From contig OZ242365.1 in the NCBI GenBank assembly GCA_965208905.1, positions 1,024,001 to 1,088,000 of the forward strand: a stretch of DNA of 64,000 nucleotides, in the 5' to 3' direction. The translations under genes were made by a program, and so were the position numbers. The stretch is from Nitrosopumilaceae archaeon. Lineage in GTDB: Archaea > Thermoproteota > Nitrososphaeria > Nitrososphaerales > Nitrosopumilaceae. The notes beneath the pieces were generated by a model. It was not told where the DNA came from, ran no database searches, and saw only the letters and a list, made by a program, of their open reading frames with translations. This document shows positions 1 to 64,000 of the stretch, one piece after another (within the stretch, counting starts at the first letter, position 1; every line of letters starts with the position of its first letter).

Positions 1-184
1 CTGCAGCTTTGGCAAGTATGTGGGCATCTTCAGATTTGGCACCGGTCTTGACGGACTTGCCTGCTGAATACGGCTTCATCACCCCCACACTCATACCTGA
101 CTCTCTCAGATGCCTTATGATGCGTACTGCTGCATACGTCTTACCTATACCCGTATCTGTTCCCAATATGAAGACCGATCTCAT
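1..184 (-). CDS. bioD: Dethiobiotin synthase, 5' part (runs off window start)
   Basis: Manual translation MRSVFILGTDTGIGKTYAAVRIIRHLRESGMSVGVMKPY has the BioD P-loop TDTGIGKT and the KP motif; not in the ORF track because it is truncated. Confidence 0.9.
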   Translation of the reverse strand, partial: MRSVFILGTDTGIGKTYAAVRIIRHLRESGMSVGVMKPYSAGKSVKTGAKSEDAHILAKAA

Positions 185-214
185 ACTACACATCACTGTA
201 TGATGTTCTATATA

Positions 215-1686
215 GGGAATTATATACAAAAGTACACAGCCTCGGCTGTACACTCATGCCTTTTCTGACGGCTCTTCTGTATTGAATGGAGCATAGAAGG
301 TGTTGGTTTGTAGCCCTCCTTATGCCCCGGCTGTCTTAGGACGACGTTCCCCGCCGCCCTATACAGGATATTCCAGGCGGCATTGACATCCGCGTGAAAC
401 ACTCTGGTACAATTAGTGCAAATGAATTTGTCGCGTGTGACACGCGACTTAGCATCCACCGTACCACACACATGGCACGTCTGGCTCGTGTATTTGGCAG
501 ATGCCCCCAACAGCGGTATGTTGTGTATCTCACACCACTGCGCAAGCTTGCGCAGGAACTCCCCGACACGGTTCTCCCGCATTGAACGGTTCATGGAGCG
601 TTTGTAATTCCCACCATGCGTGGTCATGTCCTTTACGGAGAGCGACTCGACCACGACTGCGTCCACACCATTAGTTATCTGCGCAATCGTCTGATTTATG
701 GTGTTCGCAGCTATGTTGTTGGCCTTCCTGTATAGCCGCTTTATTTGGTCATTCAATATATGCCACTTCCGGCCATGCCGTGTCTTGTGGTCACGCAAAC
801 TCTTTAGCGCGTCAATCTCCCGCAGGATTGCTCTATGGCGGGTGTTGTGTATTGTAACGTTGCCATTTGTGTCGACAGTGACGGCGAGATGCTTGCCGCC
901 CACATCAACACCCCGCATTACACCAGTATTGCGGTGCGACTCTACCGGTTCATGTATGGCAATATACAGCTCAAACATGTGGTCTGACGGCTTTGTATGC
1001 TTGTCCACCCGTTTGGTGACATCAACTATCTTGAATGAGCGCATGCCCCATGATGTATTGATGGGCTTGGCGGTCTCTACAATACCATATCCGGGGATAT
1101 GTATGGTGTGCCCACCTTTTCGTACAGGCGGTGTAACGGAACAAAGTATGATGCGGCCGTCTTTGCGGCGGTACGGCGCGTGGTCTGAGCTGTCATCTAT
1201 AACCCTTCTACATGCGACGGAGGCATCCTGTATGGCGCCCCTACCAAACGATGTGGGGCACTCGCGCAGCCATGTATGTTTGGCGCGCCACCCCGTAAGC
1301 TGTTTGTGCATGCCGTACTTTAATGCCCTCTTTGACGACCCAAAATCATATGTATGGTAGTCATAGTTCAGCGTACCGGACGTAACACCCTTCAACGTGT
1401 TCGGTAGTTTGAAGGGCTGTAGTATGTCCACTACCACCCTCTCCATGTATTCGCCGCCAAACAAATACTCTGATACGGCGCGGTTGTACACATATCTTGA
1501 CGCATGATTCGTGCGGTGCGCCCACTCTGCAAACAACACATCCATTCGTAGCGGTACCTTGACTATCCGTATCATAATGTATAATACGGTATGTTGGTAT
1601 TTAAGAGGAGTTGCTGTATGGACGCGTTCCGTGGTTCAGGTATTAACTCTCAGAATCGAGGTTGTGTACTTTTGTATATGATTCCC
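215..1686 (-). mobile_element. Non-autonomous TIR element carrying tnpB (IS1595-like ends)
   Basis: 30-bp TIRs at 215-244 (GGGAATTATATACAAAAGTACACAGCCTCG) and 1657-1686, 28/30 match; no transposase; no clean TSD. Confidence 0.8.
220..1575 (-). CDS. tnpB: RNA-guided endonuclease TnpB family protein
   Basis: RuvC-I GVDVG, RuvC-II VVESL, TSQTCHVC...CTNC zinc ribbon, RuvC-III HADVNAAWNI. Confidence 0.93.
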   Translation of the reverse strand: MIRIVKVPLRMDVLFAEWAHRTNHASRYVYNRAVSEYLFGGEYMERVVVDILQPFKLPNTLKGVTSGTLNYDYHTYDFGSSKRALKYGMHKQLTGWRAKHTWLRECPTSFGRGAIQDASVACRRVIDDSSDHAPYRRKDGRIILCSVTPPVRKGGHTIHIPGYGIVETAKPINTSWGMRSFKIVDVTKRVDKHTKPSDHMFELYIAIHEPVESHRNTGVMRGVDVGGKHLAVTVDTNGNVTIHNTRHRAILREIDALKSLRDHKTRHGRKWHILNDQIKRLYRKANNIAANTINQTIAQITNGVDAVVVESLSVKDMTTHGGNYKRSMNRSMRENRVGEFLRKLAQWCEIHNIPLLGASAKYTSQTCHVCGTVDAKSRVTRDKFICTNCTRVFHADVNAAWNILYRAAGNVVLRQPGHKEGYKPTPSMLHSIQKSRQKRHECTAEAVYFCI

Positions 1687-1782
1687 TTAATTTACGGTAA
1701 GCGCCGATAATTACACAGCTCAATAACCATACAAGCCTATTTTGATTGACCCGGATGTAAAGTTCGGAGGTCGGGGTGGCAG

Positions 1783-3204
1783 TTATCCTACGGTCCACTT
1801 GCTGGCTCCCTCATCACCGATGTGTACGCCGAGTATCCCATCTGGGCCTACGGCTATCACCGCGTATACTGTATCATCAACCCGCAGGATGTCTATGCCA
1901 AGCGCCATGTACCCTACGAGGCGCCCGACAACCTCAAGGTCCGACTCCCCCTCGTACAACCCTATATGGCCCTGTGTGTATCCCACATGGTATATGACAT
2001 CATCTATCTCTACCACCTCATGTATCACGTTGACACGCTTCACATTGTCCAGGTCTTCCCACGTTCTGGCGGGGTTCCTATCTAGGTGAATCAAATACGT
2101 CTGTATGCCATCAAAGGATGCGTCCACTAGGATGTATGTGCTGTCATCCTTGTGCGCCACCCCGTGTATGTGTTTGACACCCAGCAGATTAAAGTTGTCG
2201 GAGAGTGCTCCGGACCTTCGTATGTCATAAGGATCAGATACATCATACTGCTGTATGAGCCCCTTTGATACAGTTATCACGAGTGGCTTGCCGTCAACAT
2301 CAATTAGAACGGAATCTAGCACAGAGTTGTAGTGCGCAGTACCCGCCAGGGTGATGTTGGATGGGTCTGACAGGTCTGGCACACGAAATCCATTTGGGTA
2401 CATCTGAACGACATAAGGCTGTCCGTTCAGGGACCAGATGTCCACAGATGGCTCATCATACGAGTCCATCAGTTCCGGCTGATCCGAATCAGACATATCC
2501 AGAACATGTAGCCCGTCATCACCGGTGGATGCCACCACATATTCAGTACCGTTGATGCCCACCACCACTATATCATGAACGTGGTATCCCTGCAGGTGGA
2601 ACGACACCTCAAGTCTATTGCCACCGATATTATCAAAATTGGTTATACCCAAACGGGGGACAGTATATCCCAAGCTGTCAAAGGTCCTGTCGGGTGTCGG
2701 ATTTGCCGTGCCGTACATGAGATGACCCTCGTGGGAGCTGTGCCCCATTCCGAGCACATGGCCAAGTTCATGCGCCATCACGTACCTGATTATATCCGGG
2801 TTCGTGAGGCTGGCGCCATACACATCCGGCTCTGGTGAATCAAAGTCTATCCCGATTCGATGCCCCAGGGAACTGTCATGGTATTCCACCCCCCAAGCGT
2901 ACTCTGAATCAATCCACTCTATTAAAACATCGTGTCGGTCATCATGGCTTGGCGTGGCTATGATTCCGGGATTCACCTCAGTCCACGCGCTTATCCCGTC
3001 ACGGATGGCCTCCTTTATACTCTCCCAGTAGTCTTCGGCATAATCTGGGTACCTGTCCTGTAGCTCAGTGAATATGTCCGGGTGTATCCTGTATGTGATG
3101 ACCTGCGCATCAGCTGACTGTATGCCGTATGGGGCTGCCACCATGACTGCCACTACTGTTGCCATGCTTACCAAAGTTAGACTCTTGTCTGTCATATCCA
3201 CCAC
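1783..3204 (-). CDS. Secreted matrixin-type (M10) zinc metalloprotease with C-terminal LVIVD-like beta-propeller repeats
   Basis: Signal peptide, HELGHVLGMGH zinc motif followed by Met-turn LMY, repeats such as GLHVLDMSD and GFRVPDLSDP. Confidence 0.75.
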   Translation of the reverse strand: MVDMTDKSLTLVSMATVVAVMVAAPYGIQSADAQVITYRIHPDIFTELQDRYPDYAEDYWESIKEAIRDGISAWTEVNPGIIATPSHDDRHDVLIEWIDSEYAWGVEYHDSSLGHRIGIDFDSPEPDVYGASLTNPDIIRYVMAHELGHVLGMGHSSHEGHLMYGTANPTPDRTFDSLGYTVPRLGITNFDNIGGNRLEVSFHLQGYHVHDIVVVGINGTEYVVASTGDDGLHVLDMSDSDQPELMDSYDEPSVDIWSLNGQPYVVQMYPNGFRVPDLSDPSNITLAGTAHYNSVLDSVLIDVDGKPLVITVSKGLIQQYDVSDPYDIRRSGALSDNFNLLGVKHIHGVAHKDDSTYILVDASFDGIQTYLIHLDRNPARTWEDLDNVKRVNVIHEVVEIDDVIYHVGYTQGHIGLYEGESDLEVVGRLVGYMALGIDILRVDDTVYAVIAVGPDGILGVHIGDEGASKWTVG

Positions 3205-3756
3205 GCATCTATCTTGGACCCTACTTGCAGCAAGTGGTATGTGCTAATATGTTGGGGGGTTTGATGTGTTGCTGTCATGAGAATATTATATCCGGCACTT
3301 GGCTGAAAAGACTTGACACATTCGTCCATGTTTGGAATATATAGTCTCTATCCATATATTATTGTCTTCGTGATTGGTATGGATGGATGTCCTACTAACA
3401 AATAGTACTGCGGCAGCTAGATATACAATGGGGTGAGCCACTCTACAAGCGACTTGGTGAGCCTATATCATTACTGCTCAGGATGGCAGACAGTGGTTCT
3501 ACTCGGTTCGCTGGACACCTCACCGTTCACATATACAAGATGAGTGAGGTGTATCCATCTAGGGAGTTCCAGATGTTAAACTACAGGGCCAAGATAGGTG
3601 GCCTGCGAAGCGTCAAGCATGGACTAAAGTCGAAGGTGTGGTGTCTGTGAAGGCGCGCATCATTCGACTTTGGGATGATGCATAAGATGTCGTATCAATC
3701 GTGTTTGTGACAGAACCTAACAGGCTATATTAGCTCTAATCTGAGGTTTACACATA

Positions 3757-4416
3757 ATGAAGCTATACATCATGTTAGCCGTGGCCATCGCCGTTGCCAG
3801 TGCGCTCATAGTGTATACTGTATCCACACAGAATGATGTTTCTCCGGACATTCACACAATCTCACTTGTATCTACAATTGTGGATAACGCCTCTCCTGCG
3901 ATAGGTGGCCCTGACGCTCCCATAACACTCGTGGAGTTTGGAGACTATCAGTGCCACTTCTGTCACCAATTCTTTGTAAACACCAAAGACCGCATAATCA
4001 CAGACTATGTTGACACTGGTAAAGTGCGTATGATCTTTAAAGATTTTACCATAATTGGACCTGACTCCATACGTGCCGCTGAAGGTTCATGGTGCGCTCA
4101 GGAACAGAATCTATATTGGGAGTATCATGACATATTGTATCATAACTGGGATGGCGAGAACACTGGCTGGGCATCTGAAGCAAACCTCCACAGACTTGCC
4201 GCCGAGGTGGGCCTTGATGTGAATACATGGTCTGAGTGTCTGAACTCTGGTAGGTACTCTGATGTAATCTCATCTAGTAGTGATGATGCGCGTGAACTGG
4301 GTATTACAGGAACACCATCCTTCTTTGCAATACTGCAGAACCAGACGATTGTAAATATACACGGTGCGCAACCATACGAGCAGTTCGCCCAAGTATTCGA
4401 CTCCATGCTGCAGTAG
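3757..4416 (+). CDS. DsbA-family thiol-disulfide oxidoreductase
   Basis: N-terminal TM, EFGDYQCHFC CxxC motif, GITGTPSF cis-Pro loop. Confidence 0.9.
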   Translation: MKLYIMLAVAIAVASALIVYTVSTQNDVSPDIHTISLVSTIVDNASPAIGGPDAPITLVEFGDYQCHFCHQFFVNTKDRIITDYVDTGKVRMIFKDFTIIGPDSIRAAEGSWCAQEQNLYWEYHDILYHNWDGENTGWASEANLHRLAAEVGLDVNTWSECLNSGRYSDVISSSSDDARELGITGTPSFFAILQNQTIVNIHGAQPYEQFAQVFDSMLQ

Positions 4417-4505
4417 ACTCAGAGACTGTATGTCACATTATGTATGATATCTGATGTAAGCCACACTGCCATCACACATACTCTCTGTCATACTATGAAT
4501 GCGTT

Positions 4506-5980
4506 AGAGTTTATGCGTAATTGCACAACTTGGCAGCATTGGGTGGTCCCGGCCCGTTCTGGCCGGCACCGCCCACCCCGGTACAGCCCATCGGCTCACC
4601 GCCGACGGAATTCTGGCGTTCCGGTTTGTGCGCCCCCGACAAATGCCATTCGGCATCTGCACTACGACTCTCTAACAGCCGCATGATGTTAAGAAGTGTA
4701 ATTCTCCGACCATGCGTGAGTGTGCGGTCGGCGGCCGCCTCTTTCAGCAGCCGTGTTATGTGGTATAGTGTGGTGTTTGATGATATAGTGGTATTACACA
4801 TCAGAGCCAAAATGGTACGAAATAGTATGTTGGCACCCGCGTTGGCATCCCGTTCCCTAATTGTACGACATGTATAGCACCACATGTCGCGGGTCGGTAT
4901 TTTACCGGTATTGGTCCCAATATGTTTTAGATCTCCGCCACATTTGAGACATTTCGCGGACGTATTTCGTGGTTCGATGCTTATATGCGGCAGACCCTCG
5001 GACTCGGCTGCGTTTTTGAGTGCATTCTGTCTCTGGCCCGTATTCAGTGTGGATTTTGTTTTGCCACGGATAAATGGTGATATTGTATAGTTTTTGGTGT
5101 ACAGTCGGTGTATGCTCAATGTTTCATGCCCTATGCCGTATCCGGCATTGGCCATCTTCCGGGCTTCCACACATACATCATTATGGATGCGGTTTTTGTA
5201 CACACTCCATGCCCTGTTTGTGTATTTTGTCATAATGCGGTTATCGTTACGCCGCTTCACCTTTAGCATCTTGCTGTGTGCCTTGTTGTATTCACGTGCA
5301 TTGCGGTTGGGCCGCATAACTACAGTGCCATCAGCGAATGCATAGGTGTTGTTTTTGGCATTCATATCCACACCGGCCCAGGATATGGGCTCGCTATACG
5401 GAACGTCTTCCTTGTATGTAATGTATATCTCATTATATCTTAGTAGTACAGTCTTTGGTATTCTACCAGGCTTGGTAAGCTCATCCACTACATATGGTGG
5501 TACAGGGAAGGCCAGCCATGGCTTATCTGGACGGCCCCTACCGTATATTGGTACATGTATTGATGGTGTGCCATTCCATCGTTTTGATGTATCATCAAAT
5601 GCCAGCTCGAACCTGTCAGTCTGCGCCACAGGGTTGTGGTAGTGTGGGGCACGTACATGCACATTAACCAACTGATTCGTACGCCATGCCTTGTAGTTTC
5701 CATGCACGCTTTGTATTATATAGTCGGCGAAGCGTGAGTGGTATACGCCAGTACGGTGCACCGCCATACGATATAGTTTCTTGCCGCGCACACCCTTGCG
5801 TAATACCTTCGCAGCATGGTTGGACGCAGCCCCCACATAATGTAACAAACCACCCAAAAGATGTCCACTGTCATGTGTTACATGGATGGTGCGCATTATT
5901 GTGCCCATACACATGATGTATAGCTTATGGTATTTATATATACGGTACTGTACATCATGATTCGATTACGCATAAACTCT
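4506..5980 (-). mobile_element. Non-autonomous TIR element carrying tnpB (putative IS5-like ends)
   Basis: Perfect 16-bp TIRs AGAGTTTATGCGTAAT at 4506-4521 and 5965-5980; GTT on both flanks (possible 3-bp TSD). Confidence 0.75.
4511..5914 (-). CDS. tnpB: Divergent TnpB/Cas12f-like RNA-guided endonuclease
   Basis: AGVDMN (RuvC-I), GHETL (RuvC-II), TSAKCLKC...CYTC zinc ribbon, ERDANAGANI (RuvC-III). Confidence 0.85.
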   Translation of the reverse strand: MCMGTIMRTIHVTHDSGHLLGGLLHYVGAASNHAAKVLRKGVRGKKLYRMAVHRTGVYHSRFADYIIQSVHGNYKAWRTNQLVNVHVRAPHYHNPVAQTDRFELAFDDTSKRWNGTPSIHVPIYGRGRPDKPWLAFPVPPYVVDELTKPGRIPKTVLLRYNEIYITYKEDVPYSEPISWAGVDMNAKNNTYAFADGTVVMRPNRNAREYNKAHSKMLKVKRRNDNRIMTKYTNRAWSVYKNRIHNDVCVEARKMANAGYGIGHETLSIHRLYTKNYTISPFIRGKTKSTLNTGQRQNALKNAAESEGLPHISIEPRNTSAKCLKCGGDLKHIGTNTGKIPTRDMWCYTCRTIRERDANAGANILFRTILALMCNTTISSNTTLYHITRLLKEAAADRTLTHGRRITLLNIMRLLESRSADAEWHLSGAHKPERQNSVGGEPMGCTGVGGAGQNGPGPPNAAKLCNYA

Positions 5981-6265
5981 GTTGTATATGACATTCTGGT
6001 ATGTGCTCCTCGCAGTCTGCATGTTGCATGCGGCAAGTCTAGTGGCTGCTTGACGGCTCAGCTATACGCGAACCATTGGGAGTCGTGTATCCTACCTGTA
6101 TGTCGCACCCACATGTGAGCCGTCCTACTGGTATATCGTATAGTATGACATCCATCTCTTTAAAATGACTGTTCGTACAGTGGGCTGCACGCGTGTTTAT
6201 TCAGGTATGTAATTCCCCATTATACCCATAAAAACCATATATGTAGGCATTATAATGTCATGTAG

Positions 6266-7648
6266 ATGGCTGCTGGAATTGATGACATATCGGTCTACAT
6301 ACCAAAACTATACGTGGATACTGAAGACTTTGCTCAAGCTCGAGATGTCAATATAGACAAGATGCGCAAGGGCTTGGGCATATACCAGATGGCCATAGCT
6401 GACAACAACCAAGATCCTGCATGCCTGGCGGCTAATGCGACTTACAAAATTATGAAACGCAATGACATACATCCAAAAGATGTGGGCCGGCTCTACATAT
6501 CTACTGAATCCTCATTTGATGAATCCAAAGCCATGAACGCGTATGTGGTGGGAATGCTTGAGCAAGTGTATGGGCCTGGTACATTTGGGCACTGCGGAGG
6601 TGTCGAGACAAAGTTTGCATGTGTGAGCGGCTCTTATGCACTATATGACAATCTGAACTGGATAAGGGCCGGGGAGGCCGACTCCCAGTATGCACTAGTT
6701 GTAGTCTCTGATATTGCAAAGTATGATTTAGGTTCTAGTGGTGAGATGACACAGGGCGCCGGAGCCGTTGCGATGCTCTTGAGTGATGACCCGCATCTAC
6801 TCACCTTTGATCCCAAGGTGACTGCCACATCCATAAGTGATGAATATGACTTTTACCGTCCTTTCGGCAAGGATACCCCCATAGTCCACGGCCAATACTC
6901 CAATCTACTATACCTGCTGCAAGTCCGAAAAGCCTTGGATCTCTACAAGAAGAAGGTACTATCAACCAAACTCATAACGCCGGGCCCTGATGAATCCATA
7001 CTGGATTATATCGACTATTTGAACATGCATCTTCCGTACAGCGCCATGGGACGTAAGGCTTTGGCGTATCTGCTGCGACATGAATGGAGGCATCTCCCTC
7101 GCTGGAAGTCATTGATAGAGAAGATTGGCATGGCCGAACCTGTGGCACAGCATCCTGGTACCATCGAGACCATACTTGCCAATCCTGAGTTTATAAAAGA
7201 TGATAGCAAGTTTAACAGACTACTCATGGAGACTGATGAATTCATTGACATATATGAAAAGAAGCTGTCTAGCTCACTCATTGCATCAAAGATGATTGGC
7301 AACCTCTATACCGCCTCATTATATCTGGGACTTAGAAGTAGTCTGGAATATGAGCATCGCAAAGGTGTAGACCTGGCAGGCAAAAGAGTTGGCTTTGGCT
7401 CATACGGTAGCGGAAGTAGCGCCATGGTGTTTAGTGGCGTAATCACCGAAGAGTATGCTGATGTTGTCTCAAAGATGAATTTAGACTCTGAGATGAAGAA
7501 CCGGCGCCGTTTGACGTTGGACGAATATGAACTACTACACCGTGGGCAGATGCCTCTCACTGAATCCATACTGTCCGGCGATGGTGAATTCATACTTACC
7601 GATGTGAATAAATCAAACAGTGAGCGACAGTATGTCTTCAAATCATGA
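6266..7648 (+). CDS. Hydroxymethylglutaryl-CoA synthase
   Basis: ETKFACVSG catalytic Cys, EMTQGAGAVA, HLPY, GNLYTASLY and GSYGSG motifs. Confidence 0.93.
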   Translation: MAAGIDDISVYIPKLYVDTEDFAQARDVNIDKMRKGLGIYQMAIADNNQDPACLAANATYKIMKRNDIHPKDVGRLYISTESSFDESKAMNAYVVGMLEQVYGPGTFGHCGGVETKFACVSGSYALYDNLNWIRAGEADSQYALVVVSDIAKYDLGSSGEMTQGAGAVAMLLSDDPHLLTFDPKVTATSISDEYDFYRPFGKDTPIVHGQYSNLLYLLQVRKALDLYKKKVLSTKLITPGPDESILDYIDYLNMHLPYSAMGRKALAYLLRHEWRHLPRWKSLIEKIGMAEPVAQHPGTIETILANPEFIKDDSKFNRLLMETDEFIDIYEKKLSSSLIASKMIGNLYTASLYLGLRSSLEYEHRKGVDLAGKRVGFGSYGSGSSAMVFSGVITEEYADVVSKMNLDSEMKNRRRLTLDEYELLHRGQMPLTESILSGDGEFILTDVNKSNSERQYVFKS

Positions 7649-8160
7649 GCGACAACCCTCTCAAAGATATACTCTTTGAGCGTTTGAATACCCACAATGC
7701 AGAACGACTAATATCTACACATAACTATGCAGAATTAATAAAATATGTCATACCATATATGATGGACAAAACCCATAATGTCGTACCATACGAAGAGTCG
7801 GCAGTTGCAATATCCACAGGCATACTGCACTATATACTGACCGTCTCTGCCACGCCCAGCCAAAGACAGGTTACCTACAAAGATGTAGATGTTGATATAG
7901 TGCTGCCCGACATCCGACAACTAAACAGAGACCCTTCCTTGGCTGTTATAATACAGATATGCCCCAACTGTGATGTGGCAAGACATAGACTACACAATAC
8001 GACCACCATACAACCCATACAGAAGAACATCTGGCTGTTGACCCCCTACGACTGTTACTATCACATATTTGATGGCTCGCCATCCTTCTCTGACCTATTA
8101 TACGATATGATAAAATTCTCGCGCACCCATAATCAAAACAAACTAGGGCTATTAGGATAA
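7645..8160 (+). CDS. Hypothetical protein
   Basis: 171-aa ORF translationally coupled to both neighbours. Confidence 0.6.
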   Translation: MSDNPLKDILFERLNTHNAERLISTHNYAELIKYVIPYMMDKTHNVVPYEESAVAISTGILHYILTVSATPSQRQVTYKDVDVDIVLPDIRQLNRDPSLAVIIQICPNCDVARHRLHNTTTIQPIQKNIWLLTPYDCYYHIFDGSPSFSDLLYDMIKFSRTHNQNKLGLLG

Positions 8161-9410
8161 TGTCTTTTGTGTGGCACCCCAATACACAGATGTCTGAGTG
8201 GAAGGAGTTTGATCATATCGTCAGCGGCGATGGCATGTGGCTACAAGACTCTACAGGACATCGTATGCTAGATGCCGTATCTTCAATGTGGTGCAACGTT
8301 TGGGGACACTCTGAGACCGAACTGATAGATGCACTGTACAATCAGGCCTGTATGATACCCCACGCATCACTCTTCAACATTACACATACCCCTGCAGAGT
8401 CTTTGGCCGGGCACCTGATACAGATATGTCCTAACATGAGACATGTCTTTTATACAGATGATGGCTCGACTGCCATGGAGGCCGCATTCAAGATGGCTGT
8501 ACAATACTGGCAGAATCAGAAATCCCCCAAAAACATGCTGGCAAGTCTTTCGAATGGATATCATGGTGACACAATAGGCGCAATGTCGGTGGGATACTCG
8601 GATACTTTCTTTGGAGCATATCGCCATATGACTCCTAGATGTATACGCATTCCTACACCAAATCATGGCGTGACCAATTGGAGCGATACGTTGGATCATT
8701 TATCTGAGACTTTGGAGTCGAACAAAAACATTGCTGCTGTAGTCATGGAGAGTGGTGCGCAGACTGCCGGTGGCGTAGTGATATATCCTGAGGCATTTCA
8801 GACTGCCGTATCTCAGATATGTCACAAAAACGATACACTACTTGTGGTGGATGAAGTGGCCACCGGTCTGGGTCGTCTATCTCACATGGCCGAGTACGCT
8901 GCGCAACAATCCAATCCGGATATCGCCGTATACAGCAAGATGCTCACTGCCGGCTATATGCCTCTGGCCGCCACACTTGCAACTGACAAAATATATGATG
9001 CCTTCTTGGGGGACTACTCTGACCATTTACATCTCTTTCATGGTCATACATTCTCTGGTAACCCCTTGGGTGCTGCTGTGGCCAACCGAAATTTAGAGTT
9101 GTATGCAGAACGCCAACTGATACAACACGTGCAACAGTTATCTCGCATATTTGCTGATGGGCTAGATGTAATGTCTGATACCAAAGGAGTACTTGATGTG
9201 CGGTACAAAGGATTACTGGCAGGCATAGACATTGATATAAACTGCGATGTCTCCTCTGCCAATTATACGATATATCAGATTGGTCGTAAAAATGGTGTAT
9301 ACCTGCGAACATTGGGGAACACAATACTTGTGGTGCCACCCTTGGCCATTTCACCCGAGGAACTATCACAGATTCTCACTGGCGTCTCGGACACCATCCT
9401 CGCCCTCTGA
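8160..9410 (+). CDS. bioA: Adenosylmethionine-8-amino-7-oxononanoate aminotransferase
   Basis: VWHPNTQM, SMWCNVWGH, YHGDT, DEVATGLGR and HGHTFSGNP class-III aminotransferase/BioA motifs. Confidence 0.93.
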   Translation: MSFVWHPNTQMSEWKEFDHIVSGDGMWLQDSTGHRMLDAVSSMWCNVWGHSETELIDALYNQACMIPHASLFNITHTPAESLAGHLIQICPNMRHVFYTDDGSTAMEAAFKMAVQYWQNQKSPKNMLASLSNGYHGDTIGAMSVGYSDTFFGAYRHMTPRCIRIPTPNHGVTNWSDTLDHLSETLESNKNIAAVVMESGAQTAGGVVIYPEAFQTAVSQICHKNDTLLVVDEVATGLGRLSHMAEYAAQQSNPDIAVYSKMLTAGYMPLAATLATDKIYDAFLGDYSDHLHLFHGHTFSGNPLGAAVANRNLELYAERQLIQHVQQLSRIFADGLDVMSDTKGVLDVRYKGLLAGIDIDINCDVSSANYTIYQIGRKNGVYLRTLGNTILVVPPLAISPEELSQILTGVSDTILAL

Positions 9411-9509
9411 GAGGGCACGCCTTCTTCTATACCAGATGGCTATGCCGCCAGCGATCATCGCACTAAACAATATGATCCCTGCCATCTGTAGCTCAAAGTT
9501 GTATAGCAT
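9366..9509 (-). CDS. Small single-TM protein (47 aa)
   Basis: Manual translation MLYNFELQMAGIILFSAMIAGGIAIWYRRRRALS...; hydrophobic helix plus basic tail; overlaps the bioA 3' end. Confidence 0.45.
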   Translation of the reverse strand: MLYNFELQMAGIILFSAMIAGGIAIWYRRRRALSEGEDGVRDASENL

Positions 9510-9593
9510 GTTACATTCTATATTCATTCAAAATATAAAAGACATATTCTACAATTTGAAAAAGTAATAAGTAACAAAGTTATTTCATACATA

Positions 9594-10517
9594 ATGATAA
9601 CAGTTCTAGCTGGCGGTACTGGTTCAGTAAAGATCGTACGAGGATTAGCATCTGTAGAGTCTGATGTAAACGTCATTACCAACGTGGGAGATAACTACTG
9701 GCTATATGGACTGTATGTCTGTCCAGATATTGACACCATAATATATGGCCTATCTGATCGATTGGATTTGGACAAGGGCTGGGGCGTAAAGAAGGACACC
9801 TTCAACTTCCTGCATCAGATGGAGGTCTTTGGGGAAGAGACTTGGTTCCGCATAGGTGATAGGGACGCGGCCACTCATCTAATACGTACCAACAAACTAA
9901 AGAATGGTGAGAATCTCAGTAACATAACAAAATGGATGTGTGAGAGGTTTGCAGTGGGTCCAAACATAATACCTGTATCCGACAACAGCATAGAGACGCG
10001 AATTACGACTAGTAAGGGAGATTTGCACCTTCAAGAGTATTGGGTAAAGTATAGAGGACGTGAAGAGGTTACAGGCATACAGTACGTGGGAGCCGAAAAA
10101 GCCCGCGCCAACCCTGAAGCCATACAATCCATACAAAACTCTGATGTTATTATAATATCACCGGGAAATCCTCTCACATCCATAGGACCTATGCTGCAAA
10201 TCAAGGGAATTAAAAAAGAACTCTCACGTAAAAAAGATCGTGTAATAGCCATCAGCCCCCTTATTGGTGATGAGTCTATAACTGGCCCGGCCGCCAAGTA
10301 CATGCGAGCCGCTGGTATAGAGTCCAACGCATACGGTCTGGCAAAGATGTACTCGGATGTATGCTCGACCATAATAATTGATAGTAAGGATCGAAATCTC
10401 ACCAAAAAGATACAATCTTTGGACTATAAAGTACTAGATACTAAGATCACTATGAAGACAAAAAATGCCGAGGAGAAATTGGCATCATTTGTACTAAAGA
10501 ATGCCAGATCAATTTGA
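9594..10517 (+). CDS. cofD: 2-phospho-L-lactate transferase (F420 biosynthesis)
   Basis: LAGGTG, CPDIDT, GDRDAATH, PGNPLTSIGP motifs. Confidence 0.93.
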   Translation: MITVLAGGTGSVKIVRGLASVESDVNVITNVGDNYWLYGLYVCPDIDTIIYGLSDRLDLDKGWGVKKDTFNFLHQMEVFGEETWFRIGDRDAATHLIRTNKLKNGENLSNITKWMCERFAVGPNIIPVSDNSIETRITTSKGDLHLQEYWVKYRGREEVTGIQYVGAEKARANPEAIQSIQNSDVIIISPGNPLTSIGPMLQIKGIKKELSRKKDRVIAISPLIGDESITGPAAKYMRAAGIESNAYGLAKMYSDVCSTIIIDSKDRNLTKKIQSLDYKVLDTKITMKTKNAEEKLASFVLKNARSI

Positions 10518-11140
10518 GACTATCTGTAATTATTCCTGTCAAGCAGTACAATACGGCAAAGACAAGACTGGATGTATCTGATGAGCAACGCGCAGAGTTG
10601 TGCCATCTGATGCTACATGAGACATTACTGACGCTGAACAGATCAGCTGATATACACGAGATAGTGGTGGTGACCGGTGAGGCCAGAGCTAAAAGACTAT
10701 CTGAAGCCATGGGTGCCACCACACTATACGATGATGATTCAGGAGTAAATCAGGCCGTACACACCGCCGATACATACCTAAGTAAGAGGCAGGCGACAAT
10801 GTCACTGGTCATTCCTCTAGACATGCCTCTGATGGAACCATCTGACATATCATTTCTCTTAAAATTTTTTACGCCCCCTGCATGCATTCTGGTTGTACCA
10901 TCCATACGGTATGATGGCACAAATGCATTACTGCGATGCCCCCCTGATGTAATGGGCACTAGTTATGATGACAACAGCTATAGAAATCACATGGCCATGG
11001 CGCGCCGTGCAGTTACAAACAATGGCCTTGTACATGTACCTAGAATGATGCATGATGTGGATACTCTCATGGACTTGAAGTATGTACTACAGCGGGCCAG
11101 ACCTGATCTCAAACAACGCATCAACGATATCTTGAGATGA
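10514..11140 (+). CDS. cofC: 2-phospho-L-lactate guanylyltransferase
   Basis: IPVK..AKTRL, DGTNALL, DVDT..DL motifs; adjacent to cofD. Confidence 0.9.
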   Translation: MRLSVIIPVKQYNTAKTRLDVSDEQRAELCHLMLHETLLTLNRSADIHEIVVVTGEARAKRLSEAMGATTLYDDDSGVNQAVHTADTYLSKRQATMSLVIPLDMPLMEPSDISFLLKFFTPPACILVVPSIRYDGTNALLRCPPDVMGTSYDDNSYRNHMAMARRAVTNNGLVHVPRMMHDVDTLMDLKYVLQRARPDLKQRINDILR

Positions 11141-12092
11141 AGTTGGTGCGCTGCTCTATCATCATTAGTATGGTCAGCGCACCAGTTACAACTATTATAA
11201 TCTGTATGGTGCCAAAGAATGGTTGCTCAAAAGCCTCCGTTATGCCCCAGTCACCCACATGCGCCACAAAGTGACCATATGAGTATATGAAATAGTTTGT
11301 GGCCCAATGTATCAACAGCGCGCAGACAAAACCATACCTGTAGTAGACGTATCCTAGTATTATGCCAGCTATTGTGGCCTGTGCCAGCTTTGCAACGCCC
11401 CAGGAGTCATCTTGTATAATATGTGATACGCCAAATATGACACCTGTAATTACAACTATGATTATGGCCCTCTGCGCCTTATCATGTATGTGGAGATGGC
11501 GCGCCGGATGCCACAACGACTGTGCTATAAATTTGATGGAGACTCTGTGAGTATATGCGGCAAAGAGGGGTACTCCCACCAATATGACGCGATACAGAAT
11601 CTCTTCGGTGATGGGAGATGCCGTAATGAGATAGAACTGTACCAGATGGTTTCCAATATCTGGTGGTGTTATGGCTAATCCTGCATACCCTTGTAGCATA
11701 TCAATTACTGTTGATACCAGCACCAGTACGGCAAACCATGAAAGTGCATGAATCATATAATTGGCTGTATGTGTAATTCCAAACACTCTCTCTTTTAAGG
11801 ATGTCAAGATATCCCGGTCAGGGCCTAACAGGGCTACTGCAAAGAAGGCGACGTATATCGACCATAACAGAATAAAGAGATCTCCTAATTCTATAAATGA
11901 TGGCAGTACACTGTACGATTCAGCTCCAAATAATGCAATGTGTGATGCTGGTACCTGAAAAGTAATATTCTGGCCTATATTGCCGTCGAATACCACATAC
12001 GCTCCTAGAGGAAATGATACTGCCATCATGCCCAGTATTGTGGATATTAGTGCTGAGTGTGGTATGCCGAACGGTACACGTCTTCTCTCCAA
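11121..12092 (-). CDS. CPBP/Abi-family intramembrane metalloprotease
   Basis: Multi-TM; EEILYR, FGVSH and HWATN motifs. Confidence 0.88.
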   Translation of the reverse strand: MERRRVPFGIPHSALISTILGMMAVSFPLGAYVVFDGNIGQNITFQVPASHIALFGAESYSVLPSFIELGDLFILLWSIYVAFFAVALLGPDRDILTSLKERVFGITHTANYMIHALSWFAVLVLVSTVIDMLQGYAGLAITPPDIGNHLVQFYLITASPITEEILYRVILVGVPLFAAYTHRVSIKFIAQSLWHPARHLHIHDKAQRAIIIVVITGVIFGVSHIIQDDSWGVAKLAQATIAGIILGYVYYRYGFVCALLIHWATNYFIYSYGHFVAHVGDWGITEAFEQPFFGTIQIIIVVTGALTILMMIEQRTNFISRYR

Positions 12093-12096
12093 CTCT

Positions 12097-12405
12097 CTAA
12101 TGCAGCTCTATACTGCCATCTGGAAAGCCAAGGCCTATTAATGTCTCTTTTATGGTCTCTCGATGATCTCCTTGTAGAAATATGTAGCCATCCTTGGCAG
12201 TACCGCCACAGGCATACTTGCTTTTGAGTCCCTTTGCTACACTATCAACATTATTGGTCTTTGGGTCTATACCTTCAATCATTGTGCCCTTCTTCTTGAA
12301 ACGTCTAGTTTCTAGTCGAATTATGATTTTAGCCCCATCTCGAGCTAACTCTACACACGCACAAAGATCCTCGGGTAAGCCACACGTGTTGCAAATAACT
12401 GCCAT
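12097..12405 (-). CDS. Translation initiation factor SUI1/aIF1
   Basis: CxxCGLPEDLC, LKSKYACGGT, LQGDHR. Confidence 0.93.
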   Translation of the reverse strand: MAVICNTCGLPEDLCACVELARDGAKIIIRLETRRFKKKGTMIEGIDPKTNNVDSVAKGLKSKYACGGTAKDGYIFLQGDHRETIKETLIGLGFPDGSIELH

Positions 12406-12462
12406 TGATTCAATACACGTAGGCTTAACATGTTATTAAGCCTTAGGGAGATGGCGGGATTG

Positions 12463-13506
12463 TCTATTGTGCGGAAATTAGTTCGCCCTAACTTTAGACT
12501 GCCAACCAAAGAATATTTTAGTCTATATAGATCACGCAAACCCATGAGAGTCAATCTGACACAGAAGCAGATAGATTATATCATTCGACAATGCAGGAAA
12601 GGTAGTAGTACATCACACATTGCTACAGAGATGAAGATTAGCCAGAGACGCGTACAACAACTCTGGGCAATGTATCGTGCAACGGGCAAGATTCCCACAC
12701 TACAAATGCCAGGCAGACCCAAGATTCCTCCCACCGAGGAGCAAACCAACGTCGTACTAGCAGCACATCGTATAATGCCAGCAGGCGTCACAAGGATCAC
12801 CAAGTACTTAAATCACAAGGGCATACAAATAAGTGAAAAAACGGTATACACAATCATGAAAGAAAACAATATGGTCACTCCATCTGCAGCAAAATCGCGC
12901 AGGCGTAAATGGATACGCTATGAGCGCAGATACTCCAATGCGATGTGGCATACGGACTGGCATGCGATGAAAGATCCACGTTTTCAAGGCTACCAATTAA
13001 TCACATATCTTGATGATGCGTCAAGATGTGTGGTTGGAGCCATGATATTCAAGGGGGCCACATCCGAGAACGCGGTAACAGTCCTGCAAAATAGCATTGT
13101 TGAGTTTGGAACCCCGGCCACCATACTCTCCGACAACGGATCGTGCTTTGTGGGTGTGAGAAGAAAGATTCCTGCAAAATCATGGACCCCCACTATATTT
13201 GAGGCAGAGCTGCTTGACCGGGGTATTGAGTTGATCAACACCCGCCCCTACCACCCACAAACAAACGGCAAGCTTGAACGGTTCCACCGCACCTTGGAAG
13301 AAGAACTATGTCATTTTGGCAGCCTAGCGGAGTTTGTCGCGTACTACAACGAGGTGCGACTGCACTGGTCTTTAGACATAAACAATGGCGAGACCCCGCT
13401 ACAGGCATTTCACAACAAAAAAGTACCAGATGATGTCAGGAAGAGTGACTTAGAATGGATGGAGAGGGACACCGATGACTAGGCGAAATAATTTCGACAT
13501 AATACA
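12463..13506 (+). mobile_element. IS481-family insertion sequence, copy 1 (intact)
   Basis: Imperfect TIRs TCTATTGTGCGGAAATTA / TGTATTATGTCGAAATTA; 15-bp direct repeat GAGATGGCGGGATTG at 12448-12462 and 13507-13521; near-identical copy at 46593-47636. Confidence 0.92.
12544..13482 (+). CDS. IS481-family DDE (rve) transposase
   Basis: HTH, WHTD, LDDASR, SDNGSCF, PQTNGKLERFH; start set to MRVNLT inside the element. Confidence 0.92.
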   Translation: MRVNLTQKQIDYIIRQCRKGSSTSHIATEMKISQRRVQQLWAMYRATGKIPTLQMPGRPKIPPTEEQTNVVLAAHRIMPAGVTRITKYLNHKGIQISEKTVYTIMKENNMVTPSAAKSRRRKWIRYERRYSNAMWHTDWHAMKDPRFQGYQLITYLDDASRCVVGAMIFKGATSENAVTVLQNSIVEFGTPATILSDNGSCFVGVRRKIPAKSWTPTIFEAELLDRGIELINTRPYHPQTNGKLERFHRTLEEELCHFGSLAEFVAYYNEVRLHWSLDINNGETPLQAFHNKKVPDDVRKSDLEWMERDTDD

Positions 13507-13514
13507 GAGATGGC

Positions 13515-13854
13515 GGGATTGTTGCGTAATTCGATCCTGGCACCACTGAAGCCCAACCAATAGATTTTTTGATCGTTGATCCCTTACACTCGACAATGAA
13601 TAGATGACCGGACTATTGGAAATACTACCATCTGCATTATACTGGACAACCGCCGCCGGTTCGGCAAGATCCGGACCATCACCTGAAACATCAAGGTGCT
13701 GAACCGACTCAAGTGTGCTCGGATACGTGAGATGGATATGCCATCCTACGGCATGGTGTCATGTGCGTGACCGTACAAGTTAGTATGTTCCACCAATGAA
13801 ACCACGGCGGGGCACATGCGAAAACAAGATCAGATGGAGTTACGCAACAACCCC
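13515..13854. mobile_element. Degenerate non-autonomous TIR element (possibly IS5-like)
   Basis: TIRs GGGATTGTTGCGTAATTC / GGGGTTGTTGCGTAACTC (16/18). Confidence 0.65.
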
Positions 13855-13877
13855 AACCTTGCGGTGAAGTTTTTATA

Positions 13878-14750
13878 TTGAGGCGTGTCCGTTTTGCTAA
13901 AATGGCTACTATGTACAAATCACACGGCAATCTTAACTCGTATCGAATTTATCTACGGCCAATGGCCAAGTGCAGATATGGTAACAGTACTTTAAAGAGT
14001 CTTAAACCACATCAAAAAAATGTGCTAAATATACTGCACATATTATTTATGTACGGTAGTGAAACCACATGGGCCATGGCCAAGACTAAGATGGGCAATA
14101 TCGAGAACATACGTACACAGGAAAAAGTCTTTAGACGCCTCATAGTAGGGAGGATGGACAGAAAGAAATACTCAGACGGTCTAGTGAATAACGGTTTGGT
14201 AGTAGCAGAAAAAGATCCCATAAAACCATACATGAAATACCGGCTGTCACTACACGGCATACTGTATAGTATTGATGCTCTTGACCCATTGCAGAAGTCC
14301 ATAGACCACATGACAACAAAGTATGTGCACATACTGCCGAAGGTGTTTGGAAAATGGGAAATGCTCAAGAGAATCCTGGGCGAGGATGTGTACAGTTTGA
14401 GAATACTCGCAAGTGGACTGTTTCTGAACAACATATATCTGGCAAATATGAGCGCCCCAGTTTATGAACTCATGTTGTTTCTTCACATAAAATACAAAGG
14501 CAGTTTTGAGATCATGTATGAGCATGATTTGGCTGAACAGATCTCGTATTGGTTCTACACGTTTTTGATGTACAAAGATATTGACAAGCTAAAAGCGATA
14601 TTGACCAATGACGACGACATTCGTGACTGGTACATAAAATTCATCCAGCAGGCAAAGTTGTATTATGATAATAGATTGCTTGCCATGAAAAACGTCAGTA
14701 ATACACTTGACATCAATATTCCAGATGTTGAGGTAAGTGAAAGTAAGTAA
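13878..14750 (+). CDS. Hypothetical protein (possibly wHTH-containing)
   Basis: 290-aa ORF; true start may be further downstream. Confidence 0.6.
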   Translation: MRRVRFAKMATMYKSHGNLNSYRIYLRPMAKCRYGNSTLKSLKPHQKNVLNILHILFMYGSETTWAMAKTKMGNIENIRTQEKVFRRLIVGRMDRKKYSDGLVNNGLVVAEKDPIKPYMKYRLSLHGILYSIDALDPLQKSIDHMTTKYVHILPKVFGKWEMLKRILGEDVYSLRILASGLFLNNIYLANMSAPVYELMLFLHIKYKGSFEIMYEHDLAEQISYWFYTFLMYKDIDKLKAILTNDDDIRDWYIKFIQQAKLYYDNRLLAMKNVSNTLDINIPDVEVSESK

Positions 14751-14824
14751 CTGTTAGGATTCTGACTTGCGCAATCGTTAGAGTCGAACCGGTAGTAGGA
14801 CACAAAAATTATTCTAGGCGGCAT

Positions 14825-15169
14825 TCAGATTAGTATCTTGTCCAGATCACTGAGGCCTATCGGCTTTATCAACAGTCCGGCTAGCGACTGTGACTTGGCG
14901 GCCTTGTATTTCTCATTGTCGAGGGAGTAGCCCGACATGAAGTATATCTTGGCATCTGCATATCGCTGTTTGAGACGGTTAAACACCTCGTACCCATCCA
15001 TGCCTGGCATATTTATATCCAACAACACGATGTCTGGCTCAAACTCCTCATACGTCGTCACAGACTCACGGCCATCTGTGACAGGGTTCACAGTATGCCC
15101 CTTCATAATAAGCATGAGATGCAAAGACTCTAAATAATCCAAGTCGTCATCTATTACAAGTATCTTCAT
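14825..15169 (-). CDS. Single-domain response regulator
   Basis: VIDDD, LLDINMPGMDG phospho-acceptor, KP motif. Confidence 0.93.
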   Translation of the reverse strand: MKILVIDDDLDYLESLHLMLIMKGHTVNPVTDGRESVTTYEEFEPDIVLLDINMPGMDGYEVFNRLKQRYADAKIYFMSGYSLDNEKYKAAKSQSLAGLLIKPIGLSDLDKILI

Positions 15170-15203
15170 TTTGGAACCTCGTCATACTTCATTGCATACT
15201 CAC

Positions 15204-16520
15204 CTAAACTCTGCGTACTACTCCCCCGGTATCTGTTGAGCTAAACGTCTGTGTTTTTGGAATGTATATGGAGAACAGCACTAATCCATTCTGATTCGAC
15301 GTCGTTATGCTCCCTTTGTGTAGTTTTACTATGTTCTTGCAGTATGTAAGTCCTAGCCCAGTACCATCTTTCTTGGTTGTAAACAACGGATCAAACATAT
15401 GTGGAAGAACATGTGAGGGTATGCTTGGACCTGAGTTCGCAAACTCCAGTATGACAGTGCCGTTCTTGTTACCAGTCTCAACATCTTCGTCACGAATACG
15501 GACGACTATGCGCCCTTGATTGTGTCCTATGGCCTGGACAGCATTACTCAACAGGTTGTAGAATACAAATTCCATCTTTTTGTTATCGCACTCTACGTTT
15601 ATGTTCTGATCGTCGTCGGGTATGTGTAGGTCGATATTCTTGGGCAGTGTTAACATATCCACTGCGTTGTGCAATATTTCCAACAACATAACTGAGTGCA
15701 GGTTGAGTGGGGTGTTGTTTACAAAGGTCAAGATGCTTTCGATCTGGTGCGATATACGCTTGATTGACCGCTCCATTCTTGCCGTCTCTTTGTTGAGTGG
15801 TGTGTCTAGATTAGATTTTTTGATCAATTCAACTGAATTGAGCAACGACCCAAGTGGGTTCCGTATGTTGTGTGCCATGGTGGCCGAAAATTTACCAAGA
15901 ACCTCAAATCGCTCCATTTGTACAGTCTTGTCTACATATGATCGAGTGATGCGCCGTACTAGAAATGTAATGAACGTCAACACTGTAATGTTAGCGATAC
16001 CAAGAAGTATCAGAAGTAATGAATTATGTGTAGTAATATCATTAAGGTGGGTACTAAGTTGTTCGTTCATGTTGTTTGCTATTTCAATTATCTTATTACC
16101 TAGTGTGTGTACCGACTCTACGTTATCATAAGTGAGGCCATTCTTTGAATTGATCATCTCTGTCAGCACAGTTGTGTATTGATCTACTACAACCCCCATC
16201 TCGTCCAACTCCGAATGCAGTCCCTGCGGCAGAGGTAGAATATCGTTCCCCCCCATAATGCTGCTATAGAGAAGTTCGGTGTTATGCTCTAACTCTTCAA
16301 TGGCAGTCTCAACATTCATGTGCATCTCACTTTCGTGAAATAGTGTACGGTACATCTCAAGCTGTACAGTGCTGGCTAGTAGCCGGTTCTTTCCTGTAAC
16401 GTCGATCAGTTTCCCATAAGAGGAATGTTGTAACTCGATGTGTGCTACAACAAGGAAGCTCGAGATGACCAAAATGGCTTGGACAAATATGAGTGATAGA
16501 ATCTTATGCAAAGCATTCAT
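15204..16520 (-). CDS. Membrane sensor histidine kinase
   Basis: Two TMs, AHNIRNPL H-box, NLLSNA N-box, FTTKKDGTGLGL G-box. Confidence 0.92.
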   Translation of the reverse strand: MNALHKILSLIFVQAILVISSFLVVAHIELQHSSYGKLIDVTGKNRLLASTVQLEMYRTLFHESEMHMNVETAIEELEHNTELLYSSIMGGNDILPLPQGLHSELDEMGVVVDQYTTVLTEMINSKNGLTYDNVESVHTLGNKIIEIANNMNEQLSTHLNDITTHNSLLLILLGIANITVLTFITFLVRRITRSYVDKTVQMERFEVLGKFSATMAHNIRNPLGSLLNSVELIKKSNLDTPLNKETARMERSIKRISHQIESILTFVNNTPLNLHSVMLLEILHNAVDMLTLPKNIDLHIPDDDQNINVECDNKKMEFVFYNLLSNAVQAIGHNQGRIVVRIRDEDVETGNKNGTVILEFANSGPSIPSHVLPHMFDPLFTTKKDGTGLGLTYCKNIVKLHKGSITTSNQNGLVLFSIYIPKTQTFSSTDTGGVVRRV

Positions 16521-16589
16521 ACGTGCGCGTCAACCCCACCTTACTGAGTGCATGTACTCACATATACACTTTTAAATTGTATTGTATGG

Positions 16590-16671
16590 AGAGTTAGTGT
16601 CGTAACTCCTCCTGAACCAGCAAAAATTGGGCAAATTTTACGCCTAGAATTTAGGTTATGACACTAACTCT
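16590..16671. mobile_element. 82-bp MITE
   Basis: 17-bp TIR AGAGTTAGTGTC(G/A)TAAC; GTATGG duplicated at 16584-16589 and 16672-16677. Confidence 0.85.
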
Positions 16672-17571
16672 GTATGGAAATCATGTCGCCTAGGCTTAGC
16701 TAAGAGAAGGTCACAGGAATACAACAAGCTATATAGATCAGGAGAATCGACGAAGACTGTGCTGACGGACAAGTCCATACACTACATCATCCGACAACTA
16801 GAGAATGGTAGAGATATTATGGTGGTGGCAGAGGAGATGAAAGTGTCACAACAGCACATCTAGCGGCTGTGGGCCGAATATTTCAAGACTAGAACGATAC
16901 ACATTCAGGGCCGAGTGGACGGCCCAAGGGCGCCGAACCCTCTAATACCTAGGCAAAAATGGTGCTGGACACGCACCGTCACTGGCCAGACGGAGTGCAG
17001 TTGACCGTAAAGAGGCTCCGGAGGACCGGATATAATATAGGTACACTAGAGTATATCGTATATTGAAGTCCAACGATATGGTCACCTCCTCCCCGGCAAA
17101 GTCAAGGCAGCGGAAATGAGTGCGGTATGAACGCCTCTACTCAAATGCCATGTGGCATGCCGCCTGGCATGCCGCCTGGCATGTCATGAAGGATCCTCGA
17201 ATGAAAGGAATGAACCTGATCACATATCTGTATGACGCTTCGCGGTGCGTCACCGGAGCTGCCCTCTTCAGGGAGGCCAACTCGAAGAATGCAGTGATGA
17301 TGCTGAGGCAGGCCATCAGCAGGTTCGGCGTACCGGCAACCATCCTATCTGACAACGGTTCCTGTTTTGTAGGTGCAAGAGGTCGCAAAAAGCCGAAGAA
17401 TTCTTGGATGCCGACATTGTTCGAGAACGAGCTGCCGTCCCTCAATATAAGCCTGATCAACTCAAAACCATGCCGCCCGCAGACCAACGGAAAACTGGAA
17501 CGATTCCACAGGGGTATTGAAGACGAGATATGGCGCTATGGCTGCCTGGACGACTACATCGAATAATACAA

Positions 17572-18681
17572 TAGTTGGGAGCATAAATAATCCTACACTC
17601 TATTAGAAATACATAAATGATCAAAATTACTAACTAATTATATGAATAACCAAACTAATGCCCAAAAAATAAAGGCTGCCCTAAAACAGACTAAGAGTGC
17701 GACACAGCACGCCCGTATCGTAGCCGTAAACATGGTGCGCATTAAAGGATATACCATCTCTGCGGCAGCGGATGTGCTTGGTGTCGATCGTAGCACCATA
17801 TATGATTGGCTTAATGCCTACGACCACAAAGGCCTGGATGGCCTCGCCGATGGTGCGAGGCCTGGCCGTCCATCTTTCGTACCGCGCCACACATTAGAGA
17901 ACATAATTAACGGTGTCAAGCGATTTACCGCCTACGGATTTGTTAAACTGGCTGAGAAAAAGACCGGCATAAAATACAGCGAATCACAAGCGCGCCGTAT
18001 CCTTAGGTCTCTTGGCTTCACTATACGGAAGACTCCCCGGATATCCGACCGAATTCCACCAAGGAAAGATCTCGAAATCTGGCAGAAAGACACCAAAAAG
18101 GAGGCAGAAATGTTTGAAAAGGACGGTTTTACACTCGTGATGGTAGACGAAAGCCACCAAAATTTAAGTATGTTTGGCAGCGGCGCAGTCTATACACGCG
18201 GTGATGCCATACCGGTACAAACGCCACTCGGCAACCAGCGCCAGACCATATACGGTGGCATCACGCTAGATGGGCAGACATGCTATATGGCCGCTAGCAA
18301 GGCCAACGACAGGTCCTTTATCAGATATTTGAACAAGACGAAAAAACGGTTCGGCAAGGTTGCCGTAATACTGGATAATGCTGCATATCACAACTCTAGC
18401 CGCGTAAAGCGATACTTGAAAAAGAATAGTGATTTCATCAAACTAATATTTCTGCCGCCGTACTCACCATTTCTGAATCCGGCCGAATGGCTGTGGCTCA
18501 ACGGCAAGGCAAGGATACGGCGGACTTTCAAGCGACCTGCCAAGAGATATTTCCGGAGGAAAATCATGCGGATATACGAGTCGCTGGAAATAAAGTTTGA
18601 TCCGCGCAGCATTCTGTTCAGAAATTTAGACAAAATCCTACCGGTGTAAAACTGGTGTCGGGTTATTTATGCACCTAACTA
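17572..18681 (+). mobile_element. IS630-family insertion sequence
   Basis: TIRs TAGTTGGGAGCATAAATAATCCTACAC / TAGTTAGGTGCATAAATAACCCGACAC; splits the IS481 remnant. Confidence 0.88.
17642..18649 (+). CDS. IS630-family transposase
   Basis: HTH, GRP motif, VDES, LDNAAYH, LPPYSPFLNPAE. Confidence 0.93.
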   Translation: MNNQTNAQKIKAALKQTKSATQHARIVAVNMVRIKGYTISAAADVLGVDRSTIYDWLNAYDHKGLDGLADGARPGRPSFVPRHTLENIINGVKRFTAYGFVKLAEKKTGIKYSESQARRILRSLGFTIRKTPRISDRIPPRKDLEIWQKDTKKEAEMFEKDGFTLVMVDESHQNLSMFGSGAVYTRGDAIPVQTPLGNQRQTIYGGITLDGQTCYMAASKANDRSFIRYLNKTKKRFGKVAVILDNAAYHNSSRVKRYLKKNSDFIKLIFLPPYSPFLNPAEWLWLNGKARIRRTFKRPAKRYFRRKIMRIYESLEIKFDPRSILFRNLDKILPV

Positions 18682-18857
18682 AATACCGCCAGACTGCACT
18701 GGGCGCTGGACATAGACAACTATGAAACATCCATGATGGTGTTCTGCAACAAGACGACCATTAACTAGACACGGAAGCAGAATTCCAAGTGGATGGAGGC
18801 GGACATCAATGAGTGACAGCTACGACGTAGCGCGACATGATTTCTATACAATACATG

Positions 18858-19558
18858 TACCTGAGCATATACATAAATTATTATGCTTGAAAAAATCATC
18901 TTCCGATATTATCACTGGTCAGAAGGGGATAAATGATTACCCTCATGGTGCTCTCATGACCGGCTCCCAAATAGTCATTAACTACTTAAACCGTCCGAGC
19001 TAACCTCACCGTCCGCCTCGTGATATATATATTTCAACACTCTCTTAAGAAGGTACATCCTCAGTAACCGTTTAACCTCCCCACAAATGAGTTCCTCCCG
19101 CAAGGCTGGATGGCGGCCCGAGACGAATCACGATGCCGCTAGACGCCCACTACATCCAATATGTGACAGAAGAAGGATGTTGATGGGATGGTACGCAACG
19201 GAATGCCCTGCGTTTGGACATGGTGAATTCACCCGTTGGTGTAGAAGAACCCGTTTTATGGTCCTTATAAGGGGGTTAAACGGTTACCATACTCAGCCCC
19301 TCTTGGTTTTCAGGTGTGATGTCTGACTGAATTTCGTTGTTCTACGCCTACAAAAGGAGAGGGTTGGGCATGTACCTTAAGTAGTGTCTCTTTTTTTGCC
19401 TACTTATCACCGCCGTTACACATGCTTGCATGCATGTTTAGTACTCACCCTAATTGATATTTGATATTTGTTATCCTGTTGCGGTATGCCTTTGCAGTCA
19501 TTTTACGGTTCTAGTGAATTCGTACTGATTTAATAATTCCCTCCTATCTTGGTCTTGT
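18858..19558. repeat. ~370-bp non-coding repeat, copy A (interrupted by nested MITEs at 19052-19376)
   Basis: Reverse complement matches 23450-23820 closely on both sides of the insertion. Confidence 0.9.
19052..19376. mobile_element. Nested MITE stack (three TIR pairs)
   Basis: Outer GGTACAT..ATGTACC; middle GTAACCGTTTAACC at 19064-19287 with CATCCTCA/CATACTCA TSD; inner (A/G)GTTC..GAACC at 19090-19251. Confidence 0.75.
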
Positions 19559-19629
19559 TGTAGTATATGAAAATTATGGGAATTATATAGTTTGTAACAA
19601 ACGAATATAAGGCAGAATCCCCCCCCCGT

Positions 19630-20994
19630 ATGGCAGGCATTAAGAATAGAACCATATTCACAGGGGATAATCTAGAGATATTACGTGGCTTTCCAGACGA
19701 ATTTGTAGATTTGATATATCTAGACCCACCGTTTAACTCCAAACATAACTATGCCGCTCCAATAGGTTCAAAGGCAGCCGGGGCCGCATTCAAGGATACG
19801 TGGAATCTAAGTGATATTGACTTGGCATGGTGGGGCGAGATCCAATGTACGAGTCCAACTGTATACAAGGTGCTTGAGATGGCCCGTGCAACGGCGGGAA
19901 AGTCAGCAATGTCGTATTTGATTTACATGGCAATACGCATATTGGAGTTACATAGAGTTTGCAAATCAACAGGTTCATGTTATATTCACTGTGATTCGAC
20001 TATGTCCCACTATTTGAAGATGGTACTTGATGCAATATTTGGCATTAAGAATTTTCGCAATGAGATACTCTGGAAACGGTTTAGTGCGCATAATGATGGC
20101 CGAAGGTATGGCAAGGTAACTGATACTCTATTATTCTATGCTAAGACATGTACACATACATGGAATAGAGTTTATACTCCATACTCAGATGAATATATAC
20201 AATCAAGTTACCGCGATGAGGATGAACTGGGCCGTTACACGCATAGAGCCTTAACAGCAGAAGGGCTATCGGGGGGAGGGTATGAGTATGAATTTCATGG
20301 ACATCATCGTATTTGGAAGAGATCTTTGGAATCCATGCAGCGATTAGAAAGTGAAGGAAAAATACACTTTCCGAAAAAGAGTGGAGGTGTGCCTAGATAC
20401 AAGATATATCTTAAAGATGCTCTAGGCATACCTTTACAAAATATTTGGACAGACATACCCATTGTAGGCGGTAATGAAAAACTACATTACCCAACTCAAA
20501 AACCCCTCGCCCTACTGGAACGTATTATCAAAGCATCAAGTAATGAGGGGGATATTGTATTGGATCCATTTTGTGGATGTGCTACAGCTTTGAGCGCGGC
20601 AGAGAAGTTAGATCGGCAATGGATAGGTATAGACATATCTACAAAAGCGTATGATTTGCTCAAAGACCGTCTTGTCAGAGAGGCGGGCCTTGACAAGTAC
20701 ACTAAAGGGGCGGGTATACTAATACACCGCACCGACATTCCAATACGCAAGGGCAGGCGGTCTAAAGACATCAAAGACACTCTATACGGTAAACAGAGGG
20801 GGCGGTGCAATCTCTGCCCTCACTGGTTTGAGTACAGACAAATGGACGTGGATCATATCATACCCAAGTCCAAGGGTGGGGCAAATGATGATGCAAACTT
20901 ACAGTTGTTATGCAACAACTGTAACAAGATCAAGGGTAATCGCACTATGGCAGAGGCAAGGGCAATACTCAAAGAAAGAGGGCTTATCGAGTAA
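19630..20994 (+). CDS. N6/N4 DNA methyltransferase fused to a C-terminal HNH endonuclease domain
   Basis: IYLDPPFNS (motif IV), YPTQKP, DPFCGCAT (motif I); then CNLC..DVDHIIPKSKGG..NLQLLCNNCNKIK HNH. Confidence 0.92.
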   Translation: MAGIKNRTIFTGDNLEILRGFPDEFVDLIYLDPPFNSKHNYAAPIGSKAAGAAFKDTWNLSDIDLAWWGEIQCTSPTVYKVLEMARATAGKSAMSYLIYMAIRILELHRVCKSTGSCYIHCDSTMSHYLKMVLDAIFGIKNFRNEILWKRFSAHNDGRRYGKVTDTLLFYAKTCTHTWNRVYTPYSDEYIQSSYRDEDELGRYTHRALTAEGLSGGGYEYEFHGHHRIWKRSLESMQRLESEGKIHFPKKSGGVPRYKIYLKDALGIPLQNIWTDIPIVGGNEKLHYPTQKPLALLERIIKASSNEGDIVLDPFCGCATALSAAEKLDRQWIGIDISTKAYDLLKDRLVREAGLDKYTKGAGILIHRTDIPIRKGRRSKDIKDTLYGKQRGRCNLCPHWFEYRQMDVDHIIPKSKGGANDDANLQLLCNNCNKIKGNRTMAEARAILKERGLIE

Positions 20995-21251
20995 TGGGGT
21001 TAAGGGAGTTGGGGGTATTAATTGGCTTAATTGTTGTAATGGTCATAGTGGCTATTTTAACTGCACTATGTGAATTTATGTCATCACAATCAAATTTAGA
21101 AGGTCTGTGGGCCGAGACTCATGAACGAAATTTATCAATTATCTGTTTTGTTGCTAACATGTTTAAGAATGACACAGCGGTGGAACAATCGCAAAATATT
21201 ATCACCATACAAAGGTATGATAACACACAAACCCACAATCAGTCTTGCTAA
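20994..21251 (+). CDS. Small hypothetical membrane protein (IS1595 passenger)
   Basis: Coupled to the MTase stop codon; N-terminal TM; overlaps an antisense ORF. Confidence 0.4.
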   Translation: MGLRELGVLIGLIVVMVIVAILTALCEFMSSQSNLEGLWAETHERNLSIICFVANMFKNDTAVEQSQNIITIQRYDNTQTHNQSC

Positions 21252-21422
21252 ATCATCTTGCCACCACTCTATTTGTGACGGCCCGCCAATCTGAACTCCC
21301 AAGATAGGAATTGTTAGGAATAAACCTAAGGCCAATCCAAAAAATATTACTGGTTTGCGTATGGATGTTGATCCCATAATTAAGTTAAAGTTAAAGATCA
21401 AATAAGTGTTACTGTTATGCAA
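21135..21422 (-). CDS. Small hypothetical two-TM protein (IS1595 passenger)
   Basis: Follows the transposase stop; two hydrophobic segments. Confidence 0.45.
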   Translation of the reverse strand: MHNSNTYLIFNFNLIMGSTSIRKPVIFFGLALGLFLTIPILGVQIGGPSQIEWWQDDLARLIVGLCVIIPLYGDNILRLFHRCVILKHVSNKTDN

Positions 21423-22377
21423 TCAACGCTTCATAAGTAAGCCTCTTTCCCATCATACCTCTAACTAGACTTACCATCATGTCTATTGTGTCTAGATTCC
21501 GAATGTTTAGCCGTCCTGCAAACTCGTTAACATACCTGTGTAGATGCTTTGCCGATATGTGATGAAACGTGCCGTAATAGCCACGCTTTAACAAAGCCCA
21601 GAAAGACTCTATGCCGTTGGTATGCGCCATGCCGTTTACATATTGACTAACGGAATGGTTAACCGTTTCATGATTAGGTAGGTTTTGGTATGCCCTACTC
21701 TCGTCCGTATAATGGGTTGCTCCCGTCTTGGTGTTTTGTTCAATAAATTTACCAAGACGGGCAGCGGTTGTATCCGGTACGGGTTCGGCTCTGATGTTAC
21801 CTGTCTTTCTATCTTTGATTCCAACCACGGCGGTTTTGTTGGCGCCGCCTTGACTGTGTGGGGTTTTCTTGTCTGCATGCTTGTTGGATTCCTTGCCTCC
21901 GAAATATGCCTCGTCAATTTCGACTGGGCCTTCCATCTTGTCTGTACCTGCCAGTGTATGCCATGATTCACGTAACCTTTGTACCATGAACCATGCCGAC
22001 TTTTGGGTTATGCCCAAATCCCTATGCAGTTTCATTGAACTAATACCCTTAACGTTGGTCATGAACTGATATGTTGCAATGGCCCATTGTTGATATGTCA
22101 TATGGGATTGTTCCATGATTGTTCCTACCTTGACACTAAACCGCTTGTGGCAATTCCCCACACCTGCACAGTAATACGGCATCTTTTTGTACTTTGTTTT
22201 TTTGATGTTGGTATTACCACAAAACGGGCAGCATGGCTTATCGTCCCAAATTGTACGTTCAAACCACTTTTCGGCGGCATCATCATCAGGAAATATCTTG
22301 AATAGTTTTGCAAGCGTTATTCCTTCACGGTGACTTTTACCGGGTGCTTGTTGGCTCATAGTATACCTTAGAAACAT
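21415..22377 (-). CDS. IS1595-family transposase
   Basis: N-terminal CPFC zinc ribbon, VEIDEAYFGG, YTDE, VNHS, HTNGIESFW; likely start 22359. Confidence 0.95.
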   Translation of the reverse strand: MFLRYTMSQQAPGKSHREGITLAKLFKIFPDDDAAEKWFERTIWDDKPCCPFCGNTNIKKTKYKKMPYYCAGVGNCHKRFSVKVGTIMEQSHMTYQQWAIATYQFMTNVKGISSMKLHRDLGITQKSAWFMVQRLRESWHTLAGTDKMEGPVEIDEAYFGGKESNKHADKKTPHSQGGANKTAVVGIKDRKTGNIRAEPVPDTTAARLGKFIEQNTKTGATHYTDESRAYQNLPNHETVNHSVSQYVNGMAHTNGIESFWALLKRGYYGTFHHISAKHLHRYVNEFAGRLNIRNLDTIDMMVSLVRGMMGKRLTYEALIA

Positions 22378-23449
22378 GGATTATATAAAGATTGTTACAA
22401 AGTATATAATTCCCAAAATTATGTCCGCTAGTCATTTGACTTCGCCTCCATCCAGTTGGGGCCCTTTGCCTTGGTCTTCTCGGCCGCTTTCTTGGCCGAG
22501 AACGCCTTGAGCGAAGTCTCGTAGTTGGCTATGTCCAGCGAAAAGTGGAGTCGCCTCTTGTTGTAATGCTGGATATACTCGGGCAGGCTCTCGTAGTGAC
22601 CTATCTCTTCCTCGATGGTTCTGTGGAACCGCTCAAGCTTCCCGTTCATCTGGGGGTGGCATGGTCTTGAGTTCATCAACTCGATACCCCTACCCAAGAG
22701 CTCCTCCTCGAACGCGGTGGACTTCCAGGATCCTTTGGGGTTGCCCTTGCGCATGCCCACAAAGCAAGATCTATTGTCCGACAGGATGGTAGCCGGCGTT
22801 CCGAACCGCCTAATTGTTTACTGGAGCGCCACCACGGCGTTCTCCGAGGTAGCCTAAGTGAACCGGCTCGCCCCGGTCACGCATCTTGAGGCATCGTCCA
22901 GGAATGTGATGAGACAAAGCCCACTCATACGCGAACTCTTCATGACGTGCCAGTTGGTGTACCACATGGAGTTGGAGTGCTTACGCTCGTATCGCACCCA
23001 CTTATGCTTTCGTGACTTTGCTTCGGATGGTGCGACTCGCTCACTCTCCTTCATAATCAGGATACTCGCTGGTAGATTATATTATGACCCGCTCTGCGCA
23101 GGCTTATTGCCGTGCGTACCACGCCTACCTCCTCCAACTGGTAGGCGTCCAGTACCAACTGTACCTCATCCGGCGACGGCGATAGCAGGGCGGGCCTGCC
23201 CGGAGTGCGCGGAATAGGCGCGGATCCGGTCTTGCGGAACTTGGCGTACGGCCTCCGAATGTGCCTTGATGTCACTCCGAGCTCGGCGGCCACCACAGAA
23301 GATCTCCTGCCTTTCTCAAGTTGGTTTATGGCGTACCGGATGGACTTTGCCGTAAGACGCTTTGCCATATTTTTTCTTGATCGATACAGCGTATAATGCT
23401 CCTTTATGGTGCGCTTGATCTTAGTCGGACCTAATTTCCGTACAATAGA

Positions 23450-23820
23450 ACAAGGTCAGGATAGGGGAGAATTATTAAATCAGTACGAATTCACTAGAAC
23501 CGTAAAATGACTGCAAAGGCATACCGCAACAGGATAACAAATATCAAATATCAATTAGGGTGAGTACTAAACATGCATGCAAGCGTGTGTAACGGAGGTA
23601 ATTAATGGGCAAAAAAGAGACACTACTTTTTAAGAGAGTGTTGGAATATATAGATCACGAGGCAAACGGTGAGGTTAGCTCGGACGGTTTAAGTCGTTAA
23701 TGACTATTTGGGAGCCGGTCATGAGAGCACCATGAGTGTAATCATTTATCCCCTTCTGACCAGTGATAATATTGGAAAATGATTTTTTCAAGCATAATAA
23801 TTTATGTATATGCTCAGGTA
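23450..23820. repeat. ~370-bp non-coding repeat, copy B (inverted, uninterrupted)
   Basis: Inverted match to 18858-19051 plus 19377-19558. Confidence 0.9.
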
Positions 23821-24609
23821 GGTTCCTCCTGCAAGGACTAGTGGTGATCTAAATGACTTAGATTCGGACCAAAATTCGCCTCAAACCGGACATGCGCAGG
23901 TCGTCATAATTCATTTTTGGCCGGTTTTTACCAAGTCCCACTCAGATGGGGCATATGCGGAGGCAAAAATCCATACTGTATCATGGTGTCGGGCATTCGC
24001 GGTACATTACGCAGCGGATACGGCGTTCTGTATGAGCGTCAGCCACTTGTCTGTACCCTGTATGTCTATGCCGGCAGAGCCCCACTTGTCCCCCACGCAC
24101 GGCGGCTTAATGGTCTTGGCATACTCGTCTGCCACACTGGAATAGTGCTCCAGGGTTCTGGTTATGCTGTCCACGTGTACCTCCACTCCCAGATGTTTGA
24201 GCGTCACCTGAATGTTGGGCACCATCTGGGTTGCGGCAGCATATACCAGTCAGAAATGTAATCCGTGTGGCTACACCCACAAGGACAACCGGGATGGTAG
24301 AAAATTCTTGTGTAAACGGCGTGGCCATACACGTCATGCTGACTGTAATGCGGGCGCCAACATAGAGGATGCGGGACTAAAAAAGTTGGGTCCAGAGGCC
24401 ATGCATGGTCAACTAAACTTACGAAACTTGTCGGACCATGCCGGCAACACCCATGTTAAGGAGTATCTGGGCGTGAGGGTTCTTGCATCAACTCCCCTGA
24501 GAAACGTCAAGCACAGACTGGGAAACGAGATGCTCTACGCACCGTCGCTCTCTGGCGTGACGTGTAATGTATTGTAGATGCGGGAACCCCCGTGTTTGCA
24601 GTAGAAACC
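23821..24609. mobile_element. Decayed IS6-like TIR element with DDE-transposase and tnpB remnants
   Basis: Ends GGTTCCTCCTGCAA / GGTTTCTACTGCAA (12/14); minus-strand fragment ...KPPCVGDKW...; plus-strand tnpB C-terminus. Confidence 0.6.
24212..24577 (+). pseudogene. tnpB: tnpB C-terminal remnant
   Basis: AAYTSQKCNPCG..FLCKRRG..HADCNAGANI; RuvC-I/II absent and last Zn Cys lost. Confidence 0.85.
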
Positions 24610-24714
24610 CGTACAATCTCTGTATAATCAGAGAATTCTACAAAATGATTAAACCAAAAAGTTGAAAAGTTTTGAGTTTATACCATATTACCGTAAATAT
24701 TATACAATATGTAA

Positions 24715-25029
24715 ATGATGTTTAGACTGCTAAACCATAGAATATCACAACTTCAGAGAAACCTGCAACCTGACATACTTGAGTACTGGCATACACAAAT
24801 CATACATGATGCCCAAGATATGGCTCCTCCCTGGCTGCAGGACAAGATATCTGTAAAGCAGGACCCTTATCTTCCCATGAAGTTTAATCTGAACATATCA
24901 AAGCGTGCAATATCATATTATATGATGGCTTTAAACCAAAACCTACCACAAATGCCACTATCTACACAACTATACTTTCTAAAGGTGACCGAGTGCCTAA
25001 ATGATGAGATAGACCAGCAACTAGTCTAA
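24715..25029 (+). CDS. Hypothetical protein
   Basis: 104-aa ORF with an upstream AT-rich promoter-like region. Confidence 0.55.
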   Translation: MMFRLLNHRISQLQRNLQPDILEYWHTQIIHDAQDMAPPWLQDKISVKQDPYLPMKFNLNISKRAISYYMMALNQNLPQMPLSTQLYFLKVTECLNDEIDQQLV

Positions 25030-25031
25030 CG

Positions 25032-28000
25032 CTATCCTATACCTATGCGCAGGCCTTGTCCGTCTATGTCTATATCCTTGTATTTTAATTTGGATGATGA
25101 TGTAAATGTCACTACTCTAACTCGTACTATGGCTGACAAGTCAAACTGTCCAGACTCTACCAAACCAATAGATGTATCATCAAGGCCTATCACTGAGGCC
25201 TCATCAAGTATGTCGGTGGGATTATACCCTGCCTCTTTGCGGAGATTCTGTATCTGTCGGGCTACATCCCGAAGGCGCCAGCGAGATACTGTGGCATCAT
25301 CACTCTTTGTGGATACAAAGACGATGTGCCCGTCTTTTGTGGCAGATTGGTAGCCTTCTGCCGGCTCATATCCTATTATAAAGTCAGAAACATCTAATGA
25401 TATCTCCTTATCATCCATCGAAAATGTGTAGTGCCCCCTCTTTAACGACTCTACTATTGTGTCCGGGCTGGTCTGGCTAAACTCTCTACTTAGACGCGGC
25501 ATATCGCCCTTCAAGCGAGGCCCTAACTTCTTTCTGTCTAGTGACACTGTGGGGACCACTGGCATCTTTATCTGGCGCATCTGTATGTATCCCTCTAAAC
25601 CATCTACTATGTCTCTATGTTCTATTGGGCGTAGCACCTCTACATTCATTCTCTCTTTGAGATATGCCTGTAGCGTATCTACCGACTCTTTGTTGGCCGG
25701 TACTACGACTAGCGCTTCACGAAGGGGCCAACGTCTCTTTAGTTTTGCACGGGCACGCGCGGCTGCAGTTGCCGTAAGTATGGACTTCATGGAGTCAAAA
25801 GCATCCTCTATATCTTTATTGATCATTTCATGATTTATGGTGGGCCACTCTTGCAGCAGTATGGAATCCGAACCACCAAATGCCTCCCTGTACAGGTATT
25901 CACTAAAGAACGGACAGAAGGGGTGTATCATGATGTCTAGAGTCTTGAGACATCTGCCTATGACTGCGTAGATTGCCTCCCGCCTACGTCTCTGGGATGC
26001 GTCATCCTCCCAAAGCTGGCCTCGGACACTGGGTATATACGATTGACTTAGAGAGTTTATCATGAATTCTTCGATGGATTTTGCCGCCTCATGAAATCTA
26101 CACTGATCTATCTTTTCAGTTACCACACGTATGGTGTGTTGCAGCTTGGACAGTATCCATATATCTGGATGGTCCAACAGAGACTCATCCTTGGCCCACT
26201 GCACATCATGTGTTGCATCATAACTGTCATACTCGCTGTTCTGTATATAATACAGGTGTAGATTGTACAGGGTACTGAGTATCTGGTATGGTCTGGATGT
26301 CATCTCTGATGGTGAAAAATTTAATGGCTCCACAGGACTGGCCTTCCACATAAAGTAGAGCCGGACCAAGTCCACAGGATTCTCTTTTAATAGATCTTTT
26401 GCTGGTATCACATTGCCCAAACTCTTACTCATCTTGCCGCCCCGCTCATCTAGAACGTGCCCTTGGAACAAGAACGATTTATACGGTGATGTGCCGTTTA
26501 ATATGACGTTCTCGACTAATAGTGTATACGCCCACCCCCTTGTCTGGTCTATCCCTTCAGTGAAGAATGGTGCTGGTATGTCTCTATTATATTCATCATT
26601 GTTTAGTGATGCAAATGGCGCCGCACCACTGTTGTGCCATGTATCTAGCACGTACTGTTCTCGGACTGTATTGTAACTGTTACATCTCTTACATCGTGTG
26701 CGTATCTTGTCAATCCATGGACGGTGCAGCTCAAAATTACTTCCATCCGGAAGCGATTCGGCATTCTGTATTATGTCGTCTTTGGTGTAGTACCATGTCT
26801 TTGCTGAGCAGTCATTACAGTGCCAGACCGGCATAGGGCAACCCCAATACCTCTCTCTGGATATGCACCATGGATGCTCCTCACCTACGATGCTCAAAAA
26901 TCTATTCTTTGGGGCGTCAAAAAAGTATCTTACATGCTGGGCTGCATGTAGTGTTTTGGAGTCTAGCCGGTCTAACTTATAAAACCAGCCACGACGGGCC
27001 AACCACACTATGGGGTGCTTTGATCTCCAACAGAGTGGATACTTGTGGTTAATTTTGCCAATCTTGACTAGCGACTTTACATCTTTTAGATCCGACACTA
27101 TGATATCATCTGCATCCCGTACAAAGAGTGTACTGTATGCCCCCGCCTCGGATGTAAATCTGACACGCTCATCTATGGGACAGAATATCTCTATGTTGCG
27201 ACGATGAGCTATCTGTATATCATCCTCACCATTGGCAGGCGCCAAGTGTACAAGACCCGTCCCAGCATCCACATCTACAAACGATTCGGCTACTGCTATA
27301 TGGTATGTACCTCTGGATATGAGATTATCAAGTTCGGGGATCTTGTGTAGCAGTGGATGTATGTAGCGCTTACCCTCAAATACAGAGCCTGGCACTACTT
27401 TGACTATATCGTATCCTGTTATGTTTATCTCCTCCATGAATGTTTCTAATCGTCGCTGCGCAATCACCCACTCTTCATCATATCTGTGTATGTGCACTAT
27501 ACAGTACATCTCATCTGGGTGAAGTCCCACCATAGCATCGGTTACCAAGGTAAATGGCATAGTCGTCCACACGACTAGATGTATATCTTCATCGACTAGC
27601 TTTACCTTATAGTATAAGGAGGGGTCTGTCACTGTATCGTATCCTTGGTTTACTTCGGCATGACTCAATGAGGTCTGGCAGCCGGGACAGTATCCTATCA
27701 CTGTGTGGTCGTCCTCTAGTATGCCTGATTCGTGAGCTTTCTTTAGTACCTGCCACTCCCGCTCTATGTATTCATCTGTATACGTCCAGTAGGATTTACT
27801 ATGATCCATACCCATTCCCATGAGATCGTCTACCTCCTCCCACTCTGCATTATATCTGGATACGATAGCCTTGCACTGTTCTACCAATCTCTCTACGCCT
27901 ATGCTGCCCTCGATGGCACTCTTGTCACCAGCAACCCCTAACTCCTTCTCTGCCTGCAACTCCACTGGCAACCCCTGAGTGTCCCAACCTCCGTAAAAGA

Positions 28001-28247
28001 GTACCTTTTTGCCCGTAAGCGTTGTATATCTATACCATAAATCCTTGATTATTCGTCCCCGCAGGTGGCCTGCGTGGGGACTGCCGTTCAACGTTGGCGG
28101 ACCCTCAATGAAACGGACTGTATCTCGGTCAGACTCGCTTAGCACACATTGAGTCTTTGGAATGTCTGCGTATATGCGACCCATCTTTTGTACATCTTTG
28201 GGATCAAATTTTACCGGAATTGTCATGTATAGAACCCAAATAATCAC
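25032..28247 (-). CDS. ileS: Isoleucine--tRNA ligase
   Basis: EGPPTLNGSPHAGH, GWDTQGLPVE, WTTMPFTL, WCISRERYWG, EGIDQTRGW, KMSKS. Confidence 0.95.
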   Translation of the reverse strand: MIIWVLYMTIPVKFDPKDVQKMGRIYADIPKTQCVLSESDRDTVRFIEGPPTLNGSPHAGHLRGRIIKDLWYRYTTLTGKKVLFYGGWDTQGLPVELQAEKELGVAGDKSAIEGSIGVERLVEQCKAIVSRYNAEWEEVDDLMGMGMDHSKSYWTYTDEYIEREWQVLKKAHESGILEDDHTVIGYCPGCQTSLSHAEVNQGYDTVTDPSLYYKVKLVDEDIHLVVWTTMPFTLVTDAMVGLHPDEMYCIVHIHRYDEEWVIAQRRLETFMEEINITGYDIVKVVPGSVFEGKRYIHPLLHKIPELDNLISRGTYHIAVAESFVDVDAGTGLVHLAPANGEDDIQIAHRRNIEIFCPIDERVRFTSEAGAYSTLFVRDADDIIVSDLKDVKSLVKIGKINHKYPLCWRSKHPIVWLARRGWFYKLDRLDSKTLHAAQHVRYFFDAPKNRFLSIVGEEHPWCISRERYWGCPMPVWHCNDCSAKTWYYTKDDIIQNAESLPDGSNFELHRPWIDKIRTRCKRCNSYNTVREQYVLDTWHNSGAAPFASLNNDEYNRDIPAPFFTEGIDQTRGWAYTLLVENVILNGTSPYKSFLFQGHVLDERGGKMSKSLGNVIPAKDLLKENPVDLVRLYFMWKASPVEPLNFSPSEMTSRPYQILSTLYNLHLYYIQNSEYDSYDATHDVQWAKDESLLDHPDIWILSKLQHTIRVVTEKIDQCRFHEAAKSIEEFMINSLSQSYIPSVRGQLWEDDASQRRRREAIYAVIGRCLKTLDIMIHPFCPFFSEYLYREAFGGSDSILLQEWPTINHEMINKDIEDAFDSMKSILTATAAARARAKLKRRWPLREALVVVPANKESVDTLQAYLKERMNVEVLRPIEHRDIVDGLEGYIQMRQIKMPVVPTVSLDRKKLGPRLKGDMPRLSREFSQTSPDTIVESLKRGHYTFSMDDKEISLDVSDFIIGYEPAEGYQSATKDGHIVFVSTKSDDATVSRWRLRDVARQIQNLRKEAGYNPTDILDEASVIGLDDTSIGLVESGQFDLSAIVRVRVVTFTSSSKLKYKDIDIDGQGLRIGIG

Positions 28248-28546
28248 TGTTATAAAGGATATATATTGTGCCTATGAAGTACAACCAAAACTATTATATG
28301 CCCACTTGATGTGACGGAACAGTCAGCAGCATTATCTCTGCGCCGCACTTATGCCTTTTGGCCACCCCGTATCCCTATATGGCCATGTTCCCAGGTGGGT
28401 CACCTGTAGGAGGCAGAGCGCGTGCCGGCTAGGGCAATCAGATTTACCACTCTCAGGCCGGTAGGCAGACTGCATCCGGGCCGACCCTGATTATGCCATC
28501 CAGATCATCCGAATATATGGAACCGGTGTAGAACAGGAAGATTAAA

Positions 28547-28960
28547 TTGTCAGCGAAGCCCAGCATGATCATGGCTGGTGACCAACCTTCACTTGTGAGT
28601 CTGATATCAGACATTCTGGAGGTGCCCGACGTACTGTTCGTGGTGAAGAGCGGTGCGGCCGTCGCCGAGATACGTGGCGATTCTCTAGATGTCTCCTACA
28701 AGAACAACTGGATCACTGTGGGCGACAACAATGGACCTGCTCATATGCACATAAACATGACCGGCGTCTCGTCGGTACGGTTCGTCCAAGAAGAGAAGCC
28801 AACGCGCACCAGCTACAGCGTGCAGCTCACGGACGACTCGGGCGAGCGCATACTGGCGGCATTCTTCACGAAGATGTATGATTCGGAGATGAAACTCCGA
28901 CCGGACAGGGTGGGTACATACGAATTACTGGAGAAAGAATGGGGCAATAAGATGAGTTAA
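28547..28960 (+). CDS. ChuX/HutX-like heme-utilization carrier protein
   Basis: Length and motifs (HMHIN, FVQE, SYSVQL, AAFF) resemble the HutX/HemS fold. Confidence 0.6.
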   Translation: MSAKPSMIMAGDQPSLVSLISDILEVPDVLFVVKSGAAVAEIRGDSLDVSYKNNWITVGDNNGPAHMHINMTGVSSVRFVQEEKPTRTSYSVQLTDDSGERILAAFFTKMYDSEMKLRPDRVGTYELLEKEWGNKMS

Positions 28961-28985
28961 AAAAAAGAAATCATGTACACAAAAT

Positions 28986-29072
28986 GGTTCTTCCCGCAAG
29001 GATGGGTGATTGATCTAAATAATCCAGATCTGGACCGCAATTCGACCCAGACCGGGCATGCGCGGGCCGCCA
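28986..29072 (+). repeat. Solo IS6-like left end
   Basis: GGTTCTTCCCGCAAGG... homologous to 23821-23906. Confidence 0.7.
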
Positions 29073-29123
29073 GAGGAGACTCCGAGGGCCTTATGCTAGT
29101 GGGCACCCCCGACTGTTTTTGTC

Positions 29124-30293
29124 TTATATGATGCTCTGCACACTACCTACATCCAACAGATACCCGATATATCCACACTCTGGACAACCACGGCTCCAAT
29201 AACTCTCATCAGCATTGGGGTCATCTAGTGTAGAAAATCCACATTTGACACAATTCAAAGATGTACCTACTATGTCATAATAGTCGACTTTGATTCCCAC
29301 GCCTTCAAAAGAGTATGGCCATGATATGTATGCGTGTTCTACGGCATGCCGCTCACTGATACGTCTCTTCCCATCAGAACACTTGATATTATTCATATGT
29401 ATCTTATCTATGATGGGAGGCGCCAATACATTGAACTCTTCACGACTACATATCATCGCACTTAAATTCTTCACCAACCATCCGTACGGTCGATCATCAA
29501 CGCGCTTCAATAAACCATGACTCTCCAATAATGATATGATCTTTGCTACATTATGTGCATCTCGGTCTGGATCATCAGACATTGGATCAGCCAACACATT
29601 TGGGAGGTCCACTGCCTCTACAGACTCTCGTAGAAATCTAACCACCTTGTCGGCACCATGTAGACCACAATCTGTGCCTCCTAATGGTAGTCGGGTTACA
29701 TATATCTGGAATTTGTCATCATGTCTATGTGTAAATGTTATTGTGGATGCGCAGTCTGTACATTCCAAGGTTATCATATCGTTTTGTATCTGACAGTAGC
29801 CGGTCTCATGCTGACAAGGTATTTTATTCCACATCTTTGCAAAGTCTTTCATTGGAGTATGCTGATATATGTCGTGATCATTGTCAATCATAAGTAACTC
29901 ATTCATCAATAACATAAGCATAGTTTGATCCCGCAGTGGTGCCTCGCCCTCAGGGTCGGCACCATCCTCGGGCATTACTAGTTGAAATTTTTTGGTACCA
30001 ATAAACTCCCGAACATCAGATGTGAGGCTGTATCCTACAAACTGCCCATCTATGGTTAGCTCAAATGTTTTGGGATATCCAAACTTTAGTATAAACTGCA
30101 TACTTGTACCACACTTTGTGCATGTTAGATTGGCACATAATCCATACGCGGATATTAAGGGTTCATTATGATCGCACACCCCATCCTGCCAGATCTCCTC
30201 TAATCTGTACCTGTCTATTAGGTTGACCTGTCTTCGCTTATCCAAACTCTGTCGCCCTCTCCGTTTACGTTTTCGTGCCATCACACATGACAC
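29124..30293 (-). CDS. Hypothetical Cys-rich protein with repeated zinc-ribbon modules
   Basis: CDH..CTKC, CQH..CTDC, CVKC..CPEC. Confidence 0.65.
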   Translation of the reverse strand: MSCVMARKRKRRGRQSLDKRRQVNLIDRYRLEEIWQDGVCDHNEPLISAYGLCANLTCTKCGTSMQFILKFGYPKTFELTIDGQFVGYSLTSDVREFIGTKKFQLVMPEDGADPEGEAPLRDQTMLMLLMNELLMIDNDHDIYQHTPMKDFAKMWNKIPCQHETGYCQIQNDMITLECTDCASTITFTHRHDDKFQIYVTRLPLGGTDCGLHGADKVVRFLRESVEAVDLPNVLADPMSDDPDRDAHNVAKIISLLESHGLLKRVDDRPYGWLVKNLSAMICSREEFNVLAPPIIDKIHMNNIKCSDGKRRISERHAVEHAYISWPYSFEGVGIKVDYYDIVGTSLNCVKCGFSTLDDPNADESYWSRGCPECGYIGYLLDVGSVQSII

Positions 30294-30937
30294 TTCATGA
30301 TGATATTTAAGGCAAAAGTATGGGGAGGGGGAGGCGTATATACTCCGGTCTATTCATAAGGGGCAGATTTGGATAGAACGGTTTAAAGCTGATAGCAAAT
30401 TTGGATAATTTAATGGGGGATTCCATACTGCTCAGAAAGGAATTAAGAAAAATATATCGCAAAATCGATCTTTTAAAAAAAAGAGAATGCGGAACTTAGA
30501 TCTCAAGTAATTCAATTGAAAGGGGAAAAGGTATCAATGACAGACCAATACGAATCAGAGATTGAATATTATGCCATTACAGCGTAACATGCGCTACAAG
30601 TTAATGGTCGGTACGGGCATGCATATGTTGTTCAGTTTTGGTGATCTATACGTACCTCCCAAAAGCGCGGCATTACACCATGAAAAGGCATAGTGGAATT
30701 ATCCAAAAATCCAGACTGGGACATATTTGGGGAGTCTGCTAGACCTGAGGCAGGATCTGCGGTCTAATTTAGCCTTGCTCCACGTTTTCAGTTGTAACAA
30801 CAAAAATAACCACACATTTTGTGGCAGCAATATCAAATGTTGTATAATGTGGGAACAAAATATGTGAATATTTAGGCGATGCAGTCCCACCACACATCTG
30901 GCATACTTATTAAATTCTGCACCTATACGGTATTATA

Positions 30938-31285
30938 ATGAGTGTTATGTGTGATACTCCTGACCGTCTGGACATAATAAAACCTGATCTGGACAAGATA
31001 GTGACCAAAATTGTGGATAATCATGACCCTATACGCATTATACTATTTGGCTCATACGCACGGGGCACAACTGGCAAGCATAGCGATATAGACCTATTGG
31101 TTGTAATGGATAGCGGAAAAAAGGAGGGAGCCGGAGCCCGAATCATAAACACACTGGCTTTTGTGTCCGACATACCGCAGGATGTAGTTGTGACCACGCC
31201 CGATGATATAGAACGAATTGGTGATGATACCGGCTACGTCATATATTATGCACTCAAGGACGGGATAATGCTGTATGAGCGTTAA
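30938..31285 (+). CDS. Minimal nucleotidyltransferase (MNT)
   Basis: LFGSYARG...SDIDLLVV. Confidence 0.92.
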   Translation: MSVMCDTPDRLDIIKPDLDKIVTKIVDNHDPIRIILFGSYARGTTGKHSDIDLLVVMDSGKKEGAGARIINTLAFVSDIPQDVVVTTPDDIERIGDDTGYVIYYALKDGIMLYER

Positions 31286-31646
31286 CTCAGCGCGGGAGTG
31301 GATGGCACGTGCGCGAAACGATCTCAACACTGCCATATCATGCGCAAATTTGGATCCGCAGCTATCCTGCTATCTGTCACAGCAGTGTATAGAAAAGTCA
31401 CTAAAGTCCACATACATATATCGAAACGTAGATGTGCCCCACACTCATAACCTGAAGGAATTACACGGTGCCGTGCCCGATGGCTGGTCTGTATCAAACA
31501 TAAAACAATACGATTTTGGAATAATTTCAGCGTGGGTCATTACCGGACGATATCCGTCCGGCGCAACACTCACCAAAAAAGATGCCAAGTATGGTATTGA
31601 TGCGGCACAAGCCATACACGAATCCGTAAAAACAGACATGAAATAA
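31275..31646 (+). CDS. HEPN-domain protein
   Basis: QQCIEKSLK, HTHNL, RYP; overlaps the MNT gene. Confidence 0.9.
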   Translation: MSVNSAREWMARARNDLNTAISCANLDPQLSCYLSQQCIEKSLKSTYIYRNVDVPHTHNLKELHGAVPDGWSVSNIKQYDFGIISAWVITGRYPSGATLTKKDAKYGIDAAQAIHESVKTDMK

Positions 31647-31791
31647 CACGAATCATCCTAAAGCCTAATCAGTATGTAACCTATGTGCGTAGAAGATAAC
31701 CTACTGTATAATACGCCTTAATCTGGTACGTATTCGACTCTACTTTTTCAGGTATGAATCAGTAGAACAACATCATTGCTTACATCTAAAA

Positions 31792-33096
31792 ATGACGGCG
31801 GGGTTGAATATGCACCTACCATTCATGCTAGGATTTTTATCCGTGCATCTTTTCCAGTATGATGTGAGCAAGATAAAGGACGCAACTCTAGCAGAAGAAG
31901 GACGGGCATCATATCAGTGGGCACGCCAACACATGAAGATTCTTGATAGTACCATATCCAAACTACAACAGTCTGGACCTCTAAACGGCACCACTGTGGC
32001 ATGCTGTCTACACATGACAAAGGAGACATCTGTATTACTGATGGGTCTAAAGGAGCTGGGAGCTGAGGTGGCATGCTGCGCTGGCAATCCACTCTCCACT
32101 CACGATGACATTACTGCATTTTTAGCATCCGAAGGCATACATACGTATGCTTGGAACGATCAGACTCCCGAAGAGTATGATTGGTGTATAGATCAGGTAC
32201 TGCAACACAGACCATCCATTCTAGTGGATGATGGTGCTGACATGAACGTAAAAGCACACTTTGATAAAGAATATTCAGATTTAGGCATATTGGGTGCCAC
32301 CGAGGAGACCACCGCAGGTGTCAATCGACTTCGGGCCATCGAAAGACAGGGCAAGCTAAAGTACCCTGTCATACTAGTCAACAATGCCTACACAAAACAA
32401 CTATTTGATAACCGATATGGGACAGGCCAGAGTACTATCGATGGTCTGCTGCGTTCTATGAACTTGCTATTGGCATCTAAAAGAGTCGTTGTTGCTGGTT
32501 ATGGATGGGTAGGTCGGGGAGTTGCCGCTAGATGTCGAGGGATGAACTCCAACGTTATTGTGACCGAGACGGATCCCATAAAGGCACTTGAAGCACATAT
32601 GGATGGCTATCAGGTCATGCGCATGTCCAAGGCCGCTACACTGGGAGATGTCTTTATCACCACAACAGGTATGACCGATGTCATACGGCGTGAACACATT
32701 CTGCGTATGCGGGATGGTGCCATACTGGCAAATGTGGGCCATTTTGATGTAGAGATAGATACTAAATTTTTACTATCTATGGATACACGCAGGGTGAGAC
32801 CCAACCTTGATGAGTGTACGCTGCCCAACGGACGACGAATTTATCTTATTGGTGAAGGACGATTGGCAAACCTATCAGCTGCCGAGGGTCATCCACCCGA
32901 GGTAATGGCGCAGTCATTCTCAAACCAACTGTTGTCTGTTAGACACATACTTCAAAATCACCAAACCATGCCTAAAGAAGTGTTGAATGTCCCATCTTAT
33001 ATAGACCGACAAGTTGCCATCGATGCGTTGGATGCCATGAGTGTCAAGATAGACCGACTAAATGCCAAACAACGAGCCTACATGAACAGCTGGTAG
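31792..33096 (+). CDS. ahcY: Adenosylhomocysteinase
   Basis: HMTKET, EETTAG, FDNRYGTGQS, GYGWVGRG, GHFDVEID; true start probably slightly downstream. Confidence 0.95.
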   Translation: MTAGLNMHLPFMLGFLSVHLFQYDVSKIKDATLAEEGRASYQWARQHMKILDSTISKLQQSGPLNGTTVACCLHMTKETSVLLMGLKELGAEVACCAGNPLSTHDDITAFLASEGIHTYAWNDQTPEEYDWCIDQVLQHRPSILVDDGADMNVKAHFDKEYSDLGILGATEETTAGVNRLRAIERQGKLKYPVILVNNAYTKQLFDNRYGTGQSTIDGLLRSMNLLLASKRVVVAGYGWVGRGVAARCRGMNSNVIVTETDPIKALEAHMDGYQVMRMSKAATLGDVFITTTGMTDVIRREHILRMRDGAILANVGHFDVEIDTKFLLSMDTRRVRPNLDECTLPNGRRIYLIGEGRLANLSAAEGHPPEVMAQSFSNQLLSVRHILQNHQTMPKEVLNVPSYIDRQVAIDALDAMSVKIDRLNAKQRAYMNSW

Positions 33097-33130
33097 TTAG
33101 TTAATATTGGATTAATGTGGGCACGATATA

Positions 33131-34129
33131 ATGGCACAGACATGGAAAGATGACGACATTACACTGGATAGCATAAAAGAGCAGACAATCTCGGTTCTAG
33201 GATATGGCATACAAGGCTCGGCTCAGGCCAGCAACATGAAAGACACTGGACTTGATGTGGTGGTGGGACTCAAAAGAGATAGTCCCAGCTGGTCAAAAGC
33301 CGTATCGGATGGACACAAAGTTCTTGAGACATCTGATGCGTGCAAGCAAGGCGATATTATACACGTACTGATACCCGACATGGTACAGTCTGATGTGTAC
33401 AAGACCGATATAGCGCCACATTTGACAGAGAACAAGGCACTGGCATTCTCGCACGGCGCCGCTATAAATTGGGGGTGGATCAATGCTCCAAAGAATATTG
33501 ATATCATAATGGTGGCACCAAAAGGTCCTGGCTCCAAAGTACGTGAAACGTATCTGGAGGGCTTTGGGACACCATCTATAGTTGCAGTTCATCAGGATTA
33601 TACTGGAACTGCTTGGAATCGTACATTGGCCATCGGCAAGGCAATAGGCAGTGCTAGGGCTGGTCTCATTGGTACCACGTTTAAGGAAGAGGTGGAGACT
33701 GACTGGTTTGGCGAGCAAGCCGACCTGTGTGGCGGAGCTGCATCTATGGTCACCAACTCCTTTGAGACTCTCGTTGAAGCTGGCTACCAGCCAGAGATTG
33801 CATACTTTGAGGTGCTACACGAACTCAAGCTAATAGTAGACATGATACAAAGATACGGCATAAATGGCATGTGGAATCGTGTAAGTGAGACTGCCCGATA
33901 TGGTGGTTTGACTAGAGGACCTCTTGTCATGGACTCTACAACCAAAGAACGAATGAAGAAGGTCCTAGACATGATACAAGATGGCACATTCAATGAAGAG
34001 TGGGTTGGTGAGTATAAGAAGAATGGACGTAACTCTTTTGACCGATACATGAAGAAGATGGATGATCACCAAATAGAACAGGTAGGGCGCCGCATGCGCA
34101 AGATGATGTGGCCGGATTCAACCGAATAA
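33131..34129 (+). CDS. ilvC: Ketol-acid reductoisomerase
   Basis: GYGIQG, MVAPKGPG, ETDWFGEQ, AYFEVLHE. Confidence 0.96.
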   Translation: MAQTWKDDDITLDSIKEQTISVLGYGIQGSAQASNMKDTGLDVVVGLKRDSPSWSKAVSDGHKVLETSDACKQGDIIHVLIPDMVQSDVYKTDIAPHLTENKALAFSHGAAINWGWINAPKNIDIIMVAPKGPGSKVRETYLEGFGTPSIVAVHQDYTGTAWNRTLAIGKAIGSARAGLIGTTFKEEVETDWFGEQADLCGGAASMVTNSFETLVEAGYQPEIAYFEVLHELKLIVDMIQRYGINGMWNRVSETARYGGLTRGPLVMDSTTKERMKKVLDMIQDGTFNEEWVGEYKKNGRNSFDRYMKKMDDHQIEQVGRRMRKMMWPDSTE

Positions 34130-34133
34130 TAAA

Positions 34134-34541
34134 CTAATTTTTTCTTAATTTTGATACGCCCTTCTCTATATGCTCTATAATGTTTGGTAACGGCGTGCCG
34201 GGCCCAAAGACCTTATCGATACCAGACTCTGTTAATTTTGGATAGTCTGCTTGAGGTATGACGCCGCCCCCCACGACTAGAACATCATCTAGTTGTTTCT
34301 CTCGAAGCTTTGTAACGACCCTTGGGAAGAGTGTATTGTGCGCACCATTTAACAAGCTCATTGCTACAGCATCTACATCTTCATCTTCTGCCATCTGTGC
34401 TACACGGTCCGGCGTGGCGAATAGCCCTGAGTATATCACTTCCATACCCGCATCACGAAATGCTCTGCAGAGTACCAAAGCTCCACGATCGTGACCATCC
34501 AGACCCAACTTTGCTACTAAAACCTTTATGCTTCTCTCCAT
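34134..34541 (-). CDS. Methylmalonyl-CoA mutase small (B12-binding) subunit
   Basis: GLDGHDRG, GGGVIP, FGPGT. Confidence 0.92.
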   Translation of the reverse strand: MERSIKVLVAKLGLDGHDRGALVLCRAFRDAGMEVIYSGLFATPDRVAQMAEDEDVDAVAMSLLNGAHNTLFPRVVTKLREKQLDDVLVVGGGVIPQADYPKLTESGIDKVFGPGTPLPNIIEHIEKGVSKLRKN

Positions 34542-34604
34542 ATTTTTTGTAAAATAATTCTAATTAAAATGCCTTTCTAAATTTTTTATCCAAATATGGT
34601 AAAT

Positions 34605-35555
34605 TCAACCAATAGTCAACATTCTATCTATGGCCCGGCGAGCCTTATCCGCAATCTTCTTCTCCACTGTAACATGATACTTGTCGTGTACCAATGAATC
34701 ATATACTTTTTGAAGCGTGATCATCTTCATGTATTGACATTCGGCCTTCTCTGACGCCGGTACAAATGTCTTGTGAGGATTCTGTTTCTTCATACGATAC
34801 AATATGCCGGTTTCAGTTGCTACCACAAAGTTCTTTGAATCAGACCTGCTTACATGCTTCATCATACCTTCAGTTGATAGTACCGATACGGCCTTGTCTT
34901 GATATGTACCTGTTGACACATCATACAGTATGGGGGTTGTGCAACTGCATTCTGGGTGTATTAAAAATTCGGCTTCTTTTAATGACTTTATCTTTTCATT
35001 GACATCTGCGGCACTAATTCCTGCATGAACATGGCACTCGCCGGCCCAGACAAAGATGTTTTTTCTACCTGTACTCTTTGATACGTATGAACCTAAAAAC
35101 ATATCAGGTAAAAATAGTATCTCTCTGTCGGTGGGGATTGAATTTACAACCTTTACTGCGTTGGATGATGTACAGCAGTAATCCAGTTCTGACTTTATTT
35201 CTGCTGTAGTATTGACATAACCTACGGCAACGGCATTTGGATGCTCCCTCTTCCACTCCTTTAACTCTTGTATGGTTATTGAATCTGATAACGAACAACC
35301 TGCTTGAGTGTCTGGTATGAGTACTTTTTTGTCAGGACTTATTATTGCAGCGGTCTCTGCCATAAAATGCACACCGCAAAATACAATGACTTTCTGTGGT
35401 ACCTGTGCCGCTTGCCTGGACAGATTTAGTGAATCGCCAATAATATCTGCCACGTCCTGTACCTCGGGTATTTGGTAGTTATGAGCTAAAATGACTGCAT
35501 CCTTCTCTTCTTTGAGGCGCTTTATCTCCCGACTCAGATCCTCGACTTGCATCAT
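34605..35555 (-). CDS. nadA: Quinolinate synthase
   Basis: AHNYQ, CGVHFMAE, AGCS, YVNT, HPEC, CQYMK. Confidence 0.96.
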   Translation of the reverse strand: MMQVEDLSREIKRLKEEKDAVILAHNYQIPEVQDVADIIGDSLNLSRQAAQVPQKVIVFCGVHFMAETAAIISPDKKVLIPDTQAGCSLSDSITIQELKEWKREHPNAVAVGYVNTTAEIKSELDYCCTSSNAVKVVNSIPTDREILFLPDMFLGSYVSKSTGRKNIFVWAGECHVHAGISAADVNEKIKSLKEAEFLIHPECSCTTPILYDVSTGTYQDKAVSVLSTEGMMKHVSRSDSKNFVVATETGILYRMKKQNPHKTFVPASEKAECQYMKMITLQKVYDSLVHDKYHVTVEKKIADKARRAIDRMLTIG

Positions 35556-35963
35556 GCTGATGGTTTTGGTGTATAGTAAATTTAAATGAGACGATCATAG
35601 TAAATACTGCATAATTTTAGATTATGTGGACAATTTTTGCCGCTTTTTACTCTATATATTCAAAAACCACAGCATTTTTCTCCCATATTTGCTAAACATG
35701 TCTGTATAAGCCAACCATATGTGATTATACAACTTGAAACTGTAAATCTAAGATGTAATGTTTCAACTAAAAACACTCTGATATTATGACCTGCAAAGCT
35801 TAACAGTTTAGAATTAATTATTAATTCAGATATGTTTTTAAATTCTACCTGGACCTCTTTATGACTGTACTGTCTTTTGTGTTTTTAATATTGTGTAATT
35901 TTGGTCGTGTATAGTCTATTAAAATCATAAAACTATTTTCAAACTTTTGATTACATTTAATTT

Positions 35964-36371
35964 TTAATGTGTGCTGTCTCGTCTTTTTATCTCAGATTTT
36001 ACAGCATATAGTATAGTGCGTGCTTCAGCTAAACTTGTTTTTGCATCGGGCTCTGCGGGTATCTCATCATATGACACCGGATATCTGCCAATAATGACCC
36101 ATGTCGATATTCTCTTTAGATCATAGGGTACATCCTTAACTGACCAATCGGAAGATATTGCACCGTATATCTCTAGCAGATTATGTGTGTGCGGCACCTC
36201 CCTGTTCTCGTAAATTAACACCGCTTTTAGTGATTTTTCAACACATTGCTGAATATGGAGTCTCATGTTGTTTATGTCGCCGATGGTCTCTGCATATGTT
36301 GCCATTTTCAGGTCACCTTCAGCATATTGCAGCCACTTCCTAGCTGATTCAGCGCTCATATAGCATGACAC
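35964..36371 (-). CDS. HEPN-domain protein
   Basis: QQCVEKSLK, HTHNL, RYP; paralogue of 31275-31646. Confidence 0.9.
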   Translation of the reverse strand: MSCYMSAESARKWLQYAEGDLKMATYAETIGDINNMRLHIQQCVEKSLKAVLIYENREVPHTHNLLEIYGAISSDWSVKDVPYDLKRISTWVIIGRYPVSYDEIPAEPDAKTSLAEARTILYAVKSEIKRRDSTH

Positions 36372-36783
36372 CTTCTTTTAGCGCATAATAGTATACATAC
36401 CCTGTGTCGTGTTTTACACGCTCCAACTCTTTTGAGTCGACAACTATGACGTCTATTGCAATACCTGCGGGGTCAATTGTACCTAATATTCTTACCATGT
36501 CATAAATTGGATCTCTCACCTCGTCTAACACTACCAACAAATCAACATCACTGTGAAAGTTGGGGGTACCACGTGCATACGACCCAAATAATATGATTTT
36601 TTGAGGATTATTTTTTTTTATAATTTTATCAACAGCTCTATCAATAAACGGCCTTGCCAATCTTGTAAAATCCTGTGATGTGCGTTTTTTACCATTTTCA
36701 TCTATGCTACCATATGAATACATGGAGTGCTGTTTGGTATTTACCATCAATACGACCTCCTCATTGTATCTAATAACCACCAA
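36349..36783 (-). CDS. Minimal nucleotidyltransferase (MNT)
   Basis: LFGSYARG...SDVDLLVV. Confidence 0.9.
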   Translation of the reverse strand: MVVIRYNEEVVLMVNTKQHSMYSYGSIDENGKKRTSQDFTRLARPFIDRAVDKIIKKNNPQKIILFGSYARGTPNFHSDVDLLVVLDEVRDPIYDMVRILGTIDPAGIAIDVIVVDSKELERVKHDTGYVYYYALKEGVMLYER

Positions 36784-37757
36784 TATCCATTAAAATCATA
36801 TGGTATGGCTCTTAACAAATCCATATTATGACACTTTTGTGTATTAACATGTAATGCAAAACTTTCCGAATGTATAAGATGAAATTTTTCAACAGCTGGG
36901 ACCATACTGTTTTTGGACACTGTTATCATGTTATTACTGTCGACCACTTGTGGCGTAGTCATATGTTGAATAATGTTTGCGTGATATAAAAATACCATTA
37001 TTATATTCAGAAGGCAGAAATCTACTCTCACACTCGTCTTTGATCATGACACATTTTAAGGCGCTTTTTGTACAAACAAAAGTTTTGTAGATGCGACGGC
37101 AGAGGTGAAGGCCAGTACTGGCAATTTTAATGGATGCCCACCTGAATTGATGACCAAATTCAGAGGCTGCAGTAACTATATAGATGTGGTGGGAGGTTTA
37201 AAGGTGCTCCCACTATAATTTAATAAATAAATATTATTCAAATGTACTTGATTGGCCCTTTGTGGACATTCAAACTATATTTTTTGTTTGATTAAAAACA
37301 ATATTCAAAATATATTAAAACAATTATGACCAGAGTTTAATTATCAAAAAATTCAATGTCTAATATCCCTTCTAATTCTTGTGGTTCCAAGGACTTGCCA
37401 TATTGAGGGCTAGTTGTATTGAGAATTAGTAACTATGTGTTGTGGTGTATGTTCGGTCCAGAGTACGGTTTTGCTATTGTGGTGGTTTGAAGCTGTGTTT
37501 CTTTGTATGGCATCCTACCTTCCACCTCACGTCTAACTCATCTATAGATGTATAAAATACAGTTTTTCTACACATGTCCATATTGAGGTCTAGCCCAATC
37601 AAATTATAGTCTTGTTTAATATATCCAGGCGGTGAGCTTTGGACTACATACATGATGTTTGATTTTCCCACTTTTAGTAGACAGATATTAAAATTTAGTT
37701 TACTATAATGAGTATTTTGTGTTTGGTAACCATTGGTAGATATTTTGGTATTTTTGC

Positions 37758-38585
37758 CTAAGAACCTACAATAATTCCATGGGCACAATATTTGTACAAT
37801 GTATTGATTGCCGAGAGGGCAGCCAATCTACTGGTCTTTGGATTGTCAGGATCTGGGGAATTTTGTAACGTAAACTGCATTGTACCAAAACTCCCTTGTA
37901 CGTGTATAGTATGTGTGTTGGTTGTAATATGTGGGTCAGCTTTTACTATGACGGAGACGTCTTGTCCTGCTGCCATAGATACTGATGCTGCCACATTCAC
38001 ATTGGCTGGAAAGAGTTTTACTGCATCGGCGGCACTACCTTGGAATAATGTTACTACATCATCGACAATGTCGTTTACATTTACCTCTGACTGCGCAAAG
38101 TATGGCGCATCTTTTAGTGATGTTGGGTGCTTTGTGGTTGTAATGGATATCTCTCTTATATGATCTCGCACCGAATATATGGCGTCCAGACCTCCTACGG
38201 CCCCTGAGGGCAGGTATACTCTACTACCAAACTCTTCGGATGCTTGAGATAATACCTCACTTATGGTGCTGTCCAGCAGGGCACCAGTACTCATTATTAT
38301 AATGTCCCGACGGTTTTGTATGACACTTAATGCTATATCTCTAACGGCATCCTGCGATGCAGCCTCTACCACGATATCAACAGGCGGATAGGACAGTAGA
38401 TGGGCATTTTGGCTTATCTCTGGTTTTGACTTTAGTCGTGCCACCAGATCATTTGATGCTGACTTTGATGAATCATATACGCGCTCCAGCTTGGCGGGTA
38501 TTGCACCTGAATCTATTGCTAATGCCAACTGTGTACCGATGAACCCACAGCCTAGTATGGCAACTTTCTTGAGCGGCCGCGACAT
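37758..38585 (-). CDS. nadX: Aspartate dehydrogenase
   Basis: GCGFIG, VEAAS, SGAVGGLD, FPANVNVA, NPKTS. Confidence 0.92.
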   Translation of the reverse strand: MSRPLKKVAILGCGFIGTQLALAIDSGAIPAKLERVYDSSKSASNDLVARLKSKPEISQNAHLLSYPPVDIVVEAASQDAVRDIALSVIQNRRDIIIMSTGALLDSTISEVLSQASEEFGSRVYLPSGAVGGLDAIYSVRDHIREISITTTKHPTSLKDAPYFAQSEVNVNDIVDDVVTLFQGSAADAVKLFPANVNVAASVSMAAGQDVSVIVKADPHITTNTHTIHVQGSFGTMQFTLQNSPDPDNPKTSRLAALSAINTLYKYCAHGIIVGS

Positions 38586-38589
38586 TATA

Positions 38590-38976
38590 TCATTCCTTTA
38601 TGAATATGGCATTGACAACGCCGTCCTGCCCTGGTCTTGATACCACGCGACAGGTTCCCTCCTCTGTCTCCAGAATTGCTCCACGTGTTATGACACCTCG
38701 GCGTTGGTAGTCATTATTTGTGGGATTCGACAAGACTTTGACTATCTTTGATTTTATGACGGTATCGCCGACCCCGGACAAATTCACAAACTCGGCAGTC
38801 TTTAGAGCAGTCTTGGAGTGGGCTCCTCGAGTCCTTCGGGTAACTGTCACCTGAGCATCCTTGGCTAAAGCCTCATTTGGGTATCTATTCATCTCGTACT
38901 TGCGACGTACGCGCAGTGGATGCCTACGCCCACCTGTCAATTTACTGGTAGCCAGATTCTCTACAGATTTTCGCAT
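38590..38976 (-). CDS. rps8e: 30S ribosomal protein S8e
   Basis: TGGR, RRGVITRGA, SRPGQDG. Confidence 0.95.
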   Translation of the reverse strand: MRKSVENLATSKLTGGRRHPLRVRRKYEMNRYPNEALAKDAQVTVTRRTRGAHSKTALKTAEFVNLSGVGDTVIKSKIVKVLSNPTNNDYQRRGVITRGAILETEEGTCRVVSRPGQDGVVNAIFIKE

Positions 38977-39009
38977 GTGTACAAGACTACATACCTCTAA
39001 TTTAAAGCG

Positions 39010-39522
39010 TCACGTTCTCATCTTTTTGAAGAGTCTCTGTTTTAGCTCTTGGGAGTCATGTATGCCAAAGTAACTACCGAATTTGTCTGTGGTGTTGTAT
39101 ATCTTTAGTCTACCTGCATCCTGATACGTTACAAAACCCAGCCGCTTTAGCTCCTTGAGATGTGCGTATACGCCATTTCCTCGAGTCTCAACCAACTGCT
39201 TAGTGGAGACGGGTTGCATAAATGCAATATATGATAGCGTCTTTTGCATGGCCCGGGACAGCAGTGGCTGTGAGGCAAACTTACGTATGACTTCACTATA
39301 CTCGTGCTTTAGCTGTAAAACATATGTCTCATCAGGAAGCCGAGACACCTCTAGCGCCATCATCTGTTTGTTGACCCTCTTCATTATCTCATTGAGCATG
39401 CTGATGGTACGTGTCTTTGATCCCGTACCTGACACACGTATTAACTCAGATATCTCTAATGGCCTGCCTGCTGCATATAGTGCTGCCTCAAGTCTGGCAA
39501 TGGGTTCTGTATCATCTGCCAT
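39010..39522 (-). CDS. scpB: SMC-Scp complex subunit ScpB
   Basis: LEAALY, LS...TLSYIA.QP, YNTTDKF..YFG. Confidence 0.9.
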   Translation of the reverse strand: MADDTEPIARLEAALYAAGRPLEISELIRVSGTGSKTRTISMLNEIMKRVNKQMMALEVSRLPDETYVLQLKHEYSEVIRKFASQPLLSRAMQKTLSYIAFMQPVSTKQLVETRGNGVYAHLKELKRLGFVTYQDAGRLKIYNTTDKFGSYFGIHDSQELKQRLFKKMRT

Positions 39523-40658
39523 TATACATTTGGCGTAATGACGGCTCGACCAGTTATTTTACGGTTTTTAAGATCGATTAGTGCGTCATTCGACTCTGGC
39601 AATGAATATCTCTTGGATATCATGGGGTTTATGTGCCCTTTTTTGACCAAATCTAGTAACTCTATCATATCATTATAACTTCCAGTATATGCTCCTTGTA
39701 TGGTGATGGATTTTAATGGTATGGTGACCAACGATATGTTTAGTAGCCCTCCGTATAGCCCCACTAGCACCATATTGCCCCGTTTACGTAGAACATCCAT
39801 GCCCAACTTGGCGGTGGCAGATGCATTTACAAAGTCTACAACGCTATCTGCGCCCATGTTATCGCATATCTTTATGATGTCCTTTACGGCATTCTCTGAT
39901 TTGGATATTATCGTATGGTGAGCACCCATCTTTCTAGCCGTCTCTAACTTCTTTTCACTCAAATCTACACAAATTATGGTGGCATCTGTTATGGCATGAG
40001 CTATCTGCACGCCCATGAGTCCTAGACCTCCTGCCCCCACAATCACTATATAACGAGGTGAGTTGGCATTGGCCTTCTTTATTGCTGTATATGCTGTAAG
40101 ACCAGAACAAGCCAAGGATGTGGCCGCCTCTACATTCACATTACCTAGTCTTGCCAGATACCTGTGGTGCGGAACTAGCATATAATCTGCATATCCGCCA
40201 TCTTGGAAGACTCCTAAGGAACGGGGTGTATCACACAAATTCTCATTATCCGCCATACATGCAGGACATCTTCTGCACCCAATCCATGGATATACCAAAA
40301 TTTTTTCGCCCACCGTGTACCCTCCTGTGTCTGGACCAGTCTGATGTATGGTGCCCACAACTTCATGACCTGGCGTAACAGGGTACTTTACTCCTCTGTC
40401 TGTGACCTTCATGAAGTTCCCATCTCCCATATCGTATCCGCCCTCCCACAAGTGGAGATCACTGTGGCATACACCTGTAGCCAGAACTTTGATCAACACC
40501 TGTGACTCTTTTGGAGATGGAGTCTCAGACTCTACCAGGTTTAGAGGTTCATTTGGACCTGGTATTCGTGCTGATTTCATACTTCGATGACTTTTATCTT
40601 TCATATAAGAGTTGATTCTTTGACTTTTGCGCAACATGGCGTGTATCTTGTGGTGCAA
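39522..40658 (-). CDS. Zinc-dependent alcohol dehydrogenase
   Basis: CHSD, GHE, Cys cluster, GAGGLG; probable start at MKSAR. Confidence 0.92.
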   Translation of the reverse strand: MHHKIHAMLRKSQRINSYMKDKSHRSMKSARIPGPNEPLNLVESETPSPKESQVLIKVLATGVCHSDLHLWEGGYDMGDGNFMKVTDRGVKYPVTPGHEVVGTIHQTGPDTGGYTVGEKILVYPWIGCRRCPACMADNENLCDTPRSLGVFQDGGYADYMLVPHHRYLARLGNVNVEAATSLACSGLTAYTAIKKANANSPRYIVIVGAGGLGLMGVQIAHAITDATIICVDLSEKKLETARKMGAHHTIISKSENAVKDIIKICDNMGADSVVDFVNASATAKLGMDVLRKRGNMVLVGLYGGLLNISLVTIPLKSITIQGAYTGSYNDMIELLDLVKKGHINPMISKRYSLPESNDALIDLKNRKITGRAVITPNV

Positions 40659-40714
40659 GTTTGCACACTGATACTAAATTTAACATACAAATTTGTGTAT
40701 TGTCTTCAAAAGAG

Positions 40715-41656
40715 TCATGGTGCAAACAGCACCTTTAGCGCCCCACTCTTGGCGCGCTCAAACGCCTCCCCATATCTATCCAGACTGTACGTGCAGTCCA
40801 CCATATCCTCTACTGATATTATACCTGAAGACAAGGCATCTATTGCTGGTGCAAACGGACCGCATCGCGAACCCACCAAGGTAAACTCGTTTATTATGGT
40901 CTGTGTGAGATTGTGGTTGCTGCCAGAGGCGGTAGTGGACTTTAGTATTATGGTACCCCTGGGCCGGGCCAGCTTTGTGGCATCTATCAATCCAGAACTA
41001 CTCCCGGTTGCATCGACCACAACATCGAATCTGCCAATATCCGCTGACTCTATACACATGCTGGCACTCACACCAAGATTCTCTAGTCTGTCCAGTTTAT
41101 CTTGATGCCTTCCAAAACATTTCACCTTTGAATATCTGTCCAGCACCATGGATATCAGTTGTCCCAACCGACCATCGCCCAGAACCGCTACCCGCCACTC
41201 TGGGCGCAATGGAACCTGCTCTAAAATCTCAAAAGCAGCTGCGAGAGGCTCCACAAAGACCGCTTGATGATTTGATACTGAATCTGGTATGACATGTAGG
41301 TTTCTCTCCGGCAGCGATAGGTACTCTGCAAACGCTCCATTCCTGTTTAGTATGCCCAAGACCGACCTGTGTGGACAGTGACGAGTCAGACCCGCTGCGC
41401 ATGTATGACACCTTTCGCAGGCAACATTGATCTCTCCTACTACGCGCTGACCCACTAAATCTGCACTCTCTGACTTAACTACAGTACCCACAAACTCGTG
41501 CCCTAGAACACCTTTGTATCCCATGTAGCCAGATGCTATCTCTATATCAGTTCCGCATATTCCTGCAAGATCCACGCGTACTATGGTACCATCTGTGGGA
41601 TCTGGAAACTCTGGATTAAACCCCAACGATGTCCCATCAAAATGTACTGCTTTCAT
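40715..41656 (-). CDS. Zinc-dependent alcohol dehydrogenase (MDR family)
   Basis: ICGTD, GHEFVG, CxxCxxC, GDGRLG. Confidence 0.9.
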   Translation of the reverse strand: MKAVHFDGTSLGFNPEFPDPTDGTIVRVDLAGICGTDIEIASGYMGYKGVLGHEFVGTVVKSESADLVGQRVVGEINVACERCHTCAAGLTRHCPHRSVLGILNRNGAFAEYLSLPERNLHVIPDSVSNHQAVFVEPLAAAFEILEQVPLRPEWRVAVLGDGRLGQLISMVLDRYSKVKCFGRHQDKLDRLENLGVSASMCIESADIGRFDVVVDATGSSSGLIDATKLARPRGTIILKSTTASGSNHNLTQTIINEFTLVGSRCGPFAPAIDALSSGIISVEDMVDCTYSLDRYGEAFERAKSGALKVLFAP

Positions 41657-41712
41657 TATATGATACCTGATGGTGCGAACCTTTTATTCATTGGGGGTAT
41701 GTTTTTTGTATT

Positions 41713-42408
41713 CTAGTCTTCTTTGTTCAGATAGATGTACTTCATTATGACCACTGCAATTATGCCGCCAACTATGGGCGCTGCCCAATACATCCAGTGA
41801 AACTCCCAGAATCCTGAGACAAGTGCTGGACCAAATGTTCTGGCCGGGTTTACTGATGCGCCCGTTAATGGTATTCCAACCATGTGTATCAAAAACACCA
41901 TCCCACCTATTGCAAATCCTGCCCATCCAGCACTAGCCTTTTTGTGGGCAGCAGTCATGCATATTGTGACCAGCAGGAAGAATGTCAGTATCGCCTCTAC
42001 GGCAAAACCTGATGCTGCACTGCTGTTGATTATCTCTGAAGGCCCTGGCTGCGTTCCTAGATTTACATCCATACCCAACTTTGGGAATATTGTCAGTAAC
42101 GTGAGTGATGCTATAACGGCACCAACTATCTGTGATATCACATACCCTATTCCATCTTTGATGGGAATCTGACGCACTATCATCATTGGAATCGTTACAG
42201 CTGGATTGATGTGTGCTCCTGATATGTGACCAAATGCATATATCATTATACCAATTATTCCACCATGGACCAGTGATATGAAGAAGACTGACATGGTGTC
42301 TAAACCCTCACCAAAGTAAGCTATCGCCAATATTATGGCTAAAGGCCCAAAGAAGACCAAGGCAAATGTAGATATACCTTCTGCCAGCCATGCTCTAGGA
42401 TTAACCAT
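41713..42408 (-). CDS. Aquaporin (MIP family)
   Basis: Two NPA motifs, six TMs. Confidence 0.95.
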   Translation of the reverse strand: MVNPRAWLAEGISTFALVFFGPLAIILAIAYFGEGLDTMSVFFISLVHGGIIGIMIYAFGHISGAHINPAVTIPMMIVRQIPIKDGIGYVISQIVGAVIASLTLLTIFPKLGMDVNLGTQPGPSEIINSSAASGFAVEAILTFFLLVTICMTAAHKKASAGWAGFAIGGMVFLIHMVGIPLTGASVNPARTFGPALVSGFWEFHWMYWAAPIVGGIIAVVIMKYIYLNKED

Positions 42409-42605
42409 ACACTAAACCTTCGCTATGGCCATATATTTATTGTTAAGGGGACCGGTAGTTAGCCTAGAGAGTTGTCTTTGCGAAGAACCATTCCTGTTCT
42501 GTCCAGCTTGTTAGGAGTGAATGCTCTGCTACATATGTCGGGCAAGTCATCACGGTACCCCAAAACTAACAAAGTTATATAAGGATATATGTTATATATC
42601 TTGTA

Positions 42606-42887
42606 ATGGCCACATATAGAACTAGTATGCAGATAATAGCAGATCTGCTGACGGTAACCCAAGATTCAGGTATGAAGGGTATTGGAACTACTTCATTGTT
42701 GACCAGGGCAAATCTTTCGCATTCCAGACTAGGAAAATTTCTGGATAACCTTACCGGTGCTGGCTTGGTCACGAAGATAGAGTATGACGGCAGACACACA
42801 TTTGTAATTACCCCTAGAGGACGACAGTACTTGGAGTCGTATGAACGATTCTCCAAGATTGCAGAGTCGTTTGGGCTTGAACTGTAA
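42606..42887 (+). CDS. Archaeal winged-helix transcriptional regulator
   Basis: YRT..II..L, ANLS, ITPRGRQYL pattern. Confidence 0.85.
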   Translation: MATYRTSMQIIADLLTVTQDSGMKGIGTTSLLTRANLSHSRLGKFLDNLTGAGLVTKIEYDGRHTFVITPRGRQYLESYERFSKIAESFGLEL

Positions 42888-42894
42888 CGTATAA

Positions 42895-43062
42895 TCATCT
42901 TCTTTTCCTTTTGTATTCTCTTCTATTTTTGTACGATGAGTACATTATGACAATGATGGCGCCTGCGAGCATACCGTAGAACGGAAGCCATCTCTCTTGA
43001 GTGGCCATTATTATCATCCCTCCTACCAACAAAGCAAGAATCACCATCAGATACTTGTCCAT
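42895..43062 (-). CDS. Small two-TM protein
   Basis: MDKYLMVILALL... with basic tail; start trimmed to avoid the divergent gene. Confidence 0.6.
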   Translation of the reverse strand: MDKYLMVILALLVGGMIIMATQERWLPFYGMLAGAIIVIMYSSYKNRREYKRKRR

Positions 43063-43132
43063 CACATACAATGACACTTGTCGTATAATTAAACCTCTAG
43101 CGCTTATATCATACGTATTGTATATCGATGTG

Positions 43133-43627
43133 ATGACCAAAGGGCGTGGCAGATTCAGCAAGAGGGGCCTTATACTGACCGTTATCATACTAGCAGCCAT
43201 AACTGCTGCGAGCTTTATTGTATATGTGGTACCGCAAAATTCTGGTACCATCTTTGTAACTACAGATTATGCGGCCCAACTTGACTCTGTCTCAAACATA
43301 CACAACACACTACAGATATCCTTTCAAGAACAGTACGAGATGGTGTTAAGCGGGCAAATAACCGTAGACGAGTATGTCCAGGCAGCTCAGGTGTTGTCGG
43401 ACCAGACTGTAGGTCAGATATCCATACTGGCCACGACTGGCCCGCCAGCAGAGTGGTCTGAGAGCTACTCGGCGTATACCGAGTCATTACGTGCATTTAA
43501 CAGCATGCTGCGCGAATCTGTCATATTGATGGATGATATGCAGAGTGTGGATACTCTAAATCGTATAGCGCAATTGAATACTACCACCCATGACTATATT
43601 GAGATGTCTGCATCTGCAAGACCATGA
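43133..43627 (+). CDS. Hypothetical membrane-anchored helical protein
   Basis: Basic N-terminus plus TM; coupled to tsr3. Confidence 0.65.
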   Translation: MTKGRGRFSKRGLILTVIILAAITAASFIVYVVPQNSGTIFVTTDYAAQLDSVSNIHNTLQISFQEQYEMVLSGQITVDEYVQAAQVLSDQTVGQISILATTGPPAEWSESYSAYTESLRAFNSMLRESVILMDDMQSVDTLNRIAQLNTTTHDYIEMSASARP

Positions 43628-44121
43628 CGTATGATATAGTACAGATTGTTATGATGGGTCAGGATGATCCTAAAAAATGTACAGCTGCAAAGTTGGTAAA
43701 ATTCAAGATGGCTATACCCGTAAGACGCATACCTGTCAACAGCATGCTGTTACATCCATACGCTGATGAGGTCCTCCTTCCTAGGGATAATAATCGTAAC
43801 ATATGCGCAATTGACTGCTCCTGGAGACTGGCATCACAAGAGTTCACCCGTATAATGTATAGTCATGGGCGACATCTGCCTCCATTACTGGCAGGCAATC
43901 CCACAAACTACGCAAAGATAGGCAAACTTAGTACAGTTGAGGCGATATCTGCCGCACTATACATAACTGGATTTATGGATAGAGCCATCTTGCTGTTAGA
44001 TAAGTTTCGATGGGGTCATACATTTTTAGAGCTGAACGCCGGCCCACTACAAGAGTACTCAGGTGCCCACACTAAAGACCAAATGTATGATATAGCCAAG
44101 TCATACAGACTTTTGCCTTGA
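43624..44121 (+). CDS. tsr3: rRNA aminocarboxypropyltransferase
   Basis: QDDPKKC, DCSW, LPPLLAGNPTNY, LSTVEA, FRWGHTF. Confidence 0.93.
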   Translation: MTYDIVQIVMMGQDDPKKCTAAKLVKFKMAIPVRRIPVNSMLLHPYADEVLLPRDNNRNICAIDCSWRLASQEFTRIMYSHGRHLPPLLAGNPTNYAKIGKLSTVEAISAALYITGFMDRAILLLDKFRWGHTFLELNAGPLQEYSGAHTKDQMYDIAKSYRLLP

Positions 44122-46539
44122 TCTGACATATCTGTACGATATGCCAATACCAATCAGTATGGCTACTATGGGAATTACGACCCACCACGCTTCATTATCC
44201 TGAGGCATTGCCTGAACCTCCACTTCTTCTGAGGTGGGTAATTGGGCATCTGTCACGAAAAAGCCACTGGAGTATGAGTCCGGCCTTAACACTGTATCGG
44301 ATAATGCAAATATCTTAAAGTTGGCAACACCCTCTGTCAATGATGTGGTATCTACAAGTATTGTATTTCCTTGGGGCTGGGGTATCACATCTCCAGATGC
44401 CACAACACTATCAGTTGAATCTGTTACAAAGTATTTGAGGTTGGTTGCATGCATTGTATTTACGACCACTTCCATGGGGCTATTGACGCTGACCGTCTCT
44501 GGAACTGATATGTCTGTAATGCGGGGTATGCTTACATTCTCCAAATGCGACCATTCATCTGCTGCAAACGGGTAGTTGTCACTTTGGAACTGCTGTATGG
44601 TTATAGTGCGAGCTTCTGGCGAGTATCCCTGTACAGTATATGGGCCATTGCTGATGGCGGCATGATTGTACTCTTTTATCCATGATATGGCCGCGTCATA
44701 TCGTTCTGTGTGAGTATTAGTGATACCTGATAGTGCTACAGGCGTAACATTGTTCTCTTGAAACTCCTCTAGATACTGTAACAGTATGGCCGCATCATCG
44801 GGAATCAATACTGATAGCCAGCTTACCTCCTTTACAGTAGCAGCTGATCTGGAGAAGGCGGTCTTATCGTCTATGACTGCCTGTTCCATGGCATAGTATA
44901 TCTCCCACGGCATGGCCAGTCCCAGGACTGACCAGTCTGCTATCTCTCCCTCATCAAAGTGCCAATAATCTACGTATACTTCTAGTGTATTCTCGTCTAT
45001 GACTCGAATCCCCTTTATGCTGTCCAGTGCTTGAGATGCCTTAGGTGTATAGTCTGGATCAAAGGATCTGTCATCTTCTCCTTCTTGTGTGCCCCACTCG
45101 GCTAGAAAATAAGCCGAGTATAGTACGTCCTCCATACTTGTTTCAATGCCATGGTGCCAACTACCAAATGTATAATGTATGATGGCATAACTGGTTGCGT
45201 TCACTCCTTCCCCCACATCTGCCCACGACTGTGTTGAAACATCCCACAGTATGGCATCTGCAGGTACATCCATTGTGCCATGCGGACCTGCAGTCTCTAC
45301 CTCCCATGTGGCTCCTATGGGCATGACTTCTCCTGAATATGGGTGTCTGAATATTGCAGGATCCCAGACTGTATTCCATATGTGTCTGCTGTAGATGTCA
45401 CTGAGCCCTCCGACCGGATTCCATGAACCCTGATATATCTGCTTGACCCCTATATCTAGAGTGTCTTTGTCGGCACGTGCATTTATGGGTGTGAATCTTG
45501 TGGGTACGCCTGCACCAAAGTCGTTTATGACTCCATCTATACCTTCATGTACTGCATATTGGTCCGTCCGTCCAGCTAAAAATATACGCACACTCTCGTC
45601 TACACCTATTGATACTGCCTGTCGAATCAACCCGACTCTCTCCTCTGCAGATGCAAAACTACCTGTGTATATGGCCTGTGTCAAGTTGTCCAGACGTGGG
45701 TTCTCATAGTTCCAGAAGGTGGGGTCGTTATATCCGGGCATCAATGAGAACCACGGGGAGTACATCTGCGCCAGACCTGTAGAGTCATACCTGACAAAGC
45801 CGCTACGGCCCCATCCTTCTGTGTATATGTGCCAACCTAAATCTGCCGGATTGGCGCCATACACAGCAACAAATGCCTTGTTCAGATCACCATAGTCCCT
45901 GTGTACTATAAAGCCCGCCTTCTCCAGCTCAAATGATAGTATCTCACCTATGGATTTACGTGTGGGGTCATCACTTCGAATTACCACCTTTATCTCCACT
46001 GATGAGCCATTCATCATCCACATGTCGTTCTCTTTTATGGCGCCTGCATTGGTCATTGCCTCATGTATCATTGTATTTGCAAGTATTGGATTATATACAA
46101 AGTTGTATGATTCTATTTCTTCCAACACTGATATGTATTCGGGATCATGCGGCCCGTAGTATGACATCATTATACTGCCATATCCACCCATCAACTCATT
46201 CACTATCAGGCTACGATCCACCATGTAATTTAGTGCAAAACGTATCTCTTGTATGGAGAATGGATTGAACGTATCTGCAACTGCCGGATTCACCAGTAGA
46301 CTGTATGAGTTTCCACTAGATGCATACACCTTTAATCCCTCACGATCTTCAGGTTCAGCCAACCGTTCAGATGGAATCCTCCAAAAGTACATATCGATAT
46401 TGCCTTTCCGGACCTCTTCTAATGCAGTATCCTCGTCCAGATACTGTATGAATCGTACCGTATCAAAGTTTGTATCTGCGTATGCCACACCTGAAAACAA
46501 CACCACTACCGATACAATGGGTATGGCGTAATGCAACAT
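44101..46539 (-). CDS. ABC transporter substrate-binding protein (peptide/nickel family 5)
   Basis: Signal peptide, IRFALNYMVDR, SNGPY, C-terminal TM anchor. Confidence 0.85.
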   Translation of the reverse strand: MLHYAIPIVSVVVLFSGVAYADTNFDTVRFIQYLDEDTALEEVRKGNIDMYFWRIPSERLAEPEDREGLKVYASSGNSYSLLVNPAVADTFNPFSIQEIRFALNYMVDRSLIVNELMGGYGSIMMSYYGPHDPEYISVLEEIESYNFVYNPILANTMIHEAMTNAGAIKENDMWMMNGSSVEIKVVIRSDDPTRKSIGEILSFELEKAGFIVHRDYGDLNKAFVAVYGANPADLGWHIYTEGWGRSGFVRYDSTGLAQMYSPWFSLMPGYNDPTFWNYENPRLDNLTQAIYTGSFASAEERVGLIRQAVSIGVDESVRIFLAGRTDQYAVHEGIDGVINDFGAGVPTRFTPINARADKDTLDIGVKQIYQGSWNPVGGLSDIYSRHIWNTVWDPAIFRHPYSGEVMPIGATWEVETAGPHGTMDVPADAILWDVSTQSWADVGEGVNATSYAIIHYTFGSWHHGIETSMEDVLYSAYFLAEWGTQEGEDDRSFDPDYTPKASQALDSIKGIRVIDENTLEVYVDYWHFDEGEIADWSVLGLAMPWEIYYAMEQAVIDDKTAFSRSAATVKEVSWLSVLIPDDAAILLQYLEEFQENNVTPVALSGITNTHTERYDAAISWIKEYNHAAISNGPYTVQGYSPEARTITIQQFQSDNYPFAADEWSHLENVSIPRITDISVPETVSVNSPMEVVVNTMHATNLKYFVTDSTDSVVASGDVIPQPQGNTILVDTTSLTEGVANFKIFALSDTVLRPDSYSSGFFVTDAQLPTSEEVEVQAMPQDNEAWWVVIPIVAILIGIGISYRYVRSRQKSV

Positions 46540-46592
46540 GAGTACGATGATATATGCTATCTATAAAACTTTTATTGTTCTTGTGCGGTGAG

Positions 46593-47636
46593 TGTATTAT
46601 GTCGAAATTATTTCGCCTAGTCATCGGTGTCCCTCTCCATCCATTCTAAGTCACTCTTCCTGACATCATCTGGTACTTTTTTGTTGTGAAATGCCTGTAG
46701 CGGGGTCTCGCCATTGTTTATGTCTAAAGACCAGTGCAGTCGCACCTCGTTGTAGTACGCGACAAACTCCGCTAGGCTGCCAAAATGACATAGTTCTTCT
46801 TCCAAGGTGCGGTGGAACCGTTCAAGCTTGCCGTTTGTTTGTGGGTGGTAGGGGCGGGTGTTGATCAACTCAATACCCCGGTCAAGCAGCTCTGCCTCAA
46901 ATATAGTGGGGGTCCATGATTTTGCAGGAATCTTTCTTCTCACACCCACAAAGCACGATCCGTTGTCGGAGAGTATGGTGGCCGGGGTTCCAAACTCAAC
47001 AATGCTATTTTGCAGGACTGTTACCGCGTTCTCGGATGTGGTCCCCTTGAATATCATGGCTCCAACCACACATCTTGACGCATCATCAAGATATGTGATT
47101 AATTGGTAGCCTTGAAAACGTGGATCTTTCATCGCATGCCAGTCCGTATGCCACATCGCATTGGAGTATCTGCGCTCATAGCGTATCCATTTACGCCTGC
47201 GCGATTTTGCTGCAGATGGAGTGACCATATTGTTTTCTTTCATGATTGTGTATACCGTTTTTTCACTTATTTGTATGCCCTTGTGATTTAAGTACTTGGT
47301 GATCCTTGTGACGCCTGCTGGCATTATACGATGTGCTGCTAGTACGACGTTGGTTTGCTCCTCGGTGGGAGGAATCTTGGGTCTGCCTGGCATTTGTAGT
47401 GTGGGAATCTTGCCCGTTGCACGATACATTGCCCAGAGTTGTTGTACGCGTCTCTGGCTAATCTTCATCTCTGTAGCAATGTGTGATGTACTACTACCTT
47501 TCCTGCATTGTCGAATGATATAATCTATCTGCTTCTGTGTCAGATTGACTCTCATGGGTTTGCGTGATCTATATAGACTAAAATATTCTTTGGTTGGCAG
47601 TCTAAAGTTAGGGCGAACTAATTTCCGCACAATAGA
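46593..47636 (-). mobile_element. IS481-family insertion sequence, copy 2 (intact)
   Basis: 1044 bp, near-identical to 12463-13506 (one aa difference, GAT/GTT); no TSD. Confidence 0.92.
46617..47555 (-). CDS. IS481-family DDE transposase
   Basis: Same motifs as copy 1. Confidence 0.92.
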   Translation of the reverse strand: MRVNLTQKQIDYIIRQCRKGSSTSHIATEMKISQRRVQQLWAMYRATGKIPTLQMPGRPKIPPTEEQTNVVLAAHRIMPAGVTRITKYLNHKGIQISEKTVYTIMKENNMVTPSAAKSRRRKWIRYERRYSNAMWHTDWHAMKDPRFQGYQLITYLDDASRCVVGAMIFKGTTSENAVTVLQNSIVEFGTPATILSDNGSCFVGVRRKIPAKSWTPTIFEAELLDRGIELINTRPYHPQTNGKLERFHRTLEEELCHFGSLAEFVAYYNEVRLHWSLDINNGETPLQAFHNKKVPDDVRKSDLEWMERDTDD

Positions 47637-47688
47637 AGAAATCTACAATAAAAAAACACTTTTGTACTCCATTCATGTATTATACATC

Positions 47689-47868
47689 ATGAAAGTAGAA
47701 TGGAACCAAGACAAATGTATTCACTCTGCCGAATGCGTAAAGAACCTCCCTGCCGTATTCATGGTCAAGGATGGAAAGTTTATCATTGAGCAGGAGGGCG
47801 CCCCTCAGGCCGATATACGACGGGTTGTCCGCATGTGTCCGTCTGGTGCACTAGAGATATCCGAGTAG
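47689..47868 (+). CDS. Small divergent 4Fe-4S/ferredoxin-like protein
   Basis: MKVEWNQDKCIHSAECV...CPSGAL. Confidence 0.85.
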   Translation: MKVEWNQDKCIHSAECVKNLPAVFMVKDGKFIIEQEGAPQADIRRVVRMCPSGALEISE

Positions 47869-48057
47869 GCAGGCCACCGACAGAATGAGATAGTACAATA
47901 CACGTATGTATACCCTCACACCGAGCTTGCAAACTTTATTCGCATAAACAAGGCAAACCATACCATACATGTAGACATATGGCCACCCCACGGCACACAT
48001 ATTCCCATACACCAGTACATATGGAACAAGACGTTCCATGACACCGGCAATACCGTA

Positions 48058-48660
48058 ATGTCTGATATGCATCTATCTGAGATGTATAATCATACATTGC
48101 ACCATACGGGGGATAGTGCCATACAGATAAGACTGAACAAGACCGCACTGACATTTTTGAGTAATGTATTGCATATGCACAATTATACTACAATATTTGA
48201 TATCCCCATACACGAGGCGCTAGAGTACGAGGCGCATCTAAATATTATAATCTCCATACACAACAAGACCATCCATCGTATAATGCCATACGAGTTTGAT
48301 GTGCCGTATGTATATACAATATATCGCGGCCAGCCTCTCAATGTCACCATATACAGATATCATGATGATATGGTGCATGTTGTGGCGCCATCCGAATTTG
48401 GCACCATACATGGCAAGTACTGCAATTATACGCCATGCAGGTTTGACATACAAAGGGATGCCACACACATGATTATACACAACGAGTGGAACGATACACT
48501 CACAATCAAAGTGCCGCCACTCAAGTCTGATATACGAAAGTTTGATACAATTGAGCAGTATACAACTGAGTTTGGCCCATACGCAATACCAATCATTATC
48601 ATATCTGTACTGTCATATGTTGCATATAGACGGCTGTATGGTTATCTTGCAACCCGATAA
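48058..48660 (+). CDS. Hypothetical protein with C-terminal TM (possibly a truncated remnant)
   Basis: 200-aa ORF with a C-terminal anchor but no signal peptide. Confidence 0.45.
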   Translation: MSDMHLSEMYNHTLHHTGDSAIQIRLNKTALTFLSNVLHMHNYTTIFDIPIHEALEYEAHLNIIISIHNKTIHRIMPYEFDVPYVYTIYRGQPLNVTIYRYHDDMVHVVAPSEFGTIHGKYCNYTPCRFDIQRDATHMIIHNEWNDTLTIKVPPLKSDIRKFDTIEQYTTEFGPYAIPIIIISVLSYVAYRRLYGYLATR

Positions 48661-48663
48661 TTA

Positions 48664-49128
48664 ATGCTCTTTGAGTTAGCTCTCTCCGACTTGGGGGAGC
48701 TGTACTATAAAACAACTTATATTTTAGGCATGATTAGTCCACACATGGATAGTGTAAGTCATTTTGAGATTCCCGCCGATGATATAGAGCGTGCTAGAGA
48801 ATTCTACCAGAGCATATTCGGATGGCAGATATCTAAACTTCCGGATATGGACTATTACTGGATTAATGCTACTGATACAGACCACGAAACAGGAATCCCA
48901 AAGGAGCCGGGCGCAATAAACGGCGGCATGCTACGCAAGATGGACCCCAGAGCCATACCCACAATTGTAATAACCGTAGAGTCACTAGATGAGCGCCTAA
49001 AACAAGTCGTTGAAGCAGGTGGTTCTGTAATTGTACCAAAGATGGAGATAGGCAAGCATGGATTCTATGCGCTAGTATCTGACACCGAAGGGAATAATAT
49101 CGGTTTATGGCAGAACAAGCCTAAATAG
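48664..49128 (+). CDS. VOC/glyoxalase family protein
   Basis: HFEIPADD..RA..FY..IFGW, INGG, DTEGNNIGL; likely start at MDSV. Confidence 0.92.
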   Translation: MLFELALSDLGELYYKTTYILGMISPHMDSVSHFEIPADDIERAREFYQSIFGWQISKLPDMDYYWINATDTDHETGIPKEPGAINGGMLRKMDPRAIPTIVITVESLDERLKQVVEAGGSVIVPKMEIGKHGFYALVSDTEGNNIGLWQNKPK

Positions 49129-49462
49129 ATACCATATAGAGTCATACATGAAAATCTGGTGTAACCATGACTATGTGGTAGCAGACGACTCTGAGATAGT
49201 ATGCAGAAAGTGTGGAATTGTAATGGATGATATGGATGAAAAGACACAGGCGCCCTCACAGTCCAAGGCCAACCTGTATGAATTACGGGAAGTAGGCTCA
49301 AAGGATGCAGACCTAACCAGACTTTGAGGGTATGGCAGTCTTGATATCTGTACCATCTAATAGTACGCGAACCTTGCCTCTGTTGTTGTAATTCTTTTTA
49401 GTAAGAAGCGTCATGGTTATTTCTACCAAGCCTTCCTGACGATTTTATCACCATTGGTTTTT

Positions 49463-49972
49463 TCACTGGTGAAGGTCTCTTGTAGCTGATACATTGTTTA
49501 TCTTCTTCCGCTTTGGTATTACTAGTGCATCACATCTTCTCTTTGGTGTACTTTGTCGCCTCTTCATATGGAATAGAATCATCATAGCTAGTCTACCTTC
49601 GTATCCTAGTACGGGCGGACGTATCACAGATAATATAACAATTACACAAAATGGTATTACAGATATCCACACATCAAATATACTCATCATGCCAAACAAT
49701 GTGGGCAATCCCACACCAAAGAGCAGTAATGCTTGAGACCCATTAATGTACCCTAGTACGGGCATCTGGAATAGTGGCTGGTTCAAGGCGGTGGGTCTGT
49801 GAAACCATAACGCTGTCTTGTCACTGTATGATGTCATGTATTGTATAGCGGTACTTCTAAAAAGACTCATTTCACACAAGGCAGCAAATATACTATTCAG
49901 TGAGATGTCAAGGGGTATGTAGTCTGAGCTGCGCAAGGCAAGGGTGGATACGTTCAGCCATTGATGGCCCAT
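49463..49972 (-). CDS. Hypothetical membrane protein, PrgI/VirB3-like topology
   Basis: Two TMs followed by RP...E..L and a basic tail; family call is tentative. Confidence 0.4.
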   Translation of the reverse strand: MGHQWLNVSTLALRSSDYIPLDISLNSIFAALCEMSLFRSTAIQYMTSYSDKTALWFHRPTALNQPLFQMPVLGYINGSQALLLFGVGLPTLFGMMSIFDVWISVIPFCVIVILSVIRPPVLGYEGRLAMMILFHMKRRQSTPKRRCDALVIPKRKKINNVSATRDLHQ

Positions 49973-50023
49973 GGGTGTGAACTGTATCTGTCACTACTGT
50001 AAATTTAATGAACATTATTACAT

Positions 50024-51270
50024 TGGTGGGGACCCCGCTAGAATGAGAACACTCACGTTCATACAGCTTAAAGTCGTAATGGGAGGGATGATGCCATGGT
50101 AAGAACAAAGTTTACTCCAGACCAAAAGATCCAGATCGTTTTGGAATCAATCAAGACCAATATTGGCACGGCCGAGCTGTGCCGCAAGCACAACGTTCAT
50201 CCCCAAACGTTTCAAGCCTGGCGGCAAAAGTTCATGGACGCAGGCAAGTCCGGACTGACCCATCACGGAAAGAAGGATCCGATAAAGGCCATCAAAAAGG
50301 AGAACGGCGACCTAAAGCGAATCATAGGGGATCTGACAATCGCAAACGACGCTTTAAAAAAAACCTTGGAGGCAAGCAACGATTGAACGCGGTAAAAATC
50401 ATGCAGGAACAACATTTGAGCCTGCGCAAGTCGCTAGGGTATGCGGGCGTATCCAGGCGCCAATGGTACTACAAACCCAAGCCCAGAGACATGGGATTGA
50501 ATCCGGATATATTGAGCACTGTGCTAGATACGAGCAGAAAGAGGCCCACGTACGGCACACGGCGCATGGCGGCCCAGATAACGCGCGATACGGGAATTGT
50601 GGTGAACCGCAAGCAGATACAGCGGATATATCGCAAAATGGGCTACATCCAGCCACAAAATACCAAAAACGACATCATTCGAGCGGGTCAAAAGCTCTTC
50701 AAACCCAAAGCCCCACACCAGTTGTGGGAGACGGACATCACATACATCTGGTGCGGTATAGACGGCTGGTGCTACTGCTTCAACGTAATTGACTGCTTTA
50801 CGCGCAAGTGGATCGCCTACGCGTTTGATGTCAATGCCACACGAGACATTGCAATCACCTCAATCACCAACGCGGTTGCCGCAGAGAAACCTGACTGCTC
50901 ACAATTACGATTGCGTACGGACAACGGCAACCAGTATACGAGCCGCGACTTTAGACATGCGGTTCAGGCCCTTGGCATCGGCAAACATGAATTCATCTAC
51001 AAGAATACGCCGGAGCAGAACGGACATGTCGAATCATTTCACAAGACGCTGAAAAAGGAATACATCTGGCCGCACGAGTTTGCGAACTATCAGGAGGCAG
51101 AGACGATCATTGCAAAGGCCTTTGTAGATTACAACACCGAGAGGATTCATTCCTCTATCGGATACATGACACCAGTAGAATTTGCCGAACAGTTGGAGAT
51201 GACAAATAAATGATGGAAGATGTATGTAAAATCATGCCGAAAACAGTAACATTCTATGGGGTCCACTCCA
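50024..51270 (+). mobile_element. IS3-family insertion sequence, copy 1
   Basis: TG..CA TIRs TGGTGGGGACCCCGCTAGAATG / TGGAGTGGACCCCATAGAATG; 4-bp TSD ACAT. Confidence 0.94.
50096..51213 (+). CDS. IS3 transposase OrfAB (orfA 50096-50386, -1 frameshift into orfB)
   Basis: HTH/leucine-zipper orfA; TTTAAAAAAAAC slippery run at ~50353-50364; WETDIT, TDNG and ESFHKTLK in orfB. Confidence 0.92.
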
Positions 51271-51946
51271 ACATTATGATGGTAATTTCAGCTAAACTCG
51301 GTACAAAAATCACACATAATATAATACACAATATACAAGCGCATCATGACTATATGTTATGTTTTAGCCCAGGAGATTGACTGTACCCATTTTGATATTG
51401 GAGAATTTTGTATGCGGACCACCATCCTATACAAAGTAGCCTCGATATACTGTGAGGATACATACACTGAATACTTGTGTATAAGAGAGAAGTTTTAGAT
51501 GACTATTACACAGTATAGTCCGACATTAGTCTATATCTAAATCTGCCCCGTTAAACCTTGGCAAGTTTTGGCAAAGTCATAATACTGATTCATACGAGGT
51601 TACACTGGTACTTTATAGCAATACTCAATTAAAAAAACCATTGAATGGTTTTCTCATGTGATGCGACCCTGTAAAACTTCTTGTTATTATATATGATATA
51701 TACAAAAACACATTCATTGACTGAATAAATACGCATAGATATAAGTACGATCACAAAGAAGAGATGTAAAAATTATAATCATCTATTAAATTTTATTTTT
51801 TTAAATTCTCCAATAATGTATAATTATTTCATTTATTAAAATCTGTTGATATATCATACTAGACACATATTGTATTACCTGAGTCTAAATTTGTACTATT
51901 ATACAATGTATATTATTATGTAGTGTGCATTTTAATCACAGTTAAA

Positions 51947-53413
51947 TCATGATCGTACCCAAAAGTTGCTCAGATTTTTTTTCACACACTTTGTAATGTT
52001 GGCAGCATATTGTACCACACGTTTGGAGTCATAATCTGTCTCCATGTATAGTGGTCCGGTCTGTCTGGGTCTGGCAAAAGCTTTACCATTTGGATGAATG
52101 GTAGTACCTGAGAGTATGTACCTCTGTCCTCCCTTTATGGGACAATGTCTTAATCCAAGGCTATCATTTTTGTGTAACCATACAACCATGCGAAAGACAA
52201 GGTCAGTCCATGACTTGACTGTCACTGTGGAACCATCTGGACACATCATTATAGTTGGTCTTTTGTTCATATCTATATTGGTGGATAGTGCAACCCAATC
52301 TTCGAATTTACCAGCCTTGGACTTTGGTGGTTCCTTGGAGCTCTTTGACTCAAGTACAGTCTTGATGAATGGGATGGTCTTTTTAAACATGTACATACTG
52401 GTAACCTTTGTTTCATAATCTCCTAATTTTCGGTGCAGTGTGGCGTAAATATTCTGTATGAAATCATACCCCTCAAACGATGGGTCTGGTGCCTGTATAT
52501 TGTATATTAATTTTACAATAGTCTTTGTTGCAGATAATGAACATATAATCATGCCACGCCTGGTCTTGAATTGTAGATGAGTACTTGTGGTGGTAACTCT
52601 CAGTCCCGGGTCCCTGCGCAAATGCCGAATAATATTTTGGCAAAGTCTTCGGGTATTGGAGCTAGTCTTTGTATCTAGATAATCTTTAATGGTATTTACT
52701 AACTGTTTGGTTTGTTTATTTGACTCAAATACTCTGTCAATTAATATTATTCCTCCTGCATATTGTAATAATTTAAAGATCTGAAGACCACATGCGACTT
52801 TACCACACATGTTAGTCTCAAAACTGGACAAATTCTGTGACACTAAAATTGCATATGTTTTATCCCAATTATACGAGGTATGATCCTTGAAGCCACTACC
52901 TTGCGTATGTGCATTGGCCGCAGTACCTTTGTTGTTTATCATTGCATCATAGTCCTTGGATATTTGCTCTAACACGTATTCATTAGTCTCACTTTTACAT
53001 GATATAATAACAAAACAGTTCTGCCTTTCATCATACGCCAATATGTCGATATGGCGTATGGGTATGCCGACCCCAAAACCCAGAGATATAATTTTAAGAT
53101 CTGGAAAAAGCGAACTAAAATTTTGATTCACAAACTGCTGAAGTGTACCATCACTGAGAAGCTGTTCCTGAGCCCTATTTGCTAGAGCCATACCAATATC
53201 CACAAATACCCTCATACTGTGAGTATACCAACATGATAATTTAGTTTTTTGATGGTAATTTTGTGTATTATGTAAATTATCCATCCATAGTTCACCCTTG
53301 ATAAGCTTGCCTGCACAGGTTGCAAAGGAATCGCGACAAGCAGCACTAAAATGGAACCATCTAGTGTTGGGCTGTACAGTTATAGACGATAACAACTGGA
53401 CATCGTTATACAT
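51947..53413 (-). CDS. PD-(D/E)XK-like (NucS/Mrr-type) nuclease domain fused to a DUF5655-like and a C-terminal domain
   Basis: EQLL..F..NF, IDILAYDE...FVIISCK, LEQ motifs; true start probably near 53191-53215. Confidence 0.55.
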   Translation of the reverse strand: MYNDVQLLSSITVQPNTRWFHFSAACRDSFATCAGKLIKGELWMDNLHNTQNYHQKTKLSCWYTHSMRVFVDIGMALANRAQEQLLSDGTLQQFVNQNFSSLFPDLKIISLGFGVGIPIRHIDILAYDERQNCFVIISCKSETNEYVLEQISKDYDAMINNKGTAANAHTQGSGFKDHTSYNWDKTYAILVSQNLSSFETNMCGKVACGLQIFKLLQYAGGIILIDRVFESNKQTKQLVNTIKDYLDTKTSSNTRRLCQNIIRHLRRDPGLRVTTTSTHLQFKTRRGMIICSLSATKTIVKLIYNIQAPDPSFEGYDFIQNIYATLHRKLGDYETKVTSMYMFKKTIPFIKTVLESKSSKEPPKSKAGKFEDWVALSTNIDMNKRPTIMMCPDGSTVTVKSWTDLVFRMVVWLHKNDSLGLRHCPIKGGQRYILSGTTIHPNGKAFARPRQTGPLYMETDYDSKRVVQYAANITKCVKKNLSNFWVRS

Positions 53414-53449
53414 GATATCTAACTGTCATCCTTAAATTATTAAAAACAC

Positions 53450-53836
53450 TCAGGATAGATTCTTTAATGTAATATTATTCAAAAATCCATACAGATGCGC
53501 AATACTAGCTAAAAACAAAAATGGCACTGATGGCGATTGGTGCTCTAAAATTATGGGCATCACCAACCATGCTAGTGTACCCTCTATTGATATCTGTGGC
53601 AGTATGGCTCCACCCCGCCCTAAATGTTTTACAAAAATACCAAACGATAAAGAAGATTCATGTTTGCATATGATTCTGTCTTTGTAGCGTATGGTTCCAG
53701 ATATGTCCAGTGTTGTGGTTATGCTATATGCGATTATTACCGGAATTAATAATATGTTATTGGGAATTTGTATGGTTAACAGAATGCAACAACAAGCCAA
53801 TATCATAAGATAATAAAAAAATGATGGCATTATCAT
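53450..53836 (-). CDS. Hypothetical multi-TM protein
   Basis: Hydrophobic 128-aa ORF coupled to the upstream ORF. Confidence 0.55.
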   Translation of the reverse strand: MIMPSFFYYLMILACCCILLTIQIPNNILLIPVIIAYSITTTLDISGTIRYKDRIICKHESSLSFGIFVKHLGRGGAILPQISIEGTLAWLVMPIILEHQSPSVPFLFLASIAHLYGFLNNITLKNLS

Positions 53837-54138
53837 CGTAGCCGTAAGAGAACCACGCTAATCATGATGGTAAATACAAAGATCAAACACACTACCCATA
53901 ATAATGTCTGGTATAAGCTGTCTATCTTTTCAGTAAGTGCGGCTGGAATATTGGTGTTGGGAGGTGGCTCAAATATGTTGTCAACCCCAAAGATAAATGC
54001 TATTATATACGGCATGGCCCACACTATGAACGCCCCAATTATGGCTCCCAACAACATGGTCTGATACTTGCCTATAGATTCGGACTCTGCGTTTTTCAAG
54101 CATGCCAGATATGTCACTATCTGCTTATAACGCAACAT
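53833..54138 (-). CDS. Membrane protein resembling TrbC/VirB2 pilin (possibly a fragment)
   Basis: KYQTMLLGAIIGAFIVWAMPYII hydrophobic segment. Confidence 0.4.
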   Translation of the reverse strand: MLRYKQIVTYLACLKNAESESIGKYQTMLLGAIIGAFIVWAMPYIIAFIFGVDNIFEPPPNTNIPAALTEKIDSLYQTLLWVVCLIFVFTIMISVVLLRLR

Positions 54139-54182
54139 GGCGGTACTCTGGACCGTTATAAGCAGTTATTTATGTCCGTATA

Positions 54183-54560
54183 ATGAAAAGATGCACAAAT
54201 AGCATACCTGCACTGTCTGCAATTGTGGGCATAATAATAGGTGTGGGAGTTACCGCTGCAGCGGGTTCTACACTATACCATACCTTTGAGTCCCAGACTG
54301 ATCCCTTCAAGTCTAGTTCTGCCCTGGATGTACGAAATCTCAATGCTGGTAAATATAATGTTCTATTAAGAATTACCGCTACACTACGAAACAACGGCCA
54401 GACACGAATAGATAAAATCACAATAGACAAGATATTGGTATCTAGTGTTGAGTTATTTCAAAACCCAAGCACAAATATAATTTTAAAGATAAATAGAAAT
54501 AATGTAGTATCGACCAACTATGACTACACAACACAGAGTCACAGATACCAGCACTGGTAA
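54183..54560 (+). CDS. Archaeal type IV pilin-like protein (probably truncated)
   Basis: Class-III signal-like ALSAIVGIIIGVGVTAAAGSTLY, later LRNNG motif. Confidence 0.55.
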   Translation: MKRCTNSIPALSAIVGIIIGVGVTAAAGSTLYHTFESQTDPFKSSSALDVRNLNAGKYNVLLRITATLRNNGQTRIDKITIDKILVSSVELFQNPSTNIILKINRNNVVSTNYDYTTQSHRYQHW

Positions 54561-55664
54561 GATAGTGAGTATCCCGTATGGTCTATCCGAGGCACTGATA
54601 GTTGAGATTGAACCCAAAAGGTATAACCGATAAAATAAGTAACTCTGTCAATGTCTCTGACTGACTAACAATGACACTGCTAATAAAGGCCGGTGGCGAT
54701 ACCATAATTACAGATGCATATTCAACTCGGGCCAAGCTAGGATAATTATATATTTTATTTATTTGAGTTTAATTACTAAACATTTGTTATTTACTTATAG
54801 TATCGACTTAAAACTATCTTACATATACTAGTCTGACTATGAGTACACAACACAAAACCATCCGTTATTGGGATGTGTACGTATAATATTCCCAGAAAAA
54901 ATCTAATATTTTTATACGTCCATAATTTTTATAATTTCAAAAACCATTCTTTCTGCATTTAGCTATGTAATTTACATTCACATGTGAGTTATTACAATAT
55001 AATGGCACCATAGGTGACGTGCATAATCTCTGGACTGAAATACAATATTTTAATAACTGTAAGAGTTATTTTTTTGTATATTTTATCTACTATGTCAACA
55101 GTTCAAAAAAAATGATGATATATCATCTGATGATTTGGTAGTTTTAATTGTTACAGTTATATTTCAATCTGAGTAGTGTGTCATTTGGTTGATATATTTA
55201 TTCAAATTTATTATATTTTTTACAGCATTAATTTAACCAACCATAATGGAACAGCTGAGTATGTGGTACAAGCGACACCTGAGAGTTTGAGGATGGTCAT
55301 CCAAGTTGCCAAACTTCTTAGTGAAGCAGTCGATGATATACGTATTATCCACAAATTACTGGAATAAAACAGGTAGATCTACAAAATACCAAGACCACTG
55401 CTAAATTATACTGGAATATTACAAGTGTGGCATGAATGCCTTTCTATTGAAAATTATAACCTATTTACCACTCTAAAATACCACACAATACATCTAAAGA
55501 GATCAATCACCCACGAGATCTTGCTTCTTTGGCGTTGTGTTAAACATCTCCAGCGGAGTGTTGTGGCTAATACACTAGTGTTGAAGTTAGAGTATGTTAC
55601 TCCTGCTAATACACTCCATCATACTCTCATGATTTTTTAAATTATACAAATTATAGTCACTAGG

Positions 55665-56600
55665 TTATGATTTAAATGACTGCCATCCTTTGTCATGTAT
55701 TTTGTAACTCTGCCCATCTTTTTTTACAAATACGCCACTGCCCTCCTCTACGAACCCTATCTGTATGAGTGGGGTATCTGTCTCTGATGCTATGCTGCAT
55801 ATCTTTGGTATGTATTTAGATGCGGCGGTAAACACAATCTCGTACTCTTCCCCGCCATTATACAAGAGATCATCCATATTCAAATTATTTTTTCTTGCAA
55901 ACTCTTCTATATTGTCTGCAATCGGTTCGTGGGTCACTATAATGGATATACCACTCTGTGCAGATATCTCGTTTAGAGTTGTGGATAGGCCATCACTAGA
56001 ATCCATGGACGCATTGATGTAATCTGCTATCTTTGCGCCAAACTCCAATCGAACTGTTGGATGTAGCACCGACCGGATATACTCATCAGATCCGTTTATG
56101 CTGTTTAACAACATGTGTAGTCCAGCAGCAGATGCGCCAAACGGCCCACTCACAAACACCGCATCATGTATTTGGGCACCATGTCTGTAAGGCTTCTGCC
56201 GGCCTCTGCCCACTAGACATACAGTTATGGACATCTCTGTGCTCTGTTTTGTGTCGCCACCAACTATACTACATCCTAATTCAGTGGATGCATCTGCCAG
56301 CCCGCCGGCTATCTCTTCAAAATCTAATGTATGATATGTTAATGGCATACTAATTGATATTAATGCCCAGAGAGGTTTGATCCCCTTTGCTGCAAAATCA
56401 CTTGCGCATGCAATCATGCTCTTTCTTGCGGCCTCCCTTAGAGACATGGATGGTGGCACATCGGTGTTATACGCCAATGTGTCTATATTTATGGCCAAAT
56501 TTGTATTGTTAATTTGTATTCGTTCAACATCGTCCCATGCAGAGTTAATACCAAACTTTTGTCGAAATATTCGTATTATGTCATGTTCTTTGACCATCAT
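55665..56600 (-). CDS. thiL: Thiamine-monophosphate kinase
   Basis: SDFAAKG, VGGDT, DSSDGL, GGEEYE. Confidence 0.92.
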   Translation of the reverse strand: MMVKEHDIIRIFRQKFGINSAWDDVERIQINNTNLAINIDTLAYNTDVPPSMSLREAARKSMIACASDFAAKGIKPLWALISISMPLTYHTLDFEEIAGGLADASTELGCSIVGGDTKQSTEMSITVCLVGRGRQKPYRHGAQIHDAVFVSGPFGASAAGLHMLLNSINGSDEYIRSVLHPTVRLEFGAKIADYINASMDSSDGLSTTLNEISAQSGISIIVTHEPIADNIEEFARKNNLNMDDLLYNGGEEYEIVFTAASKYIPKICSIASETDTPLIQIGFVEEGSGVFVKKDGQSYKIHDKGWQSFKS

Positions 56601-57870
56601 ATATTATTGATTTAACCTGATTAATTACATTGCGACATTTGTCTAATGTGGGAGCCTCTGCAGACACTCTTATGATATCTTCGGTGTTGGATGGTCTGAT
56701 TAATATCCATGTGTCGTCATTTATGATTGTCCGTATGCCATCGGTGGTGTCCACTTGTGTTGATATCTGTGATATTTTGTCAATTATATTTTGTATTATA
56801 TCTGCACTTCCAATAATTTTTTCACGAATTATTGTACTACCTGTAATATCATTAAGTGTATCGTGCGCAAAACCATCATGTATCATGGATGCTATCAATG
56901 CAGAAGTAAATAGCCCATCTCGACAGTAATTAAATTTACTAAAGATAAAACCGCCACTACTTCCCTCACCACCAACAAAAGCACCATTATGCGTCATTGC
57001 GTCTATGACATTTGCCTCACCAACAGGAGCGCGCCATACTCTCCCTCCTCTATCTGTTATGTATCTCTCGATTAATACACTACTGTCCATACTTATGACA
57101 AATTTGCGATATCCTTGTTTTATTGCTGCTGCCACACCCAGACCCAGAGTTACATCCGGCGGCTGTACCGCCCCATTCATTACTAGGACCAGCCTGTCCC
57201 CATCCGTGTCAAAGGCTACCCCTGCATCATATTTTGTAGACTTGGTTACTAAATCTTCTAGACCGCCCGCGGTGGGATCAGTTCTGATGTGCGTATTGTG
57301 AATGATATCTGTCTGACATCCTATTTTTTTGAGTATCTTTGGGGCAATATCTGTGGCAGCTCCACCTCCAGCATCTATCAGTATGGATGGTGTACCATCA
57401 ACTTTGACTATATCCAGTATATCATCGACATAGGATGATGTGTAATATTTTGTATTGCCATAGGAGTTTTTATTTAATATATTATTTGTGCCAGACTTTA
57501 TGCGATTTATCTCTGCCTTGTTTACAGATCTTCCATTTATTATAAATTTTAGACCATTCCATTCTATAGTGTTGTGTGAGGATGTGATGACTATTCCAGC
57601 ACCATATCTTCGTGCCTCTCGAAATATAACCGGCGTTGGCATCACACCTAAATCTAATGTATCAATGTTGTAACTTGCCAGAACACTAGATACAATATTT
57701 GATATCATATTACTTGTGGGTCTGGTGTCCCGGCCAATCACGCAAGTCTTGCTATTCATTATGCCCACAAACCCTCTACAAAATGATATAGTATCCTGTA
57801 GTGTGTAGTCTTTTCCCACTATCCCCCTTATTCCTGAGATTGTAACCTTCACTGTACAAACGTAACACAT
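56581..57870 (-). CDS. Phosphoglucomutase/phosphomannomutase family protein
   Basis: ISGIRG, TSSHN, DTDGDR, GGEGSSGG, RPSNTE. Confidence 0.92.
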   Translation of the reverse strand: MCYVCTVKVTISGIRGIVGKDYTLQDTISFCRGFVGIMNSKTCVIGRDTRPTSNMISNIVSSVLASYNIDTLDLGVMPTPVIFREARRYGAGIVITSSHNTIEWNGLKFIINGRSVNKAEINRIKSGTNNILNKNSYGNTKYYTSSYVDDILDIVKVDGTPSILIDAGGGAATDIAPKILKKIGCQTDIIHNTHIRTDPTAGGLEDLVTKSTKYDAGVAFDTDGDRLVLVMNGAVQPPDVTLGLGVAAAIKQGYRKFVISMDSSVLIERYITDRGGRVWRAPVGEANVIDAMTHNGAFVGGEGSSGGFIFSKFNYCRDGLFTSALIASMIHDGFAHDTLNDITGSTIIREKIIGSADIIQNIIDKISQISTQVDTTDGIRTIINDDTWILIRPSNTEDIIRVSAEAPTLDKCRNVINQVKSIIYDGQRT

Positions 57871-58654
57871 ATGGGAATTATATATTTGCCTTGTACTTTT
57901 ATGAATAATCTCTCCCGTATGGGAAATTAATATCGGCCATCGATGAAAAAGATTAAATCATGCATTCAAATATTGTGCATCTGTATTTTCGACAAAAATA
58001 CAGTAACAGCAGAGATCAAATCCGCCTTAAAATAACACACTTGAACTATATAATATATGATGATGACGATACATTGACACCTACATTCGTTAAACCAGAA
58101 AATTTATTTTTACACCTTGCTATGAATAATCAGATATTCTATCTTGTTGCCATGTATCATCTTGCATATGTCATTAGAGGTTTGTATAATGGCAGTTCTA
58201 TGTCTTATTTGTTCACTAAATATTCTATTTGATATTGTAATACCAAACGACTTATTTCCCAAAATATAATATATTATTTGCAGTGCAGACAGGCATACTG
58301 CCAAAAGTGTCTCAATTGTATAAAATCGTGGATGTCACGTGTAACACTGACAAGAAAAGTTACACGTTACCATATGCAAAAATATGTCACCTAGAAAAAT
58401 AACTGGTATATGTGGAGTTAACATATGCGGTGTGTATAGTCGCCGTACAGTCGGTTGGTAATGTCAGACTATATGAGAAGAATACCATGCGCAATATAGG
58501 GTATAAAAAAACTCTTATGAGACTACACAAAAAACTAGACTTTATCTACAGAAAGATGGTACACAGACAACTTGACAAACTTCCGAAAACTCACTATGAT
58601 AGGTGGCCACATACGACAAGTCAATGTGCCAGTCATACATATCTGTGAGACAGG

Positions 58655-58674
58655 TTCGATTACGCATAAATTCT
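58655..58674. repeat. Solo end matching the 5' TIR of the second tnpB element
   Basis: TTCGATTACGCATAAATTCT vs TTCGATTACGCATAAACTCT at 5961-5980 (19/20). Confidence 0.7.
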
Positions 58675-58696
58675 AGTGTAGTGTAGAGCCCAATAT

Positions 58697-58770
58697 GCCT
58701 CGATAGCTCAGCCTGGTAGAGCGAACGCCTCGTAAGCGTTAGGTCGCGGGTTCAAAGCCCGTTCGAGGCT
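58697..58770 (+). tRNA. tRNA-Thr(CGT)
   Basis: Acceptor GCCTCGA/TCGAGGC, D arm, anticodon arm AACGC-CTCGTAA-GCGTT, GGTTCAAA T loop; no encoded CCA. Confidence 0.96.
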
Positions 58771-58865
58771 TTTTCATATTCAATGTCTATCTCCAACTCT
58801 TTACCTAGGCCTTTCCACCATTTTGGTACTCTCTGTGACACAGTAATTATACAACAGCATGCCCA

Positions 58866-59105
58866 TTATACCTTTTCCATTCTATCTCGGAGTCGCTTGC
58901 GGTACCAAATGACGGCCATGGCAACGCCCGCGCACGCCCCAAATACATACCACCTGTAAGGACTATCCATCATGCCCAAAAATGAGTAGATGGTTCCTCC
59001 TATGGCTGCAAACCCGATCAACTCTAGTAATTTTATCAATCTGTTATGTGTTACGTTATACAGTGATATAATCCTGTAGCTGAGCTTGGGGTTTATCCCA
59101 CACAA
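58866..59105 (-). CDS. Small two-TM protein
   Basis: LLELIGFAAIGG...WYRKRLR; start uncertain. Confidence 0.55.
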   Translation of the reverse strand: MCGINPKLSYRIISLYNVTHNRLIKLLELIGFAAIGGTIYSFLGMMDSPYRWYVFGACAGVAMAVIWYRKRLRDRMEKV

Positions 59106-59322
59106 GCTTGGGCGATACTACGCCGCATCTCTGAGATAGTCTGTCCGCCCTGTATGAGTGATGTTCTTGATGTCTCCTTTGTGATATGCTAATAGCAGAA
59201 CGCGCTAATGTGCTTTGGCGGTGTCCAGCGATAAGTGTTCTAAAGCGGCCCACCACACGCCCCGCTTACCTCCCACCAGGTTCATGTCACGCAGATTTAC
59301 TAGTTCTTATGTGGTAATTCAT

Positions 59323-60569
59323 TGGAGTGGACCCCATAGAATGTTACTGTTTTCGGCATGATTTTACATACATCTTCCATCATTTATTTGTCATCTCCAA
59401 CTGTTCGGCAAATTCTACTGGTGTCATGTATCCGATAGAGGAATGAATCCTCTCGGTGTTGTAATCTACAAAGGCCTTTGCAATGATCGTCTCTGCCTCC
59501 TGATAGTTCGCAAACTCGTGCGGCCAGATGTATTCCTTTTTCAGCGTCTTGTGAAATGATTCGACATGTCCGTTCTGCTCCGGCGTATTCTTGTAGATGA
59601 ATTCATGTTTGCCGATGCCAAGGGCCTGAACCGCATGTCTAAAGTCGCGGCTCGTATACTGGTTGCCGTTGTCCGTACGCAATCGTAATTGTGAGCAGTC
59701 AGGTTTCTCTGCGGCAACCGCGTTGGTGATTGAGGTGATTGCAATGTCTCGTGTGGCATTGACATCAAACGCGTAGGCGATCCACTTGCGCGTAAAGCAG
59801 TCAATTACGTTGAAGCAGTAGCACCAGCCGTCTATACCGCACCAGATGTATGTGATGTCCGTCTCCCACAACTGGTGTGGGGCTTTGGGTTTGAAGAGCT
59901 TTTGACCCGCTCGAATGATGTCGTTTTTGGTATTTTGTGGCTGGATGTAGCCCATTTTGCGATATATCCGCTGTATCTGCTTGCGGTTCACCACAATTCC
60001 CGTATCGCGCGTTATCTGGGCCGCCATGCGCCGTGTGCCGTACGTGGGCCTCTTTCTGCTCGTATCTAGCACAGTGCTCAATATATCCGGATTCAATCCC
60101 ATGTCTCTGGGCTTGGGTTTGTAGTACCATTGGCGCCTGGATACGCCCGCATACCCTAGCGACTTGCGCAGGCTCAAATGTTGTTCCTGCATGATTTTTA
60201 CCGCGTTCAATCGTTGCTTGCCTCCAAGGTTTTTTTTAAAGCGTCGTTTGCGATTGTCAGATCCCCTATGATTCGCTTTAGGTCGCCGTTCTCCTTTTTG
60301 ATGGCCTTTATCGGATCCTTCTTTCCGTGATGGGTCAGTCCGGACTTGCCTGCGTCCATGAACTTTTGCCGCCAGGCTTGAAACGTTTGGGGATGAACGT
60401 TGTGCTTGCGGCACAGCTCGGCCGTGCCAATATTGGTCTTGATTGATTCCAAAACGATCTGGATCTTTTGGTCTGGAGTAAACTTTGTTCTTACCATGGC
60501 ATCATCCCTCCCATTACGACTTTAAGCTGTATGAACGTGAGTGTTCTCATTCTAGCGGGGTCCCCACCA
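59323..60569 (-). mobile_element. IS3-family insertion sequence, copy 2
   Basis: Proteins identical to copy 1; inverted orientation; no TSD. Confidence 0.94.
59380..60497 (-). CDS. IS3 transposase OrfAB (frameshifted)
   Basis: orfA 60207-60497 and orfB 59380-60414 identical to copy 1. Confidence 0.92.
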
Positions 60570-60626
60570 GAGATCACATACTAGTTTTGTGGTCTTATGG
60601 ATATCCATTCTAATAGTTATACAAGA

Positions 60627-60967
60627 TTATAGTCTAGGTTTTTTTAAAATATCGTTGGTTATAGTAATCTCTCCGATTATACGCTTGAAATTTTCTGTCT
60701 CTTTAGAATGGTTTTTGGTTAGTATCCCTTTGTCTGCAAGGGCTTGCTTGTCTTCTTGAAGGAACTTTTCATTCCAGCTTTGAAACATGGTCGGTGAGAC
60801 GTTGTGCTTGCGATATATTTTGGCGACAAATATACTTGCATTAAAAAAATTCTGATACAATATTGGATTTCTCCTGTGGAGTTTGTTTTTTAGTCATGTA
60901 TTGTTTGTATTCCTTGCATCAAAAAACATTTGGTATAATGGATCTCATTATAGTGAGGTCATCACCA
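60627..60967 (-). pseudogene. Eroded IS3 left end and orfA remnant
   Basis: RKHNVSPTMFQSWNEKF...KRIIGEITITNDILKK parallels orfA; decayed TIR at ~60946-60967. Confidence 0.8.
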
Positions 60968-61194
60968 GATCAGATAATTTATTAGAATTACTATCTTGAA
61001 GTTTTATGGCTTTTTTTTATAATTATTTTTAGATGTGCATATGCAAATAAGTAGTGCCAAATGTAAAAAACACAGATAAATTTGTATTTTGGAGACTCGT
61101 ATAGAACAAATTTAAAACACTAAAAGTCAAATAATTATATTTATCTTCATGCCAGATATTATAGCAATTGTTTTTGCCTGCTTATGAATAATGT

Positions 61195-62016
61195 CTAGTA
61201 TTCAAAAACACCTTGCTTGTATGATCCAAACACATCTAAAATAAGACATCTCTCTCTTATGGCGTCCATCATTACTTTATGTTGTTGTATATGACCCTCA
61301 AAGTCTACAAAAAATACATACTTCCAACCCGATATTGGTCGCGAGGTTATTCGGGTTAGATTCACATCCCGCATCAAATTTAGTATTGTGTGTAATGATC
61401 CTTTGTTATGATGTAATGTAAAAGCTATTGTGGTCTTATATTTTATATCTGGTTTATACTCTATAGAGTCCTTTCCAATTATTAAAAATCTGGTAGTATT
61501 GTCTTTATTATCATTTATCCCCTCCATTATTATCTTCATGTTGTATAGTTCGGCGGCATCCCTGCTAGCTATGGCTGCAATGCTCCCATCTCCTGTACGT
61601 TTCACCATAGAGACACTTGCTGCGGTATCATAATACTGCGTCGGCAGTAGATTGTGTTTTTTGAGGAATTTTTTACATTGGCCAAGTGCTTGGAGATGAG
61701 AGTATACCTGTTTTATGTCGTTTAAATCTCCACTATTCCCAATCAAGCAGTGTCGTATGGGCTCGTACCACTCGCCAATTATGTGCAGACTGTTTCTAAC
61801 AGAGTAGATGGCATCATTGGAGTCTGCAACCTCACCATAATGTGAGTTTTCTACAGGTATTACAGCTTGGTCGGCATCACCAAGTATGATCATGTCTAAT
61901 GCAGCTTCAAATGTCATTGCACTTATTGGTGTACCAAATCTTTTGGCCACCGTATATCCGTATGCACCCGCCTCACCTTGATAAGATATTTTCATGTTAT
62001 ACACTCTATCCATCAC
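61195..62016 (-). CDS. pheA: Prephenate dehydratase
   Basis: YQGEAGAY, PVENS, YSHLQALGQC, NTTRF, SRP ACT domain. Confidence 0.94.
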   Translation of the reverse strand: MMDRVYNMKISYQGEAGAYGYTVAKRFGTPISAMTFEAALDMIILGDADQAVIPVENSHYGEVADSNDAIYSVRNSLHIIGEWYEPIRHCLIGNSGDLNDIKQVYSHLQALGQCKKFLKKHNLLPTQYYDTAASVSMVKRTGDGSIAAIASRDAAELYNMKIIMEGINDNKDNTTRFLIIGKDSIEYKPDIKYKTTIAFTLHHNKGSLHTILNLMRDVNLTRITSRPISGWKYVFFVDFEGHIQQHKVMMDAIRERCLILDVFGSYKQGVFEY

Positions 62017-62069
62017 CTAATATAAGAGAGATAATTTAAAATCGCACAATTTAGTATTTAATCTTTAGA

Positions 62070-63382
62070 ATACCACCAGTTATACGATATATCGCCAGTG
62101 AGGCCATCGTATGTGCCTATACGGGTCCATTCATTGGCTACAACACCCCTATACCGTATTGTATTACATGTTTAGTACCACTATACACCAACCCCGATAA
62201 TGTTGTGTAATACGAGAGTGCAGCTGGCATCACTGCATCCATGATATGAGGGTTCGTACTTTGGGACAGCAACAGTGTATTGCCTAGAATCCAGACTGAG
62301 TCATATGCCAGATAATGATATAATTTCGTATCATCACCATACTTTTCACGTATAATATCAGATGTCAATGTATAAGGAGCATCCAGGCGTACGCCCACAA
62401 CATTTTGCGCAAACGTACTTTCTAGTATATCCACCAGGCCTATTGCAGAGTCAGATACACACCAATGTATGTTGTGTAATGTATCATATTGTGATGATTC
62501 AACCAAGACTTGATACTCGCTACCACTACCCAGTACCACAACCCCCACATGTTCTACGCCATATTTATCAGACATGCGGGACGTCTCATGTATGATACGC
62601 TGTACCTGTGTTTCAGTATTATATTATACCGGAACCGTCTCCATATCATTCAATACGGATGTTAAATTATTCAGTAGGTGTTTGGTTGCATCATTATATA
62701 ATATCACCATACCGTATATGTCATCATCATATATGACAGCACCAAATGCAACAGCGGTACTTCTGTCGGATGGGTACAAGTCGCGCATTGTACCAGATGT
62801 GCAGCAGCTTATATCAAACACATTATACTCAAAATCGGTAATCGGATCCAGTATTAATGAAATATTATTTGGTAGAGTATCGTTGTAGTGTATGGGCGTC
62901 ACCTGAAGAGGCCATGGATGGTTTTCTGCTTCTAAATGTTGATTAAAGTCATTTACACCAAGGTCTCCACGGCATAATGCAGGTCGGCTTGATTTTACCT
63001 GATGATGATATGTTGCGCAACCTTGCTAATGAAGTGCAAGATGCCATTATGCTTCACGAATGACGCATTTACTATCTGATGTATACGTCATATCTATACG
63101 AAGGGCGGTATTATCATACATTAATACGGGAATTGTTAGTGGGTGCAGAGTATGCAATACTATAGGAAGAGAGTCAGGTGTGGTATTATTTGGTCCTGAA
63201 TGGCCATCATATATCGATATATCATGTATTAGTGCAGCATCATCACAGTGTATGACAACCTAGTATTCGGTGGTATTAGATGGTACTGTAGCAGTGTAGT
63301 GGGCGGCATATACCTCAAATCCATTGGCGCTTGCAAGTGTAAATGCACATAATATTCCCACCATCACAAGTTGCACTCTCAT
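62070..63382 (-). pseudogene. Fragmented ABC (branched-chain amino acid type) substrate-binding protein
   Basis: Signal-peptide start at 63382, pieces at 62624-62902 and 62138-62575 (YLAYDSVWILG), with stops and frameshifts between. Confidence 0.65.
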
Positions 63383-64000
63383 AATACCACAAATATGCAA
63401 CCACTGTTAAATATAGTGTCCATATAAAATCCAAAAACTATCAAAACTTTAATAATTTTTTGTCCTCATGTGGGGCACTATATTGAAATGTCAGGTGGTC
63501 TACACTGTTGTTGTCAATCTTTGTTACATGACACGTATTTGTAAAATTTTCTATTATGTCAGGGAGTGTGTGATAATTTTTTTTAATTTTGCAGTTTGTT
63601 AAATTGTGTCGTATTTTTTACTATATAATTTGGTTTTCAAATAATTTTTGTGTAAAATTATATCATAATACGGATATATTTTTTTATAAATTTTAATCCC
63701 GCATCAGTTTTAATACTATTTCCGTTCAGTAGTCTGAATATCATATACAAAGTTGTACATAATAGATCGTGTGATATGTTAATTATTATCAACGGGTGAA
63801 TACAAATAAAAAAAGTACCGATGCAACCCCTCATTTAAACAGTATTAAATTATATAATGTTTAATTTGTCTCAGTATCTTGAACATTACCTGATGCAGAT
63901 ATCTCTGGTTAAATGTTATAAAAGACAAGTGTACGGTTCAAGAGATACTTGATGTGTGATCATCCAACCACATAGTAGGAACGCCACAATATATTTAAAA

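Follow-up and report, generated by a model that had tools for sequence, protein, structure and literature searches.

The question raised by this locus is how tnpB genes are moved in an archaeal genome that appears to lack the transposases with which TnpB normally travels. The window, by which we mean the whole stretch of 64,000 nt that was analysed, comes from a Nitrosopumilaceae archaeon (GCA_965208905.1, contig OZ242365.1, positions 1,024,001-1,088,000) whose genome is 99.6% complete. A profile search of the whole genome gives 75 TnpB-domain (TNB) matches, and the tnpB copies cluster into about nine families, with the RuvC D/E/D residues and the zinc finger retained in all eight of the families that were aligned. 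The original prediction had stated that the tnpB loci of the window are without a Y1 or serine tnpA, and the Pfam profile search extends this to the entire genome, in which neither Y1_Tnp nor Resolvase gives a match; as a control, the Y1 search did detect its family in 6 genomes out of 14. Y1_Tnp is likewise missing from all four sampled genomes of the genus, and of 81 genomes of the taxonomic family only 4 have it. Every tnpB family examined has terminal inverted repeats (TIRs), which are 16-61 nt long and truly terminal. We consider it likely that the tnpB loci are transposase-less elements of the DDE type, defined by TIRs and target duplications (TSDs), that carry tnpB and are mobilised in trans, with roles for an omegaRNA, a guide and a TAM as set out below. 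Each element would thus be a small non-autonomous DNA transposon consisting of one tnpB and a presumed guide-RNA scaffold between TIRs, and it would move by staggered cutting of the DDE type, the reaction being supplied in trans, rather than by the Y1 or serine TnpA of IS200/IS605 and IS607.

The first of these elements, E1 (215-1686, minus strand, 1472 bp), has IS1595-type ends and belongs to family A, of which 15 full copies in the genome have the boundaries GGGAATT...AATTCCC in common and so define its limits. Its tnpB (220-1575, minus strand) encodes 451 aa with OrfB_IS605 and Cas12f1-like_TNB domains in Pfam, and the RuvC D/E/D residues and zinc finger are intact as judged from Pfam, the alignment to PDB 8iaz_A and the eight-family alignment. 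The two TIR arms are 31 nt long and 94% complementary (1656-1686 against 214-244): the left-end arm lies 5' of tnpB (1656-1686), and the right-end arm, 3' of tnpB (215-245), holds the stop codon of the gene together with the 3' arm of a hairpin that is specific to the right end. Because tnpB is its sole gene and no DDE_Tnp_IS1595 transposase is present within it, E1 is non-autonomous.

A possible source of such a transposase is found in the same window. An autonomous IS1595-family element of 2837 bp (19578-22414) has TIRs that start with GGGAATTATATA, as do those of E1, the match being limited to the first 12 nt, and is flanked by a perfect 8-bp TSD, AAAATTAT, at 19570-19577 and 22415-22422. 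It encodes a transposase of 320 aa with a DDE_Tnp_IS1595 domain and a zinc ribbon (21415-22377, minus strand; Pfam E 1.1e-40). Members of the IS1595 family are reported to make 8-bp AT-rich duplications, to have ends starting with GG and to be able to carry passenger genes (ISfinder; Siguier et al. 2009). The element in the window agrees with this in its 8-bp TSD, its ends and its passenger, a fusion of an N6/N4 DNA methylase with an HNH nuclease (19630-20994, plus strand; Pfam), and each of the four IS1595 copies of the genome is bounded by GGGAATTATA ends and has a perfect 8-bp TSD at an AT-rich site. The terminal 12-mer and the 8-bp duplication are common to these four copies and to tnpB families A, B (B2) and G. 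The E1-type elements differ from IS1595 in that they carry no IS1595 transposase and have only the terminal 12 nt in common with the autonomous copies. We propose that families A, B and G make their 8-bp duplications with ends taken from the IS1595 elements that reside in the genome.

The second element, E2 (4506-5980, minus strand, 1475 bp), belongs to family C and likewise has tnpB only (4511-5914, minus strand, 467 aa), with the catalytic motifs kept according to the Pfam TNB match and the family alignment. Its TIR, AGAGTTTATGCGTAAT, stands at 4506-4521 and 5965-5980, and the 3-bp target duplication GTT lies on either side, at 4503-4505 and 5981-5983. The stop codon of tnpB again falls inside the TIR, as in E1, in agreement with the claim that the 3' end of these genes lies at or in a TIR. 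There are 34 occurrences of the C-type TIR in the genome, and it also brackets the only DDE_Tnp_4 locus, a 1585-bp element in which the gene is broken; this single locus has an open frame of 152 aa, and no intact DDE_Tnp_4 transposase is found in the genome. With a 3-bp duplication and ends in common with the DDE_Tnp_4 element, E2 has the features of the IS5 / DDE_Tnp_4 type, and family C would use IS5/Harbinger-like DDE_Tnp_4 ends and make 3-bp duplications.

The remaining two loci concern ends of the GGTTCC type. The first of them is an internally deleted family-E element of 789 bp (23821-24609, plus strand), with GGTTCC-type ends at 23821 and 24609 and no TSD. The region 24212-24577 (plus strand) has a TNB domain in Pfam, and tblastn aligns 24224-24622 with residues 351-484 of an intact family-E TnpB at 75% identity, which identifies 24224-24577 (plus strand) as a tnpB 3' remnant starting at about residue 351. 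The segment 19090-19251, which had been taken as the tail of another tnpB, was rejected: it has no Pfam match, its best tblastn E values against the TnpB families of the genome are 0.3-0.8, and all it has in common with the GGTTCC type is a GGTTCC..GCAAGG motif. Therefore three of the four proposed loci are tnpB-derived (220-1575, 4511-5914 and about 24224-24577). The same three, E1, E2 and the remnant, are bracketed by TIRs as claimed, but at the fourth the TIR-like motif is one that lies inside a MITE-like insertion of about 330 bp (19048-19391, with the motif at 19090), recognised by a filled-against-empty comparison with the inverted paralogous copy at 23432-23820. The GGTTCC ends had also been called IS6-like. 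They presumably resemble IS6 ends, and the 8-bp duplication of this type fits the IS6 family, but none of the 14 DDE_Tnp_IS240 matches in the genome has GGTTCC ends, and the label is at best provisional.

If these elements move as DDE transposons do, their copies should have common boundaries, target duplications and empty sites, and all three were found. Many copies end at identical TIR-defined boundaries, the 15 of family A being one example. Perfect 8-bp TSDs flank 11 of 15 copies in family A, 4 of 4 in B1, 1 of 3 in B2, 4 of 8 in E and 8 of 12 in F, while perfect TSDs of 9 bp are present in family H (2/2) and of 3 bp in family C (3/3). The lengths are those typical of the partner family: the four IS1595 copies also have 8 bp, and 3 bp is the length for the IS5-like type. 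No duplication is present in 3 of 15 copies of family A, including the E1 copy of the window, where only 5 of 8 positions agree, in 2 of 8 of family E and in 3 of 12 of family F; among the four F copies that lack a perfect 8-bp TSD, one has a 9-bp TSD instead. In the close relative G005, orthologous sites for three families are empty and hold a single copy of the duplicated bases: one GTT at the site of E2 in family C, one TAGTTTTA for family A and one 9-mer for family F. G005 also has no element at the E1 site, although a stretch of about 115 bp has been replaced. Contigs of the public runs X6 and X7 are without E2 and join 4502 to 5981, the three letters at the junction fitting either side.

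These data bear on two other explanations. One is a single insertion of tnpB into a MITE that was already there, followed by copying through segmental duplication rather than transposition. The copies without duplications would fit this, but the copies have different flanks and their own duplications, the empty sites in G005 and in the public contigs are clean, and several unrelated TnpB families have the same architecture, so that we regard its probability as next to negligible. The other takes the loci for normal IS200/IS605 (IS1341-type) elements, whose repeats would be subterminal hairpins and which a Y1 TnpA would move in single-stranded form. Their TnpB proteins are indeed typical (Pfam OrfB_IS605 and TNB), and a short conserved motif upstream of the left end is IS605-like. 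Like the IS1341 group, the present elements have a single tnpB, a presumed omegaRNA at the 3' end and such a motif. The IS1341 group, however, is described as lacking both TIRs and duplications and as dependent on Y1 TnpA (PMC13565253, PMC4810608), whereas the present elements have repeats that are truly terminal and direct duplications of 8, 9 or 3 bp backed by orthologous empty sites, in a genome without Y1_Tnp or Resolvase. Nor were IS605/IS607-type ends, which would have spoken against the original prediction, observed on any tnpB copy of the genome, all families examined being bounded by TIRs. We therefore consider this explanation extremely unlikely. The central claim of the original prediction, that TnpB has been re-housed in TIR elements mobilised by DDE transposases, is supported by the boundaries, the duplications, the empty sites, the common ends and the lack of TnpA.

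The expectation that DDE transposases with the same ends would be present holds in part. Of the end types in the genome, at least three in number, two have a recognisable partner transposase, namely IS1595 and the broken DDE_Tnp_4, but none is recognised for families E, F, D and H, and a search of the genome for a transposase with GGTTCC, D-type or H-type ends gave no result. These four families, among them E with the remnant, show other inverted ends and duplications of 8-9 bp. Their roughly 36 full copies, with catalytic residues intact, could suggest that they are autonomous and that TnpB itself, an RNase-H-fold nuclease, performs or directs integration. We think this very unlikely: TnpB is not known to transpose DNA and is described in a 2026 review as dispensable in IS608 and ISDra2 (PMC13565253), the matching transposases may have disappeared, diverged or escaped recognition, and the borrowing of ends from DDE elements is evident in families A, B, C and G.

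What role TnpB plays in elements that are mobilised in trans may be read from their flanks. Just 5' of the variable duplication we found a family-specific motif that is confined to the left side, upstream of tnpB. In family F, TA precedes the TSD at 14 of 15 left ends, the exception being the copy with the 9-bp TSD, and at the right end the mirrored positions have T (-2) in 6 of 13 cases and A (-1) in 5 of 13. Family A has G at 11 of 12 left ends against 5 of 18 at the mirror position, and the A-like family of G006 has it in 5 of 6. Family E has T at -2 in 8 of 9 against 2 of 11; its G at -1 (6/9 against 4/11) is not significant (p = 0.37). Families F and E differ from each other at -1 (p = 1e-4), as do A and B in the G (13/15 against 0/7, p = 2e-4). 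The position of the motif is where a TAM would sit, and the motif may be a new aspect of these systems.

From these observations we propose tentatively, at close to an even chance, that the variable 8-9-bp duplication serves as the first guide bases and that a family-specific TAM lies just outside it (about WTA in F, TTG in E, ATNG in A and TAC in C). Insertions would be kept or copied only beside a TAM, and therefore TnpB, not the transposase, would shape the distribution of the copies that survive; for families E, F, D and H, an as yet unrecognised transposase would also be required. In mechanistic terms, the omegaRNA would end in the right-end TIR, making the TIR part of the guide scaffold, and the guide would consist of the duplicated target and flank. 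TnpB would then cut an unoccupied or restored site that bears the TAM just 5' of the duplicated bases, and such cutting may favour retention of the element or its homing. An Rfam search for the omegaRNA gave no match, and conservation climbs only slightly toward the 3' end.

The same flanks can be read in another way, as those of trans-mobilised DDE-type transposons in which TnpB is mere cargo and the motif reflects target choice by the transposase or a local promoter context. We give this a real chance, if somewhat below even. Derivatives that have the same ends and no tnpB also adjoin the motif on the left, in 3 of 3 F-type cases and in the single E-type case (748201, 999539, 1116779, 539995), and therefore the transposase could be choosing the site; the AT-rich duplication itself contains part of the family-A motif (T-W-A-A), and duplication of AT-rich sites is likewise seen for the IS1595 copies. 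Against the cargo reading, the motif is one-sided although both TIRs of families A and F are near identical, the motif differs between families that have their end type in common (F and E, A and B), and the motif is exactly where a TAM must be if the guide begins after the right end. If the proposed guide and TAM roles hold, the one-sided motif predicts the TAM for each family, and small nucleases with possibly new TAMs could interest genome editing. With about nine TnpB families, predicted-active nucleases, at least three end types and clean empty sites in a sister species, the genome offers a compact natural test bed for the part that TnpB plays in DDE transposons.

Bao and Jurka reportedly described, in 2013, Fanzor1 in eukaryotic DDE transposons. 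Our elements resemble Fanzor1 in that a TnpB homologue is the cargo of several unrelated transposon families with TIRs and TSDs, as outlined for Fanzor1 in the 2026 review (PMC13565253); Fanzor1 is eukaryotic or viral whereas the host here is an archaeon, and the parallel is one of architecture only. In Fanzor1 the fixed 5' TSD is described as part of the TAM and the 3' TSD as part of the scaffold (PMC13565253). The duplication in our elements is variable, unlike the fixed TSD of Fanzor1, and therefore would have to belong to the guide.

The basic architecture is not new, having been published in outline. The main text of Altae-Tran et al. (2023, PNAS; PMC10691335) describes six DDE-associated TnpB branches, DDE-1 to DDE-6, proposes mobilisation in trans from the ends that solo TnpBs have in common with transposase-bearing elements, and refers to an omegaRNA 'adapter' that spans the transposon end. 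As in those branches, tnpB here lies between inverted repeats with its 3' end less than 250 bp from the transposon end. The present genome differs in that all tnpB families examined are of the DDE kind, with variable 8-9-mer duplications and a one-sided motif, and the TnpB-in-DDE arrangement is unusually clear in it. DDE-TnpB pairings are argued to be rare in prokaryotes and of unclear benefit in the 2026 review (PMC13565253). As DDE partners, the main text of the 2023 study names IS630 only (PMC10691335) and the review names ISL2, IS630 and IS1031 (PMC13565253); IS1595 as a partner of TnpB is absent from both main texts. In two other species, the terminal 12-mer of the IS1595-type ends also flanks TnpBs, which are 56% and 28% identical to that of family A.

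Our results support the reading of these loci in the original prediction, namely that TnpB is carried here in elements of TIR/DDE type. A profile search of the whole genome, a single contig of 2.21 Mb that is 99.6% complete, finds the TNB domain of TnpB 75 times and no match to either Y1_Tnp or Resolvase, so that the claimed absence of a Y1 or serine-recombinase tnpA holds genome-wide. Clustering of 74 parsed TnpB loci results in about nine families with 12-36% pairwise protein identity between families: family A, to which the window element E1 belongs (15 full copies), B (7), C, the type of the window element E2 (3 full copies and fragments), D (12), E (9), F (13), G (3), H (2) and, as the ninth group, a pair of 346-aa genes. 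In each of the eight families that were aligned, the zinc finger and the RuvC D/E/D residues are retained, and relatives of family A occur in eight of nine other genomes of the genus and in none of 31 genomes of other genera. As claimed, copies are bounded by inverted repeats (TIRs), and this is seen in every family examined, most copies having target duplications (TSDs). Perfect 8-bp duplications flank 11 of 15 family-A copies (one more matches at 7/8 positions, and three, E1 among them, have none), 4/4 copies of B1 and 1/3 of B2 (the other two at 7/8 and 6/8), both subsets of family B, 4/8 of family E (two more at 7/8) and 8/12 of family F, in which one further copy has a 9-bp duplication. 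Perfect duplications of 9 bp and 3 bp are found in family H (2/2) and family C (3/3), respectively, and several D subfamilies have TIRs of 22-61 nt with duplications of about 8 bp. B1 and B2 have different ends despite 93% protein identity, pointing to an exchange of ends between near-identical tnpB genes that is worth following up.

Within the window, Pfam detects full-length tnpB genes at 220-1575 and 4511-5914, both on the minus strand, a remnant with the TNB domain at 24212-24577 on the plus strand, an IS1595 transposase at 21415-22377 that adjoins a methylase-HNH passenger gene, and an IS630 transposase. The arms of E1 (215-1686, minus strand) are 31-nt inverted repeats, 94% complementary, and the 29-nt arms of the IS1595 begin with the same bases, GGGAATTATATA; E2 (4506-5980, minus strand) terminates on both sides in AGAGTTTATGCGTAAT. 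The remnant corresponds to the 3' part of a family-E gene, with 75% identity to residues 351-484, and is housed in an element with GGTTCC-type ends that an internal deletion has left at 789 bp. Three of the four tnpB-derived loci originally claimed are thus confirmed. The fourth, a supposed tnpB tail at 19090-19251, has to be given up: it shows similarity to no TnpB of the genome and lies inside a MITE-like insertion of about 330 bp, as seen against an inverted paralogous copy without the insertion. This paralogous sequence of about 389 bp is present twice, inverted, around IS1595 and integrase remnants (18858-19576 and 23432-23820), its left copy being the one interrupted by the MITE, whose ends are AAGGTACAT. 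Another solo end of the GGTTCT/GGTTCC type, GGTTCTTCCCGCAAGGATGGGTG, is located at 28986-29060.

Empty alleles, proposed as a check, were found for families A, C and F in the genome of a close relative, G005, in which the flanks are 92-98% identical and the insertions are absent. The E2 site has one GTT only, the site of the family-A copy at genome 864610 one TAGTTTTA, and that of the family-F copy at genome 891631 one 9-mer. E2 is also missing from contigs of two public runs of one study, in which window position 4502 is joined to 5981. The E1 site is empty in G005, yet about 115 bp differ there, which is consistent with the lack of a TSD at this copy. Paralogous empty sites within the genome yielded one weak match, at 69% identity, which was discarded. 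At window 3426-3718, beside a DsbA-like gene, 291 nt are replaced by 235 others in contigs of the public runs X6 and X7, which is a strain difference.

Elements with a DDE transposase gene and the same ends, which the original prediction named as support, exist for two of the end types and were not found for the GGTTCC type. The four IS1595 copies of the genome each carry GGGAATTATA at their ends and lie between perfect AT-rich duplications of 8 bp, and their terminal 12-mer is common to families A, B2 and G, with a variant in B1. Two further species of the genus also have TnpB elements bounded by this 12-mer, and the TnpBs of these elements share only 56% and 28% identity with family A. The C-type TIR, which occurs 34 times in the genome against about one occurrence expected by chance on our own estimate, brackets a 1585-bp element with a broken DDE_Tnp_4 gene, the single locus of this kind in the genome; the pair of 346-aa TnpB genes likewise lies between C-type TIRs. 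Scans of the flanks of every multi-copy DDE gene, of the second IS1595-like gene and of repeated ORFs of unknown function revealed no transposase with ends of the GGTTCC, D or H type. The GGTTCC end itself is found in eight of nine other genomes of the genus. A GGTTCC element of 1536 bp next to a family-E element at genome 924780-927837 has the same ends and a reading frame in broken pieces without a Pfam match, and probably represents the decayed tnpB gene of a different family. The genome also holds 12-14 diverged genes of 370-500 aa with a DDE_Tnp_IS240 domain (for example at genome 1257326-1258822 and 1100943-1102328), the longest of which also have a zinc finger of the SWIM type; terminal repeats were not seen on either side of these genes, which may therefore be old or domesticated transposases.

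Another finding concerns the flanks, oriented here in the direction of tnpB. The bases directly before the left-hand duplication are conserved; on the far side of the right-hand duplication, the corresponding mirror positions show no such conservation. Of the left ends of family F, 14/15 have T at -2 and likewise 14/15 have A at -1 (mirror positions 6/13 and 5/13), the exception being the copy with the 9-bp TSD, and at all 15 the duplication starts with C or T. Family A has G at -1 in 11/12 against 5/18 at the mirror position (p = 0.0008), preceded by A at -4 and T at -3, and an A-like family of another species has the G in 5/6 copies. In family E, 8/9 left ends have T at -2, compared with 2/11 at the mirror position (p = 0.005), while G at -1 (6/9 against 4/11) is not significant. 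In known TnpB systems the guide begins after the right end of the element. If the omegaRNA guide did so here, it would consist of the duplication plus the flank, and the motif would thus sit exactly at the position required of a TAM in the empty site. We therefore infer a TAM-like motif beside a variable duplication. Site choice by the transposase could produce such a motif instead, and derivatives without tnpB also adjoin it; families F and E differ at -1 although they share an end type (p = 1e-4), and so do A and B, with G in 13/15 against 0/7 (p = 2e-4).

As for the guide RNA itself, Rfam gave no matches in window 1-26000 at E values up to 1. Short contigs of the metatranscriptome run X1 cover parts of both tnpB genes and neighbouring genes, but these contigs show neither ends nor strand and the library may contain DNA. 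For families A, E and F, RNAalifold predicts plausible folds of the final 260 nt, but the copies are too alike for covariation, and per-window conservation rises only slightly towards the 3' end. About 186 nt at the right end of E2 (window 4505-4690) have dozens of short stand-alone matches in other species at 75-84% identity, against 64-69% for the E2 tnpB body in other species of the genus; these short copies appear to be MITE or guide-RNA derivatives that exist on their own.

The system is a very clean case of an already known kind rather than a new kind. The main text of Altae-Tran et al. (2023, PMC10691335) describes six branches of TnpB associated with DDE transposases, each of which has inverted terminal repeats, and that of a 2026 review (PMC13565253) names ISL2, IS630 and IS1031 as DDE partners of TnpB and terms such pairings rare in prokaryotes. 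IS1595 is absent from both main texts, and no relevant work turned up among the titles and abstracts listed in searches that combined TnpB with IS1595, with thaumarchaea or with sponge symbionts. What deserves follow-up is the IS1595 partnership of TnpB, the TIR/TSD frames in every tnpB family examined in a genome without TnpA, and the TAM-like motif next to a variable duplication.

The passenger gene of the window's IS1595 (19630-20994) encodes an N6/N4 DNA methylase fused to an HNH nuclease, of which a split version is present in a second IS1595 copy and a 482-aa stand-alone homologue elsewhere (genome 1770047-1772736, 1371232-1372680). Beyond TnpB, the insertion-sequence load of the whole genome is heavy, including an IS3-type element of 1247 bp in 13 near-full copies, 12 of which are identical at the ends compared, an rve-integrase element in 17-23 copies, about 15 copies of IS630 and three of IS110.

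Follow-up and report, generated by a model that had tools for sequence, protein, structure and literature searches.

In 2009 Siguier, Gagnevin, and Chandler reportedly described "transporter IS" and mobile insertion cassettes of the IS1595 family, and Bao and Jurka are said to have found Fanzor in 2013 in cut-and-paste transposons that have inverted repeats and duplicate their target. IS ends can bracket passenger genes both in elements that encode the transposase and in non-autonomous ones, which a cognate transposase activates (Varani et al. 2011, PMC3129680). In the case of Fanzor, an RNA-guided nuclease resides within a DDE transposon that makes target duplications, and the scaffold of its guide RNA includes repeat bases that are read by the transposase (Yoon et al. 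2023, PMC10711439; 2026 review, PMC13565253); the review counts the 5' duplication as belonging to the TAM and places the 3' one in the scaffold (PMC13565253).

For TnpB, Altae-Tran et al. (2023, PMC10691335) delineated the DDE-linked branches (DDE-1 to DDE-6) as well as solo TnpBs; the latter have ends that resemble those of the transposase-bearing elements, a likeness that these authors read as mobilization in trans. The partner presented in their main text is IS630, with the 3' end of tnpB within 250 bp of the transposon end, and the passages of the 2026 review that deal with DDE partners list ISL2, IS630, and IS1031 (PMC13565253). IS1595 has 0 mentions in the main text of the former work and does not appear among the partners listed in the latter. 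The general kind of arrangement, a DDE-linked or solo TnpB between inverted ends, has already been published; it is rare in prokaryotes, and the review calls the association of an OMEGA nuclease with a DDE transposon in prokaryotes rare and suggests rigid target recognition as the reason.

The locus analyzed here lies near the start of the window (the whole 64,000-nt stretch of Nitrosopumilaceae DNA) and is probably a non-autonomous IS1595-family "mobile insertion cassette" that has tnpB as its only gene and for which we propose mobilization in trans and an RNA-guided cycle (Table 1). The 30-bp terminal inverted repeats reported in the first-pass annotation, with 28 of 30 positions matching, were recovered within computationally found 31-nt arms (positions 214 to 244 and 1657 to 1687) that are 94% complementary. 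Its observation that the first 13 bp of the 3' repeat equal the terminus of an IS1595 element farther along the window was also borne out: the outer 13 nt of the cassette repeat, GGGAATTATATAC, are the end of that element (22402 to 22414, minus strand). The window contains two occurrences of a 23-nt end motif versus 0.00 expected (100 shuffles); with ≤3 mismatches, the whole genome contains 22 + 22 versus 0 + 0 for the reversed control. A metagenome scan with a 24-nt end motif returned 0 matches, and a search of genome contigs for related loci yielded only 2 loci, both fragmentary. The only long open reading frame in the element is tnpB; an IS1595-type DDE transposase with an N-terminal zinc ribbon is not encoded in it, so the element is an IS1595 derivative rather than an IS in its own right. 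Like the DDE-linked and solo TnpBs mentioned above, this tnpB lies between inverted repeats, with its 3' end close to (here, 5 bp from) the transposon end.

Table 1. Features of the tnpB cassette and of the IS1595 element in the same window
Feature	Positions	Strand	Description
Whole element (family A copy)	215-1686	minus	1472 bp; sole gene tnpB; ends set by the inverted repeat
Right-end (tnpB-downstream) terminal inverted repeat	215-244		GGGAATTATATACAAAAGTACACAGCCTCG; outer 13 nt identical to the IS1595 end at 22402-22414
Left-end (tnpB-upstream) terminal inverted repeat	1657-1686		Minus strand reads GGGAATCATATAC...; 28/30 versus the right end
tnpB open reading frame	220-1575	minus	451 aa; stop codon (220-222) within the repeat
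TATA-like box TTAAATA	1598-1604	minus	22 nt between the box and the ATG at 1575
Putative omega-RNA scaffold	215-361	minus	Last ~147 nt, in the 3' end of the open reading frame and the repeat; ends at the repeat tip
Predicted guide-templating flank	195-214	minus	DNA directly past the right end; inferred from TnpB biology and the flank motif
Left-end-adjoining 26 bp	1687-1712		Unique to this genome; 88 unrelated bp here in G005
Autonomous IS1595-family element	19578-22414	minus	2837 bp; same 13-nt terminus as the cassette
IS1595 transposase	21415-22377	minus	320 aa; Pfam DDE_Tnp_IS1595 (139.6 bits) and Zn_ribbon_IS1595
IS1595 passenger	19630-20994	plus	454 aa; N6/N4 DNA methyltransferase fused to HNH endonuclease

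As the first-pass annotation had stated, tnpB is intact, its stop codon falls inside the terminal repeat, and the RuvC D-E-D triad and the zinc ribbon are preserved. The protein matches the Pfam models PF07282 (Cas12f1-like_TNB; 59.2 bits, cutoff 26.3) and PF01385 (OrfB_IS605; 33.8 bits, cutoff 30.5) and the NCBIfam model guided_TnpB (NF040570; 120.2, cutoff 100), and it scores below the cutoffs of the exception models IS200_TnpB and IS607_TnpB. The catalytic residues Asp224, Glu310, and Asp396 and the zinc ligands Cys367, Cys370, Cys386, and Cys389 are all present, all 7 are invariant across 14 intact copies, and they align with those of a solved TnpB (8iaz_A; E = 1e-11). The TATA-like box noticed upstream of the ATG does lie within the element, in a well-kept stretch with a mean column conservation of 0.91 (columns 121 to 150 in 15 copies), and the tnpB transcript is probably leaderless.

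The cassette is not a solitary insertion. A genome search of the kind suggested in the first-pass annotation revealed 17 repeat-bounded copies in the 2.2-Mb genome, 12 of them flanked by perfect 8-bp target duplications and one by a 7/8 duplication. For 5 of the 8 other copies examined, the sister genome G005 has a clean empty site with a single 8-mer. The closest pair of copies is 98.2% identical, so a very recent move is not shown. The possibility that this tnpB no longer moves and serves as a domesticated regulator, or that it is an inactive relic, finds some backing in the published immobility of most TnpB clusters (Altae-Tran et al. 2023, PMC10691335); with 17 copies at different sites, insertions that are missing from the sister genome, an invariant catalytic triad, and a median dN/dS between copies of 0.21, we regard it as very improbable here.

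The same insertions bear on whether this is an ordinary IS200/IS605 (IS1341-type) or IS607 element, the usual home of tnpB, with repeats that are only subterminal hairpins or a coincidence. The right end does bear a hairpin, and solo tnpB elements of the IS1341 type likewise consist of tnpB only, in about 1.4 to 1.5 kb. However, those elements lack terminal inverted repeats, make no duplication, and depend on a Y1 TnpA, and none of these three features (0/3) is seen here; IS607, with its serine-recombinase TnpA, no repeats, and no duplication, also differs from the cassette. The 30-bp repeats stand at the exact termini, and neither IS200/IS605 nor IS607 produces 8-bp duplications or single-8-mer empty sites (PMC13565253). 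Finally, this 99.6%-complete genome gave 0 matches to Y1 TnpA (PF01797; 6 of 14 control genomes responded) and 0 to the serine recombinase (PF00239; 12 of 14 responded). Taken with these data, an ordinary tnpB element of either type is the least credible of the explanations considered, with next to no chance of being correct.

Most likely, the cassette depends for its movement on transposases supplied by other loci of the genome. The window itself contains an autonomous IS1595-family element that is flanked by the 8-bp duplication AAAATTAT (positions 19570 to 19577 and 22415 to 22422); its transposase also matches the NCBIfam model transpos_IS1595 (173.4 bits, cutoff 75), and, in the manner of a transporter IS, it bears a passenger gene, here a methyltransferase-HNH fusion. 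This genome has 4 intact IS1595 transposase elements, each ending in GGGAATTATA(TAC) and flanked by 8/8 duplications. Only 1 of 2131 positions distinguishes two of these elements, which indicates recent transposase activity. The match to the cassette repeat covers the first 13 nt in two of the four and 10 nt in the other two, the latter being the recently active pair. G005 has 5 elements with the same 13-mer ends and 8/8 duplications (4 with a full-length transposase and 1 deletion derivative), and 2 of the 5, including the deletion derivative, match 21 of the first 22 positions of the cassette repeat. Thus, the search for an IS1595 transposase with the same inner repeat was answered in G005 (21/22), while nothing beyond 13 nt was found in this genome. 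The 13-mer is present in 9 of 10 genomes of the genus (0 to 1 in controls), and an IS1595 transposase is encoded in all 10. In contrast to the DDE-linked TnpBs of Altae-Tran et al., tnpB is carried by none of the 9 transposase elements, so the link between the cassette and IS1595 is made by the shared ends only.

The incomplete match of the ends leaves room for a different mover, either another DDE family that makes 8-bp duplications or a cognate IS1595 variant that has since been lost, with the cassette family now immobile in this genome. The 13- or 10-nt match of the local transposase elements, the location of the best repeat match in G005, and the lack of any cassette pair above 98.2% identity all fit this explanation. 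Against it, elements with GGGAATTATA ends all contain an IS1595 transposase, tnpB, or nothing, and the IS1595 transposase is encoded across the genus. Further, the cassettes of G006, in which TnpB is only 56% identical and 5 of 7 copies have 8/8 duplications, nevertheless keep the 13-mer, and its retention among species with such divergent TnpBs argues for a conserved reader of the tip. We give a different mover only a small chance. The shared ends, together with the missing Y1 TnpA and serine recombinase, support IS1595-type mobilization in trans at the family level, where the IS1595-mediated mobility proposed in the first-pass annotation is upheld by duplications, empty sites, and shared ends; trans-mobilization itself is what we infer from these sequences. 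In the proposed process, an IS1595 DDE transposase would bind the shared ends and move the cassette in trans by cut-and-paste. How often these ends were acquired is a separate matter: a quick tree places tnpB families A and B apart from C and D, which gives no support to one common capture of the ends, although long branches make this unsafe. A search for the ends of three weaker IS1595-like transposase genes, a possible link to the other tnpB families, gave nothing usable.

At the window copy itself, the 8-bp duplication by which IS1595 insertions are recognized, and which the family displays, is not demonstrable: the flanks TCTATATA and TTAATTTA match at 5 of 8 positions, the same value as the maximum of the off-register controls (68 comparisons). 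This agrees with the first-pass annotation, which saw no perfect 8-bp duplication here. The orthologous site in G005, the closest relative, lacks the element, with homology stopping exactly at the right-end tip, and does not have a tnpB-less MITE plus a separate IS605 insertion, a combination that had been named as speaking against the initial interpretation. The other outcome named there, a lack of further copies with these ends or an 8-bp duplication, did not occur either. The tnpB-upstream flank is rearranged relative to G005, and the 26 bp beside the left end have no further copy in G000, G005, or G008. Exchange of flanks was observed for the two family C copies; for the window copy, flank inspection could not demonstrate an exchange with another copy. 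The duplication of the window copy, in which tnpB and the repeats are intact, was probably removed by a later rearrangement on the tnpB-upstream side.

The right end of the cassette may also have a second role. The last ~147 nt fold into a conserved and partly covarying structure that looks like an omega-RNA scaffold. In this fold, four helices are nested, and a GGGAA loop (at -137) could form a pseudoknot with the terminal UUCCC. A 266-nt fold has a z score of -4.3, and a right-end hairpin is found in all tnpB families with these ends. In alignment A2, 88.8% of cells are paired versus 44 to 49% with slid partners, and both-side pair changes number 7 versus 2 to 3, the structure having been derived from the same sequences that were used for these statistics and the covariation coming essentially from two clades. 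An Rfam scan of window positions 1 to 2000 (E values up to 1) produced no match, suppression of synonymous changes at the 3' end of tnpB was not seen within the family, and, in a comparison of the two clades, conservation in the last 150 nt (65%) is not higher than elsewhere (43 to 79%). Two metatranscriptome runs contain only low-depth contigs that cover parts of tnpB at 93 to 97% identity, and one contig links a different copy's right end to its flank; contigs carry no information on strand, transcript ends, or expression level, and these were given no weight as evidence. With less certainty than for mobilization in trans, we propose that tnpB would be transcribed from its own TATA box and that the scaffold would consist of the final ~147 nt of the transcript, with its end precisely at the repeat tip. 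The passenger differs from that of other IS1595 mobile insertion cassettes in being an RNA-guided nuclease with a putative RNA that ends in the repeat itself, and so the tnpB cargo is probably integrated in the life cycle of the element rather than being an arbitrary load.

A further feature of the insertions concerns position -9 from the left end, the base that directly precedes the duplication upstream of tnpB. It is G in 22 of 27 insertions: 15 of 17 in this genome (P = 2e-8 at a G frequency of 0.229), 5 of 7 in G006, and 2 of 3 in G008. The mirror C after the right end is seen in only 4 of 17, and the transposase elements have G at the same place in 2 of 9, in either orientation. In family B, G is found at -9 in just 2 of 6 copies, and 2 of 5 empty sites in G005 have A or T instead. 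This base is a candidate TAM, although one conserved position is little for a TAM. A Fanzor-like geometry, with the TAM inside the duplication, was considered and dropped, as positions 5 to 8 of the 8-mer are not conserved.

The G could also reflect a preference of the transposition complex, made asymmetric by internal differences between the two ends; the cassette would then still be moved by IS1595, and the guide and role of TnpB would be independent of the flank. That there is only one strongly conserved base and that G is missing from two of the five G005 empty sites and from most family B copies agree with such a preference. Target preferences of DDE transposases, on the other hand, are normally symmetric, the transposase elements with the same tip show the G in just two of nine cases and in either orientation, and the motif occupies the place required of a TAM for a guide that begins at the repeat tip. 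A transposition preference is, in our estimate, rather unlikely, if far from negligible.

Slightly better placed, and still tentative, is a reading that combines these observations: an archaeal TnpB lineage would be a standing cargo of IS1595, with an omega-RNA that ends at the repeat tip, a guide that starts with the target duplication, a TAM outside it, and homing that selects for G. The repeat tip cut by the DDE transposase would double as the 3' end of the omega-RNA and as a partner in its pseudoknot. As in the less certain part of the main explanation, read-through into the flank, which at the window copy runs into a TATATA box and the start (at about position 187) of a BioD-like gene (Pfam AAA_26 match), would yield a guide beginning with the 8-bp duplication. 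TnpB would then cut the element-free allele, which presents G (the candidate TAM), the 8-mer, and the flank in this order, and repair from the filled chromosome copy would restore or spread the cassette. The filled locus would be spared, with C as the base before the match at the right end and only 8 nt matching at the left end. If the transposase lands regardless of the TAM and homing by TnpB keeps or spreads only the G-adjacent insertions, the orientation-specific G of 22 among the 27 surviving insertions would be accounted for.

The cassette resembles Fanzor in joining an RNA-guided nuclease, DDE-type ends, and target duplications, and its putative scaffold would likewise include repeat bases read by the transposase. 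It differs in the position of the conserved base, here beyond the 8-mer, so that the duplication would seem to make up the first 8 nt of the guide; moreover, the present element is prokaryotic and compact (451 aa), with the stop codon of its open reading frame inside the repeat.

Should only the transposon part hold, the element would add one more well-documented case to the passenger cassettes of the IS1595 family. Beyond that, the genus provides a natural data set on cooperation between OMEGA nucleases and DDE transposons, with dozens of dated insertions that have empty-site controls and with several TnpB lineages that share one transposon tip. The candidate TAM, by its position, makes a prediction about the relation between guide and target duplication, and the cassette offers a compact archaeal TnpB with sharply defined predicted RNA boundaries. 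If the combined reading is true, these archaea would have a prokaryotic way, unlike that of Fanzor, to pair an RNA-guided nuclease with a duplication-making transposon.

The 215-1686 element is delimited by a 31-nt inverted repeat (214-244 versus 1657-1687, 94% complementary), which contains the 28/30 terminal repeats reported in the first-pass annotation, and the tnpB stop codon (220-222) lies within that repeat, as had been noted. Its tnpB product passes the Pfam TnpB models and the NCBIfam guided_TnpB model (120.2 bits, with a cut-off of 100), the solved TnpB 8iaz_A aligns to it at E = 1e-11, and both the D-E-D triad (D224, E310, and D396) and the CxxC...CxxC finger are present, in line with the earlier description of the gene as intact. 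The TATA-like TTAAATA box is found 22 nt ahead of the ATG, and the sequence around it is conserved from copy to copy. The right (tnpB-downstream) end directly adjoins the TATATA box of a BioD-like gene (AAA_26) that has the same orientation and starts 29 bp downstream of the element (window 185-214); read-through from the element into it could occur.

The genome that contains the window (G000; a single 2.21-Mb contig, 99.6% complete) has 22+22 matches to a 23-nt end motif versus 0+0 for the reversed control, and 60 protein matches to the window TnpB at E up to 0.001. Pairing of the ends yields 17 repeat-bounded copies (family A), of which 15 are full length, with tnpB open in 14 of these; one copy is internally deleted, leaving 641 bp. 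The closest pair is 98.2% identical. A search for other copies with the same ends and 8-bp duplications, proposed in the first-pass annotation, revealed identical flanking octamers in 12 of the 17 copies and 7/8 matches in one, the remaining four matching at 6, 5, 4, and 2 of 8 positions; none of 68 off-register control comparisons exceeded 5/8. Eight copies besides the one in the window were compared with the closest relative, G005, whose flanks are 89 to 98% identical: for five of them the G005 site is cleanly empty and has the 8-mer once, one sits within a further ~163 bp missing from G005, and the other two have a flank that was not located there. Taken together, the duplications and the empty sites indicate a cut-and-paste-type insertion with an 8-bp staggered target cut. 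IS200/IS605 and IS607 elements, according to a 2026 review (PMC13565253), make neither terminal repeats nor duplications, and insertion of either type is ruled out by the presence of both in family A. No family A tnpB was found in G005 at E up to 1e-60. An ~83-bp stretch of that genome (G005:C1:559425-559508) is 82 to 86% identical to the family A right end, so family A was either formerly present in that lineage or left a transferred fragment there.

The window copy itself has imperfect flanks, as initially described (TCTATATA and TTAATTTA, matching at 5/8). At the orthologous site, G005 lacks the element, and its homology extends to the exact right-end tip (...CTATATA at the junction), whereas on the left side 26 bp unique to G000 stand against 88 unrelated bp in G005 before homology resumes. 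Thus, this copy arrived after the G000/G005 split. The alignment suggests that its tnpB-upstream flank was rearranged after insertion or, alternatively, that the intergenic region changed in G005. The missing duplication leaves the family-level result unweakened, and the window copy alone proves nothing. Both of its junctions are found in contigs of runs X1 and X8, which come from different studies.

Four intact IS1595 transposase genes (PF12762, 140 to 142 bits) are encoded in G000, each inside an element that ends in GGGAATTATA... and is flanked by a perfect 8-bp duplication; one of the four is the element in the window at 19578-22414. Two of these elements are identical save for 1 of 2131 positions, so such a transposase has been active very recently. 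The outer 13 nt of the cassette repeat are exact in two of the four elements, and 10 nt are shared by the two recently active ones. Five G005 elements likewise have the 13-mer and 8/8 duplications; a full-length transposase gene is present in four, and the fifth is a deletion derivative. The first-pass annotation had called for an IS1595 transposase with the same inner repeat; the inner repeat is unmatched in G000, but the GGGAATTATATACAATAGTACA... repeat of two of the five G005 elements, including the deletion derivative, is the same as that of the cassette for 21 of its first 22 nt. Within the genus, the 13-mer is found in 9 of 10 genomes (control matches, 0 to 1) and the IS1595 transposase in all 10. 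Relatives of the window TnpB (E up to 1e-60) are encoded in five of the nine other members and, at the same threshold, in none of 51 genomes from outside the genus that were searched. In G006, another genome of the genus, TnpB identity drops to only 56% and the inner repeat is a different one; even so, the 13-mer persists, and 8/8 duplications flank 5 of 7 copies. None of the nine elements of G000 and G005 that carry the transposase gene or its remnant contains tnpB. Searches of G000 for Y1 TnpA (PF01797) and serine recombinase (PF00239) found neither, while control genomes responded. From these sequence comparisons, family A is best read as a non-autonomous IS1595 cassette moved in trans. Two features weaken this reading, namely the inner repeat left unmatched in G000 and an identity of 98.2% for even the closest cassette pair. 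The IS1595-type mobility initially inferred for the window copy is thereby supported at the family level, by the shared 13-mer and the 8-bp duplications. With about 60 TnpB matches, G000 lacks the canonical TnpB partners altogether. Directly adjoining the IS1595 element of the window, an rve_3 integrase-core (IS3/IS481-like) gene survives as a 110-aa remnant (window 22428-22760).

Coordinates of the window element and of related elements in G000
Feature	Coordinates	Strand	Remarks
tnpB element, window copy	window 215-1686		1472 bp; tnpB on minus strand; bounded by inverted repeat
tnpB ORF	window 220-1575	minus	451 aa; only long ORF between the ends
IS1595 element	window 19578-22414		passenger, 454-aa fusion of N6/N4 DNA methyltransferase and HNH endonuclease
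Second IS1595 copy	genome 1770047-1772736		related methyltransferase gene split in two frames (346 + 150 aa)
Interrupted family A copy	G000:C1 1972621-1975198		perfect 8-bp duplication; interrupted by 335-aa IS630-like transposase gene (DDE_3 + HTH)
Family C copies with exchanged flanks	G000:C1 1455264-1456902, 2049469-2051107		TAATTTCC left of one, right of the other
Non-coding miniature elements	G000:C1 658457-658571, 341419-341790, 759618-760047		115, 372, and 430 bp; GGGAAT tip; perfect 8-bp duplications
tnpB families without GGGAAT tip	G000:C1 376975-378453, 250605-252075, 394398-395812, others		other long inverted repeats around them

Three more tnpB families of G000, B, C, and D (26 to 31% identical to A), share the tip and the 8-bp duplications, as do family B relatives in two further genomes. 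A quick tree of the G000 tnpB proteins, in which long branches make grouping unsafe, sets A and B apart from C and D, with the latter two falling among tnpBs with other ends; judging by this tree, the shared tip may have been acquired more than once. The swapped TAATTTCC flank is as expected after recombination between two family C copies. Among the families without the GGGAAT tip, perfect 39-nt and 42-nt arms flank 377247-378098. Two related records have titles that place the TnpB family in Cenarchaeum, whose members are sponge-associated archaea; the stretch is present, wholly or in part, in 20 runs, most of them labelled sponge metagenome or with a coded organism name.

DNA divergence among the 14 intact family A copies reaches 22%. 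All of them share unchanged catalytic and zinc residues, and dN/dS is 0.10 to 0.32 (median, 0.21), which indicates that purifying selection acts on tnpB in many individual copies. The reading frame continues as far as the same TAA, within the repeat tip, in 8 of the 10 elements inspected. The terminal ~147 nt of the tnpB strand have a favorable predicted fold (266 nt, z = -4.3). In a structure drawn from alignment A2 (20 right ends, three genomes) and scored on the same sequences, 88.8% of cells pair versus 44 to 49% with partners slid, the covariation score is 0.151 versus 0.03 to 0.10, and 7 pairs versus 2 to 3 are changed on both sides, with the compensatory changes essentially splitting two clades. 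Every tnpB family with the same ends has a right-end hairpin, the inner repeat forming its 3' arm and the last 11 to 13 nt being left free. The hairpin loop GGGA(A/U) at -137, invariant in family A and the G006 relatives, is complementary to the terminal UUCCC. A pseudoknot in a TnpB guide RNA, joining positions near -130 and -3, is described by Yoon et al. (PMC10711439). The element region has no Rfam match, synonymous change is not suppressed at the tnpB 3' end, and no RNA ends were seen in metatranscriptome contigs. Based on the modeled fold, we infer that the right end is a putative omega-RNA scaffold, located wholly inside the ORF and repeat and ending at the element tip.

When all insertions are oriented by tnpB, position -9, which directly borders the upstream 8-bp duplication on its 5' side, is G in 15 of the 17 family A copies of G000 (binomial P = 2e-8, for a background G frequency of 0.229). 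The same base is found in 5 of 7 G006 copies (with locus L034 read on its tnpB strand), in 2 of 3 copies of a further genome, G008 (the third has the G one base off), in 3/3 for families C and D, and in 2/6 for family B. The mirror C after the right end is not enriched (4/17), and G is found in 2 of 9 transposase elements in either orientation. A DDE transposase is not expected to pick its targets asymmetrically, whereas a TAM is asymmetric by nature; hence, the orientation-specific G is a candidate TAM, albeit a weak, single-base motif. If the guide begins at the repeat tip, with the duplicated 8-mer as its first 8 nt, a TAM would fall at just this position, directly outside the 8-mer. TnpB would then cut the empty allele, which reads G, 8-mer, and flank, and would spare the filled locus, where the match is preceded by C at the right end and limited to 8 nt at the left end. 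In Fanzor, according to the review (PMC13565253), both the TAM and the scaffold include the duplication, whereas the family A candidate is the base outside it. Counting against a TAM, two of the five empty sites in G005 (copies 339644 and 2149851; loci L106 and L115) carry A or T where G000 has G, which exceeds the prediction from 2 to 10% flank divergence; these could reflect chance, later change, or TAM-less alleles escaping homing.

In the full-text literature, searches for TnpB with IS1595 and for IS1595 with Thaumarchaeota returned nothing on such cassettes by title or abstract, and Cenarchaeum with TnpB gave no match. Siguier et al., in 2009, reportedly covered IS1595 elements that carry passenger genes, as well as cassettes devoid of a transposase. 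Both are an established concept in Varani et al. 2011 (PMC3129680). Altae-Tran et al. 2023 (PMC10691335) linked six TnpB branches, all with inverted terminal repeats, to DDE transposases and read solo TnpB ends nearly identical to those of transposase-bearing elements as a sign of mobilization in trans; the family A cassette is of the same kind. The DDE partner named in the main text of that paper is IS630, and the 2026 review lists ISL2, IS630, and IS1031 (PMC13565253). IS1595 is absent from the main text of Altae-Tran et al., although the supplementary family list may still include it. More than the cassette itself, what matters is what the many dated insertions bring to light, namely several TnpB lineages on one transposon tip, a putative RNA scaffold ending in this tip, and an orientation-specific G through which the geometry of guide, TAM, and duplication becomes directly testable.

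Follow-up and report, generated by a model that had tools for sequence, protein, structure and literature searches.

The 3-bp-TSD groups of IS5 (ISL2, IS1031) and the eukaryotic PIF/Harbinger transposons combine a DDE_Tnp_4 transposase with short terminal inverted repeats (TIRs), an A/T-rich target-site duplication (TSD) of 3 bp, and MITE derivatives. What TnpB contributes to a transposon has been worked out for scarless, single-strand or serine-recombinase elements alone. Its rare associations with prokaryotic DDE transposons are called unexplained in the part of a 2026 review that treats them, given that the donor site is already broken by a cut-and-paste enzyme (PMC13565253); the DDE partners of TnpB named there are ISL2, IS630, and IS1031. 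Six DDE-associated TnpB branches (DDE-1 to DDE-6) with inverted terminal repeats have been described computationally (Altae-Tran et al. 2023, PNAS; PMC10691335), and the passages of that study on transposon ends also describe solo TnpBs whose ends hardly differ from those of copies with a transposase. In eukaryotes, the TnpB homologue Fanzor1 is found inside TIR- and TSD-bounded DDE transposons (Mariner, Harbinger, hAT, and others), and according to the review's section on its solved complexes, the TAM that is recognized includes the 5′ TSD, with the 3′ TSD lying in the omegaRNA scaffold (PMC13565253). The parts of the literature covered by our search yielded nothing that joined TnpB and Nitrosopumil- terms and no report of a TAM or of activity for a prokaryotic DDE-associated TnpB.

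We analyzed a window of 64,000 nucleotides (the whole stretch of DNA under study) from a sponge-associated Nitrosopumilaceae archaeon whose assembly is a single contig, 99.6% complete. At positions 4506-5980, this window contains an insertion sequence of 1475 bp with perfect 16-bp TIRs (16/16) and the 3-bp TSD GTT, which is non-autonomous because it has no transposase of its own. Its arrangement, a TnpB gene and a predicted guide-RNA scaffold within TIRs that are moved by a separate DDE transposase, is rare and already described. The element represents a genus-restricted thaumarchaeal TnpB clade and a further case of the described DDE-associated TnpBs: As in the passages on DDE-1 to DDE-6, TnpB lies within symmetrical inverted terminal repeats that are shared with a DDE transposase (in cis or in trans), and the distance from the 3′ end of tnpB to the end of the transposon is below 250 bp. 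Beyond those passages, the locus offers an empty site, TSD statistics, a series of DDE-only, composite, and solo forms, covariation in the predicted omegaRNA, and a tnpB-specific flank bias. The ends and the gene are laid out as follows.

Window 4503-4505, no strand: TSD copy on the tnpB 3′ side, GTT on the forward strand and AAC in gene orientation, from the empty-site contig
Window 4506-4521, no strand: TIR at the tnpB 3′ end, AGAGTTTATGCGTAAT on the forward strand, containing the tnpB stop codon
Window 4511-5914, minus strand: tnpB open reading frame, 467 aa from the ATG at 5914 or 465 aa from the ATG at 5908
Window 5965-5980, no strand: TIR at the tnpB 5′ end, the exact reverse complement of AGAGTTTATGCGTAAT
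Window 5981-5983, no strand: TSD copy on the tnpB 5′ side, GTT on the forward strand, from the empty-site contig

Both the ends of the element and the 3-bp TSD are shown directly by an empty site, a 2666-nt metagenome contig (DNA run X7) from a related strain that joins window position 4502 to 5981. This contig skips 1478 bases, i.e., the 1475 bp of the element plus one TSD copy whose 3 letters fit either side, and strains thus differ in the insertion at 4506, with the site occupied here and empty in the X7 contig. Perfect 16-bp TIRs with a possible 3-bp TSD had been proposed from the bare sequence. The TIRs are confirmed, and the TSD is borne out by the empty site and by 27 non-redundant insertions, of which 22 have an exact TSD and 5 do not. 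The tnpB stop codon TAA (the complement of 4511-4513) indeed lies within the TIR, and the expectation that the end belongs to a dispersed family was confirmed: With up to 2 mismatches, the TIR pattern has 34 matches genome-wide, while the reversed pattern used as control has 1. With up to 3 mismatches, it has 3 matches in the window where 0.63 are expected, a count equaled by 2 of 100 shuffles. The third of these matches is a solo end.

Window 58659-58674, minus strand: solo 5′-type end of the same TIR family, 1 mismatch in 16, flanked by ...TAC ACT

Together with the four inner bases CGAA, this end (58655-58674) matches at 19/20 bases, as had been noted from the sequence. Links that had been drawn to two other repeats of the window turned out to be weak, given that the ends GGGATTGTTGCGTAAT / GGGGTTGTTGCGTAAC of the element at 13515-13854 show a real but partial resemblance to the TIR and that the AGAGTT common to the TIR and the repeat at 16590 amounts to six bases only. 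The suggestion of an independent capture of tnpB, on the other hand, can be put more strongly than before: Two other copies of the genome (type B) have an unrelated OrfB_IS605-type tnpB within the same TIRs, and the first TnpB of the window (element 215-1686) belongs to another TIR family, whose TSDs are 8 bp long.

The original prediction also expected a cognate transposase of the IS5/IS4-like kind. The only match to PF13359 (DDE_Tnp_4) in the genome, at G000 1564409-1565993, is located between the same TIRs, but the gene is broken, spread over three frames and with an in-frame stop. As this genome has no cognate transposase gene apart from this pseudogene, the element probably cannot move there at present. 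Intact DDE_Tnp_4+HTH_Tnp_4 transposases (393-532 aa; PF13359 at E 2e-20 to 5e-23, plus PF13613) are encoded within homologous TIRs by five genomes of the same genus, either alone or together with tnpB; the TIR family is thus found with a DDE transposase, and homologous tnpBs have these ends, which leaves the proposal standing. Three forms occur among the relatives, DDE-only, DDE+tnpB, and tnpB-only, and the latter two are flanked by TSDs as well.

L037 (996-4409; intact transposase ORF of 499 aa), L039, L048, and L055: composite DDE+tnpB elements
L080, L084, L065, L086 (intact transposase ORF of 393 aa), and L088: DDE-only elements

In alignments, a composite corresponds to a DDE-only insertion sequence followed by a tnpB-only element, and the left ends of composites and DDE-only elements are ~96% identical over ~1 kb. 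Judged by its domains, the transposase is IS5-related without assignment to a named IS5 subgroup. Its family shares with IS5 and Harbinger elements the DDE_Tnp_4 and HTH_Tnp_4 domains, short TIRs, an A/T-rich TSD of 3 bp, and a MITE, while it differs from them by scores below the curated NCBIfam cut-off (45-56 of 140 bits with the IS5 transposase model NF033581), and the window element differs by carrying a predicted TnpB-omegaRNA module instead of a transposase.

The 467-aa ORF is a divergent TnpB with an intact catalytic triad that we predict, from sequence and a structural model, to be a nuclease, in line with the TnpB/Cas12f-like gene that had been proposed. It scores 35.3 bits with the Pfam TNB domain PF07282 (cut-off 26.3) and 43.3 bits (E 2.8e-11; cut-off 100) with the NCBIfam model NF040570 (guided_TnpB), which matches residues 162-365 only. 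The RuvC triad of D183, E264, and D356 follows the conserved motif order D..E..D and is invariant in 22 family members; once 32 distant TnpBs are added to the alignment, neither D183 nor E264 varies, and conservation of D356 is at least 90%. Its E and second D align to the motifs of Cas12m when the family profile is compared to the PDB, and a C4 zinc finger (CxxC..CxxC; C322, C325, C346, and C349) is conserved between RuvC-II and RuvC-III. Cas12m, Cas12f, and TnpB chains are all matched by this profile (UnCas12m4a at E 2e-13). A usable AF2 model (pLDDT 81.7, pTM 0.72) was built on a 55-row alignment, while the model from the 22 close relatives alone had a pLDDT of 51.4 and was set aside. The modeled fold is of the WED-REC-RuvC type like solved TnpB/Cas12f, with AsCas12f 8dzj (TMt 0.60, E 4e-14), ISDra2 TnpB 8h1j (TMt 0.60), and Fanzor2 9b0l as top Foldseek matches, 8iaz at a TMt of 0.55, and 408-449 aligned columns across 8dzj, 8h1j, and 8iaz. 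The conserved start is probably the ATG at 5908-5906 (MGT...) and not the one at 5914, because the first position reads ATA in another full copy of the gene in this genome (A1) and because homologues start with MGKI or MVKI.

Cas12m and Cas12f are the best PDB matches in sequence and fold, respectively, but the window element differs from these effectors in being multi-copy, TIR-bounded, and free of any adjacent CRISPR array or cas gene. Its neighbors are genes for a DsbA-like thioredoxin and an HMG-CoA synthase, with no cas gene in or beside the element, and a reading as CRISPR effector was rejected with no array found in window 2000-9000.

Taken together, we consider it likely that the element is composed of a promoter, tnpB, and an omegaRNA scaffold within the 16-bp TIRs of an IS5-like (DDE_Tnp_4/HTH_Tnp_4, Harbinger-type) family and that it operates by a mechanism that would leave a TAM imprint. 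This reading involves four further features.

Window 4486-4505, minus strand: putative guide-templating flank, if transcription passes the TIR, with an assumed guide length of 16-20 nt
Window 4506-4690, minus strand: conserved predicted RNA structure of ~185 nt, the probable omegaRNA scaffold, which overlaps the last ~60 tnpB codons and ends in the TIR
Window 5931-5940, minus strand: TATA-like box TATATAAATA, ~27 nt upstream of the conserved ATG, an internal promoter candidate
Window 5981-5986, minus strand: candidate TAM, in gene orientation TAC followed by the TSD AAC

The DDE transposase, supplied in trans, would bind the TIRs and move the element by cut-and-paste with a target cut staggered by 3 bp. 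Transcription from the internal TATA promoter would produce the tnpB mRNA and, toward its 3′ end, an omegaRNA with a scaffold that includes the TIR and a guide copied from the DNA just beyond. TnpB and this omegaRNA would cut the cognate empty site, composed of a left flank ending in C, the TSD, and the right flank, and the cut would help recombination to restore or retain the element. Occupied sites would escape because the TIR places a T where the empty site has C. On this view, the TAM would have left its imprint as the strong, orientation-specific C that precedes the TSD in copies with tnpB, as part of TAC in this genome. The TSD geometry proposed here is the same as in the solved Fanzor1 complexes.

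The flanks of the 27 insertions speak to this last point. Counts were made after a scan of 32 loci from which L051 and L053 were dropped as flank duplicates of L032 and L045; loci L033, L044, L046, L047, L050, L059, L061, L062, and L063, each with one end missing by our pattern or off the contig, were omitted, and so was a fourth, diverged copy in the window's own genome (G000 1013696-1015098; 63% aa identity) that has only a degenerate candidate left end. The TSDs are A/T-rich, with a T at position 3 in 13/27 insertions. A C directly before the TSD (position -4) is present in 25/27 tnpB-bearing insertions, compared to a G at the mirror position in 10/27, and in only 2/8 DDE-only elements read in composite orientation (Fisher p = 4e-4), a small control of n = 8 with an intact TSD in 3. 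By our own reading of the same flanks, the count in the other orientation is likewise 2/8. This control remained at n = 8 because a scan of metagenome contigs with the transposase alignment returned 24 loci that were all distant (24-34% identity), none of them of this family. From these flanks, we infer that the C before the TSD is a candidate TAM.

The same anatomy and a working TnpB would, however, also be compatible with a one-sided C-A flank that reflects a target preference of the transposition complex instead of a TAM imprint and that could arise via asymmetric subterminal sequences or orientation-biased integration. We regard such a preference as rather unlikely, though several observations fit it. 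The two type-B elements show the same C-A flank (2/2) with a TnpB of a different lineage, which is as compatible with a property of their common transposition machinery as with a TAM, and an A at TSD position 1 is also found in 6/8 DDE-only elements; furthermore, the TAM of IS200/IS605 elements is the target site of their transposase according to the review's account of them, so that the two signals may be inseparable (PMC13565253). Against such a preference, C is rare at -4 in the DDE-only elements in either orientation, and comparing composites with those DDE-only elements that have the same, ~96% identical left end gives a C in 4/4 versus 0/3 cases. In addition, the TIRs of this genome are perfectly symmetric over 16 bp.

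Beyond the single element, the imprint reading can be extended to the lineage, whose entire TnpB load may have left Y1/serine TnpA vehicles for DDE transposons with C(A) as the TAM imprint. The genome holds 77 matches to the TNB domain, and the vehicles would be IS5-like with 3-bp TSDs, as for the window element, and IS1595-like with 8-bp TSDs, as for a family of 32 copies with GGGAATT TIRs; a transposase of the IS1595-like kind is encoded at window 21415-22377. We think of this extension as possible while falling short of probable; if true, it would provide evidence from natural populations that TnpB-omegaRNA decides the survival of cut-and-paste DDE transposon insertions.

Alternatively, the copies of this genome could be immobilized relics in which TnpB is kept for a host function, e.g., RNA-guided regulation or defense. 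That the cognate transposase is a pseudogene agrees with this idea, as does the state of the three full tnpB copies (A1, A2, and A3, the window copy), which are not recent because they have diverged by 9-11% but which all have open frames and a dN/dS of 0.20-0.22; immobilization and exaptation of TnpB are moreover reported as frequent in passages of the computational survey (PMC10691335). Yet this purifying selection could predate the settling of the copies, and the catalytic triad is intact, unlike in most exapted forms described. Signs of mobility also argue against relics: The TIRs of A3 are still perfect, the insertion at 4506 differs between strains, and the type-B copies, although inserted at different sites, show 100% identity over 1444 bp, which means that something mobilized this TIR-end family recently. 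On balance, retention for a host function appears improbable.

Returning to the favored reading, the 3′ ~185 nt of the element probably encode an omegaRNA scaffold whose end falls in the TIR. The G+C content of 4522-4690 is 62.7% compared to 46.9% in the rest of the element, so the GC-rich tail of the original prediction was real, but it is better understood as an omegaRNA scaffold over the last ~60 codons than as a read-through tail. Among copies with proteins that are only 52-62% identical, the tail has a mean column identity of 82%, and its predicted structure (z = -3.21) comprises 55 pairs with 96.8% of cells paired, several of them G-U, which fits the sense strand of tnpB. A conservation of this tail for the C-terminal ~65 residues of the protein and not for an RNA might be suspected from its near-invariance at the protein level in 22 sequences and from a MITE of 334 bp that keeps the tail in frame along with the TATA-like box and the omegaRNA region. 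Compensatory changes at 13 pairs, however, exceed those in all shuffles (7.0+/-1.5; 0/500 reach 13) and slid controls (2-6), synonymous divergence falls 2-3 fold in the tail, residues 416-467 have a pLDDT below 50 in the AF2 model, and the conserved block continues beyond the stop codon until the TIR ends, all of which makes a purely protein-level constraint quite improbable. No described RNA family in Rfam covers the tail, as the sole match was Giardia U2 (19.7 bits against a gathering threshold of 100, E 0.12), which we took as chance, and an nhmmer search with the tail alignment found one further partial tail only (G000 2024216-2024343).

Upstream of the gene, the TATA-like box is retained in 5/5 copies compared (A1, A2, A3, a 5′ half-copy, and the MITE). 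An internal TATA before the start had been noted from the sequence, and of this proposal the box stands on the minus strand while the start was moved to the probable ATG at 5908; as a candidate promoter, it would probably give a leaderless mRNA. A scan for bacterial promoters and terminators gave nothing informative, with bacterial models and an archaeal host. By analogy to TnpB and Fanzor biology as outlined in sections of the review (PMC13565253), the flank at 4486-4505 would template the omegaRNA guide. Metatranscriptome contigs (runs X22 and X23) match pieces of the tnpB coding sequence at 93-97% (4757-4888, 4838-5045, 5228-5385, and 5383-5780), leaving 4506-4756 uncovered and strand and ends not shown, and such libraries may contain DNA, so that these pieces speak neither for nor against transcription of tnpB or the predicted omegaRNA.

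In its overall design, the element is a prokaryotic counterpart of the Fanzor-in-DDE-transposon arrangement, differing from Fanzor1 in that it is archaeal, encodes a compact protein of 465-467 aa, and has a modeled fold nearest to Cas12f/TnpB (TMq 0.55 for AsCas12f compared to 0.28 for SpuFz 9ceu). It constitutes a compact natural system for testing the benefit of TnpB to a cut-and-paste transposon, available as DDE-only, DDE+tnpB, and tnpB-only forms as well as a MITE with the candidate promoter and the predicted omegaRNA still in place, and equipped with perfect TIRs, an observed empty allele, a candidate TAM, and a predicted omegaRNA of ~185 nt. As a divergent predicted nuclease of 465 aa with a possibly very short TAM, the protein would also be an additional candidate for genome editing.

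With IS1341-type elements of IS200/IS605, the window element shares a tnpB-only layout of ~1.5 kb, a predicted omegaRNA that overlaps the 3′ end of tnpB, and a putative flank-derived guide, but those elements have a Y1 TnpA and neither TIRs nor a TSD in the review's description (PMC13565253), whereas TIRs and TSDs are present here and a Y1 gene is not. Subterminal hairpins are a further hallmark of the IS1341 group. Although the classical homes of TnpB are the IS200/IS605 and IS607 elements and tnpB-only elements are common, a tnpB-only element moved by Y1 TnpA with merely coincidental inverted repeats is hardly credible in view of the TIRs and 3-bp TSD with a matching empty site, the DDE transposase within the same TIRs, and 0 matches to Y1 (PF01797) and serine recombinase (PF00239) in this genome by searches that were positive in 6/14 and 12/14 control genomes, respectively. 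An identity as IS200/IS605 or IS607 was rejected on the same grounds, i.e., TIR and TSD present and neither PF01797 nor PF00239 in the genome. The nearest outgroup TnpBs, which belong to other genera, have inverted repeats of 31-36 nt around them.

The element at window positions 4506-5980 (1475 bp) is an IS5-like transposon, non-autonomous, whose cargo is a module of TnpB and predicted omegaRNA. Its parts and neighbors are as follows:

3757-4416: DsbA-like thioredoxin gene, neighbor of the element
4506-4521: terminal inverted repeat (TIR), AGAGTTTATGCGTAAT, found by sequence inspection
4511-5914, minus strand: tnpB open reading frame, 467 aa, the sole long one inside the element
5965-5980: second TIR, exact reverse complement of the first
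6266-7648: HMG-CoA synthase gene, neighbor of the element

GTT stands immediately outside each end and the tnpB stop codon lies inside the TIR, just as the original prediction had it. No tandem array was found near the element. With up to 3 mismatches, the TIR pattern matches 3 times in the window (0.63 expected); with up to 2 mismatches, it matches 34 times in the whole genome (G000, a single contig of 2,214,775 bases, 99.57% complete) versus once for the reversed control pattern. When public contigs were compared with window 3800-6700, one 2666-nt contig from a DNA run recorded as sponge metagenome (X7) was found to link 4502 to 5981 with 1478 bases missing and 3 letters at the joint compatible with either side. 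This contig represents the unoccupied (empty) site, in which GTT occurs once, the missing bases being the 1475-base element and one copy of the target site duplication (TSD), so that the predicted TIR element with a 3-bp TSD stands and its mobility is directly proven. Several contigs of X7 and of a second run, X5, carry the tail TIR with different flanking DNA (loose ends at 4504-4507), which is expected because the element is multi-copy. The empty-site contig also lacks 33 bases at window 6102-6136, a small between-strain indel located upstream of the HMG-CoA synthase gene.

Copies of this tnpB family (A-type) in G000, given in whole-contig positions, are:

63120-64594: full copy A1
187535-189009: full copy A2
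1028506-1029980: full copy A3, the window element
1013696-1015098: fourth copy, 63% amino acid identity
1525633-1526237 and 1787773-1788651: two halves of one copy
463690-463899 and 395907-395943: 3' fragments
2020378-2020711: MITE of 334 bp retaining 146 bases from the start and 188 from the end of the element

The three full copies share 89-91% mutual identity, with frames open in all and dN/dS of 0.20-0.22, and the MITE retains the promoter region and the entire conserved tail (see below). Between the two halves of the split copy lie 262 kb, and the halves have 6 bases of the element in common (positions 874-879), which suggests a rearrangement via something inserted there.

The 467-aa protein is a TnpB. 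It scores 35.3 bits against the Pfam Cas12f1-like TNB domain (cut-off 26.3) and matches NCBIfam guided_TnpB over residues 162-365 (E 2.8e-11, under the cut-off of that model). The predicted intact catalytic triad of a TnpB/Cas12f-like gene was borne out: D183, E264, and D356 as well as C322, C325, C346, and C349 are invariant among 22 family members, and when 32 distant TnpBs are added, D183, E264, C325, C346, and C349 remain so with D356 and C322 at least 90% conserved. In the PDB, a family profile matched chains of Cas12m (E 2e-13), Cas12f, and TnpB. An AlphaFold model (pLDDT 81.7, pTM 0.72) matched, across some 410-450 columns, AsCas12f 8dzj (TMt 0.60, E 4e-14), ISDra2 TnpB 8h1j (TMt 0.60), ISFba1 TnpB, and Fanzor2. 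The clade is isolated, with one sole full-length relative at 50% identity or more among 1.84 billion representatives and the next full-length TnpBs at 25-30% identity (E of roughly 1e-11 or weaker). Across 301 genomes from the family, only the window's genus gave full-length matches (G000 and 5 of the 9 other genomes), and three partial matches fell in three other genera; the related loci come from metagenome-assembled genomes of Nitrosopumilaceae or Thaumarchaeota archaea. At two loci from other genera of the family, L121:31-1303 and L128:1085-2290, the nearest outgroup TnpBs (371-382 aa) lie between inverted repeats that measure 31-36 nt and are 77-81% complementary.

The last ~185 nt of the element show 82% identity per column in 16 copies whose proteins are merely 52-62% identical, and this conservation reaches the final TIR base. 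RNAalifold predicted 55 pairs, with 96.8% of cells paired; compensatory changes occur in 13 of the pairs, compared to 7.0 +/- 1.5 in shuffles (0 of 500 reaching 13) and 2-6 with partners slid by 1-3 columns. Among the compensatory pairs, one (U-A in 9 rows, C-G in 7) joins a TIR position with an upstream CCAAG(U/C)UGUGC stretch. For the window copy, the folding energy is -83.5 kcal/mol (z = -3.21), and an Rfam search of the tail matched no family. Synonymous divergence is 0.27-0.34 over the first 400 codons versus 0.09-0.16 over the last 67, and AF2 pLDDT is below 50 at residues 416-467. We read the tail as a predicted omegaRNA scaffold overlapping the end of the reading frame. The conserved segment previously described as a GC-rich read-through tail exists, but covariation and low pLDDT make it better read as the coding shadow of this scaffold.

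The same 16-bp end encloses two other cargoes in G000, and relatives carry further forms:

Type B, G000 1561191-1562634 and 1570175-1571618: 1444 bp, two copies 100% identical
Type C, G000 1564409-1565993: the genome's sole DDE_Tnp_4 match
DDE-only form: ~2.0 kb and ~1.5-1.7 kb, at L080, L084, L065, L086, and L088
Composite form: TIR, DDE (antisense), tnpB, TIR; 3.2-3.6 kb, at L037, L039, L048, and L055
tnpB-only form: ~1.5-1.7 kb, in related genomes

The expected IS5/IS4-like cognate transposase was therefore found as a DDE_Tnp_4 protein with the same TIRs, a pseudogene in G000 (type C; three frames, one in-frame stop) with DDE forms in relatives. Because this transposase has decayed, the element is probably immobile in G000 today. 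Five related genomes hold 23, 16, 8, 8, and 8 PF13359 matches, a subset of them between TIRs of the element's family; these TIR-bounded transposases have DDE_Tnp_4 and HTH_Tnp_4 domains and resemble IS5-family models under the curated cut-off. In G000, searches that were positive in controls gave 0 matches each for Y1 transposase (PF01797) and serine recombinase (PF00239). Positions 1-1935 of composite L037 align with an entire DDE-only element, degenerate internal TIR included, and positions 1936-3414 with a tnpB-only element lacking its left TIR; the modules therefore interconvert at TIRs. Within one genome, the similarity between solo and composite tnpB parts (94.3%) is on a par with that among composites (93.4-96.4%). 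Type B carries a tnpB that is unrelated, of OrfB_IS605 type, and divided into 325 and 92 aa by a frameshift; its two copies lie to either side of the broken DDE element in opposite orientations and differ in their flanks and in TSD (ACT and AGT). Outside the window, at about G000 988400-990500, peptide motifs recur at regular spacing in reading frames of both strands, a pattern expected from a CRISPR-like repeat array, and this region is adjoined by a degenerate end (990593-990608) of the type seen in the DDE element.

We oriented 27 tnpB-bearing insertions by their tnpB (6 from G000, 21 from relatives; two duplicates removed, nine loci with a missing end excluded). An exact 3-bp TSD flanks 22 of them, its first base being A in all 27 and its third T in 13. 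On the 5' side of tnpB, the base preceding the TSD is C in 25/27, compared to a G at the mirror position of the 3' side in 10/27 (p = 3e-5); in G000, TAC-A was read by eye at 7 of 8 left ends. Among DDE-only elements in the same orientation, a small control set (n = 8, TSD intact in 3), the C is found in 2/8 (Fisher p = 4e-4 versus tnpB-bearing), and composites have it in 4/4 versus 0/3 for those DDE-only elements that share their left end (p = 0.03). Judging from these flanks, the C is a candidate imprint of the TAM, yet the two type-B copies show the same C-A flank with a TnpB of another lineage. If the C is such an imprint, the TIR, which in the occupied site substitutes T for the C of the empty site, would protect the element against its own nuclease. 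The proposed TSD/TAM geometry matches the arrangement reported for Fanzor, in which the TAM includes the 5' TSD and the scaffold contains the 3' TSD (excerpts of a 2026 review, PMC13565253).

As far as the excerpted sections go, TnpBs associated with DDE transposases have been described by Altae-Tran et al. 2023 (PMC10691335), with the tnpB 3' end at most 250 bp from the transposon end and solo TnpBs sharing these ends, suggestive of mobilization in trans, and the 2026 review names ISL2, IS630, and IS1031 as partners and calls TnpB's benefit to cut-and-paste elements unclear (PMC13565253). Elements of this kind are therefore already known, from computation. Our literature search of limited depth, covering sources in part, turned up no paper in which activity, a TAM, or an omegaRNA is reported for a DDE-associated TnpB, and none on DDE-TnpBs in thaumarchaeal sponge symbionts. 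The original observation is confirmed and its interpretation supported; the element is valuable for its complete set of naturally occurring forms, its empty allele, and a flank signal specific to tnpB, which together make the role of TnpB in DDE transposons directly testable.

The 2.2 Mb of G000 hold 77 TNB-domain (PF07282) matches, with TnpB copies falling by nucleotide similarity into families of 32, 13, 12, 3, 3, 2, 2, and 2 plus singletons. The window's first TnpB lies in a 1472-bp element (215-1686; 21-bp TIRs GGGAATTATATACAAAAGTAC, 2 mismatches between arms) of the 32-copy family, many members of which have 8-bp TSDs (flanks read by eye). A 2837-bp element at 19578-22414, with TIRs GGGAATTATATA(G/C)TTTGTAACAA and the 8-bp TSD AAAATTAT, contains:

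19630-20994: N6/N4 DNA methylase-HNH nuclease fusion
21415-22377, minus strand: IS1595-family DDE transposase (PF12762, E 1e-40)

Because its outer 13 TIR bases are identical to those of the 32-copy family, the latter may be mobilized by an IS1595-type enzyme, a partner absent from those named in the review excerpts (PMC13565253). The ~340-bp repeat at 13515-13854 (inverted ends GGGATTGTTGCGTAAT / GGGGTTGTTGCGTAAC), noted as sharing a sequence with the TIR of the tnpB element at 4506-5980, has related but distinct ends, and similar ones occur at G000 1863742 and 1928611. A family of B-like tnpBs occupies 12 loci in G000 (e.g., 768349-768975, 1379899-1380513, and 251155-251769) in elements of ~1.4 kb; close to each end these have inverted repeats, 14 to >30 nt long, that vary by subgroup (e.g., CTGTCAAATCTTAG..., GGGCTGTGACGTTATCTGCGCG...) and look subterminal rather than terminal.
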